A DNA stretch of 64,000 nucleotides from Candidatus Poribacteria bacterium (GCA_965198235.1 OZ240248.1:2848001-2912000), one strand, 5' to 3'. Shown: positions 1 to 64,000, counted from the first letter of the stretch. Translations and numbers: made by a program. Notes: generated from the sequence alone by a model not told the origin.

Positions 1-1436
1 AAGTATGCTCGCGTGCCAAGCCCTCGATCACACCCAATCCAAATGGCTGTCGGTGAAGAGGTTTCCGATGAACCCACACCCTCTTGCTGATGGCTGATGG
101 CTTCTTTGGCAAAATCTATGGATGTGATGTACGGAGTTGGCAGCCCATCTTTCCTGGAAATGATTTCCCAGTTACGCGTTTGAGGAGAGTAAATCGAAAT
201 CCCTGCGACCGTTGCCATCCAAAGGTTCCCATCGGGATCACGCGTTAGATAGCGGACATCGTTATCTGCAAGAAAATCGGCTTGCTTGTAGATGGTCCAC
301 TCGCCACTCACTTTATCAAATCGGCTCACCCCATCTTCCTTACTACCAAACCAAACATCGTTACCTTGTGTCGTAATCCAACTCACATGATTGCTGGACA
401 ATCCATCTGCCTTGGTGTAGTGCACCCACGTATTGACGGGCTTAATGAATCGATGTACGCCCGCATTGGCAGTTCCAAACCAAACCTGAAACCCATCAGC
501 GCGGATACAGGTGATCATATTACTTTTCAGCAGATCCGTTTTCGTATATGTTTTGATGAACGTCTGGTCAACTTGATTGTACTGACTGACACCCTCCTTC
601 TGGGTGCCAAACCAAACGCTGTCATCGTCCACCGCAATCGTAGCAATCTCGCTGTCTATCAAACCATCTGATTTCGTATAGTTATTCCAAGAATCGGTAT
701 CTCGATGGTAGCGACTTACCCCGCCTCTGCTGAACCTCGGATCTTCATCCCATCCATGCTCATCCGGATTTATTTCCCTGTCGGTGCCGACCCAGACGTA
801 CTCTGGCTCGACCGCGATTGTTGTAATTACTTTACTGACTAAGCCGTCTTTCCGGGTACGCACCGCCCAACTGTCAATCGTTTTGTCATAACGGTTCAAC
901 CCGTCGGATGTTCCAAACCAGACGTAATTCCCGTCCACCGCAATAGAGGAGACCTCGTCGCTCGCCAAACCATCAATGGTTCGGAAGGTTGCAAAGGTGT
1001 TTGTCTGCATATCGTAACGGCTCACACCTTCATCCGTGGCGAACCAGACCCATTGCCCATCAACTGCGACGGCATTTACCATATCGTTCGCTAATCCGTC
1101 TTCCATCGTATAGTGTAGCCACTTATCCTGGTGGCGGTCCCAACGAGAAACGCCCCGCGCTGTCGCAATCCATACATTGTCTAAATCCGCAGCAACACAG
1201 TTGACCTCGTTGCTGACGAGCGTCCGTTCCACGGGCCACATCTTTGCAGACCCCGCATCTGTTTGGGAACCTTCATAAGGAACTCCAGATTGTGGATCGG
1301 TGGTTATCAACGGTCCACACCCCACAATCATAAAAAAGGACAGCAGCAATAAGGCACATGCTATCGAAGCAGCGTACAAAGGTCGGCATTTGAGTCCGGC
1401 ATTCCAAGGCTTACTTTCATCTGTTCGCTTCATCAT
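1..1436 (-). CDS. Secreted/lipoprotein beta-propeller (two-component regulator propeller-like repeats), runs off the window start
   Basis: Manual minus-strand translation from ATG 1436: MMKRTDESKPWN...LLLLSFFMIVG-C (lipobox-like), then repeats such as GLANDMVNAVAVDGQWVWFATDEGVSRYD. Both ends read in frame; absent from the ORF track, consistent with no stop in the window. Confidence 0.8.
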   Translation of the reverse strand, partial: MMKRTDESKPWNAGLKCRPLYAASIACALLLLSFFMIVGCGPLITTDPQSGVPYEGSQTDAGSAKMWPVERTLVSNEVNCVAADLDNVWIATARGVSRWDRHQDKWLHYTMEDGLANDMVNAVAVDGQWVWFATDEGVSRYDMQTNTFATFRTIDGLASDEVSSIAVDGNYVWFGTSDGLNRYDKTIDSWAVRTRKDGLVSKVITTIAVEPEYVWVGTDREINPDEHGWDEDPRFSRGGVSRYHRDTDSWNNYTKSDGLIDSEIATIAVDDDSVWFGTQKEGVSQYNQVDQTFIKTYTKTDLLKSNMITCIRADGFQVWFGTANAGVHRFIKPVNTWVHYTKADGLSSNHVSWITTQGNDVWFGSKEDGVSRFDKVSGEWTIYKQADFLADNDVRYLTRDPDGNLWMATVAGISIYSPQTRNWEIISRKDGLPTPYITSIDFAKEAISHQQEGVGSSETSSPTAIWIGCDRGLGTRAY

Positions 1437-1744
1437 TTCCACCGTTTCCCTTTCACTTAAGTTTGCGTCTCGCAATCTTAAGACTGTTTTCACCATTTTG
1501 TTTCTATTATGCCATAAAAACACTGCATAAGCAAGAAAAGCGCAATTACGGACAGGTTCATTTAACCATCAACATCTCGATTCAGCGATCGCTCTTGCCG
1601 ATCGTCGCTGATTCTCTCACAAAAATCCATCACGGGCCCTTATAACTATGTGACGTATATCATCGGAGCATCCCTTAAAAAAAGTTACCACAAATGTGAT
1701 GTCACCTCTAAACAATTTTGAAGTGTGCACCCATTAAAAAGTAT

Positions 1745-1773
1745 TTGACAAAAATCCCTTGATGCCCTACAGT
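1745..1773 (+). promoter_or_regulatory. sigma70-type promoter of amidohydrolase
   Basis: TTGACA-17-TACAGT, followed by GGAGG RBS before ATG 1831. Confidence 0.6.
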
Positions 1774-1830
1774 AGACTCCAAGAGGCAGACCGAACGATT
1801 TGAATTGACGATAGAGATGGAGGTATTCCT

Positions 1831-2856
1831 ATGCCATTTGGAGACAATGACTGGCTCGCTTTAACCGAGGAGCCGACACTGGAACCGGAGATGCCGATCT
1901 GTGATCCGCACCACCATTTTTGGGATTTCCGAACCGAGCGTATCCCTTATCAACGGTATCTACTCCACGAGTTGATCGCGGACATTGACAGTGGGCACAA
2001 CGTGCGCTCTACCGTGTTTGTTGAGGCAAGAGCAATGTACCGAGCCGATGGACCGGAGGAGATGCGTCCTGTCGGTGAAGTCGAATTCGTGCAAGGATTG
2101 GCAGCTGCGAGCGCGAGTGGTTTATACGGCGAAAGTCGTGCTGCCGCGGCGATCGTCGGACACGCCAACCTGAACTTGGGTGAACGCGTCGAGCCGGTCT
2201 TAGAAGCCTTACAGGCAGCAAGCCCGAATCGGTTTCGGGGTATCCGCCATTCTGCCACCTGGGATCCCCATCCGGAGATAGAAGAAGCTTCCGTTTACAG
2301 AAAAGAGGGGCAACTGGCGCGTGAAGATTTCCGTGCCGGTGCACGGGTGCTGGCAGGCATGGGCATGTCTTTTGAGGCTTGGATGTATTTCCCACAACTC
2401 CCTGAACTCGCTGATTTCGCGAGAGCAGTGCCCGACTTGACAATTATCTCAAACCATATCGGCGGTTTGCTGCGGGTCGGTCCCTATGGTGGCAGAGATG
2501 ACGAAGTGTTGGCGAATTGGCGAAACGGTATCGCCGCAGTAGCGGCTTGTCCGAACGTTCACATGAAACTCGGAGGCATCGGAATGCCGCGCACCGGTTT
2601 CGATTGGCATGAACGGGAACAGCCGATCGGTTCTGAAGAGTTAGCCGAGTCTATGGCACCCTTTATGAATTACTGTATTGAGCAGTTCGGTCCAGAGCGG
2701 TGCATGTTTGAAAGCAACTTCCCAGTTGACAAGGTTTCGTTCTCCTACAACGTGATGTATAATGCGTTCAAACGGTTGTCATCTGGGTATTCGGACGATG
2801 AACGCGCCGCGCTGTTCCACGATACTGCTGCTCGTGTGTACCGGATAGAGGTTTGA
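1831..2856 (+). CDS. Amidohydrolase_2 family metal-dependent hydrolase (lactonase-like)
   Basis: DPHHH metal motif, NHIGG, FESNFPVD, ALFHDTAARVY. Confidence 0.9.
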   Translation: MPFGDNDWLALTEEPTLEPEMPICDPHHHFWDFRTERIPYQRYLLHELIADIDSGHNVRSTVFVEARAMYRADGPEEMRPVGEVEFVQGLAAASASGLYGESRAAAAIVGHANLNLGERVEPVLEALQAASPNRFRGIRHSATWDPHPEIEEASVYRKEGQLAREDFRAGARVLAGMGMSFEAWMYFPQLPELADFARAVPDLTIISNHIGGLLRVGPYGGRDDEVLANWRNGIAAVAACPNVHMKLGGIGMPRTGFDWHEREQPIGSEELAESMAPFMNYCIEQFGPERCMFESNFPVDKVSFSYNVMYNAFKRLSSGYSDDERAALFHDTAARVYRIEV

Positions 2857-2905
2857 GAAAGCGTGAAAGCGTCTAATCCTGCACATCCGCAATTTGGAGA
2901 GATGA

Positions 2906-3163
2906 CTAATAGACATCGCTCCGGTGCCCAACTTCATGCACAAAAACCTCTTGGGTACTTGCCTTGAAAGAATATAGGACTCGGTAATCTTTGGCAACTG
3001 TTAGACTGAATTTGCCTCTGTGTATACCTTTCAGTGCCTTTTTGGGGTGTTCATCCCAATTTGCACATAACTTTTCCAGTTTTTCGAGGACTCGAGCCCG
3101 GATTGTGGGATGTAAACGCCGTATATCCGATCTCGCCCGGGATTTTAGCGTTAACGTGTACAT
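2906..3163 (-). CDS. Type II toxin, RelE/ParE family
   Basis: 85 aa basic protein with DYRVLY...VHEVGHRSDVY; overlaps the upstream acidic gene. Confidence 0.85.
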   Translation of the reverse strand: MYTLTLKSRARSDIRRLHPTIRARVLEKLEKLCANWDEHPKKALKGIHRGKFSLTVAKDYRVLYSFKASTQEVFVHEVGHRSDVY

Positions 3164-3846
3164 TTCAATTTTATCCCGAACTCTTTGGCAACCTCTTCAA
3201 GTGGAATCAGTTTTGCTGTTCCTGCTTCGATCTCCGCTATGCTTTGATCAATCCTCTCAATAACTTCTGGGCGAAACTCCAATTCTTCGTCCGGATCGTA
3301 GTGGTAGTCCTCAAAGGCGACCTCCAAGAGTTCATAAGCGACGTAAAGTTCTCGAAATGCCAGATCCAACGCCTGATCTGTCGGATTCCGCTTAAGTAAC
3401 GCGACGAGCCGCTCCCGTACCGGGAAGAGCTCTTCGGTGACAAGGGAGTGGAGCAGCGTTCGGTATTCATCGGGTGGCAACTCGGCGATTTTCTTCTCTG
3501 GCATCGGATCGCTATTTAGGTAAATTCCCATCCGTCTGAAGTTACGCTCTTTGAGCGTTGTTTTCCGGTTGGCGAGAATATATTCACGTTGTCGTTTTAG
3601 TTTTTTGGCGAGCGGTGTATCTGGTGTAAGCCCTTTAAGTGGGTCTTCCTCGTAGTCCTCTAACCAATAGGCGAAATCCACGTAGTCACCCTGAAAATGA
3701 AAGAATTCTGCCTCCAATGCCTCTTGCGGGCTATTTTTTTTCAGCAATGCTGCAAGGCGTTCCCGCGATTTAAACAACTCTTCGTTGACGAGCGTGTGGA
3801 GCAACTCGCGGAGTTCGGTAGGGTTCATTTCGGTAATATTTTTCAT
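3151..3846 (-). CDS. Putative antitoxin with internally duplicated domain
   Basis: Acidic, immediately upstream of RelE; antitoxin-like C-terminus (IDQSIAEIEAGTAKLIPLEEVAKEFG); two homologous halves. Confidence 0.7.
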   Translation of the reverse strand: MKNITEMNPTELRELLHTLVNEELFKSRERLAALLKKNSPQEALEAEFFHFQGDYVDFAYWLEDYEEDPLKGLTPDTPLAKKLKRQREYILANRKTTLKERNFRRMGIYLNSDPMPEKKIAELPPDEYRTLLHSLVTEELFPVRERLVALLKRNPTDQALDLAFRELYVAYELLEVAFEDYHYDPDEELEFRPEVIERIDQSIAEIEAGTAKLIPLEEVAKEFGIKLKCTR

Positions 3847-3880
3847 GATGTCCTCCGTATGCTTTACAACCTTAGCGTTA

Positions 3881-3909
3881 AGTATAACACAAAGCCTAAT
3901 TGATGTCCA
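3881..3909 (-). promoter_or_regulatory. sigma70-type promoter of the TA operon
   Basis: Minus strand TGGACA-17-TATACT with extended TG; GGAGG RBS before ATG 3846. Confidence 0.55.
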
Positions 3910-4038
3910 ATACAGAAGCGTTGAATTCGCGTGATCTTAGGCTGCGTAAGAGCGAAAGGCGTATGGTCTTACTATGAAATTCGGTTAATCCCTTTCACAA
4001 AACATGGTATCCTTATACACAAAGAAAGGAGTATCTCA

Positions 4039-4128
4039 ATGGCGAAAAAAGAATCTCGTCGCGTCAAAACATTGAGTGGATTTATGAAGTGGGTTGCCCA
4101 ATTCAACACTCATCTTGAATCAACTTGA
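4039..4128 (+). pseudogene. 5' gene remnant, possibly the N-terminus of an FRG-domain protein
   Basis: Strong AGGAG RBS and ATG, MAKKESRRVKTLSGFMKWVAQFN, then collides with the 3' end of the convergent gene. Confidence 0.35.
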
Positions 4129-6565
4129 ACTTATGCGCCGCCTCTTCCACTCCAACGAAACGGCTATAAATCGCCACGCGACTGAGCTTACCTTCCCAAT
4201 TCCTGCCACCACTCGCTTCATCACCGAACAGCAACGGATAGAGTTCCCAATTGCTGAAATCCCCTTGCGTTCCATTGCTAACGTAGACGAGTTCACCATC
4301 AATATAGCAGTAGACGTTCCGGTCAAAATAACTAACGATGATGTGCATCGGTTTTCCCGATTCAATCTTACCGAAAGAAAACTCGCCACCTAACGCATTC
4401 GTCCCGGTCCTCGGTGTCCGGATTCTCATAGCAAAACGGTTGCCATCTTGTCCCAAAGTAAAGTTACGATGGGTCGCGTCGTTCGAGAACGAGATAATCC
4501 GCGCGGGACCACTCTGATCCAGGTTATCCGTCGTAACGAGACACTCAAGCGTCAATTGGTTGCTTGCCTGACATGCTTCCAGAAGTTTGTCATTCACGCT
4601 TTTGGTGAGGAATGCACCACCAGTGAGATCCATCTGTCCGTCCTCGCCGATTTTCGCATCGCCACGGGGTTCAATTTCCCCACTATCCTCAAGCGCGCCG
4701 TGCCAGAGAAAAACAAGTCCCTCGCGCGAACCGGGGAATTCCGTGTGCGTCCCGATGTCAGCCGGTGCCTCTGGTGATACATGGATCGCAAGGGATGTCG
4801 TTGACGTGTCACCCTCCGGATCCATCACCGTGAGCGTTACGATGTACTGTCCGAGGCTTTCGTAGACGTGCATTGGATTCGATTCGGTGGATGTTGTGCT
4901 GTCTCCAAAATTCCAGTGGTGTGCCAGGTCCCCTGCCGCTGAGAAATTCACTGTAAGCGGGGCACTGCCTTGCAACACATCAGCGGAGGCTTTTGCCTCT
5001 GGACGGAGTTTCTCACCCGGTGAGTATGGCGTAAAGCGATACGCAACCCCGTTATGCGGCGAAGCGAATGTATATACTCCGGGTTGTGCCGTGCCAACAG
5101 GGACAATCTTCATGTTCCACGTATCCACGCGATCGACTTTATAGGGCTGTTCCCCTTTCAAGTCCAGTGTCATCGTTTGTGGTTCGGTTGTGTAGGTAAG
5201 GTAGTATTCTCCATGTTTCGCGAGGATATACCGTCCCTTGTCATCACCGATCGGCTCAAGCGTATCAAAGGCTGGCGCGTTTGCCATAAAGCCCTTGAGG
5301 AACGCGATCCGCGATGGACTTTCACCCCGCAGTACGCCACCTTTCGCCCACCAGAGGAGATCTTCCGGGTGTTTGTATGTCTCTCCATGCCCGACATAGC
5401 ATCCAGAGACCGTTCCAGCCCAGAAGTGCTGGACCATCTCTTCAGCGGTGATATTTCCCCACCCCTGTGGAATATCGCCCTCATAGCGACACTCATCATA
5501 GATAACAGGTTTTCCGTATTGCGTGCGATAGCGGATGCCTTGCGCCATGTTGGACGTTTGGATACTGGTGTGTGTTACCCACGGCTTATTGTGGTCATAC
5601 CAACGTCTGCCGTTGTGAATTCCGCGCAACCGCTGATACGGGTCTTCGCTTTGGATAATCTGGAAAAACCGATCCCAGTCTAATTCCTCTTTCGCAGGCA
5701 TAAAATCGTATTCATTTGCGAGGGACCACCAGACGTTTCGGAACGCCGCCAGTCGCGCAACGGCGTAACGGATGTATCGATCATCGCTTTCAGCATCCAT
5801 ATTCTCGAAATCCCATCGGTCGTAGGTGTGAAAGAGGATGATGTCTGCCTCAATACCGAGGTCCAATAGGTCTTGCACCCGCTGCTCAAAATGATGCCAA
5901 AATTCAGGATTGAATCTGCTGAAATCCCAATTCGTCAGCGGTTTCCCTTCAAATGGATAGTAGATCGGCTCATTTTTATTATAAGCGTAGTCTTTTGGAA
6001 AGATGCACATCCGCATCTTGTTGAACGGTGCCTCGGCGAGAGTTTCGAGCGTCTGTTGCTCCATCGCTTCCCCTTGATGTGCCCAAGCATAACAGGTCGT
6101 TCCGAATTGATGGTAGGGTGTGCCATCGGTATATTGCAAGTAGAAATTTTTATAGACGCTGACAGGTCCGTGGTTTCCATCGGACGGCGCAACGCACATA
6201 AACTGCCCTGTCTTACCGTTGAGTTCAGTGGTGTTACTTTTTGTGGTATAAGTCCATTCACCGACTTCGTTGGGCATAAATCGGATTTTATAAATACCAT
6301 CTCCGTCGTAGAACCCGTGTGGCTCGAACGTCTGTTCCCCATTTGTATCACGGTGTTTAAATTCTGCTGTTAATTCAACCTCAGTGAACGGATTCCCTGT
6401 GCTCGGTCCATTCAAAGCTACTTCATACACTCCCCAGCATTCAACCATATTCACCTCCGATTTTGGCGCAGCTTGCAGGTTTCCAAAACTTGCTGTTAAA
6501 AAGTGCGTGTTTGCGAGCGAAAACGCAACCGCAAAAATCACTATAGGCAAAATGTCCCTCACCAT
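4103..6565 (-). CDS. Secreted glycoside hydrolase-like protein (DUF5060/DUF4038 apiosidase-like catalytic region, PKD, LamG)
   Basis: Signal peptide; GNPFTEVEL, GTTCYAW, WSLANEYD, DECRYEG; PKD motif WNFGD..SNPMHVY; C-terminal LamG (GPARIISFS). GGAGG RBS supports start 6565. Confidence 0.85.
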   Translation of the reverse strand: MVRDILPIVIFAVAFSLANTHFLTASFGNLQAAPKSEVNMVECWGVYEVALNGPSTGNPFTEVELTAEFKHRDTNGEQTFEPHGFYDGDGIYKIRFMPNEVGEWTYTTKSNTTELNGKTGQFMCVAPSDGNHGPVSVYKNFYLQYTDGTPYHQFGTTCYAWAHQGEAMEQQTLETLAEAPFNKMRMCIFPKDYAYNKNEPIYYPFEGKPLTNWDFSRFNPEFWHHFEQRVQDLLDLGIEADIILFHTYDRWDFENMDAESDDRYIRYAVARLAAFRNVWWSLANEYDFMPAKEELDWDRFFQIIQSEDPYQRLRGIHNGRRWYDHNKPWVTHTSIQTSNMAQGIRYRTQYGKPVIYDECRYEGDIPQGWGNITAEEMVQHFWAGTVSGCYVGHGETYKHPEDLLWWAKGGVLRGESPSRIAFLKGFMANAPAFDTLEPIGDDKGRYILAKHGEYYLTYTTEPQTMTLDLKGEQPYKVDRVDTWNMKIVPVGTAQPGVYTFASPHNGVAYRFTPYSPGEKLRPEAKASADVLQGSAPLTVNFSAAGDLAHHWNFGDSTTSTESNPMHVYESLGQYIVTLTVMDPEGDTSTTSLAIHVSPEAPADIGTHTEFPGSREGLVFLWHGALEDSGEIEPRGDAKIGEDGQMDLTGGAFLTKSVNDKLLEACQASNQLTLECLVTTDNLDQSGPARIISFSNDATHRNFTLGQDGNRFAMRIRTPRTGTNALGGEFSFGKIESGKPMHIIVSYFDRNVYCYIDGELVYVSNGTQGDFSNWELYPLLFGDEASGGRNWEGKLSRVAIYSRFVGVEEAAHKFKLIQDEC

Positions 6566-6712
6566 TAAGTGCCTCCATAAGCGCAAAAAAAAGTTGTCAA
6601 TTTCACAGAAAAGTTATATGATATCCATAGAGAACCCCCTGTGTCAGGGTTTAGGTTGCCTCATTATACCAAAGAGGTGCTCTTTCTACCATATTTTTAT
6701 GGAACTCACGTT

Positions 6713-6836
6713 TTATAGTAAAGCCCGAAAATATGTAGACAGTTGCTCAGTTTCCAACGAACCCCGCACCACCGCTGGCAAGGTTTCCTAACCTCGCCTA
6801 CTGCCAATGTCCAAGTAATTATAGGCTTTACTATAA
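6713..6836. repeat. MITE-like element with 13-bp terminal inverted repeats
   Basis: TTATAGTAAAGCC ... GGCTTTACTATAA; internal REP-like hairpin GGCAAGGTTTCCTAACCTCGCC. Confidence 0.7.
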
Positions 6837-6951
6837 TGGAAAGATCCATTTCGTACTGTTGCGTGGCTCCGGTGAGCCATTTTCCAAAGCAGGTGTCGAA
6901 TTAGTGACCGTATATGATGCCCTATATGCTGAAGATAGAAAGGATATTCAA

Positions 6952-8097
6952 ATGATTTATCAATCTCTGGCTGAAGTGCGGAAAACGCTCTATGTAAAAT
7001 GGTACCGGAGCAAAGTAGACCCCACAACCTTACGGAATCTATCAAAACGAAGCGACTTGCAAGGCTGGTTTCAGGCAGGCGGACATCTTGCCCTCTGGCT
7101 ATTGACGGGTAGTTTGGTCTATCTCTTTTGGTCGCAAGCGATGTGGCTCGGCTTTTTCATTGCCCTATTTGTGCATGGCACGGTCGCCAGTTTTTTTAAA
7201 GGGACAGCCAATCACGAATTGGGACACGGCACCGTATTTCGTACCAAGTGGCTGAACAAATTTTTTCTTTACCTGCTTAGCCTCATAAGTTGGTGGGATC
7301 ATTTTGACTACGCCAGTAGCCATACCTATCATCATCGCTACACGTTATACCCAGAAGGGGATCGAGAAAACCTTCTCCCGCTTGAACCAAAGCTGGGTTC
7401 CCTGTTCGTTCTTCAACTGTTTACCATAAATTTGCTCACGCAACCCGGTCGCACCTTCAGCAAAGGCGGTCTTATTGCTGCGGTTATTTGCACCCTCCGT
7501 AGTGCCTTTGGCAAAGAAGGACCGCCAGACATTCCCAGTCAGGAGTGGCTGGCATCATTACATGTCGACCAACCCGAAGAGCATAAAAGTTCGATGTGGT
7601 GGTCTCGGATTCTACTCCTTTTTCACGGTACCCTGCTTGTCGTTTCACTCGCCACAGGTTATTGGGTTTTTCCGCTCATCATTACTGCCAGCGCATTTAT
7701 TGCAAACTGGGGATCCTACGCCGTTTCTATGCCCCAACATTGTGGTTTAAAAGAAAATGACCCTGACTTCCGCAAATGCGCACGGTCAATCCAGCTCAAT
7801 CCCGTGGCAGAGTTTTTGTATTGGCGTATGAATTGGCACATTGAGCATCATATGTTTGCAGGAGTGCCCTGCTACAATTTGAAAAAATTGCATCATCTAA
7901 TTGCCGAAGATATGCCCAAACCGCGCACGCTTTTAGGAGCTTGGCGAGAAATGCGCGAAACGTGGCAACGACAGAAAGCTGATCCTGACTACTTTTTTGA
8001 TACGCTGCTTCCGCCAACGGCTAAGCATATACCCCCCGAAGTATCCGATATTCTGGAAAGTTCCATTGGGGAATTGGCACCTAAAGGCTTAAAATAA
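6952..8097 (+). CDS. Membrane fatty-acid desaturase superfamily protein
   Basis: Three His boxes HELGH, HTYHH, HIEHH; hydrophobic helices; start moved to MIYQSL after an AGGA RBS. Confidence 0.85.
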   Translation: MIYQSLAEVRKTLYVKWYRSKVDPTTLRNLSKRSDLQGWFQAGGHLALWLLTGSLVYLFWSQAMWLGFFIALFVHGTVASFFKGTANHELGHGTVFRTKWLNKFFLYLLSLISWWDHFDYASSHTYHHRYTLYPEGDRENLLPLEPKLGSLFVLQLFTINLLTQPGRTFSKGGLIAAVICTLRSAFGKEGPPDIPSQEWLASLHVDQPEEHKSSMWWSRILLLFHGTLLVVSLATGYWVFPLIITASAFIANWGSYAVSMPQHCGLKENDPDFRKCARSIQLNPVAEFLYWRMNWHIEHHMFAGVPCYNLKKLHHLIAEDMPKPRTLLGAWREMRETWQRQKADPDYFFDTLLPPTAKHIPPEVSDILESSIGELAPKGLK

Positions 8098-8140
8098 GGA
8101 GCCTATAAAAACGTGAGTTCGATAAAAAAATAGGAGAGTA

Positions 8141-9088
8141 TTATCTTCTCGGTGGTTTAATCATTAGATTTTCAATGATACGTACAAACTCGCTATCTGA
8201 TAACCGAACTTCCAAATAAGACCGGAAACCGGATTTCATCTCCCATTCATACCCATTCGATAATCTGCCTTTGCCTTCTGTAACCCCAGTGAAATAGTCC
8301 CCAAGCCCCCGCACACCGTATAAGACTGCAAGTTGGTCCCAACTGGAGCGTCCCTTGTACTGCCCGTTGAATCGCTGATAAAACGCCTCCCTCACAGGAT
8401 TTTCAGCAGGTGTCTCTGAGAGCCTCGCTCCAGTATGGACAGACTCTCCGTGCTGGCTGATAACAAGCGGTGTGGGCCAATTGTGGATAACATACTCCGA
8501 CTTATCAATCAGACCGTGACGAACCGTGTTGTAAGGATCGTCGATAAGCACCGCCATCACCACGAGTTGGGTAACCTTTTGGGCAACGAGGTCAGGATCG
8601 GCTTTCAGGAGATCGTAGAGATTGTTGAGAAACCCGACGCTGATAATCGTCACTGAGTTATCCGATTGTTCACTCAGCACTTGTAGATAAAGCTCCAAAG
8701 AACTGGGTGTTGGAATGGTCGGGAGATTATGTGGAAAATTAGCCGCGATGCCATCCAAATAACTCGATTCATCAGGATTGGCGAGATCGCCCTTATAAAC
8801 ACCAATGGGAATGTCACCCCGGTTGTACCATGTATTTATCGCACAAATGGTGCCAGCACCTCTCGGATGTACTTCATTGAAACTGATCGCGAGGATTTCA
8901 GCTTCTCCGTTATCTGCAAGCGCGTGCAGCACAGCCAATGCCCCGACATCATCTACGTCGGTACACATATCGGTCTCAAATATTATCTTTTTCGGATTCA
9001 TTTTCTCAGTACCTTCTGCGAGCAAATTGGATGGTGTCATTATCATAGTAAAAACCGTCAATAGTGTCACAAGATACGAAACTTTCAA
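8141..9088 (-). CDS. Exported nucleoside hydrolase family protein
   Basis: FETDMCTDVDD Asp cluster, SWDQ motif, signal peptide. Confidence 0.85.
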   Translation of the reverse strand: MKVSYLVTLLTVFTMIMTPSNLLAEGTEKMNPKKIIFETDMCTDVDDVGALAVLHALADNGEAEILAISFNEVHPRGAGTICAINTWYNRGDIPIGVYKGDLANPDESSYLDGIAANFPHNLPTIPTPSSLELYLQVLSEQSDNSVTIISVGFLNNLYDLLKADPDLVAQKVTQLVVMAVLIDDPYNTVRHGLIDKSEYVIHNWPTPLVISQHGESVHTGARLSETPAENPVREAFYQRFNGQYKGRSSWDQLAVLYGVRGLGDYFTGVTEGKGRLSNGYEWEMKSGFRSYLEVRLSDSEFVRIIENLMIKPPRR

Positions 9089-9597
9089 AGTTTGCTCCTA
9101 ATAAAGGAAGAATGAGTCCTGCATTTATGCCCTGGCACTGTCAGTCCCCTCGAAACACGTTCGTGTGCTTCCTCTAAAAGTCGCTCACACTTCGCTTTAT
9201 TGTAGGCATAGGGGAAAGATGGCAGAGGCTCCCACGCTGCGTCCTCACGAATAGGGTAGTGCCGCGCAGGTTTCGTATAAACATCGACTGTACTACAAAA
9301 AATGAATTGCCCAATACTGCCGCGAAACGCACGTATTGCACTCTCAATATCAGCGGGAACAAAACCGATCATGTCGATGACAGCGTCGAAATTCCCTGCT
9401 TCCGCCATCTGTGCTTCAAAAACCGCGTAGTCTTTCCGATTGCCAATAATGGTGTCATACCCCTCTGGAATATCAGCCTCAGTCTGTCCACGGTTGTAGA
9501 GTGTCACATCGTCCCCACGCACAATGAGGGCGCGAGTAATTACCGTGCTAATCAGTCCCGTGCCACCAATAATCAAAACCCGCATGAATGTCTCCAA
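9085..9597 (-). pseudogene. 3'-truncated NAD-dependent epimerase/dehydratase
   Basis: GGTGLIS, CSTVDVY, YAYNK motifs, but family similarity appears to stop near residue 146; only 170 aa. Confidence 0.75.
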
Positions 9598-9810
9598 TCT
9601 CCTTGAAAGATGAAAATTTCTTTCTACTGTTCAGTATACACGGTAGGTGCAGTTTGCAGCTGCATCAGGTTAAAATTCAGATTTATTTCAAATCATGCAC
9701 TTTTTCCAGTCCGAAATTGTGTCCTTAACGAACAATCAATTATATTGGAAAATTAACGAATGTCAAGAGATTCTGTGTTTTGCGATACTATTAATTAATC
9801 ATATTTGTTG

Positions 9811-9921
9811 GCAAATTCCGTGCCGATTTGAATGATACCACACTCGAAACCTTTGGCAAAGTCCTGAGAAAAACCGCACGAAATAGGGCATCCCTTATGT
9901 CCAATTGCACGAAATAGGGCA
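9811..9921 (-). promoter_or_regulatory. sigma54 promoter with tandem upstream activator-like sites
   Basis: Minus strand CGGCACGGAATTTGC (9825-9811); two copies of GCACGAAATAGGGCA at 9876 and 9907, 31 bp apart. Confidence 0.7.
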
Positions 9922-10223
9922 GGTTTGATTCATCGTTGTACTTTATGGTGAATTATCAAATATATAGACAAATGGTAGGGACATCCCTTGTGGGTGTCCG
10001 TGAAAACGCCCATTCATAGTGTATCGTTAATTGTAAAATCTACTGTAGTTTTCAGGCATCATAAACATACTGCTCCCACAAGACTAAAGAATTACGAGGT
10101 TAAAGACCTCGGCATCGAAAAGAGGGATGCGACTTTTGAACAAAACTGTCCAGAAAAGGTGTCTAATTGGTTAGAATTGTGAGAATTTGTCGTTCAAACG
10201 CGATTTCGCACCTGAATTATCGT

Positions 10224-10238
10224 TGGCATGAAAATTGC
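10224..10238 (+). promoter_or_regulatory. sigma54 -24/-12 promoter
   Basis: TGGCATGAAAATTGC upstream of the lipoprotein-LamG pair. Confidence 0.6.
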
Positions 10239-10383
10239 TCCCTATGCTTTAAATGCTACGAATCAATCTGGGAGAGCCTTCCTCCTTGGAAATATATGGA
10301 GCGATGCAATAGGCTTTCCCGCATCTCAATTGCTGCATCGCTCCAATTATAAATCCGAAACACCGTGTGTAAGGAGAACAATC

Positions 10384-10776
10384 ATGAACAGATGGAGATG
10401 CTTACTCTTTATGCTTGCTTGTTTGTCACAGATTGGTTGTGCCGCGCTTCTAACGGAGCAGGAGTATGTCCTAATCGATCGCGATGTAGAAGAAAAGATG
10501 ACTTTCCACGGAGAAATTTATTCGCTTCCAGAAAGCGCGGACATTCGGAAAATCGTGCTTCTTGGCTCTGGTAAAATCCGAAACATTGAAATTCACGTGC
10601 GTGATAAGAGAAACCGATGGACACCCGCCAAGAAAGTACCGGGGGGAATTCAGTTTCCATTTGAAATTCCGCTTATCGCTAAGACAGATGCTGTCAAAAT
10701 TATAAAACATTCGATGACTGGAGCCGGTCGCATTGAGACGATTCAATTTTACACGGTTACGGAGAAAGGAAATTAA
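10384..10776 (+). CDS. Small lipoprotein, beta-sandwich-like, unknown function
   Basis: AAGGAG RBS; MNRWRCLLFMLACLSQIG-C lipobox-like signal. Confidence 0.75.
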   Translation: MNRWRCLLFMLACLSQIGCAALLTEQEYVLIDRDVEEKMTFHGEIYSLPESADIRKIVLLGSGKIRNIEIHVRDKRNRWTPAKKVPGGIQFPFEIPLIAKTDAVKIIKHSMTGAGRIETIQFYTVTEKGN

Positions 10777-10778
10777 AA

Positions 10779-11570
10779 ATGATATACCGACAAGTTCTTG
10801 CATATCTCTATGTGCTGGCATTCATTCCATTGAGTGTCAAAGCACTACCGCCCCCTTCACCAGCAGGTGGTGGTATGTTGAAGTTAGATGAAAAACACGA
10901 TTTCGTCGCTACCCCCAACGCGTGGTTTCCCGATGAACAGTTTGAGGGATTGACCGCCGAAGCATGGATCTATTTTGAAAATCCACCTGACCCACTCACT
11001 TTCTGGTCAATCATCGGTCAGGAGGGACGATTCAATTTGGTTATTCATGGCAATAATGTTGTATTAGGTGCATGGGGTTATTCTGAAGGTGCGGCTGGAT
11101 CACTGACTTTCGGAGGTGCCCCTTTGCCCAAAAAGGAATGGATACACGTCACAGCGATTTACGATGCATCCGCAGGAATGGGATTTAACGGTAAGGGCGG
11201 CAACTGGTGCTGCCCGAGAGGTCATCTCATTAAATCAGGCAAACCACTTCGTATTGGCGGCATCATTTCACAAGATCCAGAGCGGAGCCGTTTCGTCGGG
11301 GACAACGTGAAATTTCAAGGATACATTGATGAAGTCCGGATATCCAATGTTGTACGATATGTGGGACCAGAGTGGGAGATCCCGAGAGGGAAGTTCGAGG
11401 TTGATAAACACACCATTTCGCTGTGGCACTTTGATGAACCACAGGAGTTAAGCCGTTTCAAAGATGCGTCCGGAAACGGACATCACCTCTGGAGAAGCGG
11501 TGTTATCAGTGGCTTAGCCGTCGAAGCACAACAAAAACTCACAACCACATGGGGACAGCTCAAGCGATGA
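10779..11570 (+). CDS. Secreted LamG/concanavalin A-like protein with conserved C-terminal tail
   Basis: LTAEAWIY, EWIHV, FQGYIDEVRIS, LWHFDE; ends AVEAQQKLTTTWGQLKR. Confidence 0.85.
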   Translation: MIYRQVLAYLYVLAFIPLSVKALPPPSPAGGGMLKLDEKHDFVATPNAWFPDEQFEGLTAEAWIYFENPPDPLTFWSIIGQEGRFNLVIHGNNVVLGAWGYSEGAAGSLTFGGAPLPKKEWIHVTAIYDASAGMGFNGKGGNWCCPRGHLIKSGKPLRIGGIISQDPERSRFVGDNVKFQGYIDEVRISNVVRYVGPEWEIPRGKFEVDKHTISLWHFDEPQELSRFKDASGNGHHLWRSGVISGLAVEAQQKLTTTWGQLKR

Positions 11571-11624
11571 AACCTCTAAAAAGACCTCTACCAACGGTCA
11601 TGTCCAATTGATAACGGTACCCCA

Positions 11625-11846
11625 ATGTCCTATGTATCGGCACTCGCAGGATCAGAACACCGACTCTACGCGGCTACATCAGAGGGCATATTTTTCTCCG
11701 AAAACGATGGGAATACATGGTTCCTCACTGCATTCGATAATGAGGATAAGTTTATCACCACACTCACAACTCATGGAAATACCGTTTATGCGGGAACGTG
11801 GCGCCACGGCGTATTCCGATCAGACAAAATGCTTATTCAGAAATGA
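11625..11846 (+). pseudogene. Fragment of a BNR/Asp-box beta-propeller gene
   Basis: LYAATSEGIFFSENDGNTW and VYAGTWRHGVFRSD blades in only 73 aa. Confidence 0.6.
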
Positions 11847-11928
11847 GACGATTTGATAGAGTCGCAAACCTCTTGACTGATAAGCAAAAAATTGAGTTCC
11901 AAATAGGTTCCCTTCAGCATCACGCCTC

Positions 11929-12043
11929 TGCCCCACTTTGTGCTATTAGGTCTAAGGTCTGCCCTATTTTGTGCAGTGCTTTCTGGACATTTCGCTAAGA
12001 ATCCCACCAGTGTCGTATTGTTCAGATTGGCACGGAATTTGCA
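11929..12043 (+). promoter_or_regulatory. sigma54 promoter with tandem upstream activator-like sites
   Basis: TGGCACGGAATTTGCA at 12028-12043; TGCCCCACTTTGTGC (11929) and TGCCCTATTTTGTGC (11960), 31 bp apart. Confidence 0.8.
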
Positions 12044-12191
12044 ACTTCTTACGGTAACCTCTACCGAATCCATATTAGACAATGGTTGTAACTCCGTCTG
12101 TTTGATTGGCAGGAGATTAGCGATTGTGTTCAGAGAATGCACAAATTTGAACACTTTCAGTTAATGCGTCCCTAAGGAGGAACACAAACAA

Positions 12192-15100
12192 ATGAACAAG
12201 TTAAAACGAGCGATTAATTTTATGCTTGTAGTGGCTTGCGTCCTTAGTACGTCTGTGTTCTATAGTTGTGGCGCGGACAGTCTCGGACCACATAAACCGC
12301 TCCTACCGGCAATTGGGGGGGAAGCGAAATTCTCAAGCAGATTCCAATTGGAAGAAGAACCGCAGGTCTTCTATGATCTTTATGGTGCAGAAATCGTAGA
12401 AGGCAGCGAGCTCAATACATACACCGATCAGAAAGAATTTGATCAGAACGGTAAATTAATTGTTGGCTGGGGAGGTCAGCTGGATAGTCTTCGCTTCACG
12501 GCTCAACTCGACCGGACAATCTTGGCTGAAGAAACCTTTCTCGGTAGACATACTGAGTTTATTATTGGCGATCACTTACGACTCAAACCCGCTTCCCTGT
12601 TTCCAAATCGATATATTATATACAAAACTGAGTTTGATGGGCTTCGGTGGGATATCTCTTTTGCTCAGGAGCACCATCTTTTTACCCTCATCCACTCCCG
12701 TATTTCTAATCCTATTAAAATAACAGATGATGCGCCAGGGCAAAGACTCGGACAGGATCTTGGGCGCCGAAACGGGTTGAACGCATCGTCAGGGGTCAGG
12801 AACATTGAAAACGCACGACTCGTTGGTTTTCGAGGACAGGGACTTTTAGGCGAATTTCTCCGCGTCGGATTTACTTATGTAAATTTGCATAAAGAACATC
12901 CCGAACGCGTAATAAACTCATTCATGGGGACCGTTGCCAATACACCCCCTGAAACAATATCCATTGTTTTCCGTGATGACTCGCCTGAGGATAATCACAC
13001 GAGTACATTCACAGATTTTCGTTCTTATGATCCCGACTTACACAGCGATAACATCCAAGAGGGTGTCGGTGTTGCTTTCAAAAGCATGAAGATTACGATC
13101 GTTACACAAACACTTCACAAATTACCCCCCGCAGCTATAGCGGAAGGCATTGAACCCGAACTTCTACCAGAAGTGACGCACCAATTCAATGTCTTCGCTG
13201 ATGAGCTTGTTCCGGTTGATCACGCCGGGGGTCCTTCCGAAGTCCGAGATTCCGTTGACGGGAGGTGGAAAATTGTCACCGGTTTCAACAAAATGAAATA
13301 TGATCTGATGCTGACGGATGAGAGGATTAACATTGATCCGCGAACGGTCAAATCGGTTGTATTTGACATGGTTGTTGCAGGCGATTATAATATAGCTGTT
13401 ATCGGTTTTAGTGAAGCAAATAGAGCAGAGGAGAACCCCGACCTACAAGAATGGATTAAAACGACAGATGGTCGCATTCAGATGCCGTATCGCGACATAA
13501 TTGAGGCACCGGGGAATTACGGACAATCTCCGGATTACATCAGAAACAGGAAAAAACTTGTAGACAATCCCACGCAATGGAAAGGTGAAGGGAGACCTCG
13601 GAAAATCCGATACCGCTATGGTGCCGCACGTGCCGCAGCTCTCTATGGATTTGACCTTGAAGGGACTGTCGGCAATGTTTTCATCAGGGCACACTACTCT
13701 ATTAATGGTAAATACAAACAGTACCCTACTATCCCCAAAGATAAAGTAGGATTTAGTCGAACCAAAACCACTCTTCAGACACCCGATGGTGAGGAAGAAA
13801 CAGGTGTCACTATTGATTTCAGCAGCCGACTCCCGGTAGATGCAAACGGTATCCCCACATATTCGGAAACCGAAGGCGAACGTTTTGAAGCTTTTTTAGG
13901 CGGTGACGGAACGGATGAAGATGGCAACGGAAAACTCGGTAGAGAAACCGCTTGGTTCATCCAACTTAAGTCTCGTTTTAGCAAACTCCACTTAGAAGGG
14001 GTCTTGTATCATATTGACCCAGGCTACACAACGAACTATCTGAATTTTGGCGCACATCCGAACCGAGGCCAAATTTACACGCTTGAACGAGGCAGACCAG
14101 AGAGGCCCTTGGAAGATCAAATTGCGGAAGAACAAATGCCATGGGACACCGCCAATTATACACTGATTGAGGATGACGATGATGGCGATGACTGGCCCGA
14201 TGACAGTGACTTTGATGGGGTAATTCCACGTGCTGATGATCGAGACCAGAACGGGATATTAGACTTCCAAGAAGATTTTCTTATTTTTGAAGCCGACCCG
14301 CCTGTATTTACCAACATTATCGATCTGAATAATAACGGTATTGTTGATCCGATTGAGGATGACTTTGAACCAGAATACGAATACGGTATAGACCGTCAGG
14401 GGTATCACCTTAAAGCCAAATACAACCTACTTGATAATCTCGCTGTTCAAGTGGGTTGGTTAAACGAAAGCGAAATTTCAAGCCGGCGGAAAAATAACGC
14501 TAAATACATACATGTTACTTATAAACGCAGCATCCCCAATTTTGGCAGCTTTCACTTCCAAAATCGATTCGTCCGGGCGCAAGATGATATTCCGGATTAC
14601 GCACTTGCATTGCCTGTTGGAAAATTGGAGCCGATTCACATTAAGGACGAACTTGATTTTTACAACGCACGGGTGAATACAACAACGCTCCAATGCCTCT
14701 ATACGGCAGTGCGAAACTTGACACTTGAAGCCAAATTCCTGGTTCTCATGCAAAAACAGTTTGAACAGGACGAAGGGAAGGCACTTTTCAGGGATATGGA
14801 ATACGACCCGATATCAAAGAATTTTGAACCCGATGAGCGCGTTGACTTTATGGTGCCAATTGATCAGGTCCGGCTTGGCGCATTCTATCCTGATCATGGA
14901 ATTAACGCACTTGACCCGACTGACACCGGTTTAATCTATGACGCTGCGAACTGGAAAAAACGCCGTTACCCCGAACGAAACATCCGTAATCAGCTCACTA
15001 TTCTGAAGGCGAAATACGAGATTCCACTTGGGGATCTCCCTTATGTCAACAAAATTGTTGAAGATTTAACGCTAACGCCTATGGTTAAGTACGTCTGGGA

Positions 15101-15527
15101 CCGCGCTTTTGACCGGAGTGCCGATGAAATTCCAAAAACACTCAACCCAGACTTGTTTCTCCCAACCGACGATCAACCGGTTGAATATTTGCGATTCAAT
15201 CGTCGAAGTCGAGAGGATATTCTTGGTGTCCGCCTTGATTATCAGTTTACACAGAGAACCAAAATCCTTGGAGGATTCCAATACCGGAAGTTTTCCAACC
15301 GGGATAAAAACTTCAAGAACTACCTACAAACTTTCTCAGATGACGTTAGCGTTCCAAACCTATACCGCCCTGACCTGCGAACTCGTATTTTTGAAATCCA
15401 AGCCATAAACAGAGGCGAATGGCTTGGATTCTATATCATCATTCTTGCAGGTCACCGTAGAACCACTAATCTGTTTCAACATACGACGAGTAATACAATG
15501 TTTGTTCGAGCGATGATGGGTTTCTAA
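12192..15527 (+). CDS. Large exported protein, probable outer-membrane beta-barrel with Asp-rich Ca-binding-like loops
   Basis: TAAGGAGG RBS, signal peptide, amphipathic strands, DxDxxG-like motifs (DRDQNG, DLNNNG, DEDGNG), terminal Phe (FVRAMMGF). Confidence 0.7.
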   Translation: MNKLKRAINFMLVVACVLSTSVFYSCGADSLGPHKPLLPAIGGEAKFSSRFQLEEEPQVFYDLYGAEIVEGSELNTYTDQKEFDQNGKLIVGWGGQLDSLRFTAQLDRTILAEETFLGRHTEFIIGDHLRLKPASLFPNRYIIYKTEFDGLRWDISFAQEHHLFTLIHSRISNPIKITDDAPGQRLGQDLGRRNGLNASSGVRNIENARLVGFRGQGLLGEFLRVGFTYVNLHKEHPERVINSFMGTVANTPPETISIVFRDDSPEDNHTSTFTDFRSYDPDLHSDNIQEGVGVAFKSMKITIVTQTLHKLPPAAIAEGIEPELLPEVTHQFNVFADELVPVDHAGGPSEVRDSVDGRWKIVTGFNKMKYDLMLTDERINIDPRTVKSVVFDMVVAGDYNIAVIGFSEANRAEENPDLQEWIKTTDGRIQMPYRDIIEAPGNYGQSPDYIRNRKKLVDNPTQWKGEGRPRKIRYRYGAARAAALYGFDLEGTVGNVFIRAHYSINGKYKQYPTIPKDKVGFSRTKTTLQTPDGEEETGVTIDFSSRLPVDANGIPTYSETEGERFEAFLGGDGTDEDGNGKLGRETAWFIQLKSRFSKLHLEGVLYHIDPGYTTNYLNFGAHPNRGQIYTLERGRPERPLEDQIAEEQMPWDTANYTLIEDDDDGDDWPDDSDFDGVIPRADDRDQNGILDFQEDFLIFEADPPVFTNIIDLNNNGIVDPIEDDFEPEYEYGIDRQGYHLKAKYNLLDNLAVQVGWLNESEISSRRKNNAKYIHVTYKRSIPNFGSFHFQNRFVRAQDDIPDYALALPVGKLEPIHIKDELDFYNARVNTTTLQCLYTAVRNLTLEAKFLVLMQKQFEQDEGKALFRDMEYDPISKNFEPDERVDFMVPIDQVRLGAFYPDHGINALDPTDTGLIYDAANWKKRRYPERNIRNQLTILKAKYEIPLGDLPYVNKIVEDLTLTPMVKYVWDRAFDRSADEIPKTLNPDLFLPTDDQPVEYLRFNRRSREDILGVRLDYQFTQRTKILGGFQYRKFSNRDKNFKNYLQTFSDDVSVPNLYRPDLRTRIFEIQAINRGEWLGFYIIILAGHRRTTNLFQHTTSNTMFVRAMMGF

Positions 15528-15580
15528 ATATGTCAATCCTCAGCGAAACCGCTTGGGTCGCCTACAAGTTTCAACACCTA

Positions 15581-15683
15581 TAGGACTTACGCAGTTGCTT
15601 CATCAAGTCCCCCTGATAAGGGGGATTTAGGGGGTTTAAAAATCAGAAATTTCCTGTTACATGCTAAATTTGCGTAAGTCCTG
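15581..15683. repeat. MITE, AGGACTTACGCA TIR family, copy 1
   Basis: AGGACTTACGCA...TGCGTAAGTCCT; internal hairpin TCCCCCTGATAAGGGGGA. Confidence 0.8.
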
Positions 15684-15744
15684 ACCTAATTCATATAGCC
15701 TCCGACCCTACAGCACAATCGGTTTGGATCCCACTGCGCTGTTG

Positions 15745-16144
15745 CTATCGCTGGCGTGAAGGGAAAAGTGTTCCCAACAGACGTGTTACTGAACTGTTGA
15801 CTGTCGGCGCAATATGTAATTGATTCTGTAGATATGCTTCGTAGGGTGTGACGACCCCCAAAATTGTGGAACAATGTCCTGATGTAATCCTTGTCGCCAT
15901 CTCCTTCCGGCTCATAGCGAATCCGCTTATATTCACGTTTCACCAATTCGTTGTGTAAGGCACATAGCAGTGCAGCACCGATCTCCTCAAGGAAACCTTC
16001 TGGGTGCGTGGAACTTTCGGAGGGTTGTGGTTTAAGACAGAATTCGGTGATTGAGACATTCTTTTTCTTCTCAAAGCATTGTGCTTGCACGTACCCAAGC
16101 AGCTCTCCATCCTTCTCTGCGAGATAATCGGTCCCTTCTTTTAT
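15745..16144 (-). pseudogene. GNAT acetyltransferase-like remnant, 5' truncated with internal deletion or frameshift
   Basis: DYLAEKDGELLGYVQAQ...ITEFCLK...IGAALL directly after an in-frame stop; a second frame gives the C-terminal-like LGVVTPYEAYLQNQL...LLGTLFP. Confidence 0.5.
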
Positions 16145-16255
16145 TCAACTATATCTACAGCACTTTCTTCAACTTTTTTGTTGCACTCCAACACTGATGT
16201 TGCTATGATAGGTATAAACCAGCACATTTTTTCTTGGCAAACTTTGGAGATATGC

Positions 16256-17383
16256 ATGAACAGCTACCGTATTGCAATTATCGGCTTAGGGGGCATGGGC
16301 GGATCTCATGCCCAAGCAGTGCAGTTAGAGACGAACTGTGAACTCGTCGCTGGAGCGGAAATCAATCCAGAACGGGCAAAAGCCTGGGGAGAACGATTCG
16401 GAGTCAAAGCCATCTATGACGACTACGAAAAGATGCTTGACGAACAAAAACCCGACATTGTTATCATCCCGACGCAAGCACCGATGCACCACCCACCGAC
16501 GATCGCCGCGGCACAGCGCGGCATCCACGTCTTTTGTGAAAAGCCGACTGCACTCAACCTTATTGAAGCCGACGAAATGGTTGAAACCTGCGACCAGCAT
16601 CACGTCAAGTTTGCCATTAACCACATCAAACGCGCCAGCCCATACAATCGACACGTCCTTTCACTGATTGAGAAAGGCGAAATCGGCGATGTCGTGCTGA
16701 TGAAGGCGACCGATAAAGGTGGACGCAAGGTGGGAAACTCACTGATGGAGATGGGCACACATCTCTACGATTGGCTCCGTCTCTTCTGCGGCGATGTCGA
16801 ATGGACACACGCACACCTCGTGCAAATGGATGGGCGCGAATCAACCGTTAACGACATCAAACATACCCAAGAGGTCCACTCGTTTGACCGAGATGCAGGA
16901 CTTGTGCTTGGTGAGCGGGGACACGCCGCTTTTCGTTTCAAGAGCGGCATCCATGCCGACGTGCAGTTCATCGCGCAGCCCGAGACAAACGATAACGCTT
17001 ATGGTATTGACATTATCGGCACCGAAGGCAGAATTGCGATCCGAGAGAGCGTCGGCACGACGATGTTTATCCACAAAGGACAACACCAGACTCCGGCAGA
17101 AGCGTGGGAACCAGTGCATCTATCAGTCGAAGATTTGGACGAGCAAGGGAATCCACGAGACAAGGGGTCGATACGATTGCTACTGCAACGCCTCATGCTA
17201 CGCGATCTCATCGCAGCTATTGAAGAAGACCGGGATCCATTCGCGAGTGGCAGAGATGGTCGGGACTGTCTTGAAATGATTCATGCAACATGGGAATCAC
17301 ATCGGCAGGAGGCTCGGGTATATATGCCGCTCACGCCACGCGAACATCCGCTCGAACGGTGGCAGAGAGAAGCACGCGATTGA
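16256..17383 (+). CDS. Gfo/Idh/MocA oxidoreductase
   Basis: IIGLGGMG, HVFCEKP, EMGTHLYD. Confidence 0.9.
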   Translation: MNSYRIAIIGLGGMGGSHAQAVQLETNCELVAGAEINPERAKAWGERFGVKAIYDDYEKMLDEQKPDIVIIPTQAPMHHPPTIAAAQRGIHVFCEKPTALNLIEADEMVETCDQHHVKFAINHIKRASPYNRHVLSLIEKGEIGDVVLMKATDKGGRKVGNSLMEMGTHLYDWLRLFCGDVEWTHAHLVQMDGRESTVNDIKHTQEVHSFDRDAGLVLGERGHAAFRFKSGIHADVQFIAQPETNDNAYGIDIIGTEGRIAIRESVGTTMFIHKGQHQTPAEAWEPVHLSVEDLDEQGNPRDKGSIRLLLQRLMLRDLIAAIEEDRDPFASGRDGRDCLEMIHATWESHRQEARVYMPLTPREHPLERWQREARD

Positions 17384-17398
17384 AAACAGGAGGCATTT

Positions 17399-18079
17399 AT
17401 GCAACGTTTGGATATTCTTCATCCGTCAATTGACGATTACCTACTCGACATCACACCTGAGCGCGATGAAGTTCTAACAGAGATGGAAGCGCATGCACGT
17501 GCCAACCGGTTTCCGATTGTGGGACCGCTCGTTGGGCGCGTCTTACATCAATTGGTGTTAATAACCAATCCGACGCGAATTTTTGAAATGGGGTCCGGCT
17601 TTGGTTATTCGGCCTATTGGATGGCGAAGGCATTGCAGGAACCGGAAGCGTCTCTCATCTGTACGGACGGTTCGCAGGAGAACGCCGATCGCGCAGCGGG
17701 TTATCTTGCACGCGGTGGCATCGCAGATCGCATCGACTATCGCGTCGGCAACGCACTCGAAATCATAGACGAAACCGAAGGCGAGTTTGACATCATCTAC
17801 AACGACATTGACAAAGACGGATATCCCGAAGCCTTCCGCAAGGCGATTCCACGACTCAGAAGCGGTGGATTATTTATTACAGATAACATGCTATGGATGG
17901 GACGCGTCGTTACGCAGGAACCCGGTAGTCCTTCAGCAGGACTTGATGAACGGGAGCAGTGGTTTCATGCTGCGACAATCGGAGTTAGAGAGTTGACCCG
18001 CCTTCTCTATAGTTCGCCTGATATATTCACGACGATCATTCCCCTCCGCGATGGGGTCTCAGTCGCTGTGAAACGTTAA
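17399..18079 (+). CDS. Class I SAM-dependent O-methyltransferase (COMT/CCoAOMT-like)
   Basis: EMGSGFGYS, DIDKDGY, GGLFITDN. Confidence 0.9.
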   Translation: MQRLDILHPSIDDYLLDITPERDEVLTEMEAHARANRFPIVGPLVGRVLHQLVLITNPTRIFEMGSGFGYSAYWMAKALQEPEASLICTDGSQENADRAAGYLARGGIADRIDYRVGNALEIIDETEGEFDIIYNDIDKDGYPEAFRKAIPRLRSGGLFITDNMLWMGRVVTQEPGSPSAGLDEREQWFHAATIGVRELTRLLYSSPDIFTTIIPLRDGVSVAVKR

Positions 18080-18155
18080 TTCATGTTTTCATTGGTGTGG
18101 TTTTCTCCGCGCCACTTTGGATCTCATTTTCAAAAATCTCGTTATGAAGGAAAAG

Positions 18156-18770
18156 ATGAGTAAACGCAAATCTATTTTCGGTCCCTCCAAAGATGAAATC
18201 TGGGCACAAATTGCCACCGATATCGGCGGTGAGTTTATTCAGGGTGGCTTCTGGGGCAAGGATGTTCTCATTTATAAACACGGTGAGTGGCAAATCCTAC
18301 TTGATACTTACGTCGTCTCAACTGGAACATCATCTCATATACTCACTCGGATGCGGGCACCATTTGTGAACAAGGACAGACTTTACTTCAAGATTTCTCG
18401 CCAAGGGTTCTTCCGTTCAATAGGTAAAGTGTTCGGTATGCAGGACATAGAAATAGGGGATCCGTTCTTCGATAAGCAATTTGTAATCAAAGGCAACGAT
18501 CCAGAGAAAATCAAATTGCTATTTGCTGATGGGAACATAAAGGAGTTGTGTCAAAGACAGCCAAGGATCCATCTCAATATTAAAGATGATGAAGGTAGGT
18601 TTGGTACCGATTTCCCTGAAGGCGTTGATGAGTTGTACTTTGAGTGCATCGGCGTTATCAAAGAGACCGCATTACTAAAGTCTCTGTTCGCGTTGTTCTG
18701 TCTGATTTTAGAGCACCTCGTTCGATTAGATTCGGCGTATGCGGATGATCCGAAAGTTATATTGAAATAA
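18156..18770 (+). CDS. Conserved hypothetical protein (DUF3137-like)
   Basis: GMQDIEIGDPFFDKQFVIKG motif. Confidence 0.65.
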   Translation: MSKRKSIFGPSKDEIWAQIATDIGGEFIQGGFWGKDVLIYKHGEWQILLDTYVVSTGTSSHILTRMRAPFVNKDRLYFKISRQGFFRSIGKVFGMQDIEIGDPFFDKQFVIKGNDPEKIKLLFADGNIKELCQRQPRIHLNIKDDEGRFGTDFPEGVDELYFECIGVIKETALLKSLFALFCLILEHLVRLDSAYADDPKVILK

Positions 18771-19213
18771 CCTTTGCTGAAGGAATCTGTAGGCACAGTA
18801 TCCCTGGTCCTTTCCTCCGTCTTCGCTGGTTCCACGGAACAGAAATTACCCATAAGCCTTAGAAAAGGCTCAGAGGCATTCAGTTCTCCTGTCGCATTAA
18901 TGCTTGAATCTAACGACACCCGTGCAGGAGCGAACTCCAGCTCGCGACTTACTCCATAGAATCAACAGAAAGCCGAAAACTGAGTGGCACTTAAAAAACT
19001 TGACTTTTATTTTCATTTCCTGTAAATTCTATTTAGAAGCCATCCGTTAATTGGCAATCTAAGTACCCATAACCACAATCGAATGGAACTACCCTGTCCA
19101 TGAGTCTTGCCGATGTACCTATTGCTTGGGAATCTACACCCTAAGCATATTTCTACAAGAAAACAAACGCATCTTTGCTTTCTATAGCGAAGAGTATTGA
19201 TGGGAGGTTCACA

Positions 19214-20230
19214 ATGTTTTTTCGAAAAAAATCGTTCCCTGTAAAAGTCAATCTACTCACTATTGTTTGCTACGTTTTATTCACACTATCCACACTATCG
19301 GTGATGGCACATTCAGGCGGCGAGGTGACATCCAAAAAAACCGAAACGCCTATCACGATTGATGGAATGCTGGATGAGGCGGAGTGGAACGCAATATTTC
19401 AAGAATCTTCACCCTTGCAAGATATTGTCGTAGACCCACGCGATCCGAAACACGCCCAAGAGTGGTATCAAATTATTCCCGGCGGCGGTGCTGGTAGCGA
19501 CACAAATGACGGTGGACTCCGTGTCAGTCGTGGCAAATTCGATGGCGACGACGATTTTCTGGCACGCTGGGCAACGCTATGGGATGATGACTATCTCTAT
19601 TTCGCGTTTGATGTCACCGATGATACCACGCACGCTTACGCCAATGATTTAGCGACTCGCACTGGAGACATTGACGGGATCTGGTTGATATTCGACACTA
19701 AGCACGATGCCCCTGTCTTTGACTTCCCACACCATGAGTTTGATACGAAACACGTCGCCAATAACAGTTCCTATGAAGCAGACGACCATTATTGGATCTT
19801 CGCGCCTGTAACGACTAAAGACACAAGTGCTGCGTGGGCACAATCGTTGAGTGCGGGGAGTGATCCAGAGTTAGGCGAACCCGCTAACGGACACGTCGCA
19901 GGTCAGAAAACCAATAGTGGTTATTCCGCCGAAATGCGTCTGCCTTGGTCGATTTTTGAGCCGTTCTTCGGCGCAGCCATCTCCCCCACAGACGGCTTAG
20001 CCATCGGATTCGACATCACAATCACAGACATCGACGGGGACGCTCCCGGTACGTATGCCGCTCCCCTTGGCGGTGCTGTCGCTTGGTCGAGTGATTTTGA
20101 AAACGACAACAGTCCAGGTGTGCTCGGTGACCTATTCATTTCCACTGAGGTCATCGGCAGTGCAACGTCTGTTGATCCCGTAGGCAAATTGCCAGTGACA
20201 TGGGGTAAGATTAAGCGCGGCTATAAATAG
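19214..20230 (+). CDS. Secreted CBM9-like sugar-binding protein with conserved C-terminal tail
   Basis: PITIDGMLDEAEW, WDDDYLYFAFDVTDD, YSAEMRLPW, IGFDI; ends VDPVGKLPVTWGKIKRGYK. Confidence 0.85.
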   Translation: MFFRKKSFPVKVNLLTIVCYVLFTLSTLSVMAHSGGEVTSKKTETPITIDGMLDEAEWNAIFQESSPLQDIVVDPRDPKHAQEWYQIIPGGGAGSDTNDGGLRVSRGKFDGDDDFLARWATLWDDDYLYFAFDVTDDTTHAYANDLATRTGDIDGIWLIFDTKHDAPVFDFPHHEFDTKHVANNSSYEADDHYWIFAPVTTKDTSAAWAQSLSAGSDPELGEPANGHVAGQKTNSGYSAEMRLPWSIFEPFFGAAISPTDGLAIGFDITITDIDGDAPGTYAAPLGGAVAWSSDFENDNSPGVLGDLFISTEVIGSATSVDPVGKLPVTWGKIKRGYK

Positions 20231-20357
20231 TCCCAAATTAATCGCGATACCTCCTAATTTCCTATACAGAAGATGGGCGGAGATATTCTCCGCCCTCAAC
20301 ATTTCAAAGCAATTCGGTATAAATCTTCCCGATTTCAGCAAAGAATAAAGGGCAAAT

Positions 20358-21713
20358 TCATGAAATTCGCAGCTTTTGTATTTTCCAGCTACCGCGTCTG
20401 AACCAGTATCCTATAAGGAGACACTGCACAATATTTGATACAGCAATTCCCCACCAAATCCCTGTCAGTCCTATCAACTGGGAAAGAACAATCACTAACG
20501 TCAATCCGACCCCGAACTGCGACAGTCCTGTAATCGTCATCGGGGACTTCGTATCTCCCGCACCGTTGAGCGCACGGCCCAGAACACTGGCGACAACCAT
20601 GAACGCAAACGTCGCTGCGAGAAAACGCAAATAAACACTTCCAATTTCCGTGACTTCAGGTTCGTTCGTAAACCAGCCGACGAAGAACTGAGGAATTGTG
20701 AACAGGACAATACCGATGAACGTGACGATGACCGCAGCTAAGATACTACCTAACCGAACGGATTTTTCGGCGCGATCGATACGGTTGGCCCCAATATTTT
20801 GCCCAACCATTGGTGCTACAGCGTTTGAGAAAGCAGTACCAAAATGCATAACAAGACTACGCAGCCGCATACAGATAGCGTAGCCAGCGACGGGGTCGGT
20901 GCCAAAGATAGCGACGACTCGAATAAACAACACACGGGCACCATGCCTCAATAACGCCTGCATGGCACTAAAAATCCCCAAACTCATGATTTGACCCCAC
21001 ATTAAAAGGTTTGGGCGGCGCTCAACATGGCGCAGAGAAATCACACCCCGTCCTTTAAAACAGAGGTAGAGGAGTACAACGATGCCGAGTCCTCGACCAA
21101 TCACCGTCGCATACGCTGAACCAACCACTCCGAGTCGCGGAAATCTCCAGATCCCAAAGATTAACAGTGGATCTAAAACGATGTTAACAATCGACGAAAA
21201 GATCAGGACGATCATCGGTGTTATCGCATCCCCGGCACCGCGGAAAATTGCGGTGAGGGTGCGGGATAGAAACATCGTTACCGCTCCAAGCAGCATCACG
21301 CGAAGGTAGGGAACGCCGAGCGGAATCACCTCCGGCTCGACCCCCATTAACCACAATCCAAATTCAGCTAACGGATAGCCTAAACACCCAATGCCCAGCG
21401 CACATACCACATTAAGCATTAAGGCTTGCATCGCAATATTCTCGCTTTTCACACGCTCCTTGGCACCGAGAAACTGAGACACGAGAATAATTGTCCCCGT
21501 TGAGATGCCGTGGGCAAGAATGCTCACAAGTCGTAGTAAGTTGCCGCCCATAGCGACAGCAACGAGGGCTGCCGGTCCCAGCCGACCGACAAAAATCATA
21601 TCGACTATATTGAACATATCTTGAAGTAATTGGCTAACAAATGTGGGTATAGCCAGTCGTAAAAGGGCTTTTGAAATGCTCCCGCGCGTCAGGTCATGCT
21701 TGGACGTTCTCAT
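20358..21713 (-). CDS. MATE family efflux transporter
   Basis: DLTRGSI, NIVDMIFVGRLG, RGAGDA..PM, NIVLDPLLIFG; about 12 TM helices. Confidence 0.92.
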   Translation of the reverse strand: MRTSKHDLTRGSISKALLRLAIPTFVSQLLQDMFNIVDMIFVGRLGPAALVAVAMGGNLLRLVSILAHGISTGTIILVSQFLGAKERVKSENIAMQALMLNVVCALGIGCLGYPLAEFGLWLMGVEPEVIPLGVPYLRVMLLGAVTMFLSRTLTAIFRGAGDAITPMIVLIFSSIVNIVLDPLLIFGIWRFPRLGVVGSAYATVIGRGLGIVVLLYLCFKGRGVISLRHVERRPNLLMWGQIMSLGIFSAMQALLRHGARVLFIRVVAIFGTDPVAGYAICMRLRSLVMHFGTAFSNAVAPMVGQNIGANRIDRAEKSVRLGSILAAVIVTFIGIVLFTIPQFFVGWFTNEPEVTEIGSVYLRFLAATFAFMVVASVLGRALNGAGDTKSPMTITGLSQFGVGLTLVIVLSQLIGLTGIWWGIAVSNIVQCLLIGYWFRRGSWKIQKLRIS

Positions 21714-21847
21714 ATATTCACCACTAATCGACACTCACCAGGACCTGTTTATGCGGTTTTAAAGACAAACAAACCGGTCAGTAGAAGTCGTATGTTATTC
21801 GACGGATACCGTTAAATGTTAAGGCGAATTATGCGACGCGTGTTACA

Positions 21848-22759
21848 CTATGGCTTCAAATGTTGTTCAAGAAACGCCTTCGTTAATTCTGGGACCTTCG
21901 GATCTCTAAACCAGCCGTGACCGCCGCCTTCTACCTTGTAAAACGTAACCGGGACACCCGCTTCTTCCAAGGCATCCTTCAACAACACGCTCTGCTGGTA
22001 AGGCACAAGCGAATCCTTATCTCCATGGATAATCAGAAAAGGCGAATCATCTTTGGACACATAAGTGATTGGATTCGCTCTTGCTACGCGGTCCTTATGC
22101 TCCTGAATAGGTCCTCCTACCAATTGAGACTCTGGTGAGTCAGGAGCGTCATGCACCAATCCATCTGGAAGGCTTTGCGCGTCCATCTGAAGGAAGTCTG
22201 TAGGACCGAAGTAATCGACCACGGCTTGCACCCGACTGGATACCTTCAGATTCTCACCTACCTCAAATTCCTCCACGTCGCCTGCCGTGCCGAGCATGGC
22301 GACGAGGTGTCCACCAGCGGATGAACCCCACACCGCAAAACGGTTCGGATCAAGGCGGTAGGTTTCTGCATTCGCCCGCAGCCAACGCACAGCAGCTTTC
22401 ACATCCTCGATTTGGGCGGGAAAGATGGCATGCTGACTCAAGCGATAGTTGATGCTCGCTCCCGCATACCCGGCTTTGAGATATTCCTTTGGGATGTAAT
22501 GGGTCTTGTCTCCACCGCGCCAAGCACCGCCGTGTATCCAGATAATGAGTGGTAGGTTTTCTCCCGTCTCTGGAACATATAGGTCGAGTTTTTGTCGTTC
22601 GTGCCCCGTAACATAAGCCAAATCCGAATACACCGTTACACCTTCGGGGACGTTTATAGCCTCAGCGGAATCTCGACGTTGCGCCAGTACCGAAATCGCT
22701 GCTACAAAAAGCAGAATTAAGATAAGTGTGATTATGATCTGCATCATTGGCTTTCGCAT
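21848..22759 (-). CDS. Secreted alpha/beta hydrolase (HSL-like esterase)
   Basis: HGGAW oxyanion motif, GSSAG nucleophile, HGDKD, GGGHG. Confidence 0.9.
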   Translation of the reverse strand: MRKPMMQIIITLILILLFVAAISVLAQRRDSAEAINVPEGVTVYSDLAYVTGHERQKLDLYVPETGENLPLIIWIHGGAWRGGDKTHYIPKEYLKAGYAGASINYRLSQHAIFPAQIEDVKAAVRWLRANAETYRLDPNRFAVWGSSAGGHLVAMLGTAGDVEEFEVGENLKVSSRVQAVVDYFGPTDFLQMDAQSLPDGLVHDAPDSPESQLVGGPIQEHKDRVARANPITYVSKDDSPFLIIHGDKDSLVPYQQSVLLKDALEEAGVPVTFYKVEGGGHGWFRDPKVPELTKAFLEQHLKP

Positions 22760-23124
22760 TGACTTTCTCCTCCGTTATTGGGGGTTTCGTCTGACCGTTG
22801 TCCGACCGATTCAGAGGACTTTGTGTCTTCGGCAATCATCGCCTCAAGTTCCGTTCTCAACTCTTGGATCTGCGAAATCTTTTCCGACATCTTATCGAAC
22901 ATCTGCTGTTTAGACTTGATACCTTCACCAATGAGAAATGCCGTCGCTTCGGAACGACTGTTAAATTGTCCGGAATCCACGAGTTCGTCGATCCGACTGA
23001 GATCTCCTTCATCAACCCTGACCATCACGACATTATCCCTTTTGCGTTCACCTCTCCCGGGTTTCTGTTTCCTCCGTTTTTCACGGTGACCTCTTCCTTG
23101 CTGTCTTGCCTCATGTTCTGACAT
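22744..23124 (-). CDS. Ribbon-helix-helix (CopG-like) regulator with coiled-coil tail
   Basis: VVMVRV strand, IDELVDSGQFNSRSEA. Confidence 0.75.
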   Translation of the reverse strand: MSEHEARQQGRGHREKRRKQKPGRGERKRDNVVMVRVDEGDLSRIDELVDSGQFNSRSEATAFLIGEGIKSKQQMFDKMSEKISQIQELRTELEAMIAEDTKSSESVGQRSDETPNNGGESQCESQ

Positions 23125-23162
23125 TGAAAAATCTCCTTTTTCCCTTTTAAATACATATAATT

Positions 23163-23207
23163 TAATTACGCGTAATTATTATACACTATTATACGTTGGT
23201 TTGTCAA
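23163..23207 (-). promoter_or_regulatory. Promoter with overlapping perfect palindrome (putative RHH operator)
   Basis: Minus strand TTGACA-18-TATAAT; TAATTACGCGTAATTA at 23163-23178. Confidence 0.65.
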
Positions 23208-23510
23208 ATTAAATTTCTCGTGTAGATTATCTACTCTATAACGTGAGTTCGACATAAGGATTAGAGGAGCCTAATGCGATCTATCACATACTTATCACTG
23301 ATTCGATGGCAGACAGGTCCCCGCACTTTCTTCGGAAACCTGCTATTGCTTCGCAGTGAGAATAGAATATGTGAGGCTTGAAAACTGAAGAACATCCTTG
23401 GCATGTCCATTTCACTCGCGGTCCCATATACTGGTGCGAAACCCAACGTCCTCTCCTTAAATCAAGGTATACAACGTGCCTGCAGGTCACATCCATAATT
23501 CTGAAAACAA

Positions 23511-23645
23511 TAGGACTTACGCAAATTGAACAGAAAAGGGCATATTTCGTTGTATTTAACCCCCTAAAGAATCAACGGTATGAATGCCTTATGGCATTCC
23601 CCGCCCCTTATCAGGGGGACTTTAAGAGAGAATGCGTAAGTCCTA
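23511..23645. repeat. MITE, AGGACTTACGCA TIR family, copy 2 (inverted, with nested insertion)
   Basis: TAGGACTTACGCA...TGCGTAAGTCCTA; shares AACCCCCTAAA and CCCCTTATCAGGGGGAC with the reverse complement of copy 1. Confidence 0.8.
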
Positions 23646-23659
23646 AACAATTAGAAAAA

Positions 23660-23688
23660 TTGACATCGGCTGGAACTTAAGGTATAAT
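23660..23688 (+). promoter_or_regulatory. Consensus sigma70 promoter
   Basis: TTGACA-17-TATAAT. Confidence 0.75.
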
Positions 23689-23863
23689 GGTTTGCGGTGA
23701 GTGTGGCAATGTTGGTCTCTCCGTCGAGAACCCAGAAGCATTATGGGAGATCTATACCCAACAAAAGAATTCGTAGAGTGGCTTCTACGCCGGTTTGATA
23801 ATTGATGTTTCGGCGCAGTTAAAAACGACACCCACCAATAAATGTCTACATATTTAGGGAGGA

Positions 23864-25360
23864 GTGATGGTAGCAACCGAATCGCATTTCAAACGGTTTA
23901 TCTTTATTTTAATCGACGGGGCACCTTATGAAATCTTTAAAACGTTGATTGAAAACGGTGATCTCCCGAACATCAAGAAATACGTGGTAGATCGTGGTAG
24001 TTTGAATAAAGCGGTCTCCGTCTTCCCGTCAACAACGGGACCCGCCTTTATCCCATTTTTTATGGGATTGTATCCCGGCACGGCAAATATTCCGGGCATC
24101 CGGTGGCTCTCCAAATCAAAATTTCATGCTCCACACCGCTTCAAACGTCCCGGCATCTGTAGTTATATGGGGCTTGACGGGTTGCATTTTGAAGCCGATT
24201 TGCCTCCAGATTTCCCCACTCTGTTTAACTTCTTCTCACCGGTAAGCAACATCTACAATCTTCTCGCTCGCGGGTGTCCACCCTCCAAAAATCTGACGAG
24301 TTGGATTAAACCCTTCATCTATACCTATGCCCACTTTTCGCATCGCTGGCGATTCGTCAATCAGATTGCAGTCCGTCAATTACACAAAGCCGTTGAGGCA
24401 GGCGACAAATTTGTGGTGTGCCTCTTCCCTGCAGTCGATACCTTTTCACATCTCACAGAAATACAATCTCCACAAGTGCTTCAGACTTACCGAGAGATAG
24501 ACACCGCGATTGGAAACCTCATTCATACTTTGCAAAGGGCGAACACCCTCCAAGAGACACTGATTCTGATTACCAGCGACCATGGAATGACCGACACACA
24601 TACACATATTGATGTCCCGCAGCATTTAGACGATGCGGGCTGGCGATGTTTGCATTATCCAAAGATTTGGCGGCAAGGCGCTGTATCCGCCAGCATCGTA
24701 TCAGGAAACGGAATGACACATCTCTATTTTAAAAATAATCCGGATGGGAAGGGATGGGGCGAACGGACACCTTTCGAGCAGCTTCATAAAATGGGGGTCA
24801 TTAGTTCCCTGATTGAATTGGAAGGATTGGGACTTGTCGCAGGGCAGAGCGAAACTGGTGACATTATCGTCCAAAACCGAGGTGGACAGGGAAGAATCTC
24901 CTGTCACCCAGAACACACAGACCGCGGAAATTCACAAAGCATAACGCCTACTTTGAAATGCGTAGACTCGCTGCGCTTCTCTTACGAGTTCACTGGAACG
25001 GACCCGCTTGGATACGGGGTTCACTATGAGAATCTGTCCTCACGGAAAACACTACGTGAAACCTACAACAGTCCGTATCCTGATGGGATCGTTCAATTGT
25101 GGCAGATTTTCAAGAGCGAACGAACGGGCGACCTCGTCCTAAGTGCCGAAAACGGTTATGACTTACGCGCTCGTTATGAAATACCGGAACATCATGCAAC
25201 ACACGGTGCATTAATCGCGGAACATTTGCACATCCCACTCGCAACGAATTACCCAATTGCCGAACAGTACATCCGATCCGTTGATGTCTTTCCAACGGTG
25301 CTAAGCCTATGCGGACATAACGTTGCCGTGCATCACATTGATGGTAGAATCGTCAAGTAA
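23864..25360 (+). CDS. Alkaline phosphatase superfamily (nucleotide pyrophosphatase/phosphodiesterase-like)
   Basis: ILIDG, SVFPSTT nucleophile region, DTFSH, TSDHG, THG. Confidence 0.88.
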   Translation: MMVATESHFKRFIFILIDGAPYEIFKTLIENGDLPNIKKYVVDRGSLNKAVSVFPSTTGPAFIPFFMGLYPGTANIPGIRWLSKSKFHAPHRFKRPGICSYMGLDGLHFEADLPPDFPTLFNFFSPVSNIYNLLARGCPPSKNLTSWIKPFIYTYAHFSHRWRFVNQIAVRQLHKAVEAGDKFVVCLFPAVDTFSHLTEIQSPQVLQTYREIDTAIGNLIHTLQRANTLQETLILITSDHGMTDTHTHIDVPQHLDDAGWRCLHYPKIWRQGAVSASIVSGNGMTHLYFKNNPDGKGWGERTPFEQLHKMGVISSLIELEGLGLVAGQSETGDIIVQNRGGQGRISCHPEHTDRGNSQSITPTLKCVDSLRFSYEFTGTDPLGYGVHYENLSSRKTLRETYNSPYPDGIVQLWQIFKSERTGDLVLSAENGYDLRARYEIPEHHATHGALIAEHLHIPLATNYPIAEQYIRSVDVFPTVLSLCGHNVAVHHIDGRIVK

Positions 25361-25568
25361 ACCGAGGTCTCACCACACAAATTTTCAAACCGCGTCTCCA
25401 CCTCTGTAGGAGCGATCTCTGGTCGCGACTGAGGTTTCTATTTTCGCTGGCGAAGGTCTTTAGAAAAACCCACACGCGATTCTTCCTAACCTCGTCAATT
25501 GCAATCACCCTGTCTTAGGAGATTCCCCAACAGATATTTTCTTTCAAACCTACTTTTTTCCAGAATTA

Positions 25569-25595
25569 TGCACCTACTCTCCCTGAATTCGCGTC
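25569..25595 (+). promoter_or_regulatory. Putative ECF-type autoregulatory promoter
   Basis: TGCACC-17-CGTC, conserved upstream of both ECF genes. Confidence 0.55.
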
Positions 25596-25709
25596 ATTAT
25601 ATAGTGAAGTGAACGGATAGGGTATTCTTGGCTCTTTGTAAGTGTCTCTACCCACGAAACGTGTAATTTGTTACGCTCCCTGATACAACCGTCTTTCTGG
25701 AGACATCAG

Positions 25710-26924
25710 ATGAAAAGCAACGATGTTGAGTTGATCCAACGCACCCTTGCCGGTGATGAGACTGCTTTTGCGAGTTTGATTGAAAAATACCAACGGCAGG
25801 TTCACACGCATGCCCTGCGGCAAATAGGGGACTTCCACATCGCCGAGGATATTACACAGGAGACCTTCCTGCGAGTCTATCAGAACTTGAAAACCCTGAA
25901 TGATCCGACACAGTTTTCAAGGTGGCTTCATGCGATTGTGAATCACCTCTGTATCGCATGGCACCGAAAAAATCGGATGCAGACCGAATCGCTAGAAGAA
26001 ACTCACATCTCGGAAACAGAAAGAGAGGCATATTCCCGATATGTCGCATCAGAACACGAGAAAACATCTGATGAGGCACAACGCGAACTCGTCAAAAAGC
26101 TGCTTGCGAAGTTGAAGGATAGTGACCGAGAGGTTATCACACTCCACTACTTTGAAGAGATGACATCTTCAGAGATAGGCGACTTTTTAGGTGTGTCTGA
26201 AAATACGATTAAGAGCCGACTACACCGGGCGCGACAGCGATTAAAGAAATATCAAGCCCTAATTCAAGAGGTGTTAGACCCTACAATCGAACGGAGACAC
26301 CGTTCCCAACATCCGTCGCAAGGAGAAATCAACATGGCAGAGGAAATGAGAGATGAAGCCAAAATCGAAGCAAGGCTGAAAGAACTACAGCGTCAGATTA
26401 CTGATTTGCAAGAAGAAATTAGGGGTATCGCTGCTGAATCAGACACTTTCCACCCTGATAACATGGAATTTCTTGACCCGGAAAAAAGTGTAGCTCTTAG
26501 GACGCTATGTCGTCTTCCCGATAGTGATGGAAGGGCGATCTCGTGGGGTTATGTCGGCGGCTATCGGACCTCTCCGGGTAAAACGACTGCCCGCGTTGCA
26601 TTCTGGGGCGATAACATCGATAGTTTCCTAACAAAAGCACCAGCCACTGAAATCGTGAACCTTGCAAGTCTCTTCACAAATCCCACTATAGTCGCTGTTT
26701 TAAGGCAATTAGTGGAAGGAAAGAGATCGGTCGCGGATCTGGCAAAAGGGTGTGGTATCTCAGAAAGTGAAATAGAGAAAGCCGTGCAGACATTAATGGA
26801 CGCAACGTTAGTGGCGCGCACGGAAAACGATCTCATCGAACCCAAAAACGATGTCGTCTCCTTTTTTCTGAACTTCGTGAGTATGACAATCGTGCATCTT
26901 GGGCATATCAAATCCGAGAATTAG
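25710..26924 (+). CDS. ECF sigma factor with C-terminal coiled coil and winged-helix-like domain (copy A)
   Basis: Region 2 AEDITQETFL, region 4 SSEIGDFLGVSENTIKSRLHRAR; extension with VLRQLVEGKRSVADLAKGCGISE. Confidence 0.9.
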   Translation: MKSNDVELIQRTLAGDETAFASLIEKYQRQVHTHALRQIGDFHIAEDITQETFLRVYQNLKTLNDPTQFSRWLHAIVNHLCIAWHRKNRMQTESLEETHISETEREAYSRYVASEHEKTSDEAQRELVKKLLAKLKDSDREVITLHYFEEMTSSEIGDFLGVSENTIKSRLHRARQRLKKYQALIQEVLDPTIERRHRSQHPSQGEINMAEEMRDEAKIEARLKELQRQITDLQEEIRGIAAESDTFHPDNMEFLDPEKSVALRTLCRLPDSDGRAISWGYVGGYRTSPGKTTARVAFWGDNIDSFLTKAPATEIVNLASLFTNPTIVAVLRQLVEGKRSVADLAKGCGISESEIEKAVQTLMDATLVARTENDLIEPKNDVVSFFLNFVSMTIVHLGHIKSEN

Positions 26925-27112
26925 ACTCGGTTCGGTACTTCAATGGAGTATCCAGAAATTACCGAATCTTAGGTAAATGGACTTCTGTTTTCGCTAACGA
27001 GGTTAGGAAGAACCCACACGCGGTTTTTCCTAACTTTGCCAACTACAACCACCTTGTCTTAGGAAATCCTCCGACAGATATTCCCTTTCAAACCTACTTT
27101 TCTCCAGAATTA

Positions 27113-27139
27113 TGCACCTACTCCCACCTCATTCGCGTC
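27113..27139 (+). promoter_or_regulatory. Putative ECF-type autoregulatory promoter
   Basis: TGCACC-17-CGTC. Confidence 0.55.
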
Positions 27140-27257
27140 ACTATATAGTGAAGCAAATTGATAGGGTGTTTCTTCTGGTTTTGCAAGCGTGCTTAACCGA
27201 GAAACGTGCAAATTGCACACGCTTTCTTGCTGAAAATAGCCTTTCTGGAGATGTGAA

Positions 27258-28445
27258 ATGAAAAGCAACGATGTTGAGTTGATCCAACGCACCCTTGCCG
27301 GTGATGAGACTGCTTTTGCGAGTTTGATTGAAAAATACCAACGGCAGGTTCACACGCATGCCCTGCGGCAAATAGGGGACTTCCACATCGCCGAGGATAT
27401 TACACAGGAGACCTTCCTGCGAGTCTATCAGAACTTGAAAACCCTGAATGATCCGACACAGTTTTCAAGGTGGCTTCATGCGATTGTGAATCACCTCTGT
27501 ATCGCATGGCACCGAAAAAATCGGATGCAGACCGAATCGCTGGAAGAAACTCACATCTCGGAAACAGAAAGAGAGGCATATTCCCGATATGTCGCATCAG
27601 AACACGAGAAAACATCTGATGAGGCACAACGCGAACTCGTCAAAAAGCTGCTTGCGAAGTTGAAGGATAGTGACCGAGAGGTTATCACACTCCACTACTT
27701 TGAAGAGATGACATCTTCAGAGATAGGCGACTTTTTAGGTGTATCGGAAAATACGATTAAAAGTCGGCTACACCGGGCGCGGCAGCGGTTGAAGAAGTAC
27801 GAATTTATGATTCAAGAGGCATTAGACATTACAATAGAAGATAGCCATCGCTCCCAAGACCAGTTGGAAGGAGAAATTATCATGACAGAAGAAACGAGAA
27901 ATGAACCCAAGCACACAGCAAGCCTTGAAGAAATGCAGCGTCAGATTGTTGATTTGCAAGAGCAACTTCGGGTTATTGCAGATGAATCGGATGCTTTTCT
28001 GGACACCGAAAAAAAAGAAGCCATTTCAAAATTATGTCGACTCCCCCATAATGTTGAGAGTCCAATCGCTTGGAGTTACGGGGGTGCCTACCGGACCCCG
28101 TCCGGAAAGAGGTCAAGGCGTTTCTCACTCTGGACGGACAACATTGACAATTTCCTATCCAGAACCCCGGATGCCGCGATTGTAAATCTTGCGAGTATCT
28201 TCGCAAATCCGACGGTTGTCGCTGTTTTAAGACAGTTGGTAGATGAGAAGAAATCGGTTACGGATTTAGCAAACGATTGTGGCATCTCAGAAGGTGAGAT
28301 TGAGCAAGCTGTGGAGACGTTAGTAGACGCAAAATTAGCGGCTTGCACGGAAGATAATCTCATTGAACCCAAAAATGATGCCGTGTTCTACTTCCTGAAT
28401 TTCGTAGGTATGACAAGGGTCCATCTGGATCCAAAAGACCACTAA
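27258..28445 (+). CDS. ECF sigma factor with C-terminal coiled coil and winged-helix-like domain (copy B)
   Basis: Sigma core identical in protein to copy A; diverged C-terminal extension. Confidence 0.9.
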   Translation: MKSNDVELIQRTLAGDETAFASLIEKYQRQVHTHALRQIGDFHIAEDITQETFLRVYQNLKTLNDPTQFSRWLHAIVNHLCIAWHRKNRMQTESLEETHISETEREAYSRYVASEHEKTSDEAQRELVKKLLAKLKDSDREVITLHYFEEMTSSEIGDFLGVSENTIKSRLHRARQRLKKYEFMIQEALDITIEDSHRSQDQLEGEIIMTEETRNEPKHTASLEEMQRQIVDLQEQLRVIADESDAFLDTEKKEAISKLCRLPHNVESPIAWSYGGAYRTPSGKRSRRFSLWTDNIDNFLSRTPDAAIVNLASIFANPTVVAVLRQLVDEKKSVTDLANDCGISEGEIEQAVETLVDAKLAACTEDNLIEPKNDAVFYFLNFVGMTRVHLDPKDH

Positions 28446-28539
28446 TCGCGGTTAATTACTTCGTAAGCGCGATTGCACAAAAGACTGTTACAGCATAACG
28501 GCTTATGTCTACTACTTGATTATCACAAAGGAGTGTTCA

Positions 28540-29124
28540 ATGTTTTTAGAAACCTTGAGACGCCGGCTTCTTGCCTATCTGATAAAATTTCGTTTTACAA
28601 TCACAGTTATTACCTGTCTGCTTTTCGTTATCACAACCACCCTTATTGGGGATGAACCTGACAATCTTTTTGATGAACGAAAAAAGGAGGCACTTAGCAC
28701 ATTGCGTCGGCTCCCCAATGATGCTGAAAGGCCGTTCTCGTGGGGTTATGTCGGTGGCTATCGAACCTCTCCAAACAACGCGCATAATGATACCGCATAC
28801 TGGTGGGGTGATAACACCGATAGTTTCCTAACAAAGGCATCAGATGCCGAAATCGCGGAGTTCTTAAGCCTTTTCACAATTCCTACCGTAATTTCTGTTT
28901 TAAGACAGCTGGTGGAAGGCGACAGATCGGTTGCAGATCTGGCTAAGGCGTGTGGCGTATCAGAAAAGGAAGTAGAGAAAGCTGTGGAGCTGCTAATGGA
29001 TGTGAAGTTAGTGGCACGCACGAAAGACAATCTCATCAAACCCCACAACGATGCCATCTCCTTTTTTCTCAACTTCGTGGGTATGACAATCATGCATCTT
29101 GAACACGTCAAACCTGATAATTAA
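28540..29124 (+). CDS. Chimeric protein: ABC permease N-terminal TM segment fused to the ECF C-terminal domain
   Basis: First ~36 aa align to the 29268 permease; remainder aligns to the ECF extensions (SWGYVGGYRTSP, SFLTKA, FFLNFVGMT). Confidence 0.8.
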   Translation: MFLETLRRRLLAYLIKFRFTITVITCLLFVITTTLIGDEPDNLFDERKKEALSTLRRLPNDAERPFSWGYVGGYRTSPNNAHNDTAYWWGDNTDSFLTKASDAEIAEFLSLFTIPTVISVLRQLVEGDRSVADLAKACGVSEKEVEKAVELLMDVKLVARTKDNLIKPHNDAISFFLNFVGMTIMHLEHVKPDN

Positions 29125-29267
29125 CCTCGTTCCAACACTTGATAGACGCGCTTTGAAAGCGCGCTTATCAAATTTTGCGTCTATTCCGATCTATACAAGG
29201 TTCTTGGTTTGTGGACAATACGTTCAATCTGCAGGATTTTTCCTGCACCAAGTAAAGGAACCGTTCA

Positions 29268-30776
29268 ATGTTTTTGGTGCTATTGAGGCGTGAGATTCTC
29301 GCGCATCTAATAACATTTCGTTTTGCAGTCACAGTGATTGTTTGTCTGCTTCTCGTCGTCATAACCACGCTTATCAGAATTGATGATTACGAGAAACGAT
29401 TGGCGGGCTACAATACCGCCAGAAATGCCAATCGTGAAGAACTTTTGTCCACCCGAACTTATTCCTTTTTGATGCCGAAGGTCGATCGACCGCCTAATCC
29501 GCTGAGCATCTTTAATGCTGGTATGGACAACCGACTCGGTAATACGTTGCGGATCTATTACACGAACGTTCCTGTCCTTTGGGATGCTCAAGTCCACAGT
29601 TCAGGTAATCTCTTCATTGATTATTTCTATCGAATTGACCTCATCTTCATTTTTCAGTTTGTGCTTTCATTATTGGCACTGTTGTTCGCCTACGATGCGA
29701 TTGCAGGTGAACGTGAAACCGGCACAATGCGCCTGACAATGAGCCATCCCGTAAGACGTGGAAGCATCTTGGCAGCGAAGTACCTCGGTGCGATGACGTG
29801 TCTAATTCTACCGCTTATCATCAGTTTTATCATCGCTTTGATTTGGATAGTATCAACGGGTTCAATTGTCTTCAGTGGAGATGATTTTCTACGAATCGCA
29901 GGCATCCTGCTAACTTCGATGATCTATCTTTCTGCCATCTACTTGATCGGATTATTTATCTCTGCTTGGGTACACCGCACTACCACAGCACTCATGCTCT
30001 CTCTATTTGTCTGGGTGGTACTGGTGCTGGTTTATCCTTCTCTTAGTGTCTCCATGATTGATCAATTGACGAGCCCGGTAGACAGTAGGATATATTCTTG
30101 TGAAAAGGCGATCCGACAAACCCTAGACACAGTCACGAAAGAGGGACGGGAATATCTCATGAACGATGGGATTGACGGAGAGAGTGAGAACTTTAACATG
30201 CAAGGAAAATCGGATGGTTTACATGTTGGCATAGGTGACGGAAGCATAGCGATGCGTATAGAATTCAAAGCTTATGATTGGTACGCTATTCATCCCGAAT
30301 CTGAAAAATTCATTCCTCATGTTATCCGCTACCATCAATTCTTAACGCCCTTACGATTTCAGGCGGCAGAGAAAATCGGACTGTTGCGACTTCCGGCTTT
30401 AGAGCAAATTCGGTTTCGGAGAGCCAGAATCGCTCGGAATCTGCTTCGACTCTCACCAGCGGCGATGTATAATCTCGCAACACAGGCATGGGCAGGAACA
30501 GATCTCTATGGGGTCGAGGATTTTTTTCAGGCAGCACGGCAGTACCGACGTACGCTGGTTGATTACTTTTACGATAAAGATGCTTTTTCAAGTCGGCAGT
30601 GGTTCGCCAGCGATAAAGGGGCTATCAACTTAGACGATCTGCCAAGATTTGTATACCAGCGTGCTGATCTCTGGACAAACGCCTCACGGGCACTCCCTGA
30701 TCTGCAGCTACTACTGCTGCTCAACGTTGCGCTGTTCCTGGCGACATTCGCAATCTTCGTCAGGCAGGAGATTTAA
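29268..30776 (+). CDS. ABC-2 type transporter permease
   Basis: YDAIAGERETGTMRL..SHPVRR..LAAKY; large extracytoplasmic loops. Confidence 0.88.
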   Translation: MFLVLLRREILAHLITFRFAVTVIVCLLLVVITTLIRIDDYEKRLAGYNTARNANREELLSTRTYSFLMPKVDRPPNPLSIFNAGMDNRLGNTLRIYYTNVPVLWDAQVHSSGNLFIDYFYRIDLIFIFQFVLSLLALLFAYDAIAGERETGTMRLTMSHPVRRGSILAAKYLGAMTCLILPLIISFIIALIWIVSTGSIVFSGDDFLRIAGILLTSMIYLSAIYLIGLFISAWVHRTTTALMLSLFVWVVLVLVYPSLSVSMIDQLTSPVDSRIYSCEKAIRQTLDTVTKEGREYLMNDGIDGESENFNMQGKSDGLHVGIGDGSIAMRIEFKAYDWYAIHPESEKFIPHVIRYHQFLTPLRFQAAEKIGLLRLPALEQIRFRRARIARNLLRLSPAAMYNLATQAWAGTDLYGVEDFFQAARQYRRTLVDYFYDKDAFSSRQWFASDKGAINLDDLPRFVYQRADLWTNASRALPDLQLLLLLNVALFLATFAIFVRQEI

Positions 30777-30881
30777 AGACAGATCCGTTCGTAGTAGGGA
30801 AACCATTTATTGCCCGTCGTACACAGTCTTTTGGAAACGACGAATCAACTAATCCAAAAAAGCGACAACTGGAGATATGAG

Positions 30882-32354
30882 ATGATTTTCCACATCGTTA
30901 AACGCGAACTCTACGATCACCTAAGTAGTCTCCGTTTCGCACTGACAACCCTGTTAATCCTGATACTGATGATTGTCAACGCTATCGTGTACCTCGGAGA
31001 ATACAAGCAGCGAATGCGCAAATATCAAGGGCAGGTTGCTTGGTCACGTAACGAGTTGAAATCTCGATCTGCTACGTTGTATCGTCTGGTTCTAAAGGGT
31101 CCGGGATACCTCTACAAAAAACCGAGTCTTTTGGCTTTCTGTGCAGATGGTGGAGAAAAACTCCTGCCTGGCGAAGTCCGCGGCAATACTGCGGGGCGGA
31201 CGCATCGGTGGCGGGGTGGCGACACTTCGTATAAGTTCACAGAAATCTGGGGGTTAATATATCCACCCAATACCGATCTACTGTTTATTGCAGAGCAGAT
31301 ACCAAGGGAAAGAAGCATCATGCCGGCTTATATCAAAATCGATTGGGGATTTGTGACAGCCGTTCTATTGAGTTTCATGGGTATCCTGTTTACATTCGAT
31401 TCGATCTCCGGTGAGCAGGAACGAGGCACACTGCGGTTGATGCTGGCAAACAGCATTTCACGAAACACCGTAATTTGCGGCAAATTTCTTGGCGCATTTT
31501 TTACTATCGCTATTCCGTTTTTGATTGGAGTGATCGTCAGTACCTCTATCATCTACCTTTCCAAAGCCGTTCAATTCAACGATAGCCATTGGGTGAGGTT
31601 GGGAGCCATCCTCTGTGTCGCGTTGATTTATACCTCAATTTTTATTCTGTTGGGGCTCCTTGTTTCCAGCCGTGTTAAAGAGTCTTCAACGAGCCTCGCA
31701 ATTCTCTTGTTGATTTGGACGGTCTGGGTGGTGCTGATGCCAAACGCACTGGGTTCCCTCGGTAACCGTTTGCAGTCCCGTCCCACCCCCAAAGAATTCA
31801 TGGCGCAGGTTCAAGATTCGCGCGAAGATTTACAGGCACGCTATTTTGCCCGGATTAAAGAACCTCCCCGACGAGAAACCCCAGCCACAATCGCAACAGC
31901 GTTAGGCGCGGAATATATTAATAAAGACGCAGAATTGCGCGATCGTTTGCGAGCGGACTACCTTTTCGCGGAACTCCGTCAAATCCAAACCGCCCGGTCC
32001 CTGACCCATATTTCACCAGCAGCTATTGTGCAGTACGCTTTTGAAGGGCTTGCAGGCACTGGCTTGCCTCGTCATTTAGACTTCATCTCTCAAACACGTC
32101 AATACGCGAAACAGTTTCGGCAGTTTCTCATTGATACCGATCGCGCAGACTCGGAAAGTCCGCACGCCGTCGGTATCCCAGAAGGCACATCGCAAAAACC
32201 AGTGAATTTCGATGCCGTCCCGAAATTTGAAGATCAACACCGCTTTCGTGCGGATTTTAATGCCACAATTATTGACTTATTGCTATTGATTCTGTTCTTG
32301 CTGGTGTTATTCGTTAGTACTTTCCTCTCTTTCCTACGCACGGAAATTGGGTAA
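30882..32354 (+). CDS. ABC-2 type transporter permease
   Basis: FDSISGEQERGTLRLMLANSISR..GKF; GGAG RBS before MIFHIVKRE. Confidence 0.88.
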   Translation: MIFHIVKRELYDHLSSLRFALTTLLILILMIVNAIVYLGEYKQRMRKYQGQVAWSRNELKSRSATLYRLVLKGPGYLYKKPSLLAFCADGGEKLLPGEVRGNTAGRTHRWRGGDTSYKFTEIWGLIYPPNTDLLFIAEQIPRERSIMPAYIKIDWGFVTAVLLSFMGILFTFDSISGEQERGTLRLMLANSISRNTVICGKFLGAFFTIAIPFLIGVIVSTSIIYLSKAVQFNDSHWVRLGAILCVALIYTSIFILLGLLVSSRVKESSTSLAILLLIWTVWVVLMPNALGSLGNRLQSRPTPKEFMAQVQDSREDLQARYFARIKEPPRRETPATIATALGAEYINKDAELRDRLRADYLFAELRQIQTARSLTHISPAAIVQYAFEGLAGTGLPRHLDFISQTRQYAKQFRQFLIDTDRADSESPHAVGIPEGTSQKPVNFDAVPKFEDQHRFRADFNATIIDLLLLILFLLVLFVSTFLSFLRTEIG

Positions 32355-32437
32355 CTTATCAAACACCATTATGCCATTGACGGGCGATAAATCGCCCTAC
32401 TACAAACCTCCATTTGTTGTTGATAACTAATCCTGAT

Positions 32438-32466
32438 TTGACTTTCCCCGCCAAATGTGCTATTAT
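32438..32466 (+). promoter_or_regulatory. sigma70-type promoter
   Basis: TTGACT-17-TATTAT with extended TG. Confidence 0.55.
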
Positions 32467-32561
32467 CTTAATGATTGATTACAGTAGAGCGCGGTTCAGA
32501 AGGTCGCTGCGCGTTCAAGAATACTCAGATTCAGACGAAACCCTCAACTTTCAAGTTAACT

Positions 32562-33335
32562 ATGCCAATACCCAATTTCCCCGACAAACATAAATCGCGT
32601 CCCATAGTCACACCACAGCAGCACGTCGCGTACTTCCGTCAACAAGGCTTCATCCCCGATTTCCCGATTCCTGAGGGTGTCATTTTCTGTTATGAAGGGA
32701 ACCTTCTGGATCGTATTACCAGCATTGAAAACGTTGAGCAGGTTCGCGGGGTAAGTGGAGAATTTTATCTGCTGACTGAAACCGATAATCGCGTGGCAGT
32801 TAGCGGCAATAACGGCATCGGTGCCCCCGGTATCTCAATGATTCTTGAAATTCTGATAGAGTTGGGGGTTAAACGATTTATCAACGTAGGAATCGCTGGT
32901 GGATTACAAAAAAACTCTCACATTGGCGATGTCGTCGTTTGCACCAGTGCCATTCGCGATGAAGGCGTTTCATATCACTACTTGGAAGACTCCTCAGCAC
33001 CTGTACTGCCGTCCGAAAACCTGACAGATGCATTCATGCGAACCCTTGCGCGCGACGGCATTCCTTATACACAGGGACCAACATGGACCACTGATGCCTT
33101 TTTCCGTGAAACGATTGGAGAAATTCAACATTATCAACAGGAAGGGGTTGTCACGGCTGAGATGGAAGCCGCCGCTTTATTCGCCATCAGTACGCTGCGC
33201 GGTGTGGATATGGCCTCAGGGTTTGTCATCAGTGATTTGGTGGCTGAATTAGTGTGGCATCCACAGATCCTCGCCCAAGAAACACACGAGAGTTTATTTC
33301 GCTTGTATCAGGCAGCGCGGGCTACCTTACAATAG
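32562..33335 (+). CDS. Nucleoside phosphorylase (PNP/UDP family)
   Basis: GIGAP, GIAGGL, AIRDEGVS, WTTDAFFRET, AEMEAAA. Confidence 0.9.
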   Translation: MPIPNFPDKHKSRPIVTPQQHVAYFRQQGFIPDFPIPEGVIFCYEGNLLDRITSIENVEQVRGVSGEFYLLTETDNRVAVSGNNGIGAPGISMILEILIELGVKRFINVGIAGGLQKNSHIGDVVVCTSAIRDEGVSYHYLEDSSAPVLPSENLTDAFMRTLARDGIPYTQGPTWTTDAFFRETIGEIQHYQQEGVVTAEMEAAALFAISTLRGVDMASGFVISDLVAELVWHPQILAQETHESLFRLYQAARATLQ

Positions 33336-33392
33336 TGCACCTGATCAGACCCTAAACGAAACGAACAAACAATAACGCTAAAGGAAATTGAA

Positions 33393-33644
33393 ATGCCGAT
33401 ATTAACACAGGCACATCGTGAACATTTCGATGAGTACGGCTATATGGTCATCGAAAATGCCATCCCAACTGAACTTTGCGATGCAGTCGTTGATGCAATC
33501 TTCGCGTTCTTGGAAATGGACCTTTCAGCTCCAAATGACTGGTATCGCGCACCTCATAAACCCGGTGCAGGTATGGTGGAAATGTACCAACACCAAGTCA
33601 TGTGGAACGTCTACCAACATCCACCAATCCATCAAATCTATCAA
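33393..33644 (+). pseudogene. Phytanoyl-CoA dioxygenase (PhyH) 5' fragment, interrupted by IS
   Basis: HFDEYGYMVIENAIP...GMVEMYQHQVMW, then reads into the IS left end. Confidence 0.8.
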
Positions 33645-35116
33645 TCTTCGGGCAGGAGACCCCATCCTGACCCACAGGACAGCACATTGCTTTGTGCAGT
33701 CCTGTGGGATGGTTGGGGAGGAATGCCCGCTCCTTTTTTCTTGATGTATGATGCCAAAAATGTTATACTCTTTACATACCAGTTGGCAGACATACATAGC
33801 GTAATCGCAAGGTTACGTGTCTGCCTACCCACTATGTAGGGGTTAAAAACTGGTGACTGGTAAAACCATGAGAACTGGAAAATATCAAATACGCGACCAT
33901 CGACAGAATATGCGCGTGGGCAATATGCTGGACGATCTCGGTGATGTCCACAACCACTTCTTGGCGTTGGAAAAGCGATATTACCGTATTTACGGCAAGT
34001 ATGCGGGTCGGTATCGGTTGCAACCGCACTTGACGAAGTTGCTCCAACGCACCCATCCGCACTGGGTGTGGATCCCGCGAGATACGCTTGACCAAGTGAT
34101 TGTTCGTATTCATATCGGTTACGAGCGTTTCTTTGATTGGCTTGAAAACGGTAAGCGTGGCAGACGCGTGGGGCCTCCGAAGTTCAAAAAGCGTGGCAAA
34201 TATCGCTCTGCGAAGTTTCAAACCGGCTATAAGATTTTTCAAGAACGCCCGGACGGGAAACCCTCTGTTGTTCCGAAAGGCACGATTCGCTTGTCCTTCA
34301 AAGAATGGGACGCAAGAAAACAAAAGTTCGTTTTTGTCCGCAGGAATATCCTGTATCACCACCACCGCGATTGGGAAGGAAACGTCCGCTATATCCAAAT
34401 CCTTCGCGATCGCGCTGGAACGTATTGGCTTTATGTTGTCACGGATAACACCTCCAAAGAAGTGCTGCCCGCTACAGGTGAAAGCGTAGGCGCAGACTTC
34501 GGTATGGACACCTATCTGACACTGAACACGGGTGAAAAGATCCAACACCCACAACCCTTGAAACACTCCTTGAACGAACTCCGAAACCTCAACAAAGCTG
34601 TCAGCCGAAAGGTCAAAGGTTCTAATAACTGGTGGCGTGCCGTCCGTGAACTCGCACGTCTTTATCGCAAAATTGCCAACCAACGCAAGGATTGGCACTG
34701 GAAACTTGCCACTGACCTCTGCCGAAGGTTTGATACGATCGTAACCGAGACGCTGAACCTTGAGGCAATGAAACGGCTCTGGGGGCGAAAAGTATCTGAC
34801 CTCGCCTTTTACCAGTTTGTTGAGATATTGGATTTCAAGTGTATCAAACATAATCGTGAGTTCTTTCAAGTCGGGCAGTGGACCCCTACCACCAAACCTT
34901 GTTCTGACTGTGGACATCACAACGATAAACTTTCACTTTCTGATAGGCAGTGGATATGCCCCGACTGTGGTTCTCACCACGACCGAGACATCAATGCTGC
35001 GATAAATATCTTGAGGGCTGCTTGCGGTCCCTCTGTGGAGATAGCGTAAGACCTTCTACGGAAGGCTGCTGTCTACGAAGCACAAGCCCCACGCTTTAGC
35101 GTGTGGGTGCCTTGAC
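33642..35116 (+). mobile_element. IS200/IS605 family element, tnpB only (IS1341-like, non-autonomous)
   Basis: Left-end hairpin GGGCAGGAGACCCC...GGGGAGGAATGCCC; right-end hairpin CAAG-CCCCACGCTTTAGCGTGTGGG ending TGAC; no tnpA; no target duplication seen. Left boundary approximate. Confidence 0.85.
33853..35049 (+). CDS. tnpB: RNA-guided endonuclease TnpB
   Basis: PPKFK, RuvC-I GADFG, RuvC-II TETL, Zn ribbon CSDC/CPDC, RuvC-III HDRDINAAINI. Confidence 0.95.
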   Translation: MTGKTMRTGKYQIRDHRQNMRVGNMLDDLGDVHNHFLALEKRYYRIYGKYAGRYRLQPHLTKLLQRTHPHWVWIPRDTLDQVIVRIHIGYERFFDWLENGKRGRRVGPPKFKKRGKYRSAKFQTGYKIFQERPDGKPSVVPKGTIRLSFKEWDARKQKFVFVRRNILYHHHRDWEGNVRYIQILRDRAGTYWLYVVTDNTSKEVLPATGESVGADFGMDTYLTLNTGEKIQHPQPLKHSLNELRNLNKAVSRKVKGSNNWWRAVRELARLYRKIANQRKDWHWKLATDLCRRFDTIVTETLNLEAMKRLWGRKVSDLAFYQFVEILDFKCIKHNREFFQVGQWTPTTKPCSDCGHHNDKLSLSDRQWICPDCGSHHDRDINAAINILRAACGPSVEIA

Positions 35117-35136
35117 CTGGCATAAAGCACTTCCAC
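34980..35136 (+). ncRNA. Predicted TnpB omegaRNA/reRNA (right-end scaffold plus flanking guide); boundaries approximate
   Basis: Known TnpB architecture; hairpins CCTTCTACGGAAGG and the right-end stem lie between the tnpB 3' end and the element boundary. Confidence 0.5.
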
Positions 35137-35378
35137 ACGGCAACGGTCGCAACACCTCTAACAAACCGCGATTGGCACAATACATGAACTTCTATCCCGT
35201 TCCTGATCCGATGGATGAGGAGCGGCGGCAAGAACGCATTACACTATGGCGGGAACGGAGAGCATTGGGACGAGATCCGTATCCTGGCGACCCACGGGGT
35301 TGGGAAGCGAAAAACTATGGACCCGCAGAACTTACGCCCTTGGGACGGAAGTTATTGGGACTTGATTTCTGGGATTAA
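35117..35378 (+). pseudogene. PhyH 3' fragment
   Basis: WHKALPHGNGRNTSNKPRLAQY (distal His and 2OG-binding Arg), LTPLGRKLLGL. Confidence 0.8.
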
Positions 35379-36175
35379 TATTTCTTAAGCATCGCCCAAC
35401 TTGTGGCTAATTTCCCTTGCGGGTCCACACCGAGTGCTGCTTGCAATCCGTTCTCCCGAATCGCATTGATCTGATTTTCACTCAACTCCACGTTGAAGAT
35501 GGCAACCTCATCGAAAAGACCAAACATAAATTCGTGGTGCGCCAGAAAGTCCCCCATGGTAACCTCCTGTGCCTCATCATTTGTGTCCATCGCCTGATCG
35601 GTGCCCTCTTTGGATTGGAGTTTACCATCGACATAGAGGTCATGGTCTTTCACAGCGTCCGAACCTTTGGGAAAGACCACCGCCATGTGGTGCCACTCCT
35701 CATCACACACCTCCTCTTCCCCGTAATTTTGTCCGCCGGCGACCTCAACTCTCAAATTGCAGCCGCCGCCTCTCAGATGTGCCCGGATGTAGTACTTTTC
35801 GCCTGTAAGATTCGGTCCCCATTTTACCCATGAATGTTCTCTTGTATCCCCGGCTTTAAACCAGAAGACCGTCGTTCTCGGATCTGTGCCACCAACCCCA
35901 GCGTAGCCGGTAACAACTAAATTATCATCTTTGCCATCGTAATCTAAACAGGTCCCAAACACACCTTTGACGTATTTCGCCCCAGATATGTCCCCATCGT
36001 GACCGTTCCCAGAGAGATCTTTGGCGACATTACCCTTCCCTTCGTCAAAGAGATAGGCGACCTCAACAGTTTTCGAGTCAATCGGAGCAGTATGGCTAAT
36101 ACTCGTAACCAATGATCCGAAAGTGACAATAATTAACCAAACCAGCGTAAAACTGGCTCGACCTCCAAGTTTCAT
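35375..36175 (-). CDS. Secreted LamG-like protein with conserved C-terminal tail
   Basis: FDEGKGNVAKDLSGNG, EWHHMAVV, LFDEVAIFN; ends VDPQGKLATSWAMLKKY; AGGAGG RBS. Confidence 0.88.
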   Translation of the reverse strand: MKLGGRASFTLVWLIIVTFGSLVTSISHTAPIDSKTVEVAYLFDEGKGNVAKDLSGNGHDGDISGAKYVKGVFGTCLDYDGKDDNLVVTGYAGVGGTDPRTTVFWFKAGDTREHSWVKWGPNLTGEKYYIRAHLRGGGCNLRVEVAGGQNYGEEEVCDEEWHHMAVVFPKGSDAVKDHDLYVDGKLQSKEGTDQAMDTNDEAQEVTMGDFLAHHEFMFGLFDEVAIFNVELSENQINAIRENGLQAALGVDPQGKLATSWAMLKKY

Positions 36176-36630
36176 ATTTTCCTCCTGTGTGAAAAATATC
36201 ATCAGATTTCAGACCTAAACCCCACTATTTCAATGTGGGATATAGGGCCGCTTCCGTATATTAGTCCAAAGTTTTCTAAAAAAAGATTGTAGCAAAATCG
36301 CTCAAAATAGGCAAGTGAGAAGTTGCCTGAAATAAAATGCTACATTTTTTCGTTTTAACCCAATTTTTGTGTGAACCTAAGTTGCTATCTAACAAATTTT
36401 GGAGAGTAGCGGATGTTTTCCGCGCACTGTCTGCAATACGACTTTGCTTGACGATTTCCCCGGGGAACTCGCCTACTAATGACTGATGGCTATTCTTCAC
36501 TTGTGTAGGAAAGCGATGCACTTTTCCCATTTTTTTCTTGAATGATATGCTAAAATAAATTAACCTGTTAACCAAAATGCAGTATATGCGTTATTTTCAT
36601 GTAGTAAAACTGAAGTATAGAAGATTCATA

Positions 36631-37188
36631 ATGCTAAATGGGCGGGCGATATGTCTCGGGGTTCTCTGTGTTCTTTCTATTCCCTATACGGTGTTCTCAC
36701 AATCACAGTCAGCAACCGATACAATTATTGAAAAGATATACCAGTCAGAGATCCGAGTCCGCGAACATGTGGATGTGAAAGTCAAAGACGTTGAGACAAA
36801 AATTTCGGAAATTAATGCAAAGGTTGGACCCCTTAGCACAGTTGTAGAAGGAAATAAGACAAATATAACGAACATTAAAGATGACATACGTGATTTAAAA
36901 GGGACGGTGGATTTGATTTGGAAAGGAATATTAGGAATTTTGGGAACTCTGATAGTTTCTATAGCGGGTTATTTTTTCAAATCATGGCGGCAAAATCAAG
37001 ATAACAAGGACAATGTAGGCGCGATAGATCGCTTAACCGACCAAATCACCAGACTAATCTCGGCACAGGCAGCAATTCCAGAAACGAGAACCGTTTCCGC
37101 ACATCCCAAAGTGCCGAGAGTGGAGGGGTTAGACGAGTTAACAGACGACATACGGTCTACACACCATGATGCAAGGGAAAGAGTCTGA
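36631..37188 (+). CDS. Membrane protein: signal peptide, coiled coil, TM helix
   Basis: Hydrophobic N-terminus, heptad pattern, LIWKGILGILGTLIVSIAGYFF. Confidence 0.65.
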   Translation: MLNGRAICLGVLCVLSIPYTVFSQSQSATDTIIEKIYQSEIRVREHVDVKVKDVETKISEINAKVGPLSTVVEGNKTNITNIKDDIRDLKGTVDLIWKGILGILGTLIVSIAGYFFKSWRQNQDNKDNVGAIDRLTDQITRLISAQAAIPETRTVSAHPKVPRVEGLDELTDDIRSTHHDARERV

Positions 37189-37496
37189 TGGAAAACACTA
37201 AAAACTCATTTGAGGAGCCTACATCCGCAGAAGCCTACGTCAATAGGGGTAATAAGTTATACGATCAAGGCGATTATCAGGCTGCCATTTCCGATTATGA
37301 TAAGGCAATCCGTCTTGACCCTGAATGTATGAGAGCCTACTACAATCGAGGAAACGCCAAAAGCGAACTGGGAAACCTTGAAGCCGCCATTTCCGATTAT
37401 GATGAGGCGATCCGTCTTGACCCCGAATATGCAACAGCCCGCGCCAACCGAGAAAATGTCCAAAAAGAACTTAGAGAACGCCAGAAGGAAACTTAG
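37188..37496 (+). CDS. Small TPR protein
   Basis: Two tandem TPRs (AISDYDKAIRLDPE, AISDYDEAIRLDPE); TGATG coupling to the upstream gene. Confidence 0.85.
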   Translation: MENTKNSFEEPTSAEAYVNRGNKLYDQGDYQAAISDYDKAIRLDPECMRAYYNRGNAKSELGNLEAAISDYDEAIRLDPEYATARANRENVQKELRERQKET

Positions 37497-37633
37497 GTAG
37501 CCCTAAAAAGAGAATCAAGATTTTCAGGAAGCGGTTAAATTTGGCAAAGTGCCGGTAGGGTAAGTAAGGCAGCAAGGCGCGATCGTCGTATCCTGCCACC
37601 TATTAAGTCTCGGACTTACTTCTGGAGACTCTT

Positions 37634-38062
37634 GTGGGAGGAGTTTCCAACCCCCTGACTTCCCTTCTTCCATCCTTCCGCTCTTCCATTCCCTAACCCG
37701 CGCAATCCGTGTCATTCCCAACACTCTGCGATTCAGACGAAAAGCCGATCTCTAATCCTGTAAATCCCCTAAATCTCGGTTCTGACAACTGACGACCCCT
37801 TTCTGTAGGGGCGACCTCTTGGTCGCGATTTATCCCACAGAACCGACAGAAAGTTTCCGATTGCGCCGCATGGTTTCTCAGTCAGCACACAGACTTGCTT
37901 GGAGAAAATATTGTGATGCAACGAGCGGCAGACTATCCAGTATTATACCATTTCTGATTGGAATTGTAGCATAAACTTTCAGTTTGTGCCTTCTTATAGC
38001 AGAGACTGTGAGTCTATGCGTTAAGGTACGGTTAATGCGATATAAATTTTTAGAAATGGTAT
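37634..38062. repeat. Cluster of small repeats (REP-like hairpins, 8- and 9-mer tandems, MITE with ATACCATTTCT TIR)
   Basis: GTGGGAGGAGTTTCCAACCCC; TTCCATCC-type octamers 37659-37692; GTAGGGGCGACC..GGTCGC; TIRs at 37945-37955 and 38052-38062. Confidence 0.7.
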
Positions 38063-38265
38063 TACATCATCCATCGGAGTTAGTTGATCGGATTCAAGAC
38101 ATTTGTGCGGTGTGCTGATGACGTTCTATCTGTACAACAAGCGAAAACATATTCGCTCGACTGTGGCACCTCGATTCTTACATCGGATAGTGCACATAGA
38201 AACTTAGTCGTGATGTATGATTCTTGCGGAATTTGCCGTAGTGAATAATGATCGATGAAAAAAAT

Positions 38266-38308
38266 TTGACAAAGAGAAAAACATGTGATATAATGTTAAC
38301 ACTGTTAA
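38266..38308 (+). promoter_or_regulatory. Consensus promoter with putative TetR operator
   Basis: TTGACA-17-TATAAT with extended TG, then palindrome TTAACACTGTTAA (38296-38308). Confidence 0.85.
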
Positions 38309-38340
38309 GTTAGATTACTATGTAAACAAGGGTTAAAGCA

Positions 38341-38946
38341 ATGGGTATTAAAGAACGGAGAGCAAAGGAAAAAGAACAGCTGCGACGGCAAATCCTTCTC
38401 GCGGCGCGAGAGTTGTTTGTCAATGAAGGTTATGAGAACGTCTCTATGCGAAAGATTGCCAACAAGATCGAATACTCACCGACAACGATCTATCTTTATT
38501 TCAAAGACAAGGCTGATCTTTTAGATTCCGTTTGTCAGGAAACACTCCTGAACCTATTGAACACGCTTGAGCAGTTAAAAAGAGATAAAAGCGACCCTGT
38601 CGAAACCCTCAAAAAAAGTGGACAAGCCTATGTCGAGTTCGGTCTCAAATATCCGCAAGATTACAAACTAACGTTTGTCATTCGCCCCCAGTTCCAGAGG
38701 GGTTTAGGTCTGCAAGAAGGATCGGTTGGCGAAAACGTGTTCAATTACTTACGTGAAATGGTTTCTGAATGCATCCAACAGAAGAGATTTCGGCAGATGG
38801 ATGTCGAAACCACTGGTCAGGTGCTGTGGTCGGCGGTTCATGGTGTCACATTGCTCCTGATTGACTTCCCAGATTTCCCTTGGACAGAAAAAGACAAATT
38901 GATTGACACGGTAATTCACACGACAATTGAGGGTTTAAAAGTATAG
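38341..38946 (+). CDS. TetR/AcrR family regulator
   Basis: GYENVSMRKIANKIEYSPTTIYLYFKDK HTH; WSAVHG. Confidence 0.95.
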   Translation: MGIKERRAKEKEQLRRQILLAARELFVNEGYENVSMRKIANKIEYSPTTIYLYFKDKADLLDSVCQETLLNLLNTLEQLKRDKSDPVETLKKSGQAYVEFGLKYPQDYKLTFVIRPQFQRGLGLQEGSVGENVFNYLREMVSECIQQKRFRQMDVETTGQVLWSAVHGVTLLLIDFPDFPWTEKDKLIDTVIHTTIEGLKV

Positions 38947-38994
38947 ATTTCAAACCATTTGGCGAAGGTCACTTATATTTTTTCGCCTATAAAG

Positions 38995-39007
38995 TTAACA
39001 CTGTTAA
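38995..39007. promoter_or_regulatory. Putative TetR operator, copy 2
   Basis: TTAACACTGTTAA upstream of the first FG-GAP gene. Confidence 0.75.
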
Positions 39008-39055
39008 TTTATTTATCTATGTTAACATCTTGTAAAACTCAAATGGAGAATAAAA

Positions 39056-40774
39056 ATGAAAAAGCGAAACCTATTCCACAAGTGCTTTCTTCCCACAACA
39101 CCGAGTTCAGTCGTCGAACGCATAAGGCATTATCGACGAAGCCTGTTCTCAATACTAACCCTCGGCGTATTTCTATCGGGATACTTAGGTCTGTTTGGCG
39201 AAGAAGTCGAGCGGACGCCGCCTGCCCCCGCGGAATTCACTTTCGATCAGTACGAGATCGTTATTGGCTCCGCGAAACGCCAGACCGTTCTGACGGGATT
39301 TCTTCTCGGTGGTGATTTCGCGGAACTTGCCGTGGTGCACATCGACGAGAACGATGATCGTCGTTTGCGCATTTACGCGTTCGATGACAACACTTGGGCA
39401 CTAAGACTCGACGCAACGCTGCGTTCCGAAGTATTGTTCGTCGATGTAGCAAATATTGACGGACGCGACCGACTAATTACGTACGAACGCGGCCGTCTGA
39501 GCTGGTTTGATCCCGAATCGGCGACGGAACGCGCGCTGGTGGCGGTTACTTCTAACTTCAAGCCGCCTCGCAGCGGCGAAATCCCCCATGTAGACATCAC
39601 GCGGGACGTGAACGCCGACAACCGCGACGATCTGGTGGTGCCTGACTTAGATGGATTCTCGGTGTTCATCCAGATGAGCGACGGCACGTTCGCTGATCCA
39701 GTGAAACTCGGTCCGTCCACTGAAATGGAAAGAATCCTCGGAGCCGACGGATATCGGTATGACCCTTGGTCTCAGAGCCGTGTCTATGAAATCGACTATG
39801 ACAGAGATGGTCGCACCGACCTTGTGTTCTGGAACGAGGACCACTTCAAGGTTCATCTCCAGGACGAGCGCGGGCTGTTTGCACCGAAGCCCAGAACCTT
39901 CATGACCGATGTGGCATTCGACTCTGACCGGCTCTCCGCACTCGCCACCGGGGACATGATAGGAAAAGTGCTGCACTCGTTGGGAGACCTGAACGGCGAC
40001 GGCATCGCCGACTTGGTGGTTTTCAAACTTTCGGGCAAGGACATCTCTAAAAAGCACACCACCTACGAGGTGCATTTCGGCGCGCCAACACCCGATGGTG
40101 GCACCCTGTTCTCACGGAGCGTTGACATCGCGTTCCAGTCAGACGAGAGAATCCAGCTCGGGATGGAACAGCACGACTTCGATCACGATGGCAAGGTCGA
40201 CCTTATGATCCCGACCATCGATATCGAGTTCCTCAAAGGCAGCCTCTGGAAAAGCATCAAGGGGTTCATGGGGGATGATGTCTGGCTGGATATCGAGTTC
40301 TACCAAATGGAAGAAGGCCGCTACCCCAGCACACCCAACACCATCCGCAGAATCGCGTTGGACGGAGTGCCCAGCCATCGCGAGCCGGGGTGGGTGCCAC
40401 TGGACATCATGCTTCGAGGGGGAACACACGAGAGACGGAACACTCAAAAGAGTTACCCGCGCGCGTTCAACACAACTTTGCGCATCGGGGATGTGACCGG
40501 CGACGGCCGCTCAGACTTGCTCCTCGCGGATCACCCTCGGATCATGGGTGTCCTCGTCGGCGTGCCGGGGCCGGAAATATTCGCCCAGCGGCCTCAGGGG
40601 GTGGCGATCGCCCCTCCCAACGACGAGGAATACACCTGGCTGGTGGACCTCAACAAGGATGGGGTGCAGGATATCCTTATGCATCATCCATTCACACTAC
40701 GGGATGCTCACGGAGCTCCGATACAACCTCCGGGAACCGAACCGCATCGGGTGACGATGCTGATCGCCCGGTAA
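39056..40774 (+). CDS. FG-GAP/VCBS repeat exported protein 1
   Basis: DVNADNRDDL, DYDRDGRTDL, DLNGDGIADL, DVTGDGRSDL, DLNKDGVQDI. Confidence 0.88.
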   Translation: MKKRNLFHKCFLPTTPSSVVERIRHYRRSLFSILTLGVFLSGYLGLFGEEVERTPPAPAEFTFDQYEIVIGSAKRQTVLTGFLLGGDFAELAVVHIDENDDRRLRIYAFDDNTWALRLDATLRSEVLFVDVANIDGRDRLITYERGRLSWFDPESATERALVAVTSNFKPPRSGEIPHVDITRDVNADNRDDLVVPDLDGFSVFIQMSDGTFADPVKLGPSTEMERILGADGYRYDPWSQSRVYEIDYDRDGRTDLVFWNEDHFKVHLQDERGLFAPKPRTFMTDVAFDSDRLSALATGDMIGKVLHSLGDLNGDGIADLVVFKLSGKDISKKHTTYEVHFGAPTPDGGTLFSRSVDIAFQSDERIQLGMEQHDFDHDGKVDLMIPTIDIEFLKGSLWKSIKGFMGDDVWLDIEFYQMEEGRYPSTPNTIRRIALDGVPSHREPGWVPLDIMLRGGTHERRNTQKSYPRAFNTTLRIGDVTGDGRSDLLLADHPRIMGVLVGVPGPEIFAQRPQGVAIAPPNDEEYTWLVDLNKDGVQDILMHHPFTLRDAHGAPIQPPGTEPHRVTMLIAR

Positions 40775-40831
40775 ACCTAAAGGAGATCGGAAGATTTTGA
40801 TAAAAGGTTACTTATATTTTTCGCCTACAGG

Positions 40832-40844
40832 TTAACACTGTTCA
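40832..40844. promoter_or_regulatory. Putative TetR operator, copy 3
   Basis: TTAACACTGTTCA within a duplicated leader. Confidence 0.7.
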
Positions 40845-40891
40845 TTTACTTATCTATGTTAATATATCGAAAAATCCAAAAGGAGAACAAA

Positions 40892-42529
40892 ATGAAAAAG
40901 CGAAACCCATTCCACAAACACTGGATTTCCGAAAAAATTAGTTCCTTGTTTCCACGCACAAGGCATTATCGGCAGAGCCTGTTTTATATACTGATTTTTG
41001 GAGTCCTCCTGTCGGGCTGTTCGGGCTTGCTCGATAAAGATGTCGTTCCGATGCAGCACGCCGCCGCGGAATTGGCTTTTGAGCAGCATAAAGTTGTCAC
41101 CGGGATAGCGAAACACCAAACTGTTTTAACAGGATTCCTGCTCGGTGGTGCTATCGCGGATCTTGCTGTGGTAAGTATTGACGAAAACAATGACCGATAC
41201 CTACATATCTATGCGTGCAACGACGGCACTTGGGTATCGAGAATAGACACAGCGTTGCGTCCCGAAGTCTTGCTCGTTGATGTTGCAAATATCGATGGAC
41301 GTGACCGCTTGATCACGTACGAGCACGGTAAACTGAATTGGTTCGATCCCGAATCGGCGACGGAACATGTGCTGGTGACAGTTCCTTCCATGGTGCCACC
41401 TCCCAGCGACGCCATCCCTCACGTAGACATCACTCACGACGTGAACGCTGATGCCCGTGACGATCTGGTAATACCGGATTCTGACGGCTTCTGGGTGTTC
41501 ATTCAGACGAAAAATAGAGGGTTCACCGATCCAGTGAAACTCGGTCCGCCCACTGAGGTAAATAGAATCTACGATGCCGATGAATATCGACACACGCCGT
41601 GGAATAAAAGCCGTATCCATCAAATGGACTACAACCGAGATGGACAAAATGATCTGGTGTTCTGGAACGCAGACCACTTTGAGGTTCATTACCAAGACGA
41701 GCATGGACTTTTTGCACCAAATGCCAAAACCTTCACAACAGATGTGGCGTTCGATGCCGACGAACTCGCATCGCTCGCTGCACCATACGGCGTTCGTCGA
41801 CGGCGCAGGGATCATCAACCGACCGGAAATCTGACAGGAAGGGTTCTACACGCCTTAACCGACATGAACGGCGACGGCATCGCCGACCTTGGTGTTTTCT
41901 CGCTGAAGGGAGGTGGCCTATGGCACATGCACTCCACCTACGAGGTGCATTTCGGCACGCCGACACCGGATGGCGGCGTTACCTTCGCTTCGGAGGTCAG
42001 CACTGCACTTCAGGTGGACGGCATTCCGTTCACGATGGAACAGCATGACTTGAACCACGACGGGCAGGTCGACATGATGTTCACCACCATCAAACCGCGT
42101 ATCTTCAAAGTTATCGGTATGATTATCGGATCAGTTCTGACGGGTTCCGGGTCGCTGGATCTTGAGTTCTACGGCATGGCGGGCGACATCTATCCTGACA
42201 AGCCGAGCACGACCCGAAAAATCAAATCGTACCCCCCCAGTGAAACAGGTGGAAGAACTGCGTTCTCGTTTGTGCTGATCGGGGATGTCAACGGCGACAA
42301 ACGTTTGGATATGTTAGTGAAGCACGAACCGAAAGAACTCCGCGTCTTTACCGGCGTATCCGGACCACACCTGTTCAATCGAAAACCTCAAAAGGTGGCA
42401 GTAGCCATCCCCAACAACGAAAAATATACTTGGTTAGTAGACATCAATCAGGACGGTAAACAGGATCTTCTCATGTACCACCCGTCCACCACTAAGTCAC
42501 ATTGGATAACACTGCTAATTGCTCAATAA
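40892..42529 (+). CDS. FG-GAP/VCBS repeat lipoprotein 2
   Basis: LSG-C lipobox; repeated DxNxDG motifs; paralog of 39056. Confidence 0.88.
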   Translation: MKKRNPFHKHWISEKISSLFPRTRHYRQSLFYILIFGVLLSGCSGLLDKDVVPMQHAAAELAFEQHKVVTGIAKHQTVLTGFLLGGAIADLAVVSIDENNDRYLHIYACNDGTWVSRIDTALRPEVLLVDVANIDGRDRLITYEHGKLNWFDPESATEHVLVTVPSMVPPPSDAIPHVDITHDVNADARDDLVIPDSDGFWVFIQTKNRGFTDPVKLGPPTEVNRIYDADEYRHTPWNKSRIHQMDYNRDGQNDLVFWNADHFEVHYQDEHGLFAPNAKTFTTDVAFDADELASLAAPYGVRRRRRDHQPTGNLTGRVLHALTDMNGDGIADLGVFSLKGGGLWHMHSTYEVHFGTPTPDGGVTFASEVSTALQVDGIPFTMEQHDLNHDGQVDMMFTTIKPRIFKVIGMIIGSVLTGSGSLDLEFYGMAGDIYPDKPSTTRKIKSYPPSETGGRTAFSFVLIGDVNGDKRLDMLVKHEPKELRVFTGVSGPHLFNRKPQKVAVAIPNNEKYTWLVDINQDGKQDLLMYHPSTTKSHWITLLIAQ

Positions 42530-42547
42530 GCAAAAAGGAGAACAATA

Positions 42548-43084
42548 ATGATACGCTCAATTTTTTGCCTGATTTGTATCTTTTTAGGGGTAACCCTCAG
42601 TTTCCCAGTTCAGGCACAAGGAACTGACCTCACCAAAAATTTCGGTATTGGACTCCAGGGAACCACCCCTGAATTTGGTGGAATTAGTTTTCGCTATACC
42701 GGACTCGCACCCGTATACCTTCAAACCGTTGGACGTTTTATCCTCAACGATCAGAATAGCGACCACATGTTAGGTGCCGGCATTTCGTATGCTATATTTG
42801 AGCACCAAAGCAGGTGGAACCTATCCCGACTCTATTTCACCTTAGAAGGTGCCTGGCGATATGAAAAAAAGCAAGATCTGGACCTGGGACAAGAACTGAC
42901 CAAATCCACGACCCTCGGAGCAGGACTCGCTTTTGGAGGTGAGCTTGTGTTTTCACTCGGAGGGATCCCTCTCGGCTTGAATGTAGAAGTCGGTCAAGGG
43001 TTTGGTAGGGAAAAAACCAGCTCTCAAGATCGAAGAAAACTCGCTGGTGTTTACATAGGCGGGGGCATACATGCCTACTTTTAA
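42548..43084 (+). CDS. Small outer-membrane beta-barrel protein 1
   Basis: Signal peptide AQA, Gly-rich amphipathic strands, C-terminal GIHAYF. Confidence 0.8.
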   Translation: MIRSIFCLICIFLGVTLSFPVQAQGTDLTKNFGIGLQGTTPEFGGISFRYTGLAPVYLQTVGRFILNDQNSDHMLGAGISYAIFEHQSRWNLSRLYFTLEGAWRYEKKQDLDLGQELTKSTTLGAGLAFGGELVFSLGGIPLGLNVEVGQGFGREKTSSQDRRKLAGVYIGGGIHAYF

Positions 43085-44732
43085 AATCCCTTTTGACGTA
43101 GCTTGCAAGCCAAAACTTGCTATTAAAAGTCAGTGCCTGTTCTCCATACTGGTTTTTAGTGTATTCCTGTCGGGATGCTCGGGACTGATCGGCGAAGAGG
43201 TTGAGCTCATGATGCCTGCCGCCGCGGAATTCACTTTCGAGCAGCACGAGGTCGTCACCGGCGCAGCACAACACCAGACCGTTTTGACGGGGTTCTTCCT
43301 TGATGGTGCTGTCGCAGAACTTGCCGTGATAAACGTCGACGAGAACGGCGACCGTCGCTTGTGCATCTACGCATTTGACGATAGCACCTGGGTGCCGAGA
43401 CTCGATGCAACGCTGCGTCCGCAAGTGCTGTTCGTTGACGTAGCCAACATCGGTGGACGCGACCGACTGATGACGTACGAGCGCGGCCGTCTGAACTGGT
43501 TCGATCCCGAATCGGCGACGGAACGCGCGCTGGTGGAAGTCGCTACGAACTACAACGCGGCGGACGAGGACGAAATCCCTCAGATTGACATCACCCGAGA
43601 CGTAAACCGCGACGGTCGTGACGACCTGGTGGTGCCGGATGTCAATGGGTTCTGGATATCCACGCAATTGCGCAACGGCTCGTTCACCGAGCCAGTAAAA
43701 CTCGGTCCTCCCGAACCATTTTTCGACGAGATTGCCTTGGATGATACGCGCAGCTACGGCGAGATCGGTATAACTGCCTTGACCATCCCTTGGTATCTGA
43801 GTCGTGTCCACGAGATGGACTACGATCAGGACGGGCGCAGCGATCTCATGTTCTGGAACAAGGACCATTTCGACGTTTATCGCCAAGATGCTAACGGGAT
43901 GTTTTCTCCAGTGGCAGAGACCTTCACTGTCAACATCCCATTCGATGCTGATGGTGTTTACTCAATCGCCTTCGGATTCAGCGGCGAGAGCGCGTTCTCG
44001 CTCATCTTTGGATTCAGAGAAAACACGAAGCTGACAGTGCTGCACTCGTTCCGCGACGTGAATGGCGATGGTGTCACTGACTTGGTGATCCTCTCGCTGG
44101 AGGGACGAAGCCTACTGAACCAGCGCAGCCTATATGAGGTGCATTTCGGCACACCAACACCCGACGGCATCTTGTTCGCACGGGAGGTTAGCACGGTGAT
44201 CCAACCGCAAGGAACCGGTGGTGCGTTGCAGTACTCGGGATATTCGTCCGTGTGGTTCCAGGATTTCGATGGGGATGGCCAGGCCGACATTATATTCAGA
44301 GACGTAAACATAGGTGTTGGGGGGATAATGCGTGCGCTTCTCGGCAATTCCGTCATGATAGATGTTGAGTTCTATCGCATCGAAGACGGCATCTACCCCA
44401 ACAAGCCAACTACCACGCATAAAATCAGACCCGCCATCAACCCCTTTGACAAACAAAACATATTCTTATCACCGGTACTGATGGGAGATGTGAACGGCGA
44501 CAGACGCTTGGACCTGCTGGTGGGGAAGAGTCGGGAAGAACTGCAAGTCTTTATCGGTGTACCTGGGCCCGACCTGTTGGCGCGGCAGCCCAAAAAGGTC
44601 GCAGTCACCTTGCCTATGGACGAACGGAATACCCAGCTGGTGGACCTCAACAAGGACAACAAGCAGGACATCCTCATGTATCATCCGTCTACTACTGATT
44701 CGCACCGAGTGACACTACTACTCGCTCAATAA
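43071..44732 (+). CDS. FG-GAP/VCBS repeat lipoprotein 3
   Basis: LSG-C lipobox; DxNxDG repeats; start overlaps the barrel gene stop. Confidence 0.85.
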   Translation: MPTFKIPFDVACKPKLAIKSQCLFSILVFSVFLSGCSGLIGEEVELMMPAAAEFTFEQHEVVTGAAQHQTVLTGFFLDGAVAELAVINVDENGDRRLCIYAFDDSTWVPRLDATLRPQVLFVDVANIGGRDRLMTYERGRLNWFDPESATERALVEVATNYNAADEDEIPQIDITRDVNRDGRDDLVVPDVNGFWISTQLRNGSFTEPVKLGPPEPFFDEIALDDTRSYGEIGITALTIPWYLSRVHEMDYDQDGRSDLMFWNKDHFDVYRQDANGMFSPVAETFTVNIPFDADGVYSIAFGFSGESAFSLIFGFRENTKLTVLHSFRDVNGDGVTDLVILSLEGRSLLNQRSLYEVHFGTPTPDGILFAREVSTVIQPQGTGGALQYSGYSSVWFQDFDGDGQADIIFRDVNIGVGGIMRALLGNSVMIDVEFYRIEDGIYPNKPTTTHKIRPAINPFDKQNIFLSPVLMGDVNGDRRLDLLVGKSREELQVFIGVPGPDLLARQPKKVAVTLPMDERNTQLVDLNKDNKQDILMYHPSTTDSHRVTLLLAQ

Positions 44733-44750
44733 ACAAAAGGGAGAAAAATA

Positions 44751-45266
44751 ATGATACGCTCAATTTTTTGCCTGATTTGTATCTTTTTAGGGATCACCCT
44801 CAGTTTTTCAACTCAGGCGCAAGCAGCTGATCTCACTAAAAATTTTGGTGTTGGACTTCAGGGCGCAACCCCCACATTTGGCGGAATTAGTTTCCGCTAT
44901 ACCGGACTCGCACCTGTATATCTTCAAACGGTTGGACGTTTTATCCTCAGCGATCAGAATAGCGACCACATGTTAGGTGCCGGCATTTCGTATGCCATAT
45001 TTGAGCACCAAAGCAGGTGGAACCTATCCCGACTCTATTTCACCTTAGAAGGTGGTTGGCAATTTAAAGAAGAACGGGATATCCTTACCACGACGTTGGG
45101 AGCCGGCATCGCTTTCGGCGGTGAACTTGTGTTTTCTTTTGGAGGCATCCCTTTGGGTTTGAACGTAGAAGCCGGTCAAGGGTTTGGTCGGGAAAAAACC
45201 GGCTTTCAAGATCGAAGAAAACTCGCTGGTGTTTACATAGGCGGGGGCATACACGCCTATTTTTAA
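44751..45266 (+). CDS. Small outer-membrane beta-barrel protein 2
   Basis: Near-identical paralog of 42548. Confidence 0.8.
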   Translation: MIRSIFCLICIFLGITLSFSTQAQAADLTKNFGVGLQGATPTFGGISFRYTGLAPVYLQTVGRFILSDQNSDHMLGAGISYAIFEHQSRWNLSRLYFTLEGGWQFKEERDILTTTLGAGIAFGGELVFSFGGIPLGLNVEAGQGFGREKTGFQDRRKLAGVYIGGGIHAYF

Positions 45267-45298
45267 CGTGAGTCCGATATAAGAAATAGTAGGGCTAT

Positions 45299-45625
45299 TA
45301 GGACTTACGCAATATTGATAGAAATCGAGAGATTCTCGACCTGTCGTCTTATGGAATAGGGTCATAAACTTGACTCATCAAATTTTCATAGCAAACTTCA
45401 TAACAACCTTTGACGAAAACCGCCCAAAACCCAAGCGTGGTATGGATTTATAGCCTTCCGTCAAACCGAATGATTTCTCCGTTTTGCTATGAAAACTATG
45501 AAATTATATGGAATTTACGCAAACTTCCTTGGTTTGCTTGCGAGATTGGAAAATTCAAAGATTCAAAGCGTAGCGGAGGTTTCCATCCTTTCAACCTTCA
45601 ATATCTGTTTTGTGCGTAAGTCCTA
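45299..45625. repeat. MITE, AGGACTTACGCA TIR family, copy 3 (composite)
   Basis: TAGGACTTACGCA...TGCGTAAGTCCTA; internal inverted repeat TTTTCATAGCAAA/TTTGCTATGAAAA. Confidence 0.75.
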
Positions 45626-45892
45626 ATTTATATAACTCTACTGATATTGCTGACTGCTGATTGCTGAAAACTGAATGCCTCTGAAGAAATAGAGGATTCC
45701 ATAGTAGAAAGAAACTCTCTGTGGTATAATGAGGTAAGTAAAACCTTTTCCGTTAACTTCTATACCGTTAACTCGGATTCACGATATTTTTAAATTTCTC
45801 TACCGATACGAATAGAAAAGCGATTAACCTATCAAAGCAGATTGGAGCAACCATGAAAAACTTAAATACCCGAATTTTCCAGAGGTCTAACT

Positions 45893-46777
45893 ATGAACGT
45901 TTTGACCGGTAAAACCGCATTCATCACAGGTGGTGCTCAAGGAATCGGCTTGGGGATCGCTAAAGCCTGCCTGAAAGAAGGGATGCGGGTGGTGATCGCA
46001 GATGTTAAGACTGAGCAACTCAAAGTAGCGGAATCAACTCTGGACAGCCCAGGAAATGTCCTCGCTATCCAACTTGATGTGCGTGATCGGGACGCGATGG
46101 AAGCCGCAGCGGACAAAACAGAGGCAGTGTTTGAAAAAGTGCATGTCGTTTGCAACAACGCCGGCATTGGTCCTGGGGGACCCGTGGTGTCGGTTACATG
46201 GGAAAATTGGCACCGGACGATGGACACGAACCTGCACGGCATATTAAACGGGGTGCAGGTATTCGTCCCACGGATAGCGCGGCATGGGGAAGGTGGACAC
46301 ATCGTCAACACCGCCTCTATCACAGGGTTCGCACAACAGGGACGTGGCGTTCCCTACGGGATCAGCAAAGCCGGGGTCATCGCGTTGACCGAAGTGCTGC
46401 GTGCGGAGTTAGCAAACGAACATGCTAAGGATCGTTGGCAAAACATGTACGGTGCCGGAACTGACCGATGGGCTGGGGACGCACCACCGAAGTCGCTCAT
46501 TTCCGCTTCTGTGCTCTGCCCTGATGCCGTGGATACAGAACTCTCGGTCTTTCACACGAACCCAAAAGATGACGAAGCCACCCGACAACGGAAAATCCAA
46601 TGGCTGAAACGTTTGGACATCCAGCTAATCAAGCCCGATCTGGTCGGTGAACAGGTGGTAAACGGCATTCGCAATGATGAACTTTACATCTTTTGTGATG
46701 GATACGGATCTCGCAGATTGGTTAGGCGGCGCACACAGGCGATGTTGGATGCGTTTGACCGACAGTTCCCTGAATAG
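45893..46777 (+). CDS. Short-chain dehydrogenase/reductase
   Basis: TGGAQGIG, NNAG, YGISK. Confidence 0.92.
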   Translation: MNVLTGKTAFITGGAQGIGLGIAKACLKEGMRVVIADVKTEQLKVAESTLDSPGNVLAIQLDVRDRDAMEAAADKTEAVFEKVHVVCNNAGIGPGGPVVSVTWENWHRTMDTNLHGILNGVQVFVPRIARHGEGGHIVNTASITGFAQQGRGVPYGISKAGVIALTEVLRAELANEHAKDRWQNMYGAGTDRWAGDAPPKSLISASVLCPDAVDTELSVFHTNPKDDEATRQRKIQWLKRLDIQLIKPDLVGEQVVNGIRNDELYIFCDGYGSRRLVRRRTQAMLDAFDRQFPE

Positions 46778-46795
46778 CGTTGCGTTCACACCCAT

Positions 46796-47686
46796 TCAAT
46801 CCAATTTACGATGCGCTGCCTCCCACTCTTCCCACGTCGGTTTACGCCCTTCAGTGAGAACGACAAGCGGCACTCTACTGCCCCTCAGAGCTTTAGTGTT
46901 CACGAATTCGGCGGCTTCACGCGCTTCGGTAGTCAAGTCAGCCGGGTCAGGCGTGGGAAAGTAGCGGAAGTCGATGCTCCAACGGGATTTCCGCGTTGTG
47001 TTCACTTTGCTGGTATGTACGCAAAGGTTCGACATAAACAGCGCACCACCAGGTTTCAGAGGAACAGGCACTGGCGTGCCACGCGCTTCAACATCCTCCT
47101 CCATCCGGACGTTTGAATCCGCACCTCGTGCACCGTCGAGTAAACCCCAACGGTGACTACCCGGGATGACCCAGCAACATCCATTTTCGACCGTCGCTTC
47201 CACCAGCGGCACCCATACCGTAACCATGTGGAGATCGCCTGTGTGCTTCTCTTTTTTTCCGATAGTTGACTGGTCGAGATATTGACTGTCTTGGTGCCAT
47301 GGGAACGAGGTAATCACGCTTCCGGGGAGTTTCGTTCGTAATGCCGGGGTGCCGATATTCGAGACTTCAGGACCCAAGAGAAGGCGAAGCACGTCCAAAA
47401 CACCGGGCAGGTTATAGAGATCGTAAAACTCACGTCCATACATACCAAAAATCCAGTTGCGAGGCAATATATCCAACTCTTCGCAGATAGCAGCATATCG
47501 CCGCTCAAAGGATTCGTCTTCATACCGCGACGATAGCTTCCCTTCACTATACAACTCACGGCTATGCGTATCAACCTTCGCCTTGATAAAGTCGCGAATC
47601 GGCTCTAAATCTCGATCATCAATAAGGTCTCTGACCACAACGTAACCATCACGTTCATAAGAGGTTCTGATTTCCTGATCTGTCAT
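46796..47686 (-). CDS. Phytanoyl-CoA dioxygenase family (PhyH)
   Basis: PWHQD, ENGCCWVIPGSH, VHTS..N...RWSIDFRY. Confidence 0.92.
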   Translation of the reverse strand: MTDQEIRTSYERDGYVVVRDLIDDRDLEPIRDFIKAKVDTHSRELYSEGKLSSRYEDESFERRYAAICEELDILPRNWIFGMYGREFYDLYNLPGVLDVLRLLLGPEVSNIGTPALRTKLPGSVITSFPWHQDSQYLDQSTIGKKEKHTGDLHMVTVWVPLVEATVENGCCWVIPGSHRWGLLDGARGADSNVRMEEDVEARGTPVPVPLKPGGALFMSNLCVHTSKVNTTRKSRWSIDFRYFPTPDPADLTTEAREAAEFVNTKALRGSRVPLVVLTEGRKPTWEEWEAAHRKLD

Positions 47687-47810
47687 CAGTTATTCTCCTT
47701 CCGTCGTTGTTGCGCAATCTCAAGAGATATGCTATCATGAATGCTTAGTGTACGCAATATAATTGAACTTTTCCAACCAACGCACGTCCGAAAACCGTTC
47801 GGGAGATAAT

Positions 47811-48563
47811 TTGGTGAACACAACACGTAAGATTGTCGCAATCGGTGGTGGAGAACTTAAAATGCTGGAAACCGCCGACATTGACAAACGCATCATTGAG
47901 TTGACCGGCAAAACACGACCAAAGGCACTCTTTATTCCAACTGCCAGTGGTGACGCTCCTGGATATGTGGATACCTTTGAGACGTACTACGGCGAGCACT
48001 TCGGGTGTCAAACGCTCACCCTCAACCTGATTCAAAGTCCTCCGACGTTTGAGAAGATGTCGGCATTGGTATTGGATTCAGATCTGATTTATGTCGGTGG
48101 TGGAAATACCTATAGGATGATGAAAATATGGCGACGGTTGGGGTTGGACACTGTGTTAGCGGAAGCAACATCCCGCGGTATTGTCCTGTCGGGGCTCAGT
48201 GCAGGTGCGATCTGCTGGTTCAAATGCGGTTGCAGTGATTCTCGTTCCTTCTCCAGCAACTTAGAGTGGGACTATATCCGTGTGAGTGGGTTGGGATTCA
48301 TCAATGCTGTATACTGTCCTCATTATCACAGCGAGAAGAGGGAAGATGCCTTTTCAAAGATGATTGCAAAACGGGGTGGTATCGGAATTGCCTGCGATAA
48401 CAACGCCGCAATTGAGATTGTTGGAAACCATTACCGCGTACTTACCTCTGATCCGAATGCAAAGGCATACAAACTCTTCAAGCGGAACGGGCGCGCCGTT
48501 ATTGCGGAATTACCTCGAAACAGTCAATACAGCTCCTTAGCCAACCTCTTGAAGCGGAGATAA
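47811..48563 (+). CDS. Peptidase E (S51 family)
   Basis: IVAIGGG, FIPTASGD, YVGGGNT, GLSAGA, CPHY; start codon uncertain. Confidence 0.9.
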   Translation: MVNTTRKIVAIGGGELKMLETADIDKRIIELTGKTRPKALFIPTASGDAPGYVDTFETYYGEHFGCQTLTLNLIQSPPTFEKMSALVLDSDLIYVGGGNTYRMMKIWRRLGLDTVLAEATSRGIVLSGLSAGAICWFKCGCSDSRSFSSNLEWDYIRVSGLGFINAVYCPHYHSEKREDAFSKMIAKRGGIGIACDNNAAIEIVGNHYRVLTSDPNAKAYKLFKRNGRAVIAELPRNSQYSSLANLLKRR

Positions 48564-48694
48564 TATCAAATTTCTTTGGATTATAACTGTCGGGCTATTC
48601 AGTTCTTCTGTAGGAGGGAATTCCGATTCCCGACACCTCACTGTAACACCTATTGATTCTTTTAACCGATTTCATACACAAAGAGGAAGCAAAC

Positions 48695-49828
48695 ATGAAA
48701 ATTACCGATGTAAAAGCGATGACACTAAAGGGATACAAACAGTGGAACTACGTCCAGATCGAAACTGACGACGGGTTGACAGGTATAGGTGAGGCGCATC
48801 CTGGGGCAGGAATCGCCGAAATTATCCTGCAATTCAAGAAGACGCTCGTCGGCGCAGATCCAAGAAATATAGAACCCCTCTACCACCGAATGATTGGTGC
48901 AGCGAGCAATCGATACGCAATGGGTTTATCGGCTATCGGTGGGATAGAAACAGCACTGTGGGATCTGCTTGGAAAGAGCCTTGGCGTGCCGGTCTATCAA
49001 CTGTTAGGTGGAAAATATCGAGACCGTATCCGACTCTATGCCGATGTCGGACACGGAAAAGGGAACACACCTGAAGGTTGGGCGCAGCGAGCCAAGGAAG
49101 GCGTTGCAGACGGGTACCAAGCAATCAAGTTCGACATCGATAACTCCGCAAACGAACTCAAGCAGGATGTGGTCAATCGGGAACTCAGTACAGCGGAATT
49201 ACAGAAAATGACATCGTTGGTCGCCGCCGCACGAGAAGCCGCTGGCGATGGAATCGACATCAGTATCGACTGTCATAGCCTATTCAGCACCCACTCAGCG
49301 ATGAAACTTGCTGAACGCTTGGAGCCGTTCGATTTAATGTTTTTGGAAGACCCAGTACCGAATGATAACGTCGAAGCGATGGCGAAGGTTAGTTCCGCCA
49401 CTTCTATTCCCATCTGTACCGGCGAATTCCTGTTCCGACGAGACGGCTTCAGGGAACTAATCCAGACCCAAGCCTGTGATATGCTACATGTCGATGTGTC
49501 TGGAACAGGCGGGATACTTGAAGCGAAGAAGATTGCAGATCTGGCAGACCTCTATTATATCCCGTTTGCTGCGCACAACATCACATCGCCAATCGGAATG
49601 ACAGCGACAGCACACGTTTGTGCCGCCGTACGGAATTTCATCGTCATGGAACTCCCATATCACGCCGATCAAGTTGAGTGGCGGTGGGATCTCGCAATTT
49701 CCGACGAACCGCTTATGCAAGATAGCGCATTTGTGCTGCCAGAGCGACCCGGATTGGGTGTCGAAATCAACGCAGACGTTGCAAGAGAACATCTCATGCC
49801 TGGGTCTGACCATTTTGGCATCGCCTAA
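48695..49828 (+). CDS. Mandelate racemase/acid-sugar dehydratase (enolase superfamily)
   Basis: ETALWDLLGK, IKFD, IDCH, LEDP, TGE, RPGLG. Confidence 0.92.
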   Translation: MKITDVKAMTLKGYKQWNYVQIETDDGLTGIGEAHPGAGIAEIILQFKKTLVGADPRNIEPLYHRMIGAASNRYAMGLSAIGGIETALWDLLGKSLGVPVYQLLGGKYRDRIRLYADVGHGKGNTPEGWAQRAKEGVADGYQAIKFDIDNSANELKQDVVNRELSTAELQKMTSLVAAAREAAGDGIDISIDCHSLFSTHSAMKLAERLEPFDLMFLEDPVPNDNVEAMAKVSSATSIPICTGEFLFRRDGFRELIQTQACDMLHVDVSGTGGILEAKKIADLADLYYIPFAAHNITSPIGMTATAHVCAAVRNFIVMELPYHADQVEWRWDLAISDEPLMQDSAFVLPERPGLGVEINADVAREHLMPGSDHFGIA

Positions 49829-49926
49829 ATTTCAGCAACAGGTGTACTTTGGGCATACACCGCTTCTCAACTGGCGAGGGTTCCTGGGGGAAACACCCAA
49901 GCAAAAACACCTCGGCACTAATACGG

Positions 49927-50883
49927 TTACTGCTTGCTTTTGAGATTTCCCCAGAGTGTCACCAACTTTTCTTGTGGCAAAACCGCTAAGGGTATCGGCT
50001 GCCAAGCGGGACCCCTATTCCTTCCAGCCTGATTTTGAGTGAGATTGACAGGATTGGAACCGTCGTCATCCATTACATAGATGTCATCCTTACCTTCTCG
50101 GTCAGAAGTAAAAGCGATTTTTGTTCCATCTGGAGACCAGGCAGCCCGATCATCAAATGCGAATAGGTTGTGAGTCAGTTGAATGGTATTGGAGCCATCA
50201 GCATCCATCACATAGATTTCAAAATCACCATCTCGACCTGAAGTGAAGGCAATTCGCTTGCCATCTGGAGACCAGTCAGCACTCCTGTCCCATGGCTCCA
50301 GGTTTTTCGTCAGTTGAATCGGTCTGCCACCGCTAACTCCTATCACATAGATTTCACGATCACCGTCGCGGTCTGAGGTGAACGCTATTTTTGTCCCATC
50401 CGGAGACCAATCTGGGTGACGGTCTGCTTTTGGATGCCGTGAGATATTCGTGGGATTGGTACCATCCGCGCGCATGATATAGATCTCTTCGTTCCCTCGG
50501 TTTGAGCCGTAGACGATTTGCGTCCCATCCGGAGACCAGTCAGCACCAAAGTCGCCTGACGAATTTCGTGTGAGATTTATGCGATTTGTCCCATCAGCAT
50601 TTATCGCATAGATATCGTAAACGCCTTTTGGGTTCGAGGTAAAAGCGATGCGCTTACCGTCTGGAGACCAAGTAGGCCCGCTGTCTGCCGCCGGATTTTT
50701 AGTAAGTCTGACCGAGGCTCTTCCATTGGCATTCATCACATAGATTTCAGAATTACCATCTCGGTCTGAGGTAAAGGCGATTTTCATAGCAGCCGCCGGT
50801 ATCTGCTCTGCCAATACGATGAAAAGACCTACCAATACTGCTAAAAAACACTTCTGTAAACAGATAGGAAATGTCAACTTCAT
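49927..50883 (-). CDS. TolB-like PD40 beta-propeller with conserved C-terminal tail
   Basis: Repeated [19 protein letters not shown]; ends [19 protein letters not shown]. Confidence 0.9.
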
Positions 50884-50992
50884 AATTTACCTCGTTAGCG
50901 ATCTGAATGAAAACTTTTGAGAACCTTGTATGTTTTAACGTGCGTTGGGTATAAGGGTTTACACAGACGCTTGAGAAACGAGTATAGAAAAA

Positions 50993-52906
50993 TTATCCGG
51001 GTAAGGCACCTTGGTAATTCACACCAGTAAACATCCCGATCACCATCCAAATCCCGACAATGCCAAACTCACCAATAATCAATCCCATAAACAGCGGTCG
51101 GAGTCTTCGATAGGATCCGATGCCACCGGATTTCAGTGCCAAATATTTCAAAAACCAGCCAATACATATACAAGACCAGAGGAAATAGGAGGAATAAACC
51201 GCACCCATCACATATCCAATCGGGTGAAGTTGCCACCACATAAATTGGCGCTGCATAATCAGTAGAAAGCTAGTGATGCCGGTTCCCAAAAGCATGCTGT
51301 ACGCCTCCCCCAATTTCGCGTCTTTCGGGTATTGAATCAGTGAAACCATATGATTGAAGTATCTCGGTGATCCGACGAAGGGACCCCTTTGCAAATTTAA
51401 TCCGCCTTTTTCATAAATCAAGGGCAACGATGCCGCATAGGAAACACCGATAGCAACAACAATAGCAAGCACCATCGCGCCGAGGATGCTTCTTCGATTT
51501 AATCCGACTGGATCCGCCGCTTTGAATCCATGCAGAACGCTCGGCATCAAGATGCCGCCCCAGTCACGCATCATTACCCGCTGAAATCCTAAGAGTGCCA
51601 AACTGTTCGCATTAATGATTCTTGAACCCGTAATAATCTCAAAGTATTCTACGGGATACATCGGTGCCTGAATCAGTAGCATTCCACCGTTGACGACCAT
51701 CCACGATAGCGCAGTAGAAGCAATCAGGAACAGGACAATAATGCTACAAGCGACCCAAAGCGACATCCCCGCGTAGACGCAGAGACCCGCAAGCAACAGA
51801 AAACTAAAAATTGTCCCCAGCACTGCCCATCTATACGGTAATACTTCACCCGAATCATCAATCGCTGTGGAGGCAGCGGACTCCAAAAACGTTCGTCTCA
51901 GGAGATCTTTGATATGGGTTCGACTGTTAAGCAGGAAGGCGAGGACCATAACCACATAGGCAGCCATTGTTTGTCCTCTGGCAGATATCCACGGACTGAT
52001 AGGGATGGCGAAGGCATTGATGATAATGTATTGTAACTTGAAGAATAGGAAGAAAAACCAGCAACTGAAAGACACCTCCATGGCGAGAAAGTAGGTTATA
52101 CCGATAACAGAGAAATACAGAAAGAACCGAAATTGCGGCCACCAACCCATCACAATCCACGGGCGCTCCGTGAATGGGGTGTACAGGTCATACCGATTCG
52201 GAATGCGCGGGAGTGCGGGGAAATACTCGTGCAGTCCATTGAGTAGGTGAAAGAAGGCGGCGATTCCAAACCCTACCCACACGAGCCTATTCTTGAACAA
52301 ACTGTTCAGACCCGCGTGCATTGAGGTTTGCTGAACCATCTCCACAGGCACAGTAACGAGTGGAAAGATGAACCTTTCGCGTTCAACCCACTGTTTTCTT
52401 AATACAACCGATACGCAAATCGTCAGCGCGTAGAACAGTAGGATAAAAACTGTCCAAACGAGGAGCGGTTTTGCCCAGAGTGCCCAAGGAACAATTGATT
52501 CTCCCTCGTAGAAATCGGTGACGGCGTACTCATCCCACACAATTAGCCATTCGGGGAAATGAGGATGAAGCGTTTCTGCCCACTCATTCTCAGGTGTAGC
52601 AAAATAGACCGGTGCCGCCAAGTAGGGAAGTAAATACCCGATCATCCCCTTCGATGGAATCGCTGAACTGATTACCATCATAACCCAGACTGTCATCAAT
52701 TCCCCCGGATTTAGCACCGCTCGGGGAAATACTTTCTTCAGAATGGGATTGACGACCAAGGTGAGAAAAATCAGTGTAAACACTGTCCCCAAAGGAAAAT
52801 GATTTCCGGCGATATCTGTTCCTTGGAGGTAGTAGTCGTTATAGGGGGTAATTGCTGTCTGTATAATGACGAGTGCCAAACCGATCAGAATCGCTCTCAC
52901 GCTCAT
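50993..52906 (-). CDS. Polytopic membrane protein (DUF6785-like putative peptide transporter)
   Basis: LRKQWVERERFIFPL, WQLHPIGY, GGIGSYRRLRPLFMGLIIGE; many TM helices. Confidence 0.75.
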   Translation of the reverse strand: MSVRAILIGLALVIIQTAITPYNDYYLQGTDIAGNHFPLGTVFTLIFLTLVVNPILKKVFPRAVLNPGELMTVWVMMVISSAIPSKGMIGYLLPYLAAPVYFATPENEWAETLHPHFPEWLIVWDEYAVTDFYEGESIVPWALWAKPLLVWTVFILLFYALTICVSVVLRKQWVERERFIFPLVTVPVEMVQQTSMHAGLNSLFKNRLVWVGFGIAAFFHLLNGLHEYFPALPRIPNRYDLYTPFTERPWIVMGWWPQFRFFLYFSVIGITYFLAMEVSFSCWFFFLFFKLQYIIINAFAIPISPWISARGQTMAAYVVMVLAFLLNSRTHIKDLLRRTFLESAASTAIDDSGEVLPYRWAVLGTIFSFLLLAGLCVYAGMSLWVACSIIVLFLIASTALSWMVVNGGMLLIQAPMYPVEYFEIITGSRIINANSLALLGFQRVMMRDWGGILMPSVLHGFKAADPVGLNRRSILGAMVLAIVVAIGVSYAASLPLIYEKGGLNLQRGPFVGSPRYFNHMVSLIQYPKDAKLGEAYSMLLGTGITSFLLIMQRQFMWWQLHPIGYVMGAVYSSYFLWSCICIGWFLKYLALKSGGIGSYRRLRPLFMGLIIGEFGIVGIWMVIGMFTGVNYQGALPG

Positions 52907-53048
52907 CTATTGTCCCCCCTTGTTTCTTTCTGGTAGCTAAGAATTCTTGTGAACCATTCTATCAAATCCTCTCTTTTTGATTAAGGAAAATCTTGAAACG
53001 CAATTCAAACTTGAAGAATCGTCGTTAGACTGTTATACCAGTTGTATC

Positions 53049-55553
53049 TTATGGATTATCACTGAACACTGGCTCTTTTGCCGGTCGGACCACCCACGCT
53101 TCAAAGGCAGCCTCAAACGACCCTGTCGTGTCTCCGAGGTAGAGGTGCTGGATACTTTCGATCGGAACCGTTATTTCTCCGTAGATTGGCGAACGGCCCA
53201 ACAACTCATCATCTTTGATCTCAAGCGGTTCAAAAATCAGAATTGAACCGTCGGTTAACCTGATAGAAACCTCAGATTGAGTGGCTGTCGGTTCTCGGCT
53301 CTCGATTGTCAGAGGAAGAGGGTTTTGTTCTTTCTGACGGCTGACCGCTGATGGCTGATCGCTATTAACACTGACATCGACCACCCGCGCCACGCGGTCT
53401 ATAGGAATGGAAAACTGGCGTAGCTTAGAATCAAACTGAATCGTTTCGCCATTGAAACCCACCAGTTTCCCACGTTTCATATCCCCGTTCTCTGCCACCA
53501 GGATATGGTTCGGTGGCGTGTCTCGGTTGAAACGCGGAACGGTTAACGCACGCTCCAATTTCACGTCTAACTTGCGATTTTTAGATATGCCATCATCGAA
53601 GACCACTTCGGCTAAATTCTGGCCCGGGCGGAGTTCTATTTTCTTGCCATCTACCATGAATATCACATTGCCATCTTTCAAATCTATCACGCCCAAATCT
53701 ATCACGCCACCCTCTGCCAGAAATTCCTCCAAGTTACCATCTCCTTTGAACTCAATTCTATGTATTTCGCGATTATTGAACTGGCCCTCTTCCTTCCCCA
53801 AAGCGATATAGGGACGTTTGCTGTTTGTCGAATGTGCTCTGTCGATATAGTTTGCGTGCGTCCTACCAGAGAACTCAAGTGCTTTCACGTCTGCCGAATC
53901 AATGAGGTGCGCGCTGATAAAAGGAGACTGGAAACCGACGGTCCCGCGCAAGCCTGTAGAGGCTTGCGGGACAATGTATGACGAGATTTGACACGGAATG
54001 ATCTCTCCGCTCTTCAGATGCAATATATGACGGAATCGCGACATGTCAAAGGGCCACACCTTCGATGCACGCCTATTGTTGCGTTCTATGTGAGCTCTCC
54101 GAATGTTCGCCAGTCGTACGGCTTCCGCCGCACCGACGGGTTTCCAGCGGATGAACGATCCATCCTCCACGTCGAATAGAACGCGGCCACGGAGATTCCC
54201 TGACGGGTGAAATAATCTATCCTCGTCTTCAATCTGCCCATGATTCTTGGGACTACTTAATTCCACCCGAAGCAGTGAAGCACCCGCAAATACACATTCT
54301 ATCGGTTCATTCGCGAACGCGGTCTGTACCAACACACTCTCTGGGTTCACTTGCGCAATCTTGCCGCGCAAAACTGCACCGTCGGGATATGTCAAGGCAA
54401 CGGGTTGTTCCATTTCGACTAACGCAGCACCCGGCTGAACAACACGGTCAATTTGCTGGATATCGATGTCATACCGATTTTCACCTGCATCAAGAACATA
54501 ATTACTTTCTTTCTTGACAAACAACTTACCATAAACGACTTGTCCATTCATCATGTGGACCCGCGGTTTGGAAGAATCGACTTGTTGCTGTGTAGAACCA
54601 ACAGGCTGCCGGTAGACTCTTAACCGCCGCACCGTCAGATTCTGACCTCGGTTGAAAATATAGAGACCTGATTCCTCAACTGTCTGACCGACCTCATCCA
54701 ATTTCAGCAGCAAATTGCCAGTAAAATCAAACACCTCCAGTACACCGGTGTCCCCATCATAAGCAAGGCGCAAACGGAAGTGTCGCCGATCCGGCTGGAT
54801 CGTCAATACCGGCTCGAACAGCGTGCCTTGAACGACTACGAGTTCGTTAACCCAAGTTTCCAACCGCAATGCCTCGTACAGGTTTTTGCCAAGCGCGAAA
54901 ACAAAACCCGGAGGACGCGCCGCAGATGCTAATTCCAAGTCAATCTCAAAATGCTGGGGCCAGTCAAGCGCATGGAAAATTGTCGCCTTGACTTTATCTG
55001 TCCGTAGATGACCGCCGCGATCCGCATACCAATCCGGGCGGGCATTCCCACCAAACAGCAACATGAGCTCGTTCGCATCCCGTTTGGGCAATTCCCAATT
55101 CGTCAGTTGGGAACCGTCGAAGATAAGATTAGGGTGCACCCGACGTTCAACGGTATAGATCGCCTCGCGATTCACTCGAAACCGACCGTGTCGCTCACTG
55201 GAAAAGAGAAAAGTCCCCTCATCCGAATCAACTATGTCGGCGATCCAGATATCTCCGGATACGGTGCCAACGCGAAACGCCTCCATTGCTGGGGCGGACT
55301 GCTTCGGGAAAACAACCGAATCCAATACACTAATATCAATAACCAAATCGTCCGAAAAGTAAGGCGATGCCCAGTGAATCACGCCAGGCGCGCTTTCCAG
55401 TAGGTTACCCGGGAGGGCATCGCCATTTTTCCAACGCAATGTTTGCATATCAGTTTGCAAAGTCGCTGTTTTCTGAGCCTGTATTATCGGAGTCCATAAC
55501 ACCGTCAATACCGCGGCAACAACAAGCAGTCTCTTTAGATTCCATTGCATCAT
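53049..55553 (-). CDS. Large exported hypothetical protein of a Planctomycete-type operon
   Basis: Signal peptide; repeated short beta modules (NGDALPG, NGQVVYG, DGAVLRG, SGEIIPC, NGDMKRG). Confidence 0.75.
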   Translation of the reverse strand: MMQWNLKRLLVVAAVLTVLWTPIIQAQKTATLQTDMQTLRWKNGDALPGNLLESAPGVIHWASPYFSDDLVIDISVLDSVVFPKQSAPAMEAFRVGTVSGDIWIADIVDSDEGTFLFSSERHGRFRVNREAIYTVERRVHPNLIFDGSQLTNWELPKRDANELMLLFGGNARPDWYADRGGHLRTDKVKATIFHALDWPQHFEIDLELASAARPPGFVFALGKNLYEALRLETWVNELVVVQGTLFEPVLTIQPDRRHFRLRLAYDGDTGVLEVFDFTGNLLLKLDEVGQTVEESGLYIFNRGQNLTVRRLRVYRQPVGSTQQQVDSSKPRVHMMNGQVVYGKLFVKKESNYVLDAGENRYDIDIQQIDRVVQPGAALVEMEQPVALTYPDGAVLRGKIAQVNPESVLVQTAFANEPIECVFAGASLLRVELSSPKNHGQIEDEDRLFHPSGNLRGRVLFDVEDGSFIRWKPVGAAEAVRLANIRRAHIERNNRRASKVWPFDMSRFRHILHLKSGEIIPCQISSYIVPQASTGLRGTVGFQSPFISAHLIDSADVKALEFSGRTHANYIDRAHSTNSKRPYIALGKEEGQFNNREIHRIEFKGDGNLEEFLAEGGVIDLGVIDLKDGNVIFMVDGKKIELRPGQNLAEVVFDDGISKNRKLDVKLERALTVPRFNRDTPPNHILVAENGDMKRGKLVGFNGETIQFDSKLRQFSIPIDRVARVVDVSVNSDQPSAVSRQKEQNPLPLTIESREPTATQSEVSIRLTDGSILIFEPLEIKDDELLGRSPIYGEITVPIESIQHLYLGDTTGSFEAAFEAWVVRPAKEPVFSDNP

Positions 55554-55575
55554 ATTTCTCCTTTTCAGAGGAAGC

Positions 55576-55688
55576 GTTGTCAGTTATCGGTTAACGGTTA
55601 TCGGTAACAAGAGGTGTTTTTGATAGGGTGTTTCCCCTTGGTTAAACGAAAACCTCTTATCGACGACCGACGACTGATAACCGATAAT
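55576..55688. repeat. Heptamer-arm inverted element (STRR-like)
   Basis: GTTATCG-like heptamers facing CGATAAC-like heptamers around AAGAGG...CCTCTT. Confidence 0.7.
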
Positions 55689-55692
55689 CCTT

Positions 55693-56850
55693 TTATCTTT
55701 CATAAATAGGCAAGAGACGATAGTTCAACGCCAAAGCGAGGATAGCCATTCCAGTACCGTAGGCTCTGCCATGGGAGCTCGAGAAACTACCGTCTTCTGC
55801 CTGCGTCTCTTGGAGCCACTCGATGGTTCTTTGATTCCAAGCCTTCCACGCCTCAAAGTCACTTTGAAACAGTGCCTGAGCCATATAGTAAAGGTTATAG
55901 AACAGGTGTCCAGTACCGCGATGGTCAATTCGACGCTTGATGAACTCGGAAGCGGCTTTGTATTCAGGGGTATCTTTTCTTTTTGCAATCGCGTAAATCA
56001 GGACTCCTATTGCTGACCGGGTGAGTCCACTACCATGACTGCTTGTCATCTGATACGTTACACTCCCGTCTTGCATCGTGTGTGTCTGAAAAAAGCTCAC
56101 CGCCTTGTCAACGGCTTCGTTGGGAATCTCAATACCAGCGTTTCGAGCACCGAGTAAACCCATCAACACAGTTCCAGCTACAGTTGTGTCAGCATCTTGG
56201 GAATCTGGGGAGTAACGCCAAGCCCCCCATGGATTCTTCCGCTGTGAAGTCAACGAAGAGCGCACTGCCAGTTCCAACGCCTCGCTAATGGTGCGTCGCC
56301 GTTCGGACGGGATGTCACTCCCTTCCCAGAGCAGTCGCTCGCTTACTGCACCATACGCTTCGGACAGTGCCAACAAGGCAAAACCGTGCTGGTACATGGA
56401 GCCATGTCCGCCCCAAGTTCCACCGATGTACCCCGTTCTCGCATCCTGGTTGGAGATGATATTGCGCAACGCTTTACGGATGTTCGTGGCATAAGGACCA
56501 AAGTCAGGATCTTCGCCACTCGCCATCAATGCCATGACACAAATCCCTGTTACGCCGGGTCCACTCCCTGCTCCTGACCAGCCTCCATCCTCCATTTGCG
56601 AGTTAGCGAGATAGCGTAAACCGCGGTCATTGATGATACGAACCCCCGCGGGCACACCCGTACCATAGCGAAGGGCGACATCCTGTGCATGCGCAGATTC
56701 GATTGAAAATATGACCAGCAGTACCACAAGGAAAAAATAAAGAAGTTCGCGAGTGTATCCAAAGTGGATAGGCGGGAACTCCGATTCCCGACGAAAATTG
56801 TTGACAACTTTACGGACTTTAGCACACTTTACAGACTTTGAAACTTTCAT
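55693..56850 (-). CDS. Exported prenyltransferase/squalene-cyclase-repeat (alpha/alpha toroid) protein
   Basis: QMEDGGW, SMYQHGFALLALSEAYG, GAWRY, QAEDGSF; GGAGG RBS before ATG 56850. Confidence 0.85.
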   Translation of the reverse strand: MKVSKSVKCAKVRKVVNNFRRESEFPPIHFGYTRELLYFFLVVLLVIFSIESAHAQDVALRYGTGVPAGVRIINDRGLRYLANSQMEDGGWSGAGSGPGVTGICVMALMASGEDPDFGPYATNIRKALRNIISNQDARTGYIGGTWGGHGSMYQHGFALLALSEAYGAVSERLLWEGSDIPSERRRTISEALELAVRSSLTSQRKNPWGAWRYSPDSQDADTTVAGTVLMGLLGARNAGIEIPNEAVDKAVSFFQTHTMQDGSVTYQMTSSHGSGLTRSAIGVLIYAIAKRKDTPEYKAASEFIKRRIDHRGTGHLFYNLYYMAQALFQSDFEAWKAWNQRTIEWLQETQAEDGSFSSSHGRAYGTGMAILALALNYRLLPIYER

Positions 56851-56855
56851 TACTG

Positions 56856-58655
56856 TCACCTCCGCCATGCAATCGGACCGAATACACGTTCAAACTCCCC
56901 ACGCTGCCAAGGCGTCAGGACTTCAAAGTCTACCGTCTGTGGGAAGAGTTGGAAAAACATCGAGGTCGAAGAGCTTCTCTCGCTAAACGGGGTGGGGACC
57001 AACTGCAACGCTGCCGTTTCCAACTGCTCCCGCTGCATGTCATCTAAAAGCAACTGCGTATCCATGCACGCCACCACTATATCACGCAAAGCCCGTTGAC
57101 GCAAAGTTTCTCTTTCGGCTTGGTGCTCGCTATACCGCGCAAACGCCTCTTCAGAAAGCACATCTTTGATCGCCTGTTGGTACAGCGGATAGCTTGTAAT
57201 GTCAATCTTAGACCCTTCATCTCTGGATAATTCATCTATCGCGTTCTTCACAGTGAAGTTAAGCATCGCAGCAGCCTCTTCACGAGTCATTTTGCCATCT
57301 TCGACTTTCTTCATGAGATCCGCTTCAACTTCCCGGGATATCGCTTCACGAGTTTGGTCGTGGGCTTCAAAGTACTGTTGAGCTAAACCTTTGGCAGCGA
57401 GTGCCAAACGTCGAGCCGCACGTTCATCGAGGGTCCCTAACAACTCGGTATGCGCTGCGAGTTTGGCTTCGGCGATCTCCATCATTTGCTCTTGAGATCC
57501 CGCTATATCCGCGTTAAGTTCAATCCAAGGTTGCTTCCCTGGCTGGTCAATCACTATATCGCCGATCACTATTTTAACTTTTTTCTCCATCTCAATATGC
57601 TTGACTGGTTCCTCGAGGATAACCGTAAGCTGTTTATCCTCGACGATATTCTTGATCTCGGCTTCGGGTACGAAGACAAGGACACGTTCTCTGTTTGCAC
57701 TCGCGTTAACCAATCCCTCCCAAACTTTGGACTGCGCCTCACTCAAGACACCATCCAGAGAGGCTTTCAACCTGTAGTGTGCCAGCTGTGCCGCCTGTTG
57801 TGAACTGAACCGCAACGCGTTCATTGAGCTCGGAAAAAGTTCGTTCTCTGTTGCATCAAGCAGTGACTGTACAACCTTTTCGCGTTGATCTGCTCTCAAA
57901 CTGAGTTCCTTATCAAGTGCGACAGTTATCCAATGAACGACTGCCTGTCGATCTCGCTGCCGCCGTGCCTCCGTAAATTCCAAATAATCCTGAAGCTGCG
58001 CCTCGCTCAAGTGTTTAGTGAACGCTGCTTTGCAGCCTGGATGCGACAATACCATTTCAAGCAACGGCATGTTCCCTTCTTCCATTAGTTTTGCCAAGAC
58101 ACTCAGATCGCCACCCTGTTCCAACGCACCCTCAATTGAATCGAGAATTGACTGATGAAGTGCTTTGACAACCGCCTCGTCCAGATCATAACGTTTGCCA
58201 ACACCTTCGGCAACGCGTTGGAGCACGGACACAATACGCTGTTTGACGATGATGTTCATTCTTTCATCCGGTTGCACTTCAAAGAACAGCTCGATTTTGC
58301 CTTTTTCAATCATTTTGAGCGGAACGAAGTGATCACCACCTTTAACGATGCTAACAGGTTTCCCAACCCGATCGCCGTATCCGTCTTTAGATATACTAAT
58401 CAAGTAGCGTCCAGCCGGAAGCCCAGCGTGTTTGTAATCGCCGTTGGCATCTGTTTTTGTTGTCCATTCCTGGTTTCCGCCATCTTGGGCAACAATCTTG
58501 ACTTCAACACCCTCAATCGGGTTCTGAGCTGGTGTTAGATCCGTAATCTGCCCCCGGACGGTCCCACCATTCAGAGCATCGTCTTGTGCGAAAACAACAC
58601 CAAGCGACATACCAACACAAGCAACCACTATTAACACAAATCGTAAATGACTCAT
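56856..58655 (-). CDS. Exported protein with N-terminal carboxypeptidase-regulatory-like domain and helical region
   Basis: GTVRGQITD..PIEGVEV..TDANGDY..LPAGRYLISISKDGY. Confidence 0.8.
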   Translation of the reverse strand: MSHLRFVLIVVACVGMSLGVVFAQDDALNGGTVRGQITDLTPAQNPIEGVEVKIVAQDGGNQEWTTKTDANGDYKHAGLPAGRYLISISKDGYGDRVGKPVSIVKGGDHFVPLKMIEKGKIELFFEVQPDERMNIIVKQRIVSVLQRVAEGVGKRYDLDEAVVKALHQSILDSIEGALEQGGDLSVLAKLMEEGNMPLLEMVLSHPGCKAAFTKHLSEAQLQDYLEFTEARRQRDRQAVVHWITVALDKELSLRADQREKVVQSLLDATENELFPSSMNALRFSSQQAAQLAHYRLKASLDGVLSEAQSKVWEGLVNASANRERVLVFVPEAEIKNIVEDKQLTVILEEPVKHIEMEKKVKIVIGDIVIDQPGKQPWIELNADIAGSQEQMMEIAEAKLAAHTELLGTLDERAARRLALAAKGLAQQYFEAHDQTREAISREVEADLMKKVEDGKMTREEAAAMLNFTVKNAIDELSRDEGSKIDITSYPLYQQAIKDVLSEEAFARYSEHQAERETLRQRALRDIVVACMDTQLLLDDMQREQLETAALQLVPTPFSERSSSTSMFFQLFPQTVDFEVLTPWQRGEFERVFGPIAWRR

Positions 58656-58678
58656 CCGTTCAATCCTCCTTGTGATCC

Positions 58679-58862
58679 CTACAGAGATGTCACCCCTACG
58701 GGGTTCAGTCTCCGCTGAAATTCACCAGACACCGGGGTCCCCGTCCGTTACTGGAAAGGGGGTTTTTGCTTGGGTGTTTCTTCGGATTTCTTCGATGAAA
58801 CGTAGTGGAACGATGTCCAGGTGGCCATAGTTAGAAAATCATTCTCGTGCTGAACTCACATT
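58679..58862. repeat. Intergenic cluster of three small repeat families
   Basis: CTACAGAGATGTCACCCCTACGGGGTTCAG; GTTTTTGCTTGGGTGTTTC; GAACTCACATT. Confidence 0.7.
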
Positions 58863-58914
58863 TTACGTGGAACTTTAATGTGAATTTAGTATAACCGGTT
58901 GAACGCTCTACCAT

Positions 58915-59862
58915 CTAACTTTCTCGGATTGTAGCCAAACCCGTCTGCCATTCCTGACCTTTCTTGCCTGCATAGAGCATGGCATAGGGGTCCTCGGTTT
59001 CAAGGATCTGTCCTGTTAGCACACCATCACAGTCAAACGCATTAGGATCGTCCGACGGTATGAATACGGGGTTATAAGGGTTCGGCTCGAAAGTATGAAA
59101 ATCGCGGGTCCGCACATGTCCGATCCGCCAGACTTCGCCATCGTACCCACCGTAGAGAATATGGAAGTATTGTGGACCTTTGAACAATTCGGTTTCACGA
59201 ACGGCTCGGCTGTCCCACGTCTGCCCACTACCTCTGAAAACCGGATTATCAGGATTTTTTGTGACCAACGCTGGATCGCTCGTCGGCGCGGTCGCATGAC
59301 ACATAGTTAACCCCTCGCCGAATGACCGTGTCGCCTTCCCCGTATAAACGATGTGAATCGTGTCGTCCTCTATCACAACCGAAGGGTGACTGGAACCGTA
59401 CTGCTCGTGTTCGGTATCCGCAGGAATGACAGGAGTACGCCGGACACGCCGCCACTCACCGAGGTCCCTATCGCTCACAAGTAGCCCCGTCTGTTCGGGT
59501 GTTGTTTCCCCCTTGCCCCGATAGTACATGTAGAACTTACCGTCAGTAGGATTTAGGAACGGGAAAGGATACTCAACGGCTGCGTTATCGAAACCGTCCG
59601 CTGAAGGCTCAAGGATAGGGTTCCGCGCATCCTGCGTGATGTCGGTGAGATCACTGATCGGAGCCGTCGCATGCATTATCAACCATCGAACACCAAGGTC
59701 GCGCTTACACCAGATGTAATGTACTTTCCCATCAACGATAATAGCATGGGTCGCCGCCGCCCAAAGCGGGGGCGGAAGGGAAATGATCGGATTGCCCGTC
59801 TCGATCCTCTTGAAACTGGCGAATACCTCGAACGAAATAGGATCTTTCCGCGCATTTATCAT
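58915..59862 (-). CDS. Five-bladed beta-propeller glycosidase-like protein (GH32/43/130-like)
   Basis: Repeated NP[IV][LF]..S...FD/WD blades, FYMYYRG, WRIGH. Confidence 0.75.
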   Translation of the reverse strand: MINARKDPISFEVFASFKRIETGNPIISLPPPLWAAATHAIIVDGKVHYIWCKRDLGVRWLIMHATAPISDLTDITQDARNPILEPSADGFDNAAVEYPFPFLNPTDGKFYMYYRGKGETTPEQTGLLVSDRDLGEWRRVRRTPVIPADTEHEQYGSSHPSVVIEDDTIHIVYTGKATRSFGEGLTMCHATAPTSDPALVTKNPDNPVFRGSGQTWDSRAVRETELFKGPQYFHILYGGYDGEVWRIGHVRTRDFHTFEPNPYNPVFIPSDDPNAFDCDGVLTGQILETEDPYAMLYAGKKGQEWQTGLATIRES

Positions 59863-62800
59863 CGGTTTCTCCCTTCTAAAGCGTCGAAATAAGCGTCCAA
59901 ACCTTGACGAAACTCTTCCGGTAACACGCGCCCCGCTTTCCCAGTTGCCTGTCTGGGTGAACGATTTTCAATAGAAGCTCTGCCGCTGTCATCACCAACA
60001 CCAAGGAGCATCAAGGCAGATGCAGTGGCTGGTGGGGCAGTTATTATCATGGGTGCATTTGGAACCCGTCCGGTTTGGAGTAGGATTTCAATTACCTCCG
60101 TTATTGCAGCAATCGCTCTGGGACCGGTGTCTGGTTCTGTGAGGATGTCTTCGACCTCCTCCATAACCTCCGCGGCTCGCCCGACCTTCGCGAGTTGCCC
60201 CTGGATGAAGCGTTCGTGTGCGTTAGGCAGGAGGCTAATTTGGGCTTCTACCTCGCGAGCGTCCTCAGTGAGCGTGATTTGCGTATCGTACAATGCTATG
60301 CTGCGCTCGCGATATTCATCAGCAGTAAGTGCTTCCTTCGCTTGTTCAAGTTCTCGTGTCTCTTCCCGCAATTGGATCTCGCGATTGATGATCCGCATCA
60401 CTTCCACGACGATTTCCGGGGGTAGGTTCGGCAGCTTAATCAGTCCTATCTCTCCAGGCGGCATCTCTGGGAGCGGATCCACCAACTGCTCTGCCCACCG
60501 ATCCAATGTATCTGCCCAGAATTCCGCCTCAATCGTTGATTCACCGATAAAATTGGCCTGAATCGCTTCCGCCATGTCCTGCATCTGGTCCGATACAATA
60601 GCGTCCTGCATCTCCGACAGAACACGCGAGAAGCCTTCGGACGGTCGCCGGTCAGCATAAGCAGCCATATCTTGCAGGAGTGTAGATGCTACCTTAGACT
60701 CAGCGACCTCTTTTTCAGCCAAATGCCCCCGGTCAGACTCATCTTCCACTGCATCACTCGCAAGTCCGAAACCGTCCAGATTGTTCAGGTCCACCGCGAT
60801 GTCAATCTGCCGTCGCGATGCCGCTTTCAAGCGTTTCACGAATGTGCTGTTTTCAAAACCAGTGAGCAATTTGTTCATTTCCTCTGCCAACTTGGCAAAA
60901 GCATCCAGCAATTCTTGCTGCTCTTTGACCGCTTCCAAAACGAGTTCCGCTGTTTGAGGAGCTGGGGGTTCTTCCTCCTCATCGTTTCTACCGCTCCCTT
61001 TGAGGGTCGTCGTAGGGATTCCCAGTCCGCCAACGACTTGTGGTGCTTGCCCCGCCTTTTCCTCCTCGTTGAAACCAGATTCAACATCAACGACAAGGGG
61101 AGTAGGGTTGGCGGGTATATAACCCGGCTTACCATCAGGCTGTTTGCTTCGATCTACGTTAACGCTTGTGCCGGGAGTATTCGGATCTTCAGGAATCTCG
61201 TCTAATCCTTCGGGAGGCATCTTGCTATCGGGTCCATATTTCTCCTCTACAGACATGTCACCCCTACGGGGTTCAGCCTTTGGATGGAAGGGCGAAAGGG
61301 GGGAAGAATGGGGGGATTTTCCATCCTTCCCCTCTTCCATTCCAACTGACTGCTGACCATTACTCAGTCCTGGTGCCTCAGCGGCACGGGCAAGTAAGTC
61401 AGCGACAGAAGGCATTCTCTGACCCGCGATCTCCTCTAACTTCTTGAGAATTTCCGCCCACGATTCAAGCTGATTAGGATCGAATTCCTCGTTTTTTGTT
61501 GCTTCTTGCACCAACTCGGTTCCAAGTTGGATGAGACTATCAAGTCTCGCTGCATTGGCACGCTCCGCAGCCGCCTGATTTTGCAGTTTCCTGCGCTGCG
61601 CTGGATCGTCAAGTGCTTCGGGAGGCAGGTCACGCAGTTCGCGATTGGTTTCGTGCAACTGCAATTCTTTGTCGTGGACCTCCTGTGCTGCCCCCATCCA
61701 GAGTTCCATTTGCCCGACCAACCACTTGAAATGTTCCGCTGGGGTCAGCACATGTATGACGAGGTCCGGTGAACGGACGCGCGCGCGACCCGGAAGATAA
61801 TCCTCAGCGAAGGCGCGCAGACGTAAACTCTGCGGACGCACATTTTCACGCACAGCAGAAAATGTGGCAGCAACAGTCATAACATCTGTGGTTGGTGTAC
61901 CTGATGATACCGTTTTCTCACCGCTCGTAGGCTCAGGATTGTGAATCGGATTACCAATGCCTTCCCATTCCAAACCCACTCGCTTCACACCAAAGTCGTC
62001 CCCCGCCTGAATCTCAAAGGTGAGGACCTCACTCGAAAGGACAACACGGTTGTTCTTTAGTTTGTTGAAACTAACCGTCGGGGATGCATCTTCTTCCACC
62101 TCTAACCGTATCACTTGCGGTTCACGTGCAACGAGACCAAAGCGATCACGCCACGCCAACTGGAGTAAGGTATCGGGGTTGGAAACCCCTCCTACGGTGC
62201 TGATAGGCTCGGTCATCACACGCGCGCCAGTAACACGTTGTGGACGATTGTTCAAAGTCGCTTCTGCGAGTTCTCGTGTTGCTGTGGCTTCTAAGACTGC
62301 GGTACTTCCCTTCAACAAACTGAGGGTCCCGCCTCGGACATCCTCCACCAGCGGCTCGCTGCGTTGCAAATAGGTTGGCAATTCAACCTCAGCAATAAGC
62401 TTAGTCAGTGCGGGACGCAATTTGGGTTCGATGGGAATAGAGTGTCGGGCATCTCCGACTCGAAGCGAGAGTCGACCATCCCTTGTTTGAGGTGGTAATT
62501 GGAATCGGTATGTCGCTTCGTCTCGCGTCGCAACCACCGGAACTTGGTTTGCGTAACGTGCTTCTCCCGACTCAGGTTTCCACGGCGAATTGTCTTTTAA
62601 GCGTGCTTCCACATCAAAAGGTTCGGCGTACGGGACCACACGCAGCCCTGATTCACCCTCCAATTGGGCAAAAGTGTAACGCGCCACATCACGCCACGGG
62701 GTCAACCACCGAGCAAAGGTATTCCAACTCGTTGCGGGTATTACAACAGCTCCGATGACCACCAACATCAATGGGAGGGATGCCGCCCATGCCCAGCGAC

Positions 62801-63323
62801 GGTGCCGAGGATTGGGAACCGCATCTGCCAAATTATGTCTTGCGACCTCGGCATCAACCTGACGCATCGCTGCTGCAACCAGAGTCCGACTTGACAATTG
62901 ATCCTCTCTATTACGCGCTAATTCTACGATGCCGAGTACGTGATCCCCAAAACGTGGGAATTTTTGCTGCAACAACCGAGCGACACCCTCCAATTGCCGA
63001 TGCTTCCAAACCCAATTGTAGTACTTCATAGGTAAGAGAAAGACCGTTCCTACCATACCAACCCCTAAGATGAGCACCCGTAGGAGCGTAGGTGTGTCAA
63101 ACACTCGGTCCAAGCAAAAAACGATGATATATGAGACAAGGATACCAAAGATTGCCGCCAGTGCACCTTCAGCGAGTTTGATCGTCCATACCCGTTTTTG
63201 GTACTGTTCGAGTGCCGCTTTCATACGCGGCGGCAGGTTGATCGCTCCGTTTTGTTTTTCTAATTTTCCTTGCAGTTCGGTGAGGGGGGTGTTTTTGCTT
63301 GGGTGTTTCCCCAGGGTATTCAT
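59859..63323 (-). CDS. Large membrane-anchored coiled-coil protein (DUF4175-like) of a Planctomycete-type vWA operon
   Basis: Three N-terminal TMs, LPTYL, DDFGV, AEDYLP, C-terminal LPEEFRQGLDAYF; GGAG RBS before ATG 63323. Confidence 0.75.
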   Translation of the reverse strand: MNTLGKHPSKNTPLTELQGKLEKQNGAINLPPRMKAALEQYQKRVWTIKLAEGALAAIFGILVSYIIVFCLDRVFDTPTLLRVLILGVGMVGTVFLLPMKYYNWVWKHRQLEGVARLLQQKFPRFGDHVLGIVELARNREDQLSSRTLVAAAMRQVDAEVARHNLADAVPNPRHRRWAWAASLPLMLVVIGAVVIPATSWNTFARWLTPWRDVARYTFAQLEGESGLRVVPYAEPFDVEARLKDNSPWKPESGEARYANQVPVVATRDEATYRFQLPPQTRDGRLSLRVGDARHSIPIEPKLRPALTKLIAEVELPTYLQRSEPLVEDVRGGTLSLLKGSTAVLEATATRELAEATLNNRPQRVTGARVMTEPISTVGGVSNPDTLLQLAWRDRFGLVAREPQVIRLEVEEDASPTVSFNKLKNNRVVLSSEVLTFEIQAGDDFGVKRVGLEWEGIGNPIHNPEPTSGEKTVSSGTPTTDVMTVAATFSAVRENVRPQSLRLRAFAEDYLPGRARVRSPDLVIHVLTPAEHFKWLVGQMELWMGAAQEVHDKELQLHETNRELRDLPPEALDDPAQRRKLQNQAAAERANAARLDSLIQLGTELVQEATKNEEFDPNQLESWAEILKKLEEIAGQRMPSVADLLARAAEAPGLSNGQQSVGMEEGKDGKSPHSSPLSPFHPKAEPRRGDMSVEEKYGPDSKMPPEGLDEIPEDPNTPGTSVNVDRSKQPDGKPGYIPANPTPLVVDVESGFNEEEKAGQAPQVVGGLGIPTTTLKGSGRNDEEEEPPAPQTAELVLEAVKEQQELLDAFAKLAEEMNKLLTGFENSTFVKRLKAASRRQIDIAVDLNNLDGFGLASDAVEDESDRGHLAEKEVAESKVASTLLQDMAAYADRRPSEGFSRVLSEMQDAIVSDQMQDMAEAIQANFIGESTIEAEFWADTLDRWAEQLVDPLPEMPPGEIGLIKLPNLPPEIVVEVMRIINREIQLREETRELEQAKEALTADEYRERSIALYDTQITLTEDAREVEAQISLLPNAHERFIQGQLAKVGRAAEVMEEVEDILTEPDTGPRAIAAITEVIEILLQTGRVPNAPMIITAPPATASALMLLGVGDDSGRASIENRSPRQATGKAGRVLPEEFRQGLDAYFDALEGRNR

Positions 63324-63577
63324 GTGGTTCTCCGTAGAGTCGCTTTCCATTTCATTTTAGGCTTGATATTTTGGGCTGTCGATTTTGCTATAAAAAACGC
63401 GCTTAACTGACTATTTTTTAAACGATTGGCCATTGTGCATCGTTCCACGATGGTTCTTGGTGAATTCAGAAACCTTTGAGCCCCTGGGATGGGTTGGAAT
63501 TTAACGAAACCCACTGCGGAATGAAATTAGGTTTCCTTAAATGGCATAATTTGTCTTTGCTTTACATTTGAAGCAGT

Positions 63578-63630
63578 TTAACCATCAACTCGACTCCGTT
63601 ATAAGTGTTAAAGCACGAGTTGATGGTTAA
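63578..63630. repeat. Perfect 15-bp inverted repeat with 23-bp spacer
   Basis: TTAACCATCAACTCG ... CGAGTTGATGGTTAA. Confidence 0.7.
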
Positions 63631-63672
63631 CAGGGCCCCATAGTTTAAAAAATCCGCCCTGACTGTTGATGG

Positions 63673-64000
63673 CTATACCGCGCCTGTCATTTTTCTCGCA
63701 ACCCAGAACAACCCAAGAAGTAGGATGAGAAGTCCTGCCCATAGTGGGTGTGCCCAGATCCGTGTGCGATGCACAGTCGGCTCAGGCTCCGGTAAGGCTG
63801 CGAGATAATCCAACAGACTTCGCACCTCAGAAACCGGCACTAACTTGCCATCTGTAATTTTGGCGATTTCATCTAAGACCTCAAAACGCGCCAAACGCCC
63901 TTGCTGCTCCCGATTTAAACCTTGGACTGATAGATCCGTCTGTATCGAAGCCCCGCGACTGTCGGAATCGGGGTTAGAAACCCCTCCTACAAGGCGGTAA
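63673..64000 (-). CDS. 3' end of a membrane protein (vWA/glutamine-amidotransferase-like operon member), runs off the window end
   Basis: Frame open from the window end: ..VLDEIAKITDGK..IWAHPLWAGLLILLLGLFWVARKMTGAV. Confidence 0.7.
   Translation of the reverse strand, partial: YRLVGGVSNPDSDSRGASIQTDLSVQGLNREQQGRLARFEVLDEIAKITDGKLVPVSEVRSLLDYLAALPEPEPTVHRTRIWAHPLWAGLLILLLGLFWVARKMTGAV

Follow-up and report, generated by a model that had tools for sequence, protein, structure and literature searches.

About 180 Sec-type exported proteins of this sponge-associated Candidatus Poribacteria genome, mostly small, sugar- or protein-binding and of many unrelated folds, end in the same short peptide. 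This tail is a portable, strictly C-terminal tag on exported proteins, and it probably docks or routes its carriers in the cell envelope.

Tailed proteins in the window and in the genome

In the window, i.e., the whole stretch of 64,000 nucleotides that was analysed, an earlier note had reported four exported proteins with a common tail. All four open reading frames were confirmed, Pfam recovered the expected domains in them, and the quoted tail sequences proved exact. The carriers and their tails are located as follows.

10779..11570, plus strand: carrier 1, signal peptide, LamG domain (Laminin_G_3) and tail, 263 aa (ORF, Pfam, tail HMM)
11514..11567, plus strand: tail of carrier 1, last 18 residues, directly followed by the stop (translation, alignment A1)
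19175..20230, plus strand: carrier 2, signal peptide, CBM9-like domain (CBM9_1) and tail, 351 aa from TTG 19175 or 338 aa from ATG 19214 (ORF, Pfam)
20168..20227, plus strand: linker and tail of carrier 2, last 20 residues (translation, AlphaFold model, RNA-library contigs)
35375..36202, minus strand: carrier 3, signal peptide, LamG domain (Laminin_G_3) and tail, 275 aa, or 266 aa if the second ATG is the start (ORF, Pfam)
35378..35431, minus strand: linker and tail of carrier 3, last 18 residues (translation, AlphaFold model)
49927..50883, minus strand: carrier 4, signal peptide, PD40 beta-propeller (Pfam match of 188.7 bits) and tail, 318 aa (ORF, Pfam, tail HMM)
49930..49986, minus strand: tail of carrier 4, last 19 residues (translation, alignment A1)

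Three of the four carriers have 1–3 extra residues between the quoted tail and the stop (RGYK, KKY and KSKQ, each directly before the stop codon). The tail is indeed shared, but the description of its bearers as four unrelated proteins was slightly overstated, as two of them are both LamG proteins. Similarly, the consensus proposed initially fits two of the four tails, whereas the other two deviate at one position each (VEAQQ has A in place of P, and WAMLK has A in place of G). Within the window, a tail HMM detected exactly the four named carriers. RNA-library contigs of a sponge metatranscriptome covered carrier 2 and, in three of four runs, spanned its linker and tail codons; the LamG gene at 10779–11570 had no such contig, a gap that is uninformative.

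The tail comprises about 20 residues, namely a flexible linker (often A/P-V-E/D-P-x-G/D), a 10-residue core (K-L-x-T-T-W-G-x-[LI]-K) and a short C-terminal end, usually of 2–4 mostly basic or polar residues before the free C-terminus. In 118 of 143 tails, 2–4 residues follow the last Lys. Genome-wide, the tail HMM identified 182 open frames, each with the tail ≤20 residues from the stop. In a six-frame translation of the 5.17-Mb genome, the regular expression K-L-x3-W-[GA]-x-[LIVM]-K matched 132 times compared to 0.45 matches expected from residue frequencies. All 132 matches were located 0–18 residues ahead of a stop, whereas the last 30 positions hold merely 8.9% of gene residues. The check for a strictly C-terminal position that had been suggested earlier revealed no internal copy in the entire genome, the top internal HMM score of 6.9 being at noise level. 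Among 2.9 million viral contigs there were 14 matches to a pattern of this type, of which 11 were internal and without linker context, indicating that the terminal position is not inherent to the pattern.

Third codon positions of the tail were nearly random (entropy 1.7–2.0 bits, with Leu encoded by all six codons), which indicates that selection acts on the peptide and not on the DNA. A DNA or RNA repeat is ruled out by this saturation. The columns K, L, T, W, and K were ≥90% conserved among homologues that are 55–85% identical overall, and carrier 3 kept the tail in 120 of 120 among the homologues listed.

Cargo, distribution and predicted structure

A hydrophobic, signal-peptide-like N-terminus was present in 152 of 157 full-length carriers compared to 946 of 3100 other genes, in agreement with the co-occurrence that the earlier note had proposed to look for. 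A lipobox-like motif was found in four and a later TM-like stretch in five of these 157 proteins. The carriers make up about 4% of the genes, have a median length of 263 aa and fall into 36 sequence clusters, with folds including LamG, PD40, Kelch, ankyrin, LTD/Ig, discoidin, NPCBM, and CBM9. Pfam gave no enzyme match for any carrier representative scanned. In one case, an esterase with the tail was found on a contig filed as viral, and hence enzymes are not wholly absent from the cargo. Ankyrin and Kelch proteins are among the lectin-like and eukaryote-like binding modules that bear the tail.

Each of the 151 Poribacteria genomes contained the tag. In Eisenbacteria, with 1–44 copies per genome, we found a C-terminal TTWG variant ending in TTWGxIKxLYR, and 28 of 30 sampled matches to this variant were ≤4 residues from the stop. 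The poribacterial tail HMM had no match in one Eisenbacteria genome at E up to 0.01, because the Eisenbacteria variant lacks K-L. A very specific DNA pattern of the Eisenbacteria type, searched in all species genomes, retrieved one Eisenbacteria locus and ten chance internal matches in Microbacterium.

In two AlphaFold models of different folds, the tail is predicted to lie outside the folded domain, beyond a disordered linker, which speaks against the possibility, raised in the earlier note, that it folds as part of the preceding domain. In the model of carrier 2 (m931f317db45b), linker residues 318–324 had pLDDT values <50 and the tail (326–336) was helical, in blocks with a mean pLDDT of 56–66. 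In that of carrier 3 (m3124f13eaa0a), the corresponding regions were residues 251–255 (pLDDT <50) and 256–265 (helical, pLDDT ~58). The helical state is a low-confidence prediction; in such a helix, L, W, and L/I would share one face, with Lys on both flanks. The core had a mean Eisenberg hydrophobicity of 0.02 and the tail contained no TM-like window, so that the distinction drawn previously from LPXTG, PEP-CTERM, and GlyGly-CTERM signals by the missing TM helix was borne out.

These data bear on two alternative explanations. One is that there is no tag at all: the motif would have arisen by chance, come from a repeat in DNA or RNA that happens to be translated, or belong to the preceding domains as their final structural element. 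Nothing was found in favor of this. The large excess of matches over expectation, the unrelated folds that bear the tail, its detachment in both models and the mostly internal position of the viral matches leave this explanation with a practically negligible probability. The other is a direct lipid anchor, in which the core would form a short in-plane amphipathic helix on a membrane leaflet or on LPS without a protein receptor. In PBP5/DacA and MinD, the membrane-targeting helix at the extreme C-terminus is very short and preceded by a flexible linker. The tail has a similar layout: both models show a flexible linker and then a short helix, the position is extremely C-terminal, and basic residues lie beyond. 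However, the PBP5/DacA and MinD helices are conserved in pattern and not in residues, whereas the K, L, W, and K of the tail recur without exception, and T-T-W-G almost so, in 36 unrelated carrier families and two phyla, which is far beyond the requirement of generic membrane binding. Furthermore, the helical hydrophobic moment at 100 degrees was the same for tails and shuffled tails (0.305 vs. 0.305), the mean hydrophobicity is about 0, and the pLDDT of the helix is only 56–66. A direct lipid anchor thus appears quite unlikely.

Comparison with known sorting and docking systems

Like the tail, the type A CTD of the T9SS (TIGR04183 / PF18962, FlgD-Ig-like) terminates Sec-exported proteins whose passenger domains vary, and it occurs in the same genomes. 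It differs in being a folded beta-sandwich of about 75–90 residues (about 72–80 positions in the profile), whereas the tail has about 20 residues that are predicted to be disordered or weakly helical. Twenty-three large proteins of this genome end in a type A CTD; a second C-terminal signal is already in use in the tail-bearing genome. The CTD cargo is 538–2232 aa long, compared to the median of 263 aa for the tail cargo, and among 20 CTD proteins scanned at least 10 contained dockerin and at least four cohesin domains. A passenger domain of ~190 residues was found with either ending, tail or CTD. PF18962 and FlgD_ig matched none of the 40 carriers scanned, and TIGR04183 aligned to the PD40 carrier with an E of 0.22 at residues 35–66, off the tail. 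A truncated T9SS domain was rejected based on a comparison of the tail profile with the CTD profile of the genome itself by hhalign (probability 0.14%).

With respect to T9SS components, the genome encodes 11 paralogous PorV/PorQ-family barrels, two of them above the Pfam cut-off, three C25 PorU-like proteins, one at 287 bits, and a SprA-like protein of 2239 residues with a borderline SprA_N score (26.7 bits vs. a cut-off of 27). The TIGRFAM models of GldL and GldM gave no matches, but the controls were likewise silent, and the matches to the GldK model were small FGE-sulfatase-like proteins of ~300 aa. One PorV orthologue was present in 41 of 41 genomes sampled. Tag and type A CTD were found together in every genome checked for both, i.e., this genome (G000) as well as 40 published and one unpublished genomes of Eisenbacteria.

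The tail might serve as an outer-membrane export signal, a minimal C-terminal address that would be read in the periplasm by a T9SS-like or other machine and be removed or kept after translocation. The encoded T9SS-like parts (PorV/PorQ barrels, PorU-like, SprA-like), the PorV orthologue in all genomes sampled, the co-occurrence of tag and CTD, and the passenger that carries either ending are in favor of this role. However, the tail profile is unlike that of the CTD, and known T9SS signals are much longer, folded domains of about 70–100 residues. The GldL and GldM models without matches, although their controls were silent too, and the small FGE-like GldK matches might also argue against it. 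Moreover, the co-occurrence with the T9SS does not discriminate, because every genome tested in both phyla has T9SS parts. On balance, we consider an export signal unlikely.

No Pfam or NCBIfam model overlapped the tail in scans of 40 carriers with Pfam and of 39 with NCBIfam release 20 (with E up to 10 for four of them and up to 0.01 for the other 35), and none of the curated NCBIfam models of small tripartite signals (LPXTG, GlyGly-CTERM, PGF-CTERM, MYXO-CTERM, others) matched it. Like PEP-CTERM and these other tripartite signals, the tail is short, portable, strictly C-terminal and present on many paralogous exported carriers, with a Pro-containing signature (V-E/D-P) and a basic end. Unlike them, it lacks a hydrophobic segment that could span the membrane between these two elements. 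PEP-CTERM (PF07589) had no match in the genome. The exosortase route was rejected, as PF09721 gave no match in the 96.3%-complete genome, whereas the control matched in one archaeon. Together with the CTD comparison, these searches assigned the tail to no known sorting family, and the literature searched contained no description of it.

Dockerins are likewise C-terminal add-ons shared by very many otherwise unrelated secreted proteins, but they are Ca-binding duplicated EF-hands of ~60–70 residues, and the tail is too short for a duplicated loop-helix. Dockerin_1 (PF00404) matched none of the 40 carriers scanned; the dockerins of this genome are found on the CTD proteins (at least 10 of 20 scanned) and not on tail carriers. 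We know of no cohesin-like partner of the tail. In 6 of 72 CBM9 homologues, whose bodies are ~52% identical, a dockerin-like extension of ~85 residues replaces the tail at the same junction. It resembled the dockerins of this genome in hhalign (probability 79%, E 1.6e-5), and Pfam Dockerin_1 gave an E of 0.013–0.08 in just two of five extensions scanned. This swap, seen in six metagenome proteins with a weak profile match, may be taken as an analogy of position only.

Possible partners and role of the tail

No gene family was significantly enriched beside the carriers (±3 genes, 500 permutations) in a test of 169 of the 182 carriers, 13 having been dropped because they were absent from the greedy gene set. 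The best neighbour family reached 3/3 (p = 0.01, uncorrected) and FGE-sulfatase-like genes 6/15 (p = 0.08), and an examination of the neighbours family by family revealed no significant partner. An ankyrin carrier adjoining PorV was discarded as a lead, since this adjacency was kept in 0 of 11 other genomes. In a co-fold, the PorV orthologue (residues 26–374, alignment A4) was paired with the C-terminal 31 residues of a LamG carrier from the window; this gave no answer (score 0.00, no controls) and has no weight either way.

The neighbour test is also relevant for a processing or turnover tag, by which a periplasmic C-terminal protease or maturation enzyme would set the lifetime or the activation of the carriers. 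Such an enzyme could account for the constrained distance between the last Lys and the free C-terminus and for the conserved linker motif V-[ED]-P. However, no peptidase was enriched beside the carriers, and a degron on ~4% of the genes, nearly all for binding modules, is hard to explain under strong purifying selection throughout the phylum. We therefore regard this role as very improbable.

The reading that we tentatively favor, as possible rather than probable, is a docking or retention tag that is read after export. Sec export and removal of the signal peptide would come first, and the disordered linker would then offer the core to one shared envelope partner, which might be a receptor protein or else some structure of the surface. 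Upon binding, the core would become ordered, and the lectin-like or eukaryote-like module would thereby be held at the cell envelope or surface. A miniature dockerin or a T9SS CTD held by its outer-membrane barrel might be functional analogues. In favor of docking are the strictly C-terminal position and the number of tails, the selection on the peptide, the exported carriers of many folds, the place of the tail outside the fold, the dockerin-like replacement, the CTD as a separate signal and the conservation across genomes. Against it, no receptor was found, no gene family was significantly enriched beside the carriers, the dockerin-like replacement is a weak analogy, the esterase departs from the binding-type cargo, the helix is a low-confidence prediction with a hydrophobic moment no higher than that of shuffled tails, and cargo type and tag position are equally compatible with an export signal. 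Of the secretion, surface-anchoring or docking tag originally proposed, the portable C-terminal tag on exported proteins was confirmed; its role we infer.

A more far-reaching and rather doubtful version would be that the TTWG tail is the address label of a new envelope-display system common to Poribacteria and Eisenbacteria, with a single dedicated reader, possibly one of the expanded PorV/PorQ-type barrels or a protein of no known family, that captures the tail and so displays ~4% of the proteome at the cell surface towards the sponge host.

Poribacteria are uncultured bacteria that live in sponges as dominant symbionts. In a passage of Kamke et al. (2014; PMC3909097), the secretion route of poribacterial surface proteins "remains to be revealed." The tail may bear on the question of how the many eukaryote-like and glycan-binding proteins of these bacteria get to the host interface. 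Being present on ~180 proteins per genome, it marks one specific sub-secretome and provides a handle for finding the machinery involved. If its reader is new, the tail would represent an additional kind of C-terminal signal in Gram-negative bacteria, one with no transmembrane helix and no folded domain.

Tail-bearing proteins in the window and the genome

The earlier note had described four exported proteins of different folds that share one C-terminal tail (consensus V-x-P-x-[GE]-K-L-x3-W-G-x-[LI]-K). The core of the tail is K-L-x-T-T-W-G-x-[LI]-K, after a flexible linker. All four open reading frames were found in the window, and Pfam assigned them the domains Laminin_G_3 (twice), CBM9_1 and PD40. 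The tail sequences given were exact, with three of the four running 1-3 residues further to the stop. A genome-wide search with a tail HMM returned exactly these four carriers within the window.

Carriers and other features of the window
10779-11570 (+): LamG carrier
19175/19214-20230 (+): CBM9-like carrier
25668-28445 (+): two adjoining ECF-type sigma factor genes with long C-terminal extensions (418 and 395 aa)
33853-35049 (+): TnpB / IS605 OrfB-type gene (OrfB_IS605 and Cas12f1-like TNB), adjoining the next carrier
35375-36202 (-): LamG carrier
39056-45266 (+): three paralogous FG-GAP proteins (572, 557 and 553 aa)
49927-50883 (-): PD40 carrier
50993-52906 (-): DUF6785/DUF6784 multi-pass membrane protein, beside the PD40 carrier

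A TetR regulator lies upstream of the FG-GAP trio, and each of the last two FG-GAP genes (557 and 553 aa) is followed by a small ORF without family (178 and 171 aa). The window also contains an intergenic G/C hairpin repeat of about 30 bases (15604-15637; CCCCC-loop-GGGGG, then GGGGG), present in 28 copies in the genome at ≤ 4 mismatches, often just beyond gene ends. RNA-library contigs with many different flanks stack on it to a summed depth of 500-800. The repeat could be a dispersed element of REP-like or terminator-like type.

The window corresponds to C1:2848001-2912000 of the source genome. In the six-frame translation of the whole source genome (5.17 Mb, two contigs, 96.3% complete), the pattern K-L-x3-W-[GA]-x-[LIVM]-K gave 132 matches compared to 0.45 expected from residue frequencies. 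All 132 lie 0-18 residues before a stop; the last 30 positions hold only 8.9% of gene residues. The HMM (22 positions, built from 129 tails) was searched against 65,066 stop-to-stop frames and identified 182 frames with the tail ≤ 20 residues from the stop. The strictly C-terminal position that the earlier note proposed to test was borne out, the best internal score of 6.9 being noise. A few further, more diverged tails were seen by eye in paralogues. As an outside control, the core pattern was run on 2.9 million viral contigs and gave 14 matches, 11 of them internal and lacking the linker context and three true C-terminal tails on LTD, LamG and esterase proteins.

The median length of the carriers is 263 aa. 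By a liberal test, a hydrophobic N-terminal stretch was present in 152 of the 157 carriers of ≥ 195 aa in the gene set versus 946 of 3100 other genes, in agreement with the proposed co-occurrence with signal peptides; a lipobox-like motif occurs in four of the 157 and a later TM-like window in five. Of all 182 frames, 22 lack a hydrophobic N-terminus, nearly all of them short fragments. After trimming of the tail, the 162 carriers of ≥ 150 aa formed 36 BLAST clusters, the biggest comprising 79 LamG proteins. Pfam searches with one representative per cluster revealed Laminin_G_3, PD40, ankyrin, LTD/Big_12, Kelch, F5/8 type C, NPCBM and CBM9, besides weak F5/8 and DUF4960 matches below the cut-off; 22 of the 36 matched no Pfam family, and no enzyme domain was detected on any of the 36 representatives. 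The sole enzyme among the carriers seen is a putative esterase (PF00756) with a TTWG-type tail on a contig filed as viral (L050:1495-2604, -). An apiosidase-like enzyme of the window (4103-6586) has a C-terminal LamG domain yet is not a carrier, and thus a LamG domain by itself is not enough for the tail to be present. At C1:241628-244440, outside the window, a Kelch-like frame of 228 aa has a TTWG tail and no signal peptide; it begins 24 bases past the stop of a gene for a WD40 protein with a T9SS type A C-terminal domain (CTD) and has the appearance of a gene remnant or an exchanged 3′ end.

Selection on the tail and its structure

Across 129 tails, third codon positions showed an entropy of 1.7-2.0 bits and all six Leu codons were in use, indicating that the conserved thing is the peptide and not a DNA or RNA element. 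Among homologues of 55-85% overall identity, columns K, L, T, W and K of the tail are ≥ 90% conserved, and the tail is kept in all of the 120 matches listed for the window LamG. That it marks its carriers for turnover or processing is our fourth-ranked reading and appears very improbable.

AlphaFold2 models were obtained for a LamG carrier (mean pLDDT 89.8, 83-row alignment) and a CBM9-like carrier (79.3, 52 rows). These proteins are unrelated yet alike in layout: a confident body is followed by a linker with pLDDT < 50 (residues 251-255 and 318-324, respectively) and a 10-residue core modelled as a short helix whose blocks average about 56-66 in pLDDT. The possibility that the tail folds with the preceding domain found no support, as it lies outside the body in both models and, so modelled, is not part of the carrier fold. 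Its helical hydrophobic moment was not above that of shuffled tails. In 118 of 143 tails, 2-4 residues follow the last Lys, and this stretch is Arg-rich (mean net charge +0.64). A direct lipid anchor, ranked third, is an improbable reading of the tail.

Among 72 homologues of the window CBM9 carrier, the tail was found in 62 by HMM and in 63 by eye. Six have instead a Cys-rich extension of about 85 residues, which starts at the tail's junction after a body 52% identical and opens with a dockerin-type Ca-loop. Comparison with the genome's own dockerins by hhalign gave a probability of 79% (E 1.6e-5, over 22 columns), and Pfam Dockerin_1 matched only with E 0.013-0.08, in two of five extensions scanned. 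Moreover, a passenger domain of about 190 residues occurs both between signal peptide and tail and within CTD proteins. The tail therefore acts like one member of a set of exchangeable C-terminal add-ons, whose other members are docking or sorting modules.

Known sorting signals and T9SS-like components

No Pfam match overlapped the tail on 40 carriers. Membership of a known sorting family, another objection foreseen in the earlier note, was not observed either, with no overlapping NCBIfam match on 39 carriers; the tail matches no catalogued signal. Neither exosortase nor PEP-CTERM was found in the 96.3% complete genome. The CTD (TIGR04183 / PF18962 / FlgD_ig) is present on 23 proteins above cut-off, and its profile showed no likeness to that of the tail (hhalign probability 0.14%). 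The CTD proteins mapped are all large (538-2232 aa). In 20 of them (L108-L127), Dockerin_1 lies just upstream of the CTD in at least 10 and Cohesin occurs in at least four, which suggests that surface proteins are linked in a cohesin-dockerin network; their passengers include LRR, WD40, FG-GAP, a sulfatase and a subtilase.

The genome encodes 11 PorV/PorQ-type barrels (two above the Pfam cut-off), three C25 PorU-like giants and a SprA-like protein just below cut-off. The GldL and GldM models were silent, as were their controls. The GldK model was matched in its N- and C-terminal parts by small FGE-sulfatase-like proteins; of 15 such genes, six lie ≤ 3 genes from carriers (p = 0.08), and one is directly followed by a PorV-like barrel. 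The available text of Kamke et al. (2014; PMC3909097) reports TIGR04183 domains on poribacterial eukaryote-like proteins and Por structural genes as not found in single-cell genomes, and does not mention the tail. That the tail itself is an outer-membrane export signal ranks second among our readings and is rather unlikely.

T9SS-like loci and GldK-model matches outside the window (source genome)
C1:1015768-1023337; C1:3831533-3833634; C1:981354-988073 (listed jointly): C25 PorU-like giant (Peptidase_C25 at 287 bits, FlgD_ig CTD) followed directly by a PorV-like barrel; universal PorV orthologue with DUF5683-like gene; SprA-like protein of 2239 aa
C1:1354741-1355520, 863692-864444, 3877219-3877977, 3518807-3519595: FGE-sulfatase-like examples, genome-wide

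Distribution and reading of the tail

NCBI gives close homologues the name Candidatus Poribacteria bacterium. The HMM matched in 151 of 151 genomes and 22 of 22 genera of the phylum (26-353 first-look candidates per genome, up to 55 of them scored). In Eisenbacteria, a DNA pattern for T-T-W-G-x-h-K was found in all 41 genomes (40 published and the unpublished G166), with 327 matches in total (1-44 per genome; reversed control, 3). In the phylum of Microbacterium, two of 61 genomes had a match. Of 30 Eisenbacteria matches at 29 published loci, 28 stop ≤ 4 residues before the frame end, and the variant has the form [TV]-P-[TV]-x-x-T-T-W-G-x-[IVL]-K-x-[LM]-[YF]-R. Type A CTDs number from 31 to > 107 per Eisenbacteria genome, again in 41 of 41 (40 without G166). 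Both endings thus coexist, in opposite proportions in Poribacteria and Eisenbacteria.

Carriers are dispersed over the source genome, and no family was significantly enriched among their gene neighbours; the DUF6785/DUF6784 family, with 35 paralogues, is not enriched beside them. A PorV orthologue occurs in every one of 41 genomes, and in 10 of 11 other genomes a DUF5683-like gene comes after it. The adjacency of this PorV and an ankyrin carrier in the source genome is not conserved.

A hint at expression of the CBM9 carrier comes from one sponge metatranscriptome study, in which contigs of four RNA libraries extend over the gene; the tail codons are spanned in three of the four, DNA carry-over being possible with contigs. 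No description of the tail was found in the available portions of the literature, the Haft myxosortase preprints included.

The tail is a portable, strictly C-terminal tag, selected at the peptide level and located outside the folds of Sec-exported, mostly binding-type proteins. A docking or retention tag is the reading we rank first, if tentatively, and the tail would be read after export by a shared envelope partner.

Follow-up and report, generated by a model that had tools for sequence, protein, structure and literature searches.

A candidate self-regulating ECF sigma factor module with a fused winged-helix partner in Poribacteria

Introduction

How is an ECF sigma factor controlled when no anti-sigma gene lies beside it? 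This question is raised by a locus of Candidatus Poribacteria bacterium, which belongs to a group of sponge symbionts. The locus lies in a 64,000-nt window (the whole stretch of DNA that was analyzed; GCA_965198235.1 OZ240248.1:2848001-2912000). Three genes in a row carry one domain of ~150 aa, twice after ECF sigma cores and once after a membrane helix, and two ABC-2 permease genes come directly after them (Table 1). In the searched text of one paper, C-terminal extensions rank second in frequency among the modes of ECF regulation and are associated with an absent anti-sigma gene (PMC7826278). Such extensions are thought, in the corresponding text of two others, to originate by gene fusion (PMC7671368, PMC8999054). 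A sequence-only reading of the locus had proposed that an ArsR-like sensor domain regulates the sigma, with the third copy acting as a membrane-tethered partner or decoy linked to an exporter. The most likely reading of the analysis presented here is a self-contained sigma system.

Table 1. Coordinates of the features discussed, counted from the first letter of the window.
Feature	Position	Strand	Basis or remark
ECF-type promoter-like motif upstream of sigA	25569..25595	+	TGCACC, 15-nt spacer, CGCGTC
Gene-conversion tract in sigA	25693..26200	+	1 base different from 27241-27748 in sigB
sigA, ECF sigma-partner fusion, 404 aa	25710..26924	+	gene call, Pfam; TIGR02937
sigA sigma2	25776..25976	+	
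sigA sigma4	26085..26243	+	
sigA linker, residues 186-208	26265..26333	+	read as old intergenic region; AAGGAG at 26320-26325
sigA partner part, internal ATG (M209) to end	26334..26921	+	AlphaFold2 model, fold and profile matches
Long helix of sigA partner (beta-hairpin follows)	26337..26441	+	
Winged helix of sigA partner	about 26616..26909	+	
Promoter-like motif upstream of sigB	27113..27139	+	same motif
sigB, paralogous fusion, 395 aa	27258..28445	+	gene call, Pfam
sigB internal AAGGAG	27868..27873	+	ATG at 27882
sigB shared domain	27993..28442	+	
Gene 3, membrane-anchored copy, 194 aa from ATG	28540..29124	+	repeat and protein searches, relatives' starts; called from TTG 28516, start moved as in relatives
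Gene 3 membrane helix	about 28594..28650	+	
Gene 3 shared domain	28663..29121	+	
Permease 1, ABC-2 type membrane protein 1	29268..30776	+	ABC2_membrane_2, DUF3526
Permease 2, ABC-2 type membrane protein 2	30882..32354	+	called from 30810, start moved to ATG 30882 as in relatives

One domain in three genes

When the gene 3 protein was compared with the whole genome, it matched the sigA tail (E 3e-58, 64% identity), the sigB tail (E 1e-47, 53%) and the start of permease 1 (E 5e-9, 63% across residues 6-45), and nothing further in the 5.17 Mb. A DNA repeat search likewise returned three 300-nt copies at 74-78% identity. Judged from these sequences, the resemblance among the three genes far exceeds chance. 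The claim that a single domain is used three times is thus borne out, and its proposed consensus motif agrees with the alignments.

Of the 176 genomes of the phylum, 93 contain the domain, as do 8 of its 31 genera. At E<=1e-3 the domain accounts for just 74 clusters among 1.84 billion representatives. A scan of 185,579 species gave 68 loci, of which 66 were titled Poribacteria and the remaining two "uncultured bacterium". As far as found, the family is almost confined to Poribacteria.

The sigma cores

Both sigA and sigB contain Sigma70_r2 (residues 23-89) and Sigma70_r4_2 (126-178) in Pfam, and sigA scores 112.7 bits against the NCBIfam model TIGR02937 (cut-off 42.9). With sigma2 and sigma4 regions only and the ECF superfamily model matched, their sequences place both among the ECF (group 4) sigma-70 factors. 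The best specific NCBIfam model is SigW, at 115.5 bits and under its cut-off of 209. About 220 aa lie C-terminal to sigma4, where more than 50 aa counts as an extension. Within the interval bounded by the phosphodiesterase and phosphorylase genes, no gene matched an anti-sigma family in Pfam, in agreement with the earlier statement that no recognizable anti-sigma gene is adjacent.

The two cores differ by 1 base in about 480 nt; identity is ~83% between the promoters and ~70% between the tails. Core identity of the paralogues is 0.969 here versus 0.73-0.84 in 13 further genomes carrying the two, and the near-identical cores are read as a gene conversion tract. Across genomes, type A and type B tails form separate clades; the sigma-partner fusion was duplicated into these two types long ago. 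A truncated third sigma paralogue is located elsewhere in the genome.

A promoter-like motif, which the sequence-only reading had also picked out, precedes both sigma genes. The motif proved to be real and conserved: of the 48 sigma genes examined, 32 have it upstream, all of them among the 35 fused genes of family f1 and none among the 13 others. In this genome there are 7 matches versus 1 for a reversed-pattern control, and the motif also precedes the truncated paralogue. An RNA-library contig of a related strain begins at 25586, within the sigA motif. The motif was not found upstream of gene 3 or the permeases, which counts against the main reading.

The origin of the extension

In genera g6 and g15, which belong to another family of the phylum, the sigma gene (188-191 aa) and a gene for the helix and domain (208-224 aa) are separate. 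Their overlap is 8 nt (ATGAATGA), with 8 nt or more in G069, G079, G081 and G064, and the partner gene has AAGGAG 10 nt upstream, the same hexamer as in the sigA linker. In G080 and G081b, homologues of the two permeases come directly after the split pair (E 3e-171 and 5e-170 against the window's permease 1; 8e-146 and 7e-147 against permease 2). Because separate, overlapping sigma and partner genes survive in another family of the phylum, the extension is, with little doubt, a whole former neighbor gene fused to the sigma gene. The proposal of an ArsR-like sensor domain regulating the sigma therefore holds for the fold but needs revision for the extension, which appears to be an entire former gene and not simply a sensor domain.

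The Shine-Dalgarno-like AAGGAG and the ATG at the old gene start have been retained in 34 of 39 fusions, and the partner may therefore also be produced alone from this internal start. In the split form, the partner gene lies directly behind the sigma gene and overlaps it, which is the translational coupling expected of anti-sigma genes. Anti-sigma factors are classically encoded at such a site, right after the sigma gene and translationally coupled to it.

The fold and charge of the partner

The sigA partner (M209-N404) was modeled by AlphaFold2 with a pLDDT of 89.5 and a pTM of 0.71. It consists of an amphipathic helix of ~35 residues, a short helix, a long beta-hairpin in which a W-G motif is nearly invariant, and a winged helix of ArsR/MarR type. 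Model residues ~100-196 superpose on MarR, ArsR and SmtB structures (VIA-align Z 11-12.7, rmsd 1.8-2.6 over 81-94 residues; Foldseek E about 1e-3). Profile searches of the PDB matched SmtB (3.9e-5), NolR (7e-5) and also CzrA, so the ArsR-like assignment was upheld. The Pfam family HTH_20 (cut-off 27) scores 28.4 bits in sigA and 33.0 bits in sigB and drops to 17.2 bits for M209-N404 alone; it gives no match in gene 3, which reaches no Pfam cut-off. The NCBIfam ArsR/SmtB model HTH_metalloreg scores 25.2 bits, with a cut-off of 55. The partner's only recognizable part is a DNA-binding fold, an observation that speaks against the main reading.

The charge of the partner points elsewhere. The domain has a net charge of -3 to -5 and M209-N404 of -9, versus +3 for sigma4. 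In the SmtB alignment, S-E-S-E-I-E-K-A stands at the place of the recognition helix and T-E-N-D-L-I-E-P at that of the wing. The partner is acidic overall and, as read from the sequence, also on the helix and wing equivalent to the DNA-contacting elements of ArsR, and DNA binding by it is unlikely. Because the DNA-reading helix and wing are acidic, the partner probably acts on the sigma as a regulator or sensor rather than as a DNA binder. None of 38 family members scanned in Pfam matched an anti-sigma family (zf-HC2/ZAS, RskA, NepR etc.), and NCBIfam likewise returned no such match; fold searches for anti-sigma likeness covered the winged-helix part. The full-length AlphaFold2 model (pTM 0.33) has low inter-domain confidence and gives no confident sigma-partner arrangement.

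A proposed mechanism

The ancestral gene order would have been sigma, small cytoplasmic partner and two ABC-2 type membrane proteins, and in the family of this genome the sigma and partner genes have merged into a single reading frame. The partner would be the regulator of the sigma, occupying the genomic place of an anti-sigma factor. Once fused, it would work in cis on the sigma2/sigma4 core, holding the sigma off or setting its activity, with release upon a signal sensed by the hairpin and winged-helix part. The active sigma would then serve its own TGCACC-N15-CGCGTC promoter and probably also the downstream membrane proteins. As a whole, the reading of the cassette as a lineage-specific, self-regulating ECF sigma module of Poribacteria with a partner-controlled sigma is mildly favored; that the partner regulates its own sigma in cis is an even call.

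The partner could instead be an activator or scaffold needed for sigma folding, dimerization or RNA polymerase binding, an unlikely alternative. A comparable case is the TPR extension of ECF42, described in the searched text of PMC8999054 as essential for activity. Fusion of an inhibitor without an obvious release route would be awkward, and the long N-terminal helix of the model resembles a coiled-coil or dimerization element. ArsR and MarR folds are usually dimers. The split gene, however, is coupled just behind the sigma gene in the anti-sigma place.

The permeases

Both permeases match ABC2_membrane_2 (E 1e-28 and 100.9 bits for permease 1, E 2e-31 and 109.9 bits for permease 2; cut-off 27.2) and DUF3526. 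The suggested link to an exporter needs revision: two ABC-2-type membrane proteins are encoded, and no ATPase gene lies beside them in any locus examined. Neither a Walker A nor an LSGGQ motif was found in any ORF of the two split-form loci or of their extensions (L071, L072, L081, L082), and none of the window's ORFs scanned in Pfam matched an ABC ATPase family. The gap in the G004 locus contains two small unrelated ORFs. Permease 1 adjoins the sigma-partner pair even in the split form (G080, G081b). Since several genomes keep the sigmas and have lost the permeases (G007, G017, G016, G018), a functional link between sigma and permeases is not obligatory.

The membrane-anchored copy

Gene 3 had been called a chimera, and the comparisons agree. 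Positions 28535-28646 repeat 29263-29374 at 76% identity, and by sequence the membrane helix of gene 3 derives from the start of permease 1 (first ~36 residues). It came about by a deletion joining these residues to a type-A-like domain, and a single origin of the membrane copy was not rejected (AU p 0.145). The protein is predicted to be N-in/C-out in 11 of 11 orthologues. Its domain is most likely displayed on the membrane's outer side, next to the permeases. The earlier idea of a membrane-tethered partner or decoy is unlikely because the predicted C-out domain would sit outside the cytoplasm, away from the sigma. Another chimera, P0126, has the order sigma, membrane helix, spacer and domain. 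The membrane-anchored copies and P0126 would place the domain outside the cytoplasm, a poor fit with a purely sigma-binding role.

Gene 3 might also be a by-product that recombination left behind at a hot spot of rearrangement and that is tolerated, functionless at least in this genome. This is a less probable alternative than an activating partner. Gene content and order of the phosphodiesterase-phosphorylase interval differ across the 8 same-genus genomes compared, further chimeras and remnants occur (P0007, P0126, a deletion in G136, a 93-aa remnant in G018), and most domain-bearing genomes are without the membrane form. The copy of this genome has the longest branch (0.42-0.46) and a dN/dS of 0.30-0.36 in 6 of 7 computable pairs. 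Against a by-product, the frame is intact in 11 genomes of two genera, dN/dS is 0.09-0.26 in pairs excluding this genome (0.09 for G132-G113, 0.18 for G098-G100), and all 11 orthologues keep the charge bias around the helix. RNA-library contigs match gene 3 exactly at 28530-28782 and 28833-29104, with DNA carry-over uncontrolled. These findings point to an old gene under purifying selection, and not to the strain-specific, unexpressed product that the sequence-only reading had kept in view.

Least probable of all is that the winged helix of the fusions is a working DNA binder, either a second DNA-reading head or an on-board ArsR-type repressor with an operator near the promoters: the fold and profile are typical of ArsR/SmtB/MarR repressors, HTH_20 exceeds its cut-off in both sigmas, and the conserved HTH or PadR neighbors of some ECF groups are thought, in the searched text of PMC7826278 and PMC8999054, to control transcription, but the recognition helix and wing are acidic, the net charge is negative, the ArsR/SmtB model stays far below its cut-off, and domain copies are predicted outside the membrane.

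Comparison with known systems

The self-regulating sigma module preferred here resembles several described systems. In the texts searched, including the main text of PMC7826278 and part of one supplement, no ECF group with this extension was found. Compared by description in these texts, the extension fits none of the SnoaL-like, TPR, Cys-rich, WD40, DUF1835 or multi-TM types. The extended ECFs, such as M. tuberculosis SigJ and groups ECF56, 205, 294 and 295, likewise have a sigma2-sigma4 core followed by a fused domain of ~100-200 aa. They have no adjacent anti-sigma gene, and in the searched text the core of the same chain is thought to be what their extension acts on (PMC7826278, PMC8999054). 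Unlike the SigJ type, the extension here is a helix, beta-hairpin and acidic ArsR/MarR-type winged helix and not a SnoaL fold. In addition, the pair still occurs in split form within the phylum, the junction retains a ribosome-binding-like site and an ATG, and a membrane-anchored paralogue of the extension exists.

In ECFs fused to their own anti-sigma (some ECF36; ECF52 SCO4117), the extension is also thought to stem from an old translational fusion with a regulator, according to the searched text of PMC8999054. Those extensions are described there as having zinc-finger or DUF2275 anti-sigma parts together with membrane helices, with proteolytic release proposed, whereas the extension here is soluble and matches no anti-sigma family. 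A winged-helix or HTH companion has been described to replace the anti-sigma in ECF265 (PadR) and in ECF130 and ECF201 (HTH proteins), again in the searched text (PMC7826278, PMC8999054). Those companions are separate genes and presumed DNA-binding repressors; here the partner is mostly fused, its DNA-facing elements are acidic, and it has a helix and a hairpin in addition. ArsR/SmtB and MarR repressors share the winged-helix fold and the profile matches given above. In contrast to them, the partner is not a stand-alone dimeric repressor, falls below the NCBIfam cut-off and is attached to a sigma or a membrane helix. Self-regulation of a sigma through a fused extension is known, and an extension of helix, hairpin and acidic winged helix is what this module adds.

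The locus and its shared domain

The cassette comprises two ECF sigma factor genes (sigA and sigB), each fused to a C-terminal partner, a third gene that anchors a copy of the shared domain in the membrane (gene 3), and two ABC-2 permease genes. Both sigma factors pass the ECF superfamily model TIGR02937 (112.7 bits vs. a cut-off of 42.9). Neither reaches a specific NCBIfam sigma family, the best being SigW at 115.5 bits vs. 209. The sequence-only reading, that three consecutive genes carry one domain, is borne out: the last ~150 residues are homologous in sigA, sigB and gene 3. When the whole 5.17-Mb genome was searched, gene 3 matched the tails of sigA and sigB (E 3e-58 and 1e-47) and no other tail-like sequence. 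Gene 3 opens with ~36 residues copied from the N-terminus of permease 1 (76% DNA identity; E 5e-9). A search for ATPase genes adjoining the permeases found none.

Features of the cassette and its flanks (window positions)
Feature	Position	Strand	Remarks
Phosphodiesterase-family gene, left flank	23864-25360		
sigA, 404 aa	25710-26924	+	Sigma70_r2 + Sigma70_r4_2
Internal AAGGAG of sigA	26320-26325, ATG 26334	+	
sigB, 395 aa	27258-28445	+	Sigma70_r2 + Sigma70_r4_2
Internal AAGGAG of sigB	27868-27873, ATG 27882	+	
Gene 3, membrane protein, 194 aa	ATG 28540 to 29124	+	Shared domain + permease-derived N-terminus
Permease 1, ABC-2 type membrane protein	29268-30776	+	
Permease 2, ABC-2 type membrane protein	30882-32354	+	
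PNP/UDP-phosphorylase-family gene, right flank	32475-33335		

Just beyond the cassette lies a TnpB-like gene (OrfB_IS605 and a Cas12f1-like TNB domain; 33853-35049, +), and related TnpB genes are found within or beside the same locus in three related genomes (G008, G016 and G135). Between the permease genes, a ~35-nt element (30785-30819) has a contig depth 5-10 times that of its flanks in all four runs, with depths of 1046, 390 and 1286 vs. roughly 100. Loose contig ends are abundant at 30785-30787 and 30817-30825, and the element resembles a short repeat present in high copy number in the sponge metagenome.

Taxonomic range

The cassette is a real, conserved and phylum-restricted ECF module. 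Its domain was found in 93 of the 176 genomes of the phylum and in 8 of 31 genera (53/64 genomes in genus g1, 20/40 in g13, 10/10 in g5 and 5/20 in g6). Only 74 clusters at E<=1e-3, 48 of them at <=1e-10, came up when 1.84 billion representative proteins were searched with the profile. The source names in a protein search and the record titles in a species-wide scan are Candidatus Poribacteria. In that scan, a pattern-based survey of 185,579 species that detects close relatives only and sets no bound on the wider family, 66 of 68 loci were titled Poribacteria and 2 "uncultured bacterium". The nearest ESM Atlas clusters are generic ArsR-family proteins of ~190-215 aa, mostly from Bacillota (scores 0.93-0.95), and serve as a lead only.

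Structure of the partner

The partner part of sigA (M209-N404) was modelled by AlphaFold2 from a diverse 38-row alignment with a pLDDT of 89.5 and a pTM of 0.71. The model consists of a helix (2-36), a second helix (49-58), a long beta-hairpin (68-94) and a winged helix (95-192). In the fold searches only the winged helix was matched (MarR, ArsR and SmtB at Z 11-12.7; Foldseek E about 1e-3). The family profile matches SmtB at 3.9e-5 and NolR at 7e-5. In the profile alignment, positions of the SmtB recognition helix and wing are occupied by Glu/Asp in the partner. The net charge is -3 to -5 for the domain and -9 for the whole partner part, and sigma4 carries +3. The winged helix has probably ceased to bind DNA and may bind protein instead, plausibly basic surfaces of the sigma factor.

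The full-length AlphaFold2 model (mean pLDDT 66, pTM 0.33) gave no usable inter-domain arrangement. A complex prediction for the sigma core (1-190) and the partner (M209-N404), both entered as alignments, scored 0.00 vs. a mark of 0.32 and, being without controls, says nothing either way.

Origin of the fusion

In family f3 of the phylum (genera g6 and g15), a minimal ECF sigma factor of 188-191 aa and a protein of 208-224 aa, composed of an N-terminal helix and the shared domain, are encoded separately. One such genome (G069) has an 8-nt overlap of the two genes, with AAGGAG 10 nt ahead of the second ATG. In two others (G080 and G081b) the split pair is directly followed by homologues of both window permeases (E 3e-171 and 5e-170; 8e-146 and 7e-147). 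The order sigma factor, partner, two ABC-2 proteins therefore represents an old module. Sigma factor and partner share one reading frame in families f1 and f2. The C-terminal extension is a former partner gene that was fused to the sigma gene, and its domain make-up is new.

Two junction styles exist. Fusions of the type found in G031 have no linker after sigma4, and those of the window type have a ~23-residue linker that ends in the old ribosome-binding site. The difference hints that fusion took place more than once. Recent splits were considered for second copies in G028 and G040 and ruled out, as these are broken genes and not clean split pairs. Further architectures were also observed: P0007 has a membrane helix and two tandem copies of the domain, and in P0133 and P0130 (with and without a sigma factor, respectively) the domain is followed by an unassigned C-terminal region of ~130-140 aa.

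Evolution of the locus

The tails form two clades, type A (sigA-like) and type B (sigB-like). Each clade spans many genomes, so the duplication is old. Gene content between the flanking genes varies widely among relatives. This genome has sigA - sigB - membrane copy - permeases; other arrangements are sigA - membrane copy - sigB without permeases (G007, G017 and G171), sigA - membrane copy - permeases - sigB (G151), sigB - permeases (G014), and sigB with a 93-aa remnant (G018). In G004 there is a further sigma-membrane gene (locus L019, 2932-4591), whose ECF sigma factor is joined via a membrane helix to an apparently frameshifted outer domain. The same locus also carries, in the interval from permease 2 to the phosphorylase gene (10928-11661), a pair of small ORFs that may represent a toxin-antitoxin pair.

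The cores of sigA and sigB are 0.969 identical over 555 nt in this genome, with one base difference in the first ~480 nt. Core identity between the paralogues is 0.73-0.84 in 13 other genomes, and homogenization was seen in this genome only. It is the result of recent gene conversion. Compared with other genomes, the core found here shows an identity of 0.84 with that of G006 and G024 (type A) and of 0.85 with that of G014 and G018 (type B), values that do not tell the donor apart. As a consequence of the conversion, the two sigma factors have sigma2 and most of sigma4 in common; what distinguishes them is essentially the tail.

The membrane copy

A membrane copy with a permease-derived helix was found in 11 genomes, 5 of g1 and 6 of g13. 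In the tree, the domains of these copies form three groups within the type-A-like half, and a single origin was not rejected (AU p 0.145). In pairs without this genome, dN/dS of the membrane copy is 0.09-0.26 (close pairs 0.09, 0.18 and 0.19); sigma tails give 0.13-0.36, with close membrane-copy pairs much alike. For gene 3 of this genome, six of the seven computable pairs give 0.30-0.36 and the seventh gives 0.13, and two pairs were saturated; many dS values exceed 1, which makes these ratios rough.

The positive-inside rule links the charge of the segments flanking a membrane helix to topology. In each of the 11 orthologues, net charge changes from positive (+1 to +4) in the segment ahead of the helix to negative (-2 to -4) in the one behind it. 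By this rule gene 3 is predicted to be N-in/C-out, with its domain outside the cytoplasm. The same outer side is implied by P0126, a protein with the order sigma factor, membrane helix, spacer, domain. Both the predicted topology and this architecture argue against the earlier suggestion that gene 3 acts as a decoy for the sigma factors. A purely sigma-binding role would leave the predicted outward placement of domain copies unexplained.

Promoter-like motif and RNA evidence

The promoter-like motif TGCACC-N15-18-CGCGTC is present in 32 of 35 fused f1 genes, 67-150 nt ahead of the sigma start, and in 0 of 13 other sigma genes examined. Of the 7 matches in this genome (1 for the reversed control), one stands away from the cassette and ahead of a third sigma paralogue (L074, G000:C1:1736691-1739717, ORF 1642-2154), a truncated gene for 170 aa that has lost sigma4 and starts 115 nt downstream of the motif. 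Another lies ~110 nt upstream of a gene for an ABC exporter with fused membrane domain and ATPase (L079, G000:C1:4345832-4348859, ORF from 1637), which is a candidate regulon member. The motif was not found ahead of gene 3 or the permeases, and a sigma-70 promoter and terminator scan of 25300-32600 gave counts no higher than shuffles. Motif and sigma start are separated by a ~110-nt leader (25596-25709 and 27140-27257) whose sequence is itself well conserved in sigA and sigB. Leaders of about this length occur in many relatives, and a form of ~70 nt in some.

X1, a sponge metatranscriptome library, has a 1414-nt contig from a related strain over 25586-26994, together with exact contigs over the sigB tail (27875-28374) and gene 3 (28530-28782 and 28833-29104) at depths of 3-9. 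These contigs speak for presence only and not for starts, strands or levels, DNA carry-over being uncontrolled and uncovered parts uninformative.

A possible second start within the fusions

In the fusions, M209 of sigA and its equivalents correspond to the start Met of the separately encoded partner. A GGAG lies within 18 nt upstream of this Met in 34 of 39 fused genes, which are related by descent and hence not independent counts. The remaining five have near-variants such as AAGGGGAA. As a control, GGAG stands at the same place for 138 of 1877 other in-frame Met codons in ORFs of the same loci. The Gly codon of the motif is almost always GGA, which makes up 27% of Gly codons in these genes, and the residue ahead of it may be K, E or Q, with the DNA still reading AA. 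A type B gene of G136 has lost ~470 nt of the sigma core. What remains is the promoter, 46 codons of leader, the internal motif and an undamaged reading frame for the partner. This frame differs from that of the leader, so that the partner is producible only from the internal start.

The internal motif may be a relic held by constraint at the protein level. Another proposal, which we regard as possible yet rather doubtful, is that AAGGAG-N8-ATG is a working second start, whereby one mRNA would yield the fusion and a free ~22-kDa partner, and that gene 3 would display the sensor domain outside beside the ABC-2 proteins, so that one signal would be sensed from inside and outside. The mode of regulation, the internal start and the outward orientation of the membrane copy are all proposals. 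If the second start works, it would provide a built-in, tunable ratio of sigma factor to regulator and add a new layer of sigma control. The coexistence of split, fused, membrane-anchored and sigma-less forms in one phylum makes the fusion route and the binding partners testable with natural variants.

Comparison with known ECF extensions

A literature search on Poribacteria sigma factors found nothing on this family. The parts of PMC7826278 and its supplement available to us do not mention winged-helix, ArsR, PF12840/HTH_20 or Poribacteria, and those of PMC7671368 do not mention winged-helix, ArsR, MarR, HTH or Poribacteria. On internal translation in ECF sigma or anti-sigma genes, the accessible portions of the literature held only a Fusobacterium mCherry doublet, which is irrelevant here. 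The module belongs to uncultivated sponge symbionts, in a phylum whose regulatory biology is almost unknown. ECF sigma factors with fused regulatory tails are valued as compact, orthogonal switches, and few tail types have been studied so far. As far as the sections at hand go, extensions of ECF sigma factors accompany the absence of an anti-sigma gene, and gene fusion can give rise to them (PMC7826278, PMC8999054, PMC7671368). The types described in these sections are SnoaL-like, TPR, Cys-rich, WD40, DUF1835, multi-membrane-helix and anti-sigma-derived (PMC7826278 and supplement; PMC8999054 with Table 2; PMC7671368). To these the Poribacteria tail, an acidic winged helix combined with a helix and a hairpin, adds a new type.
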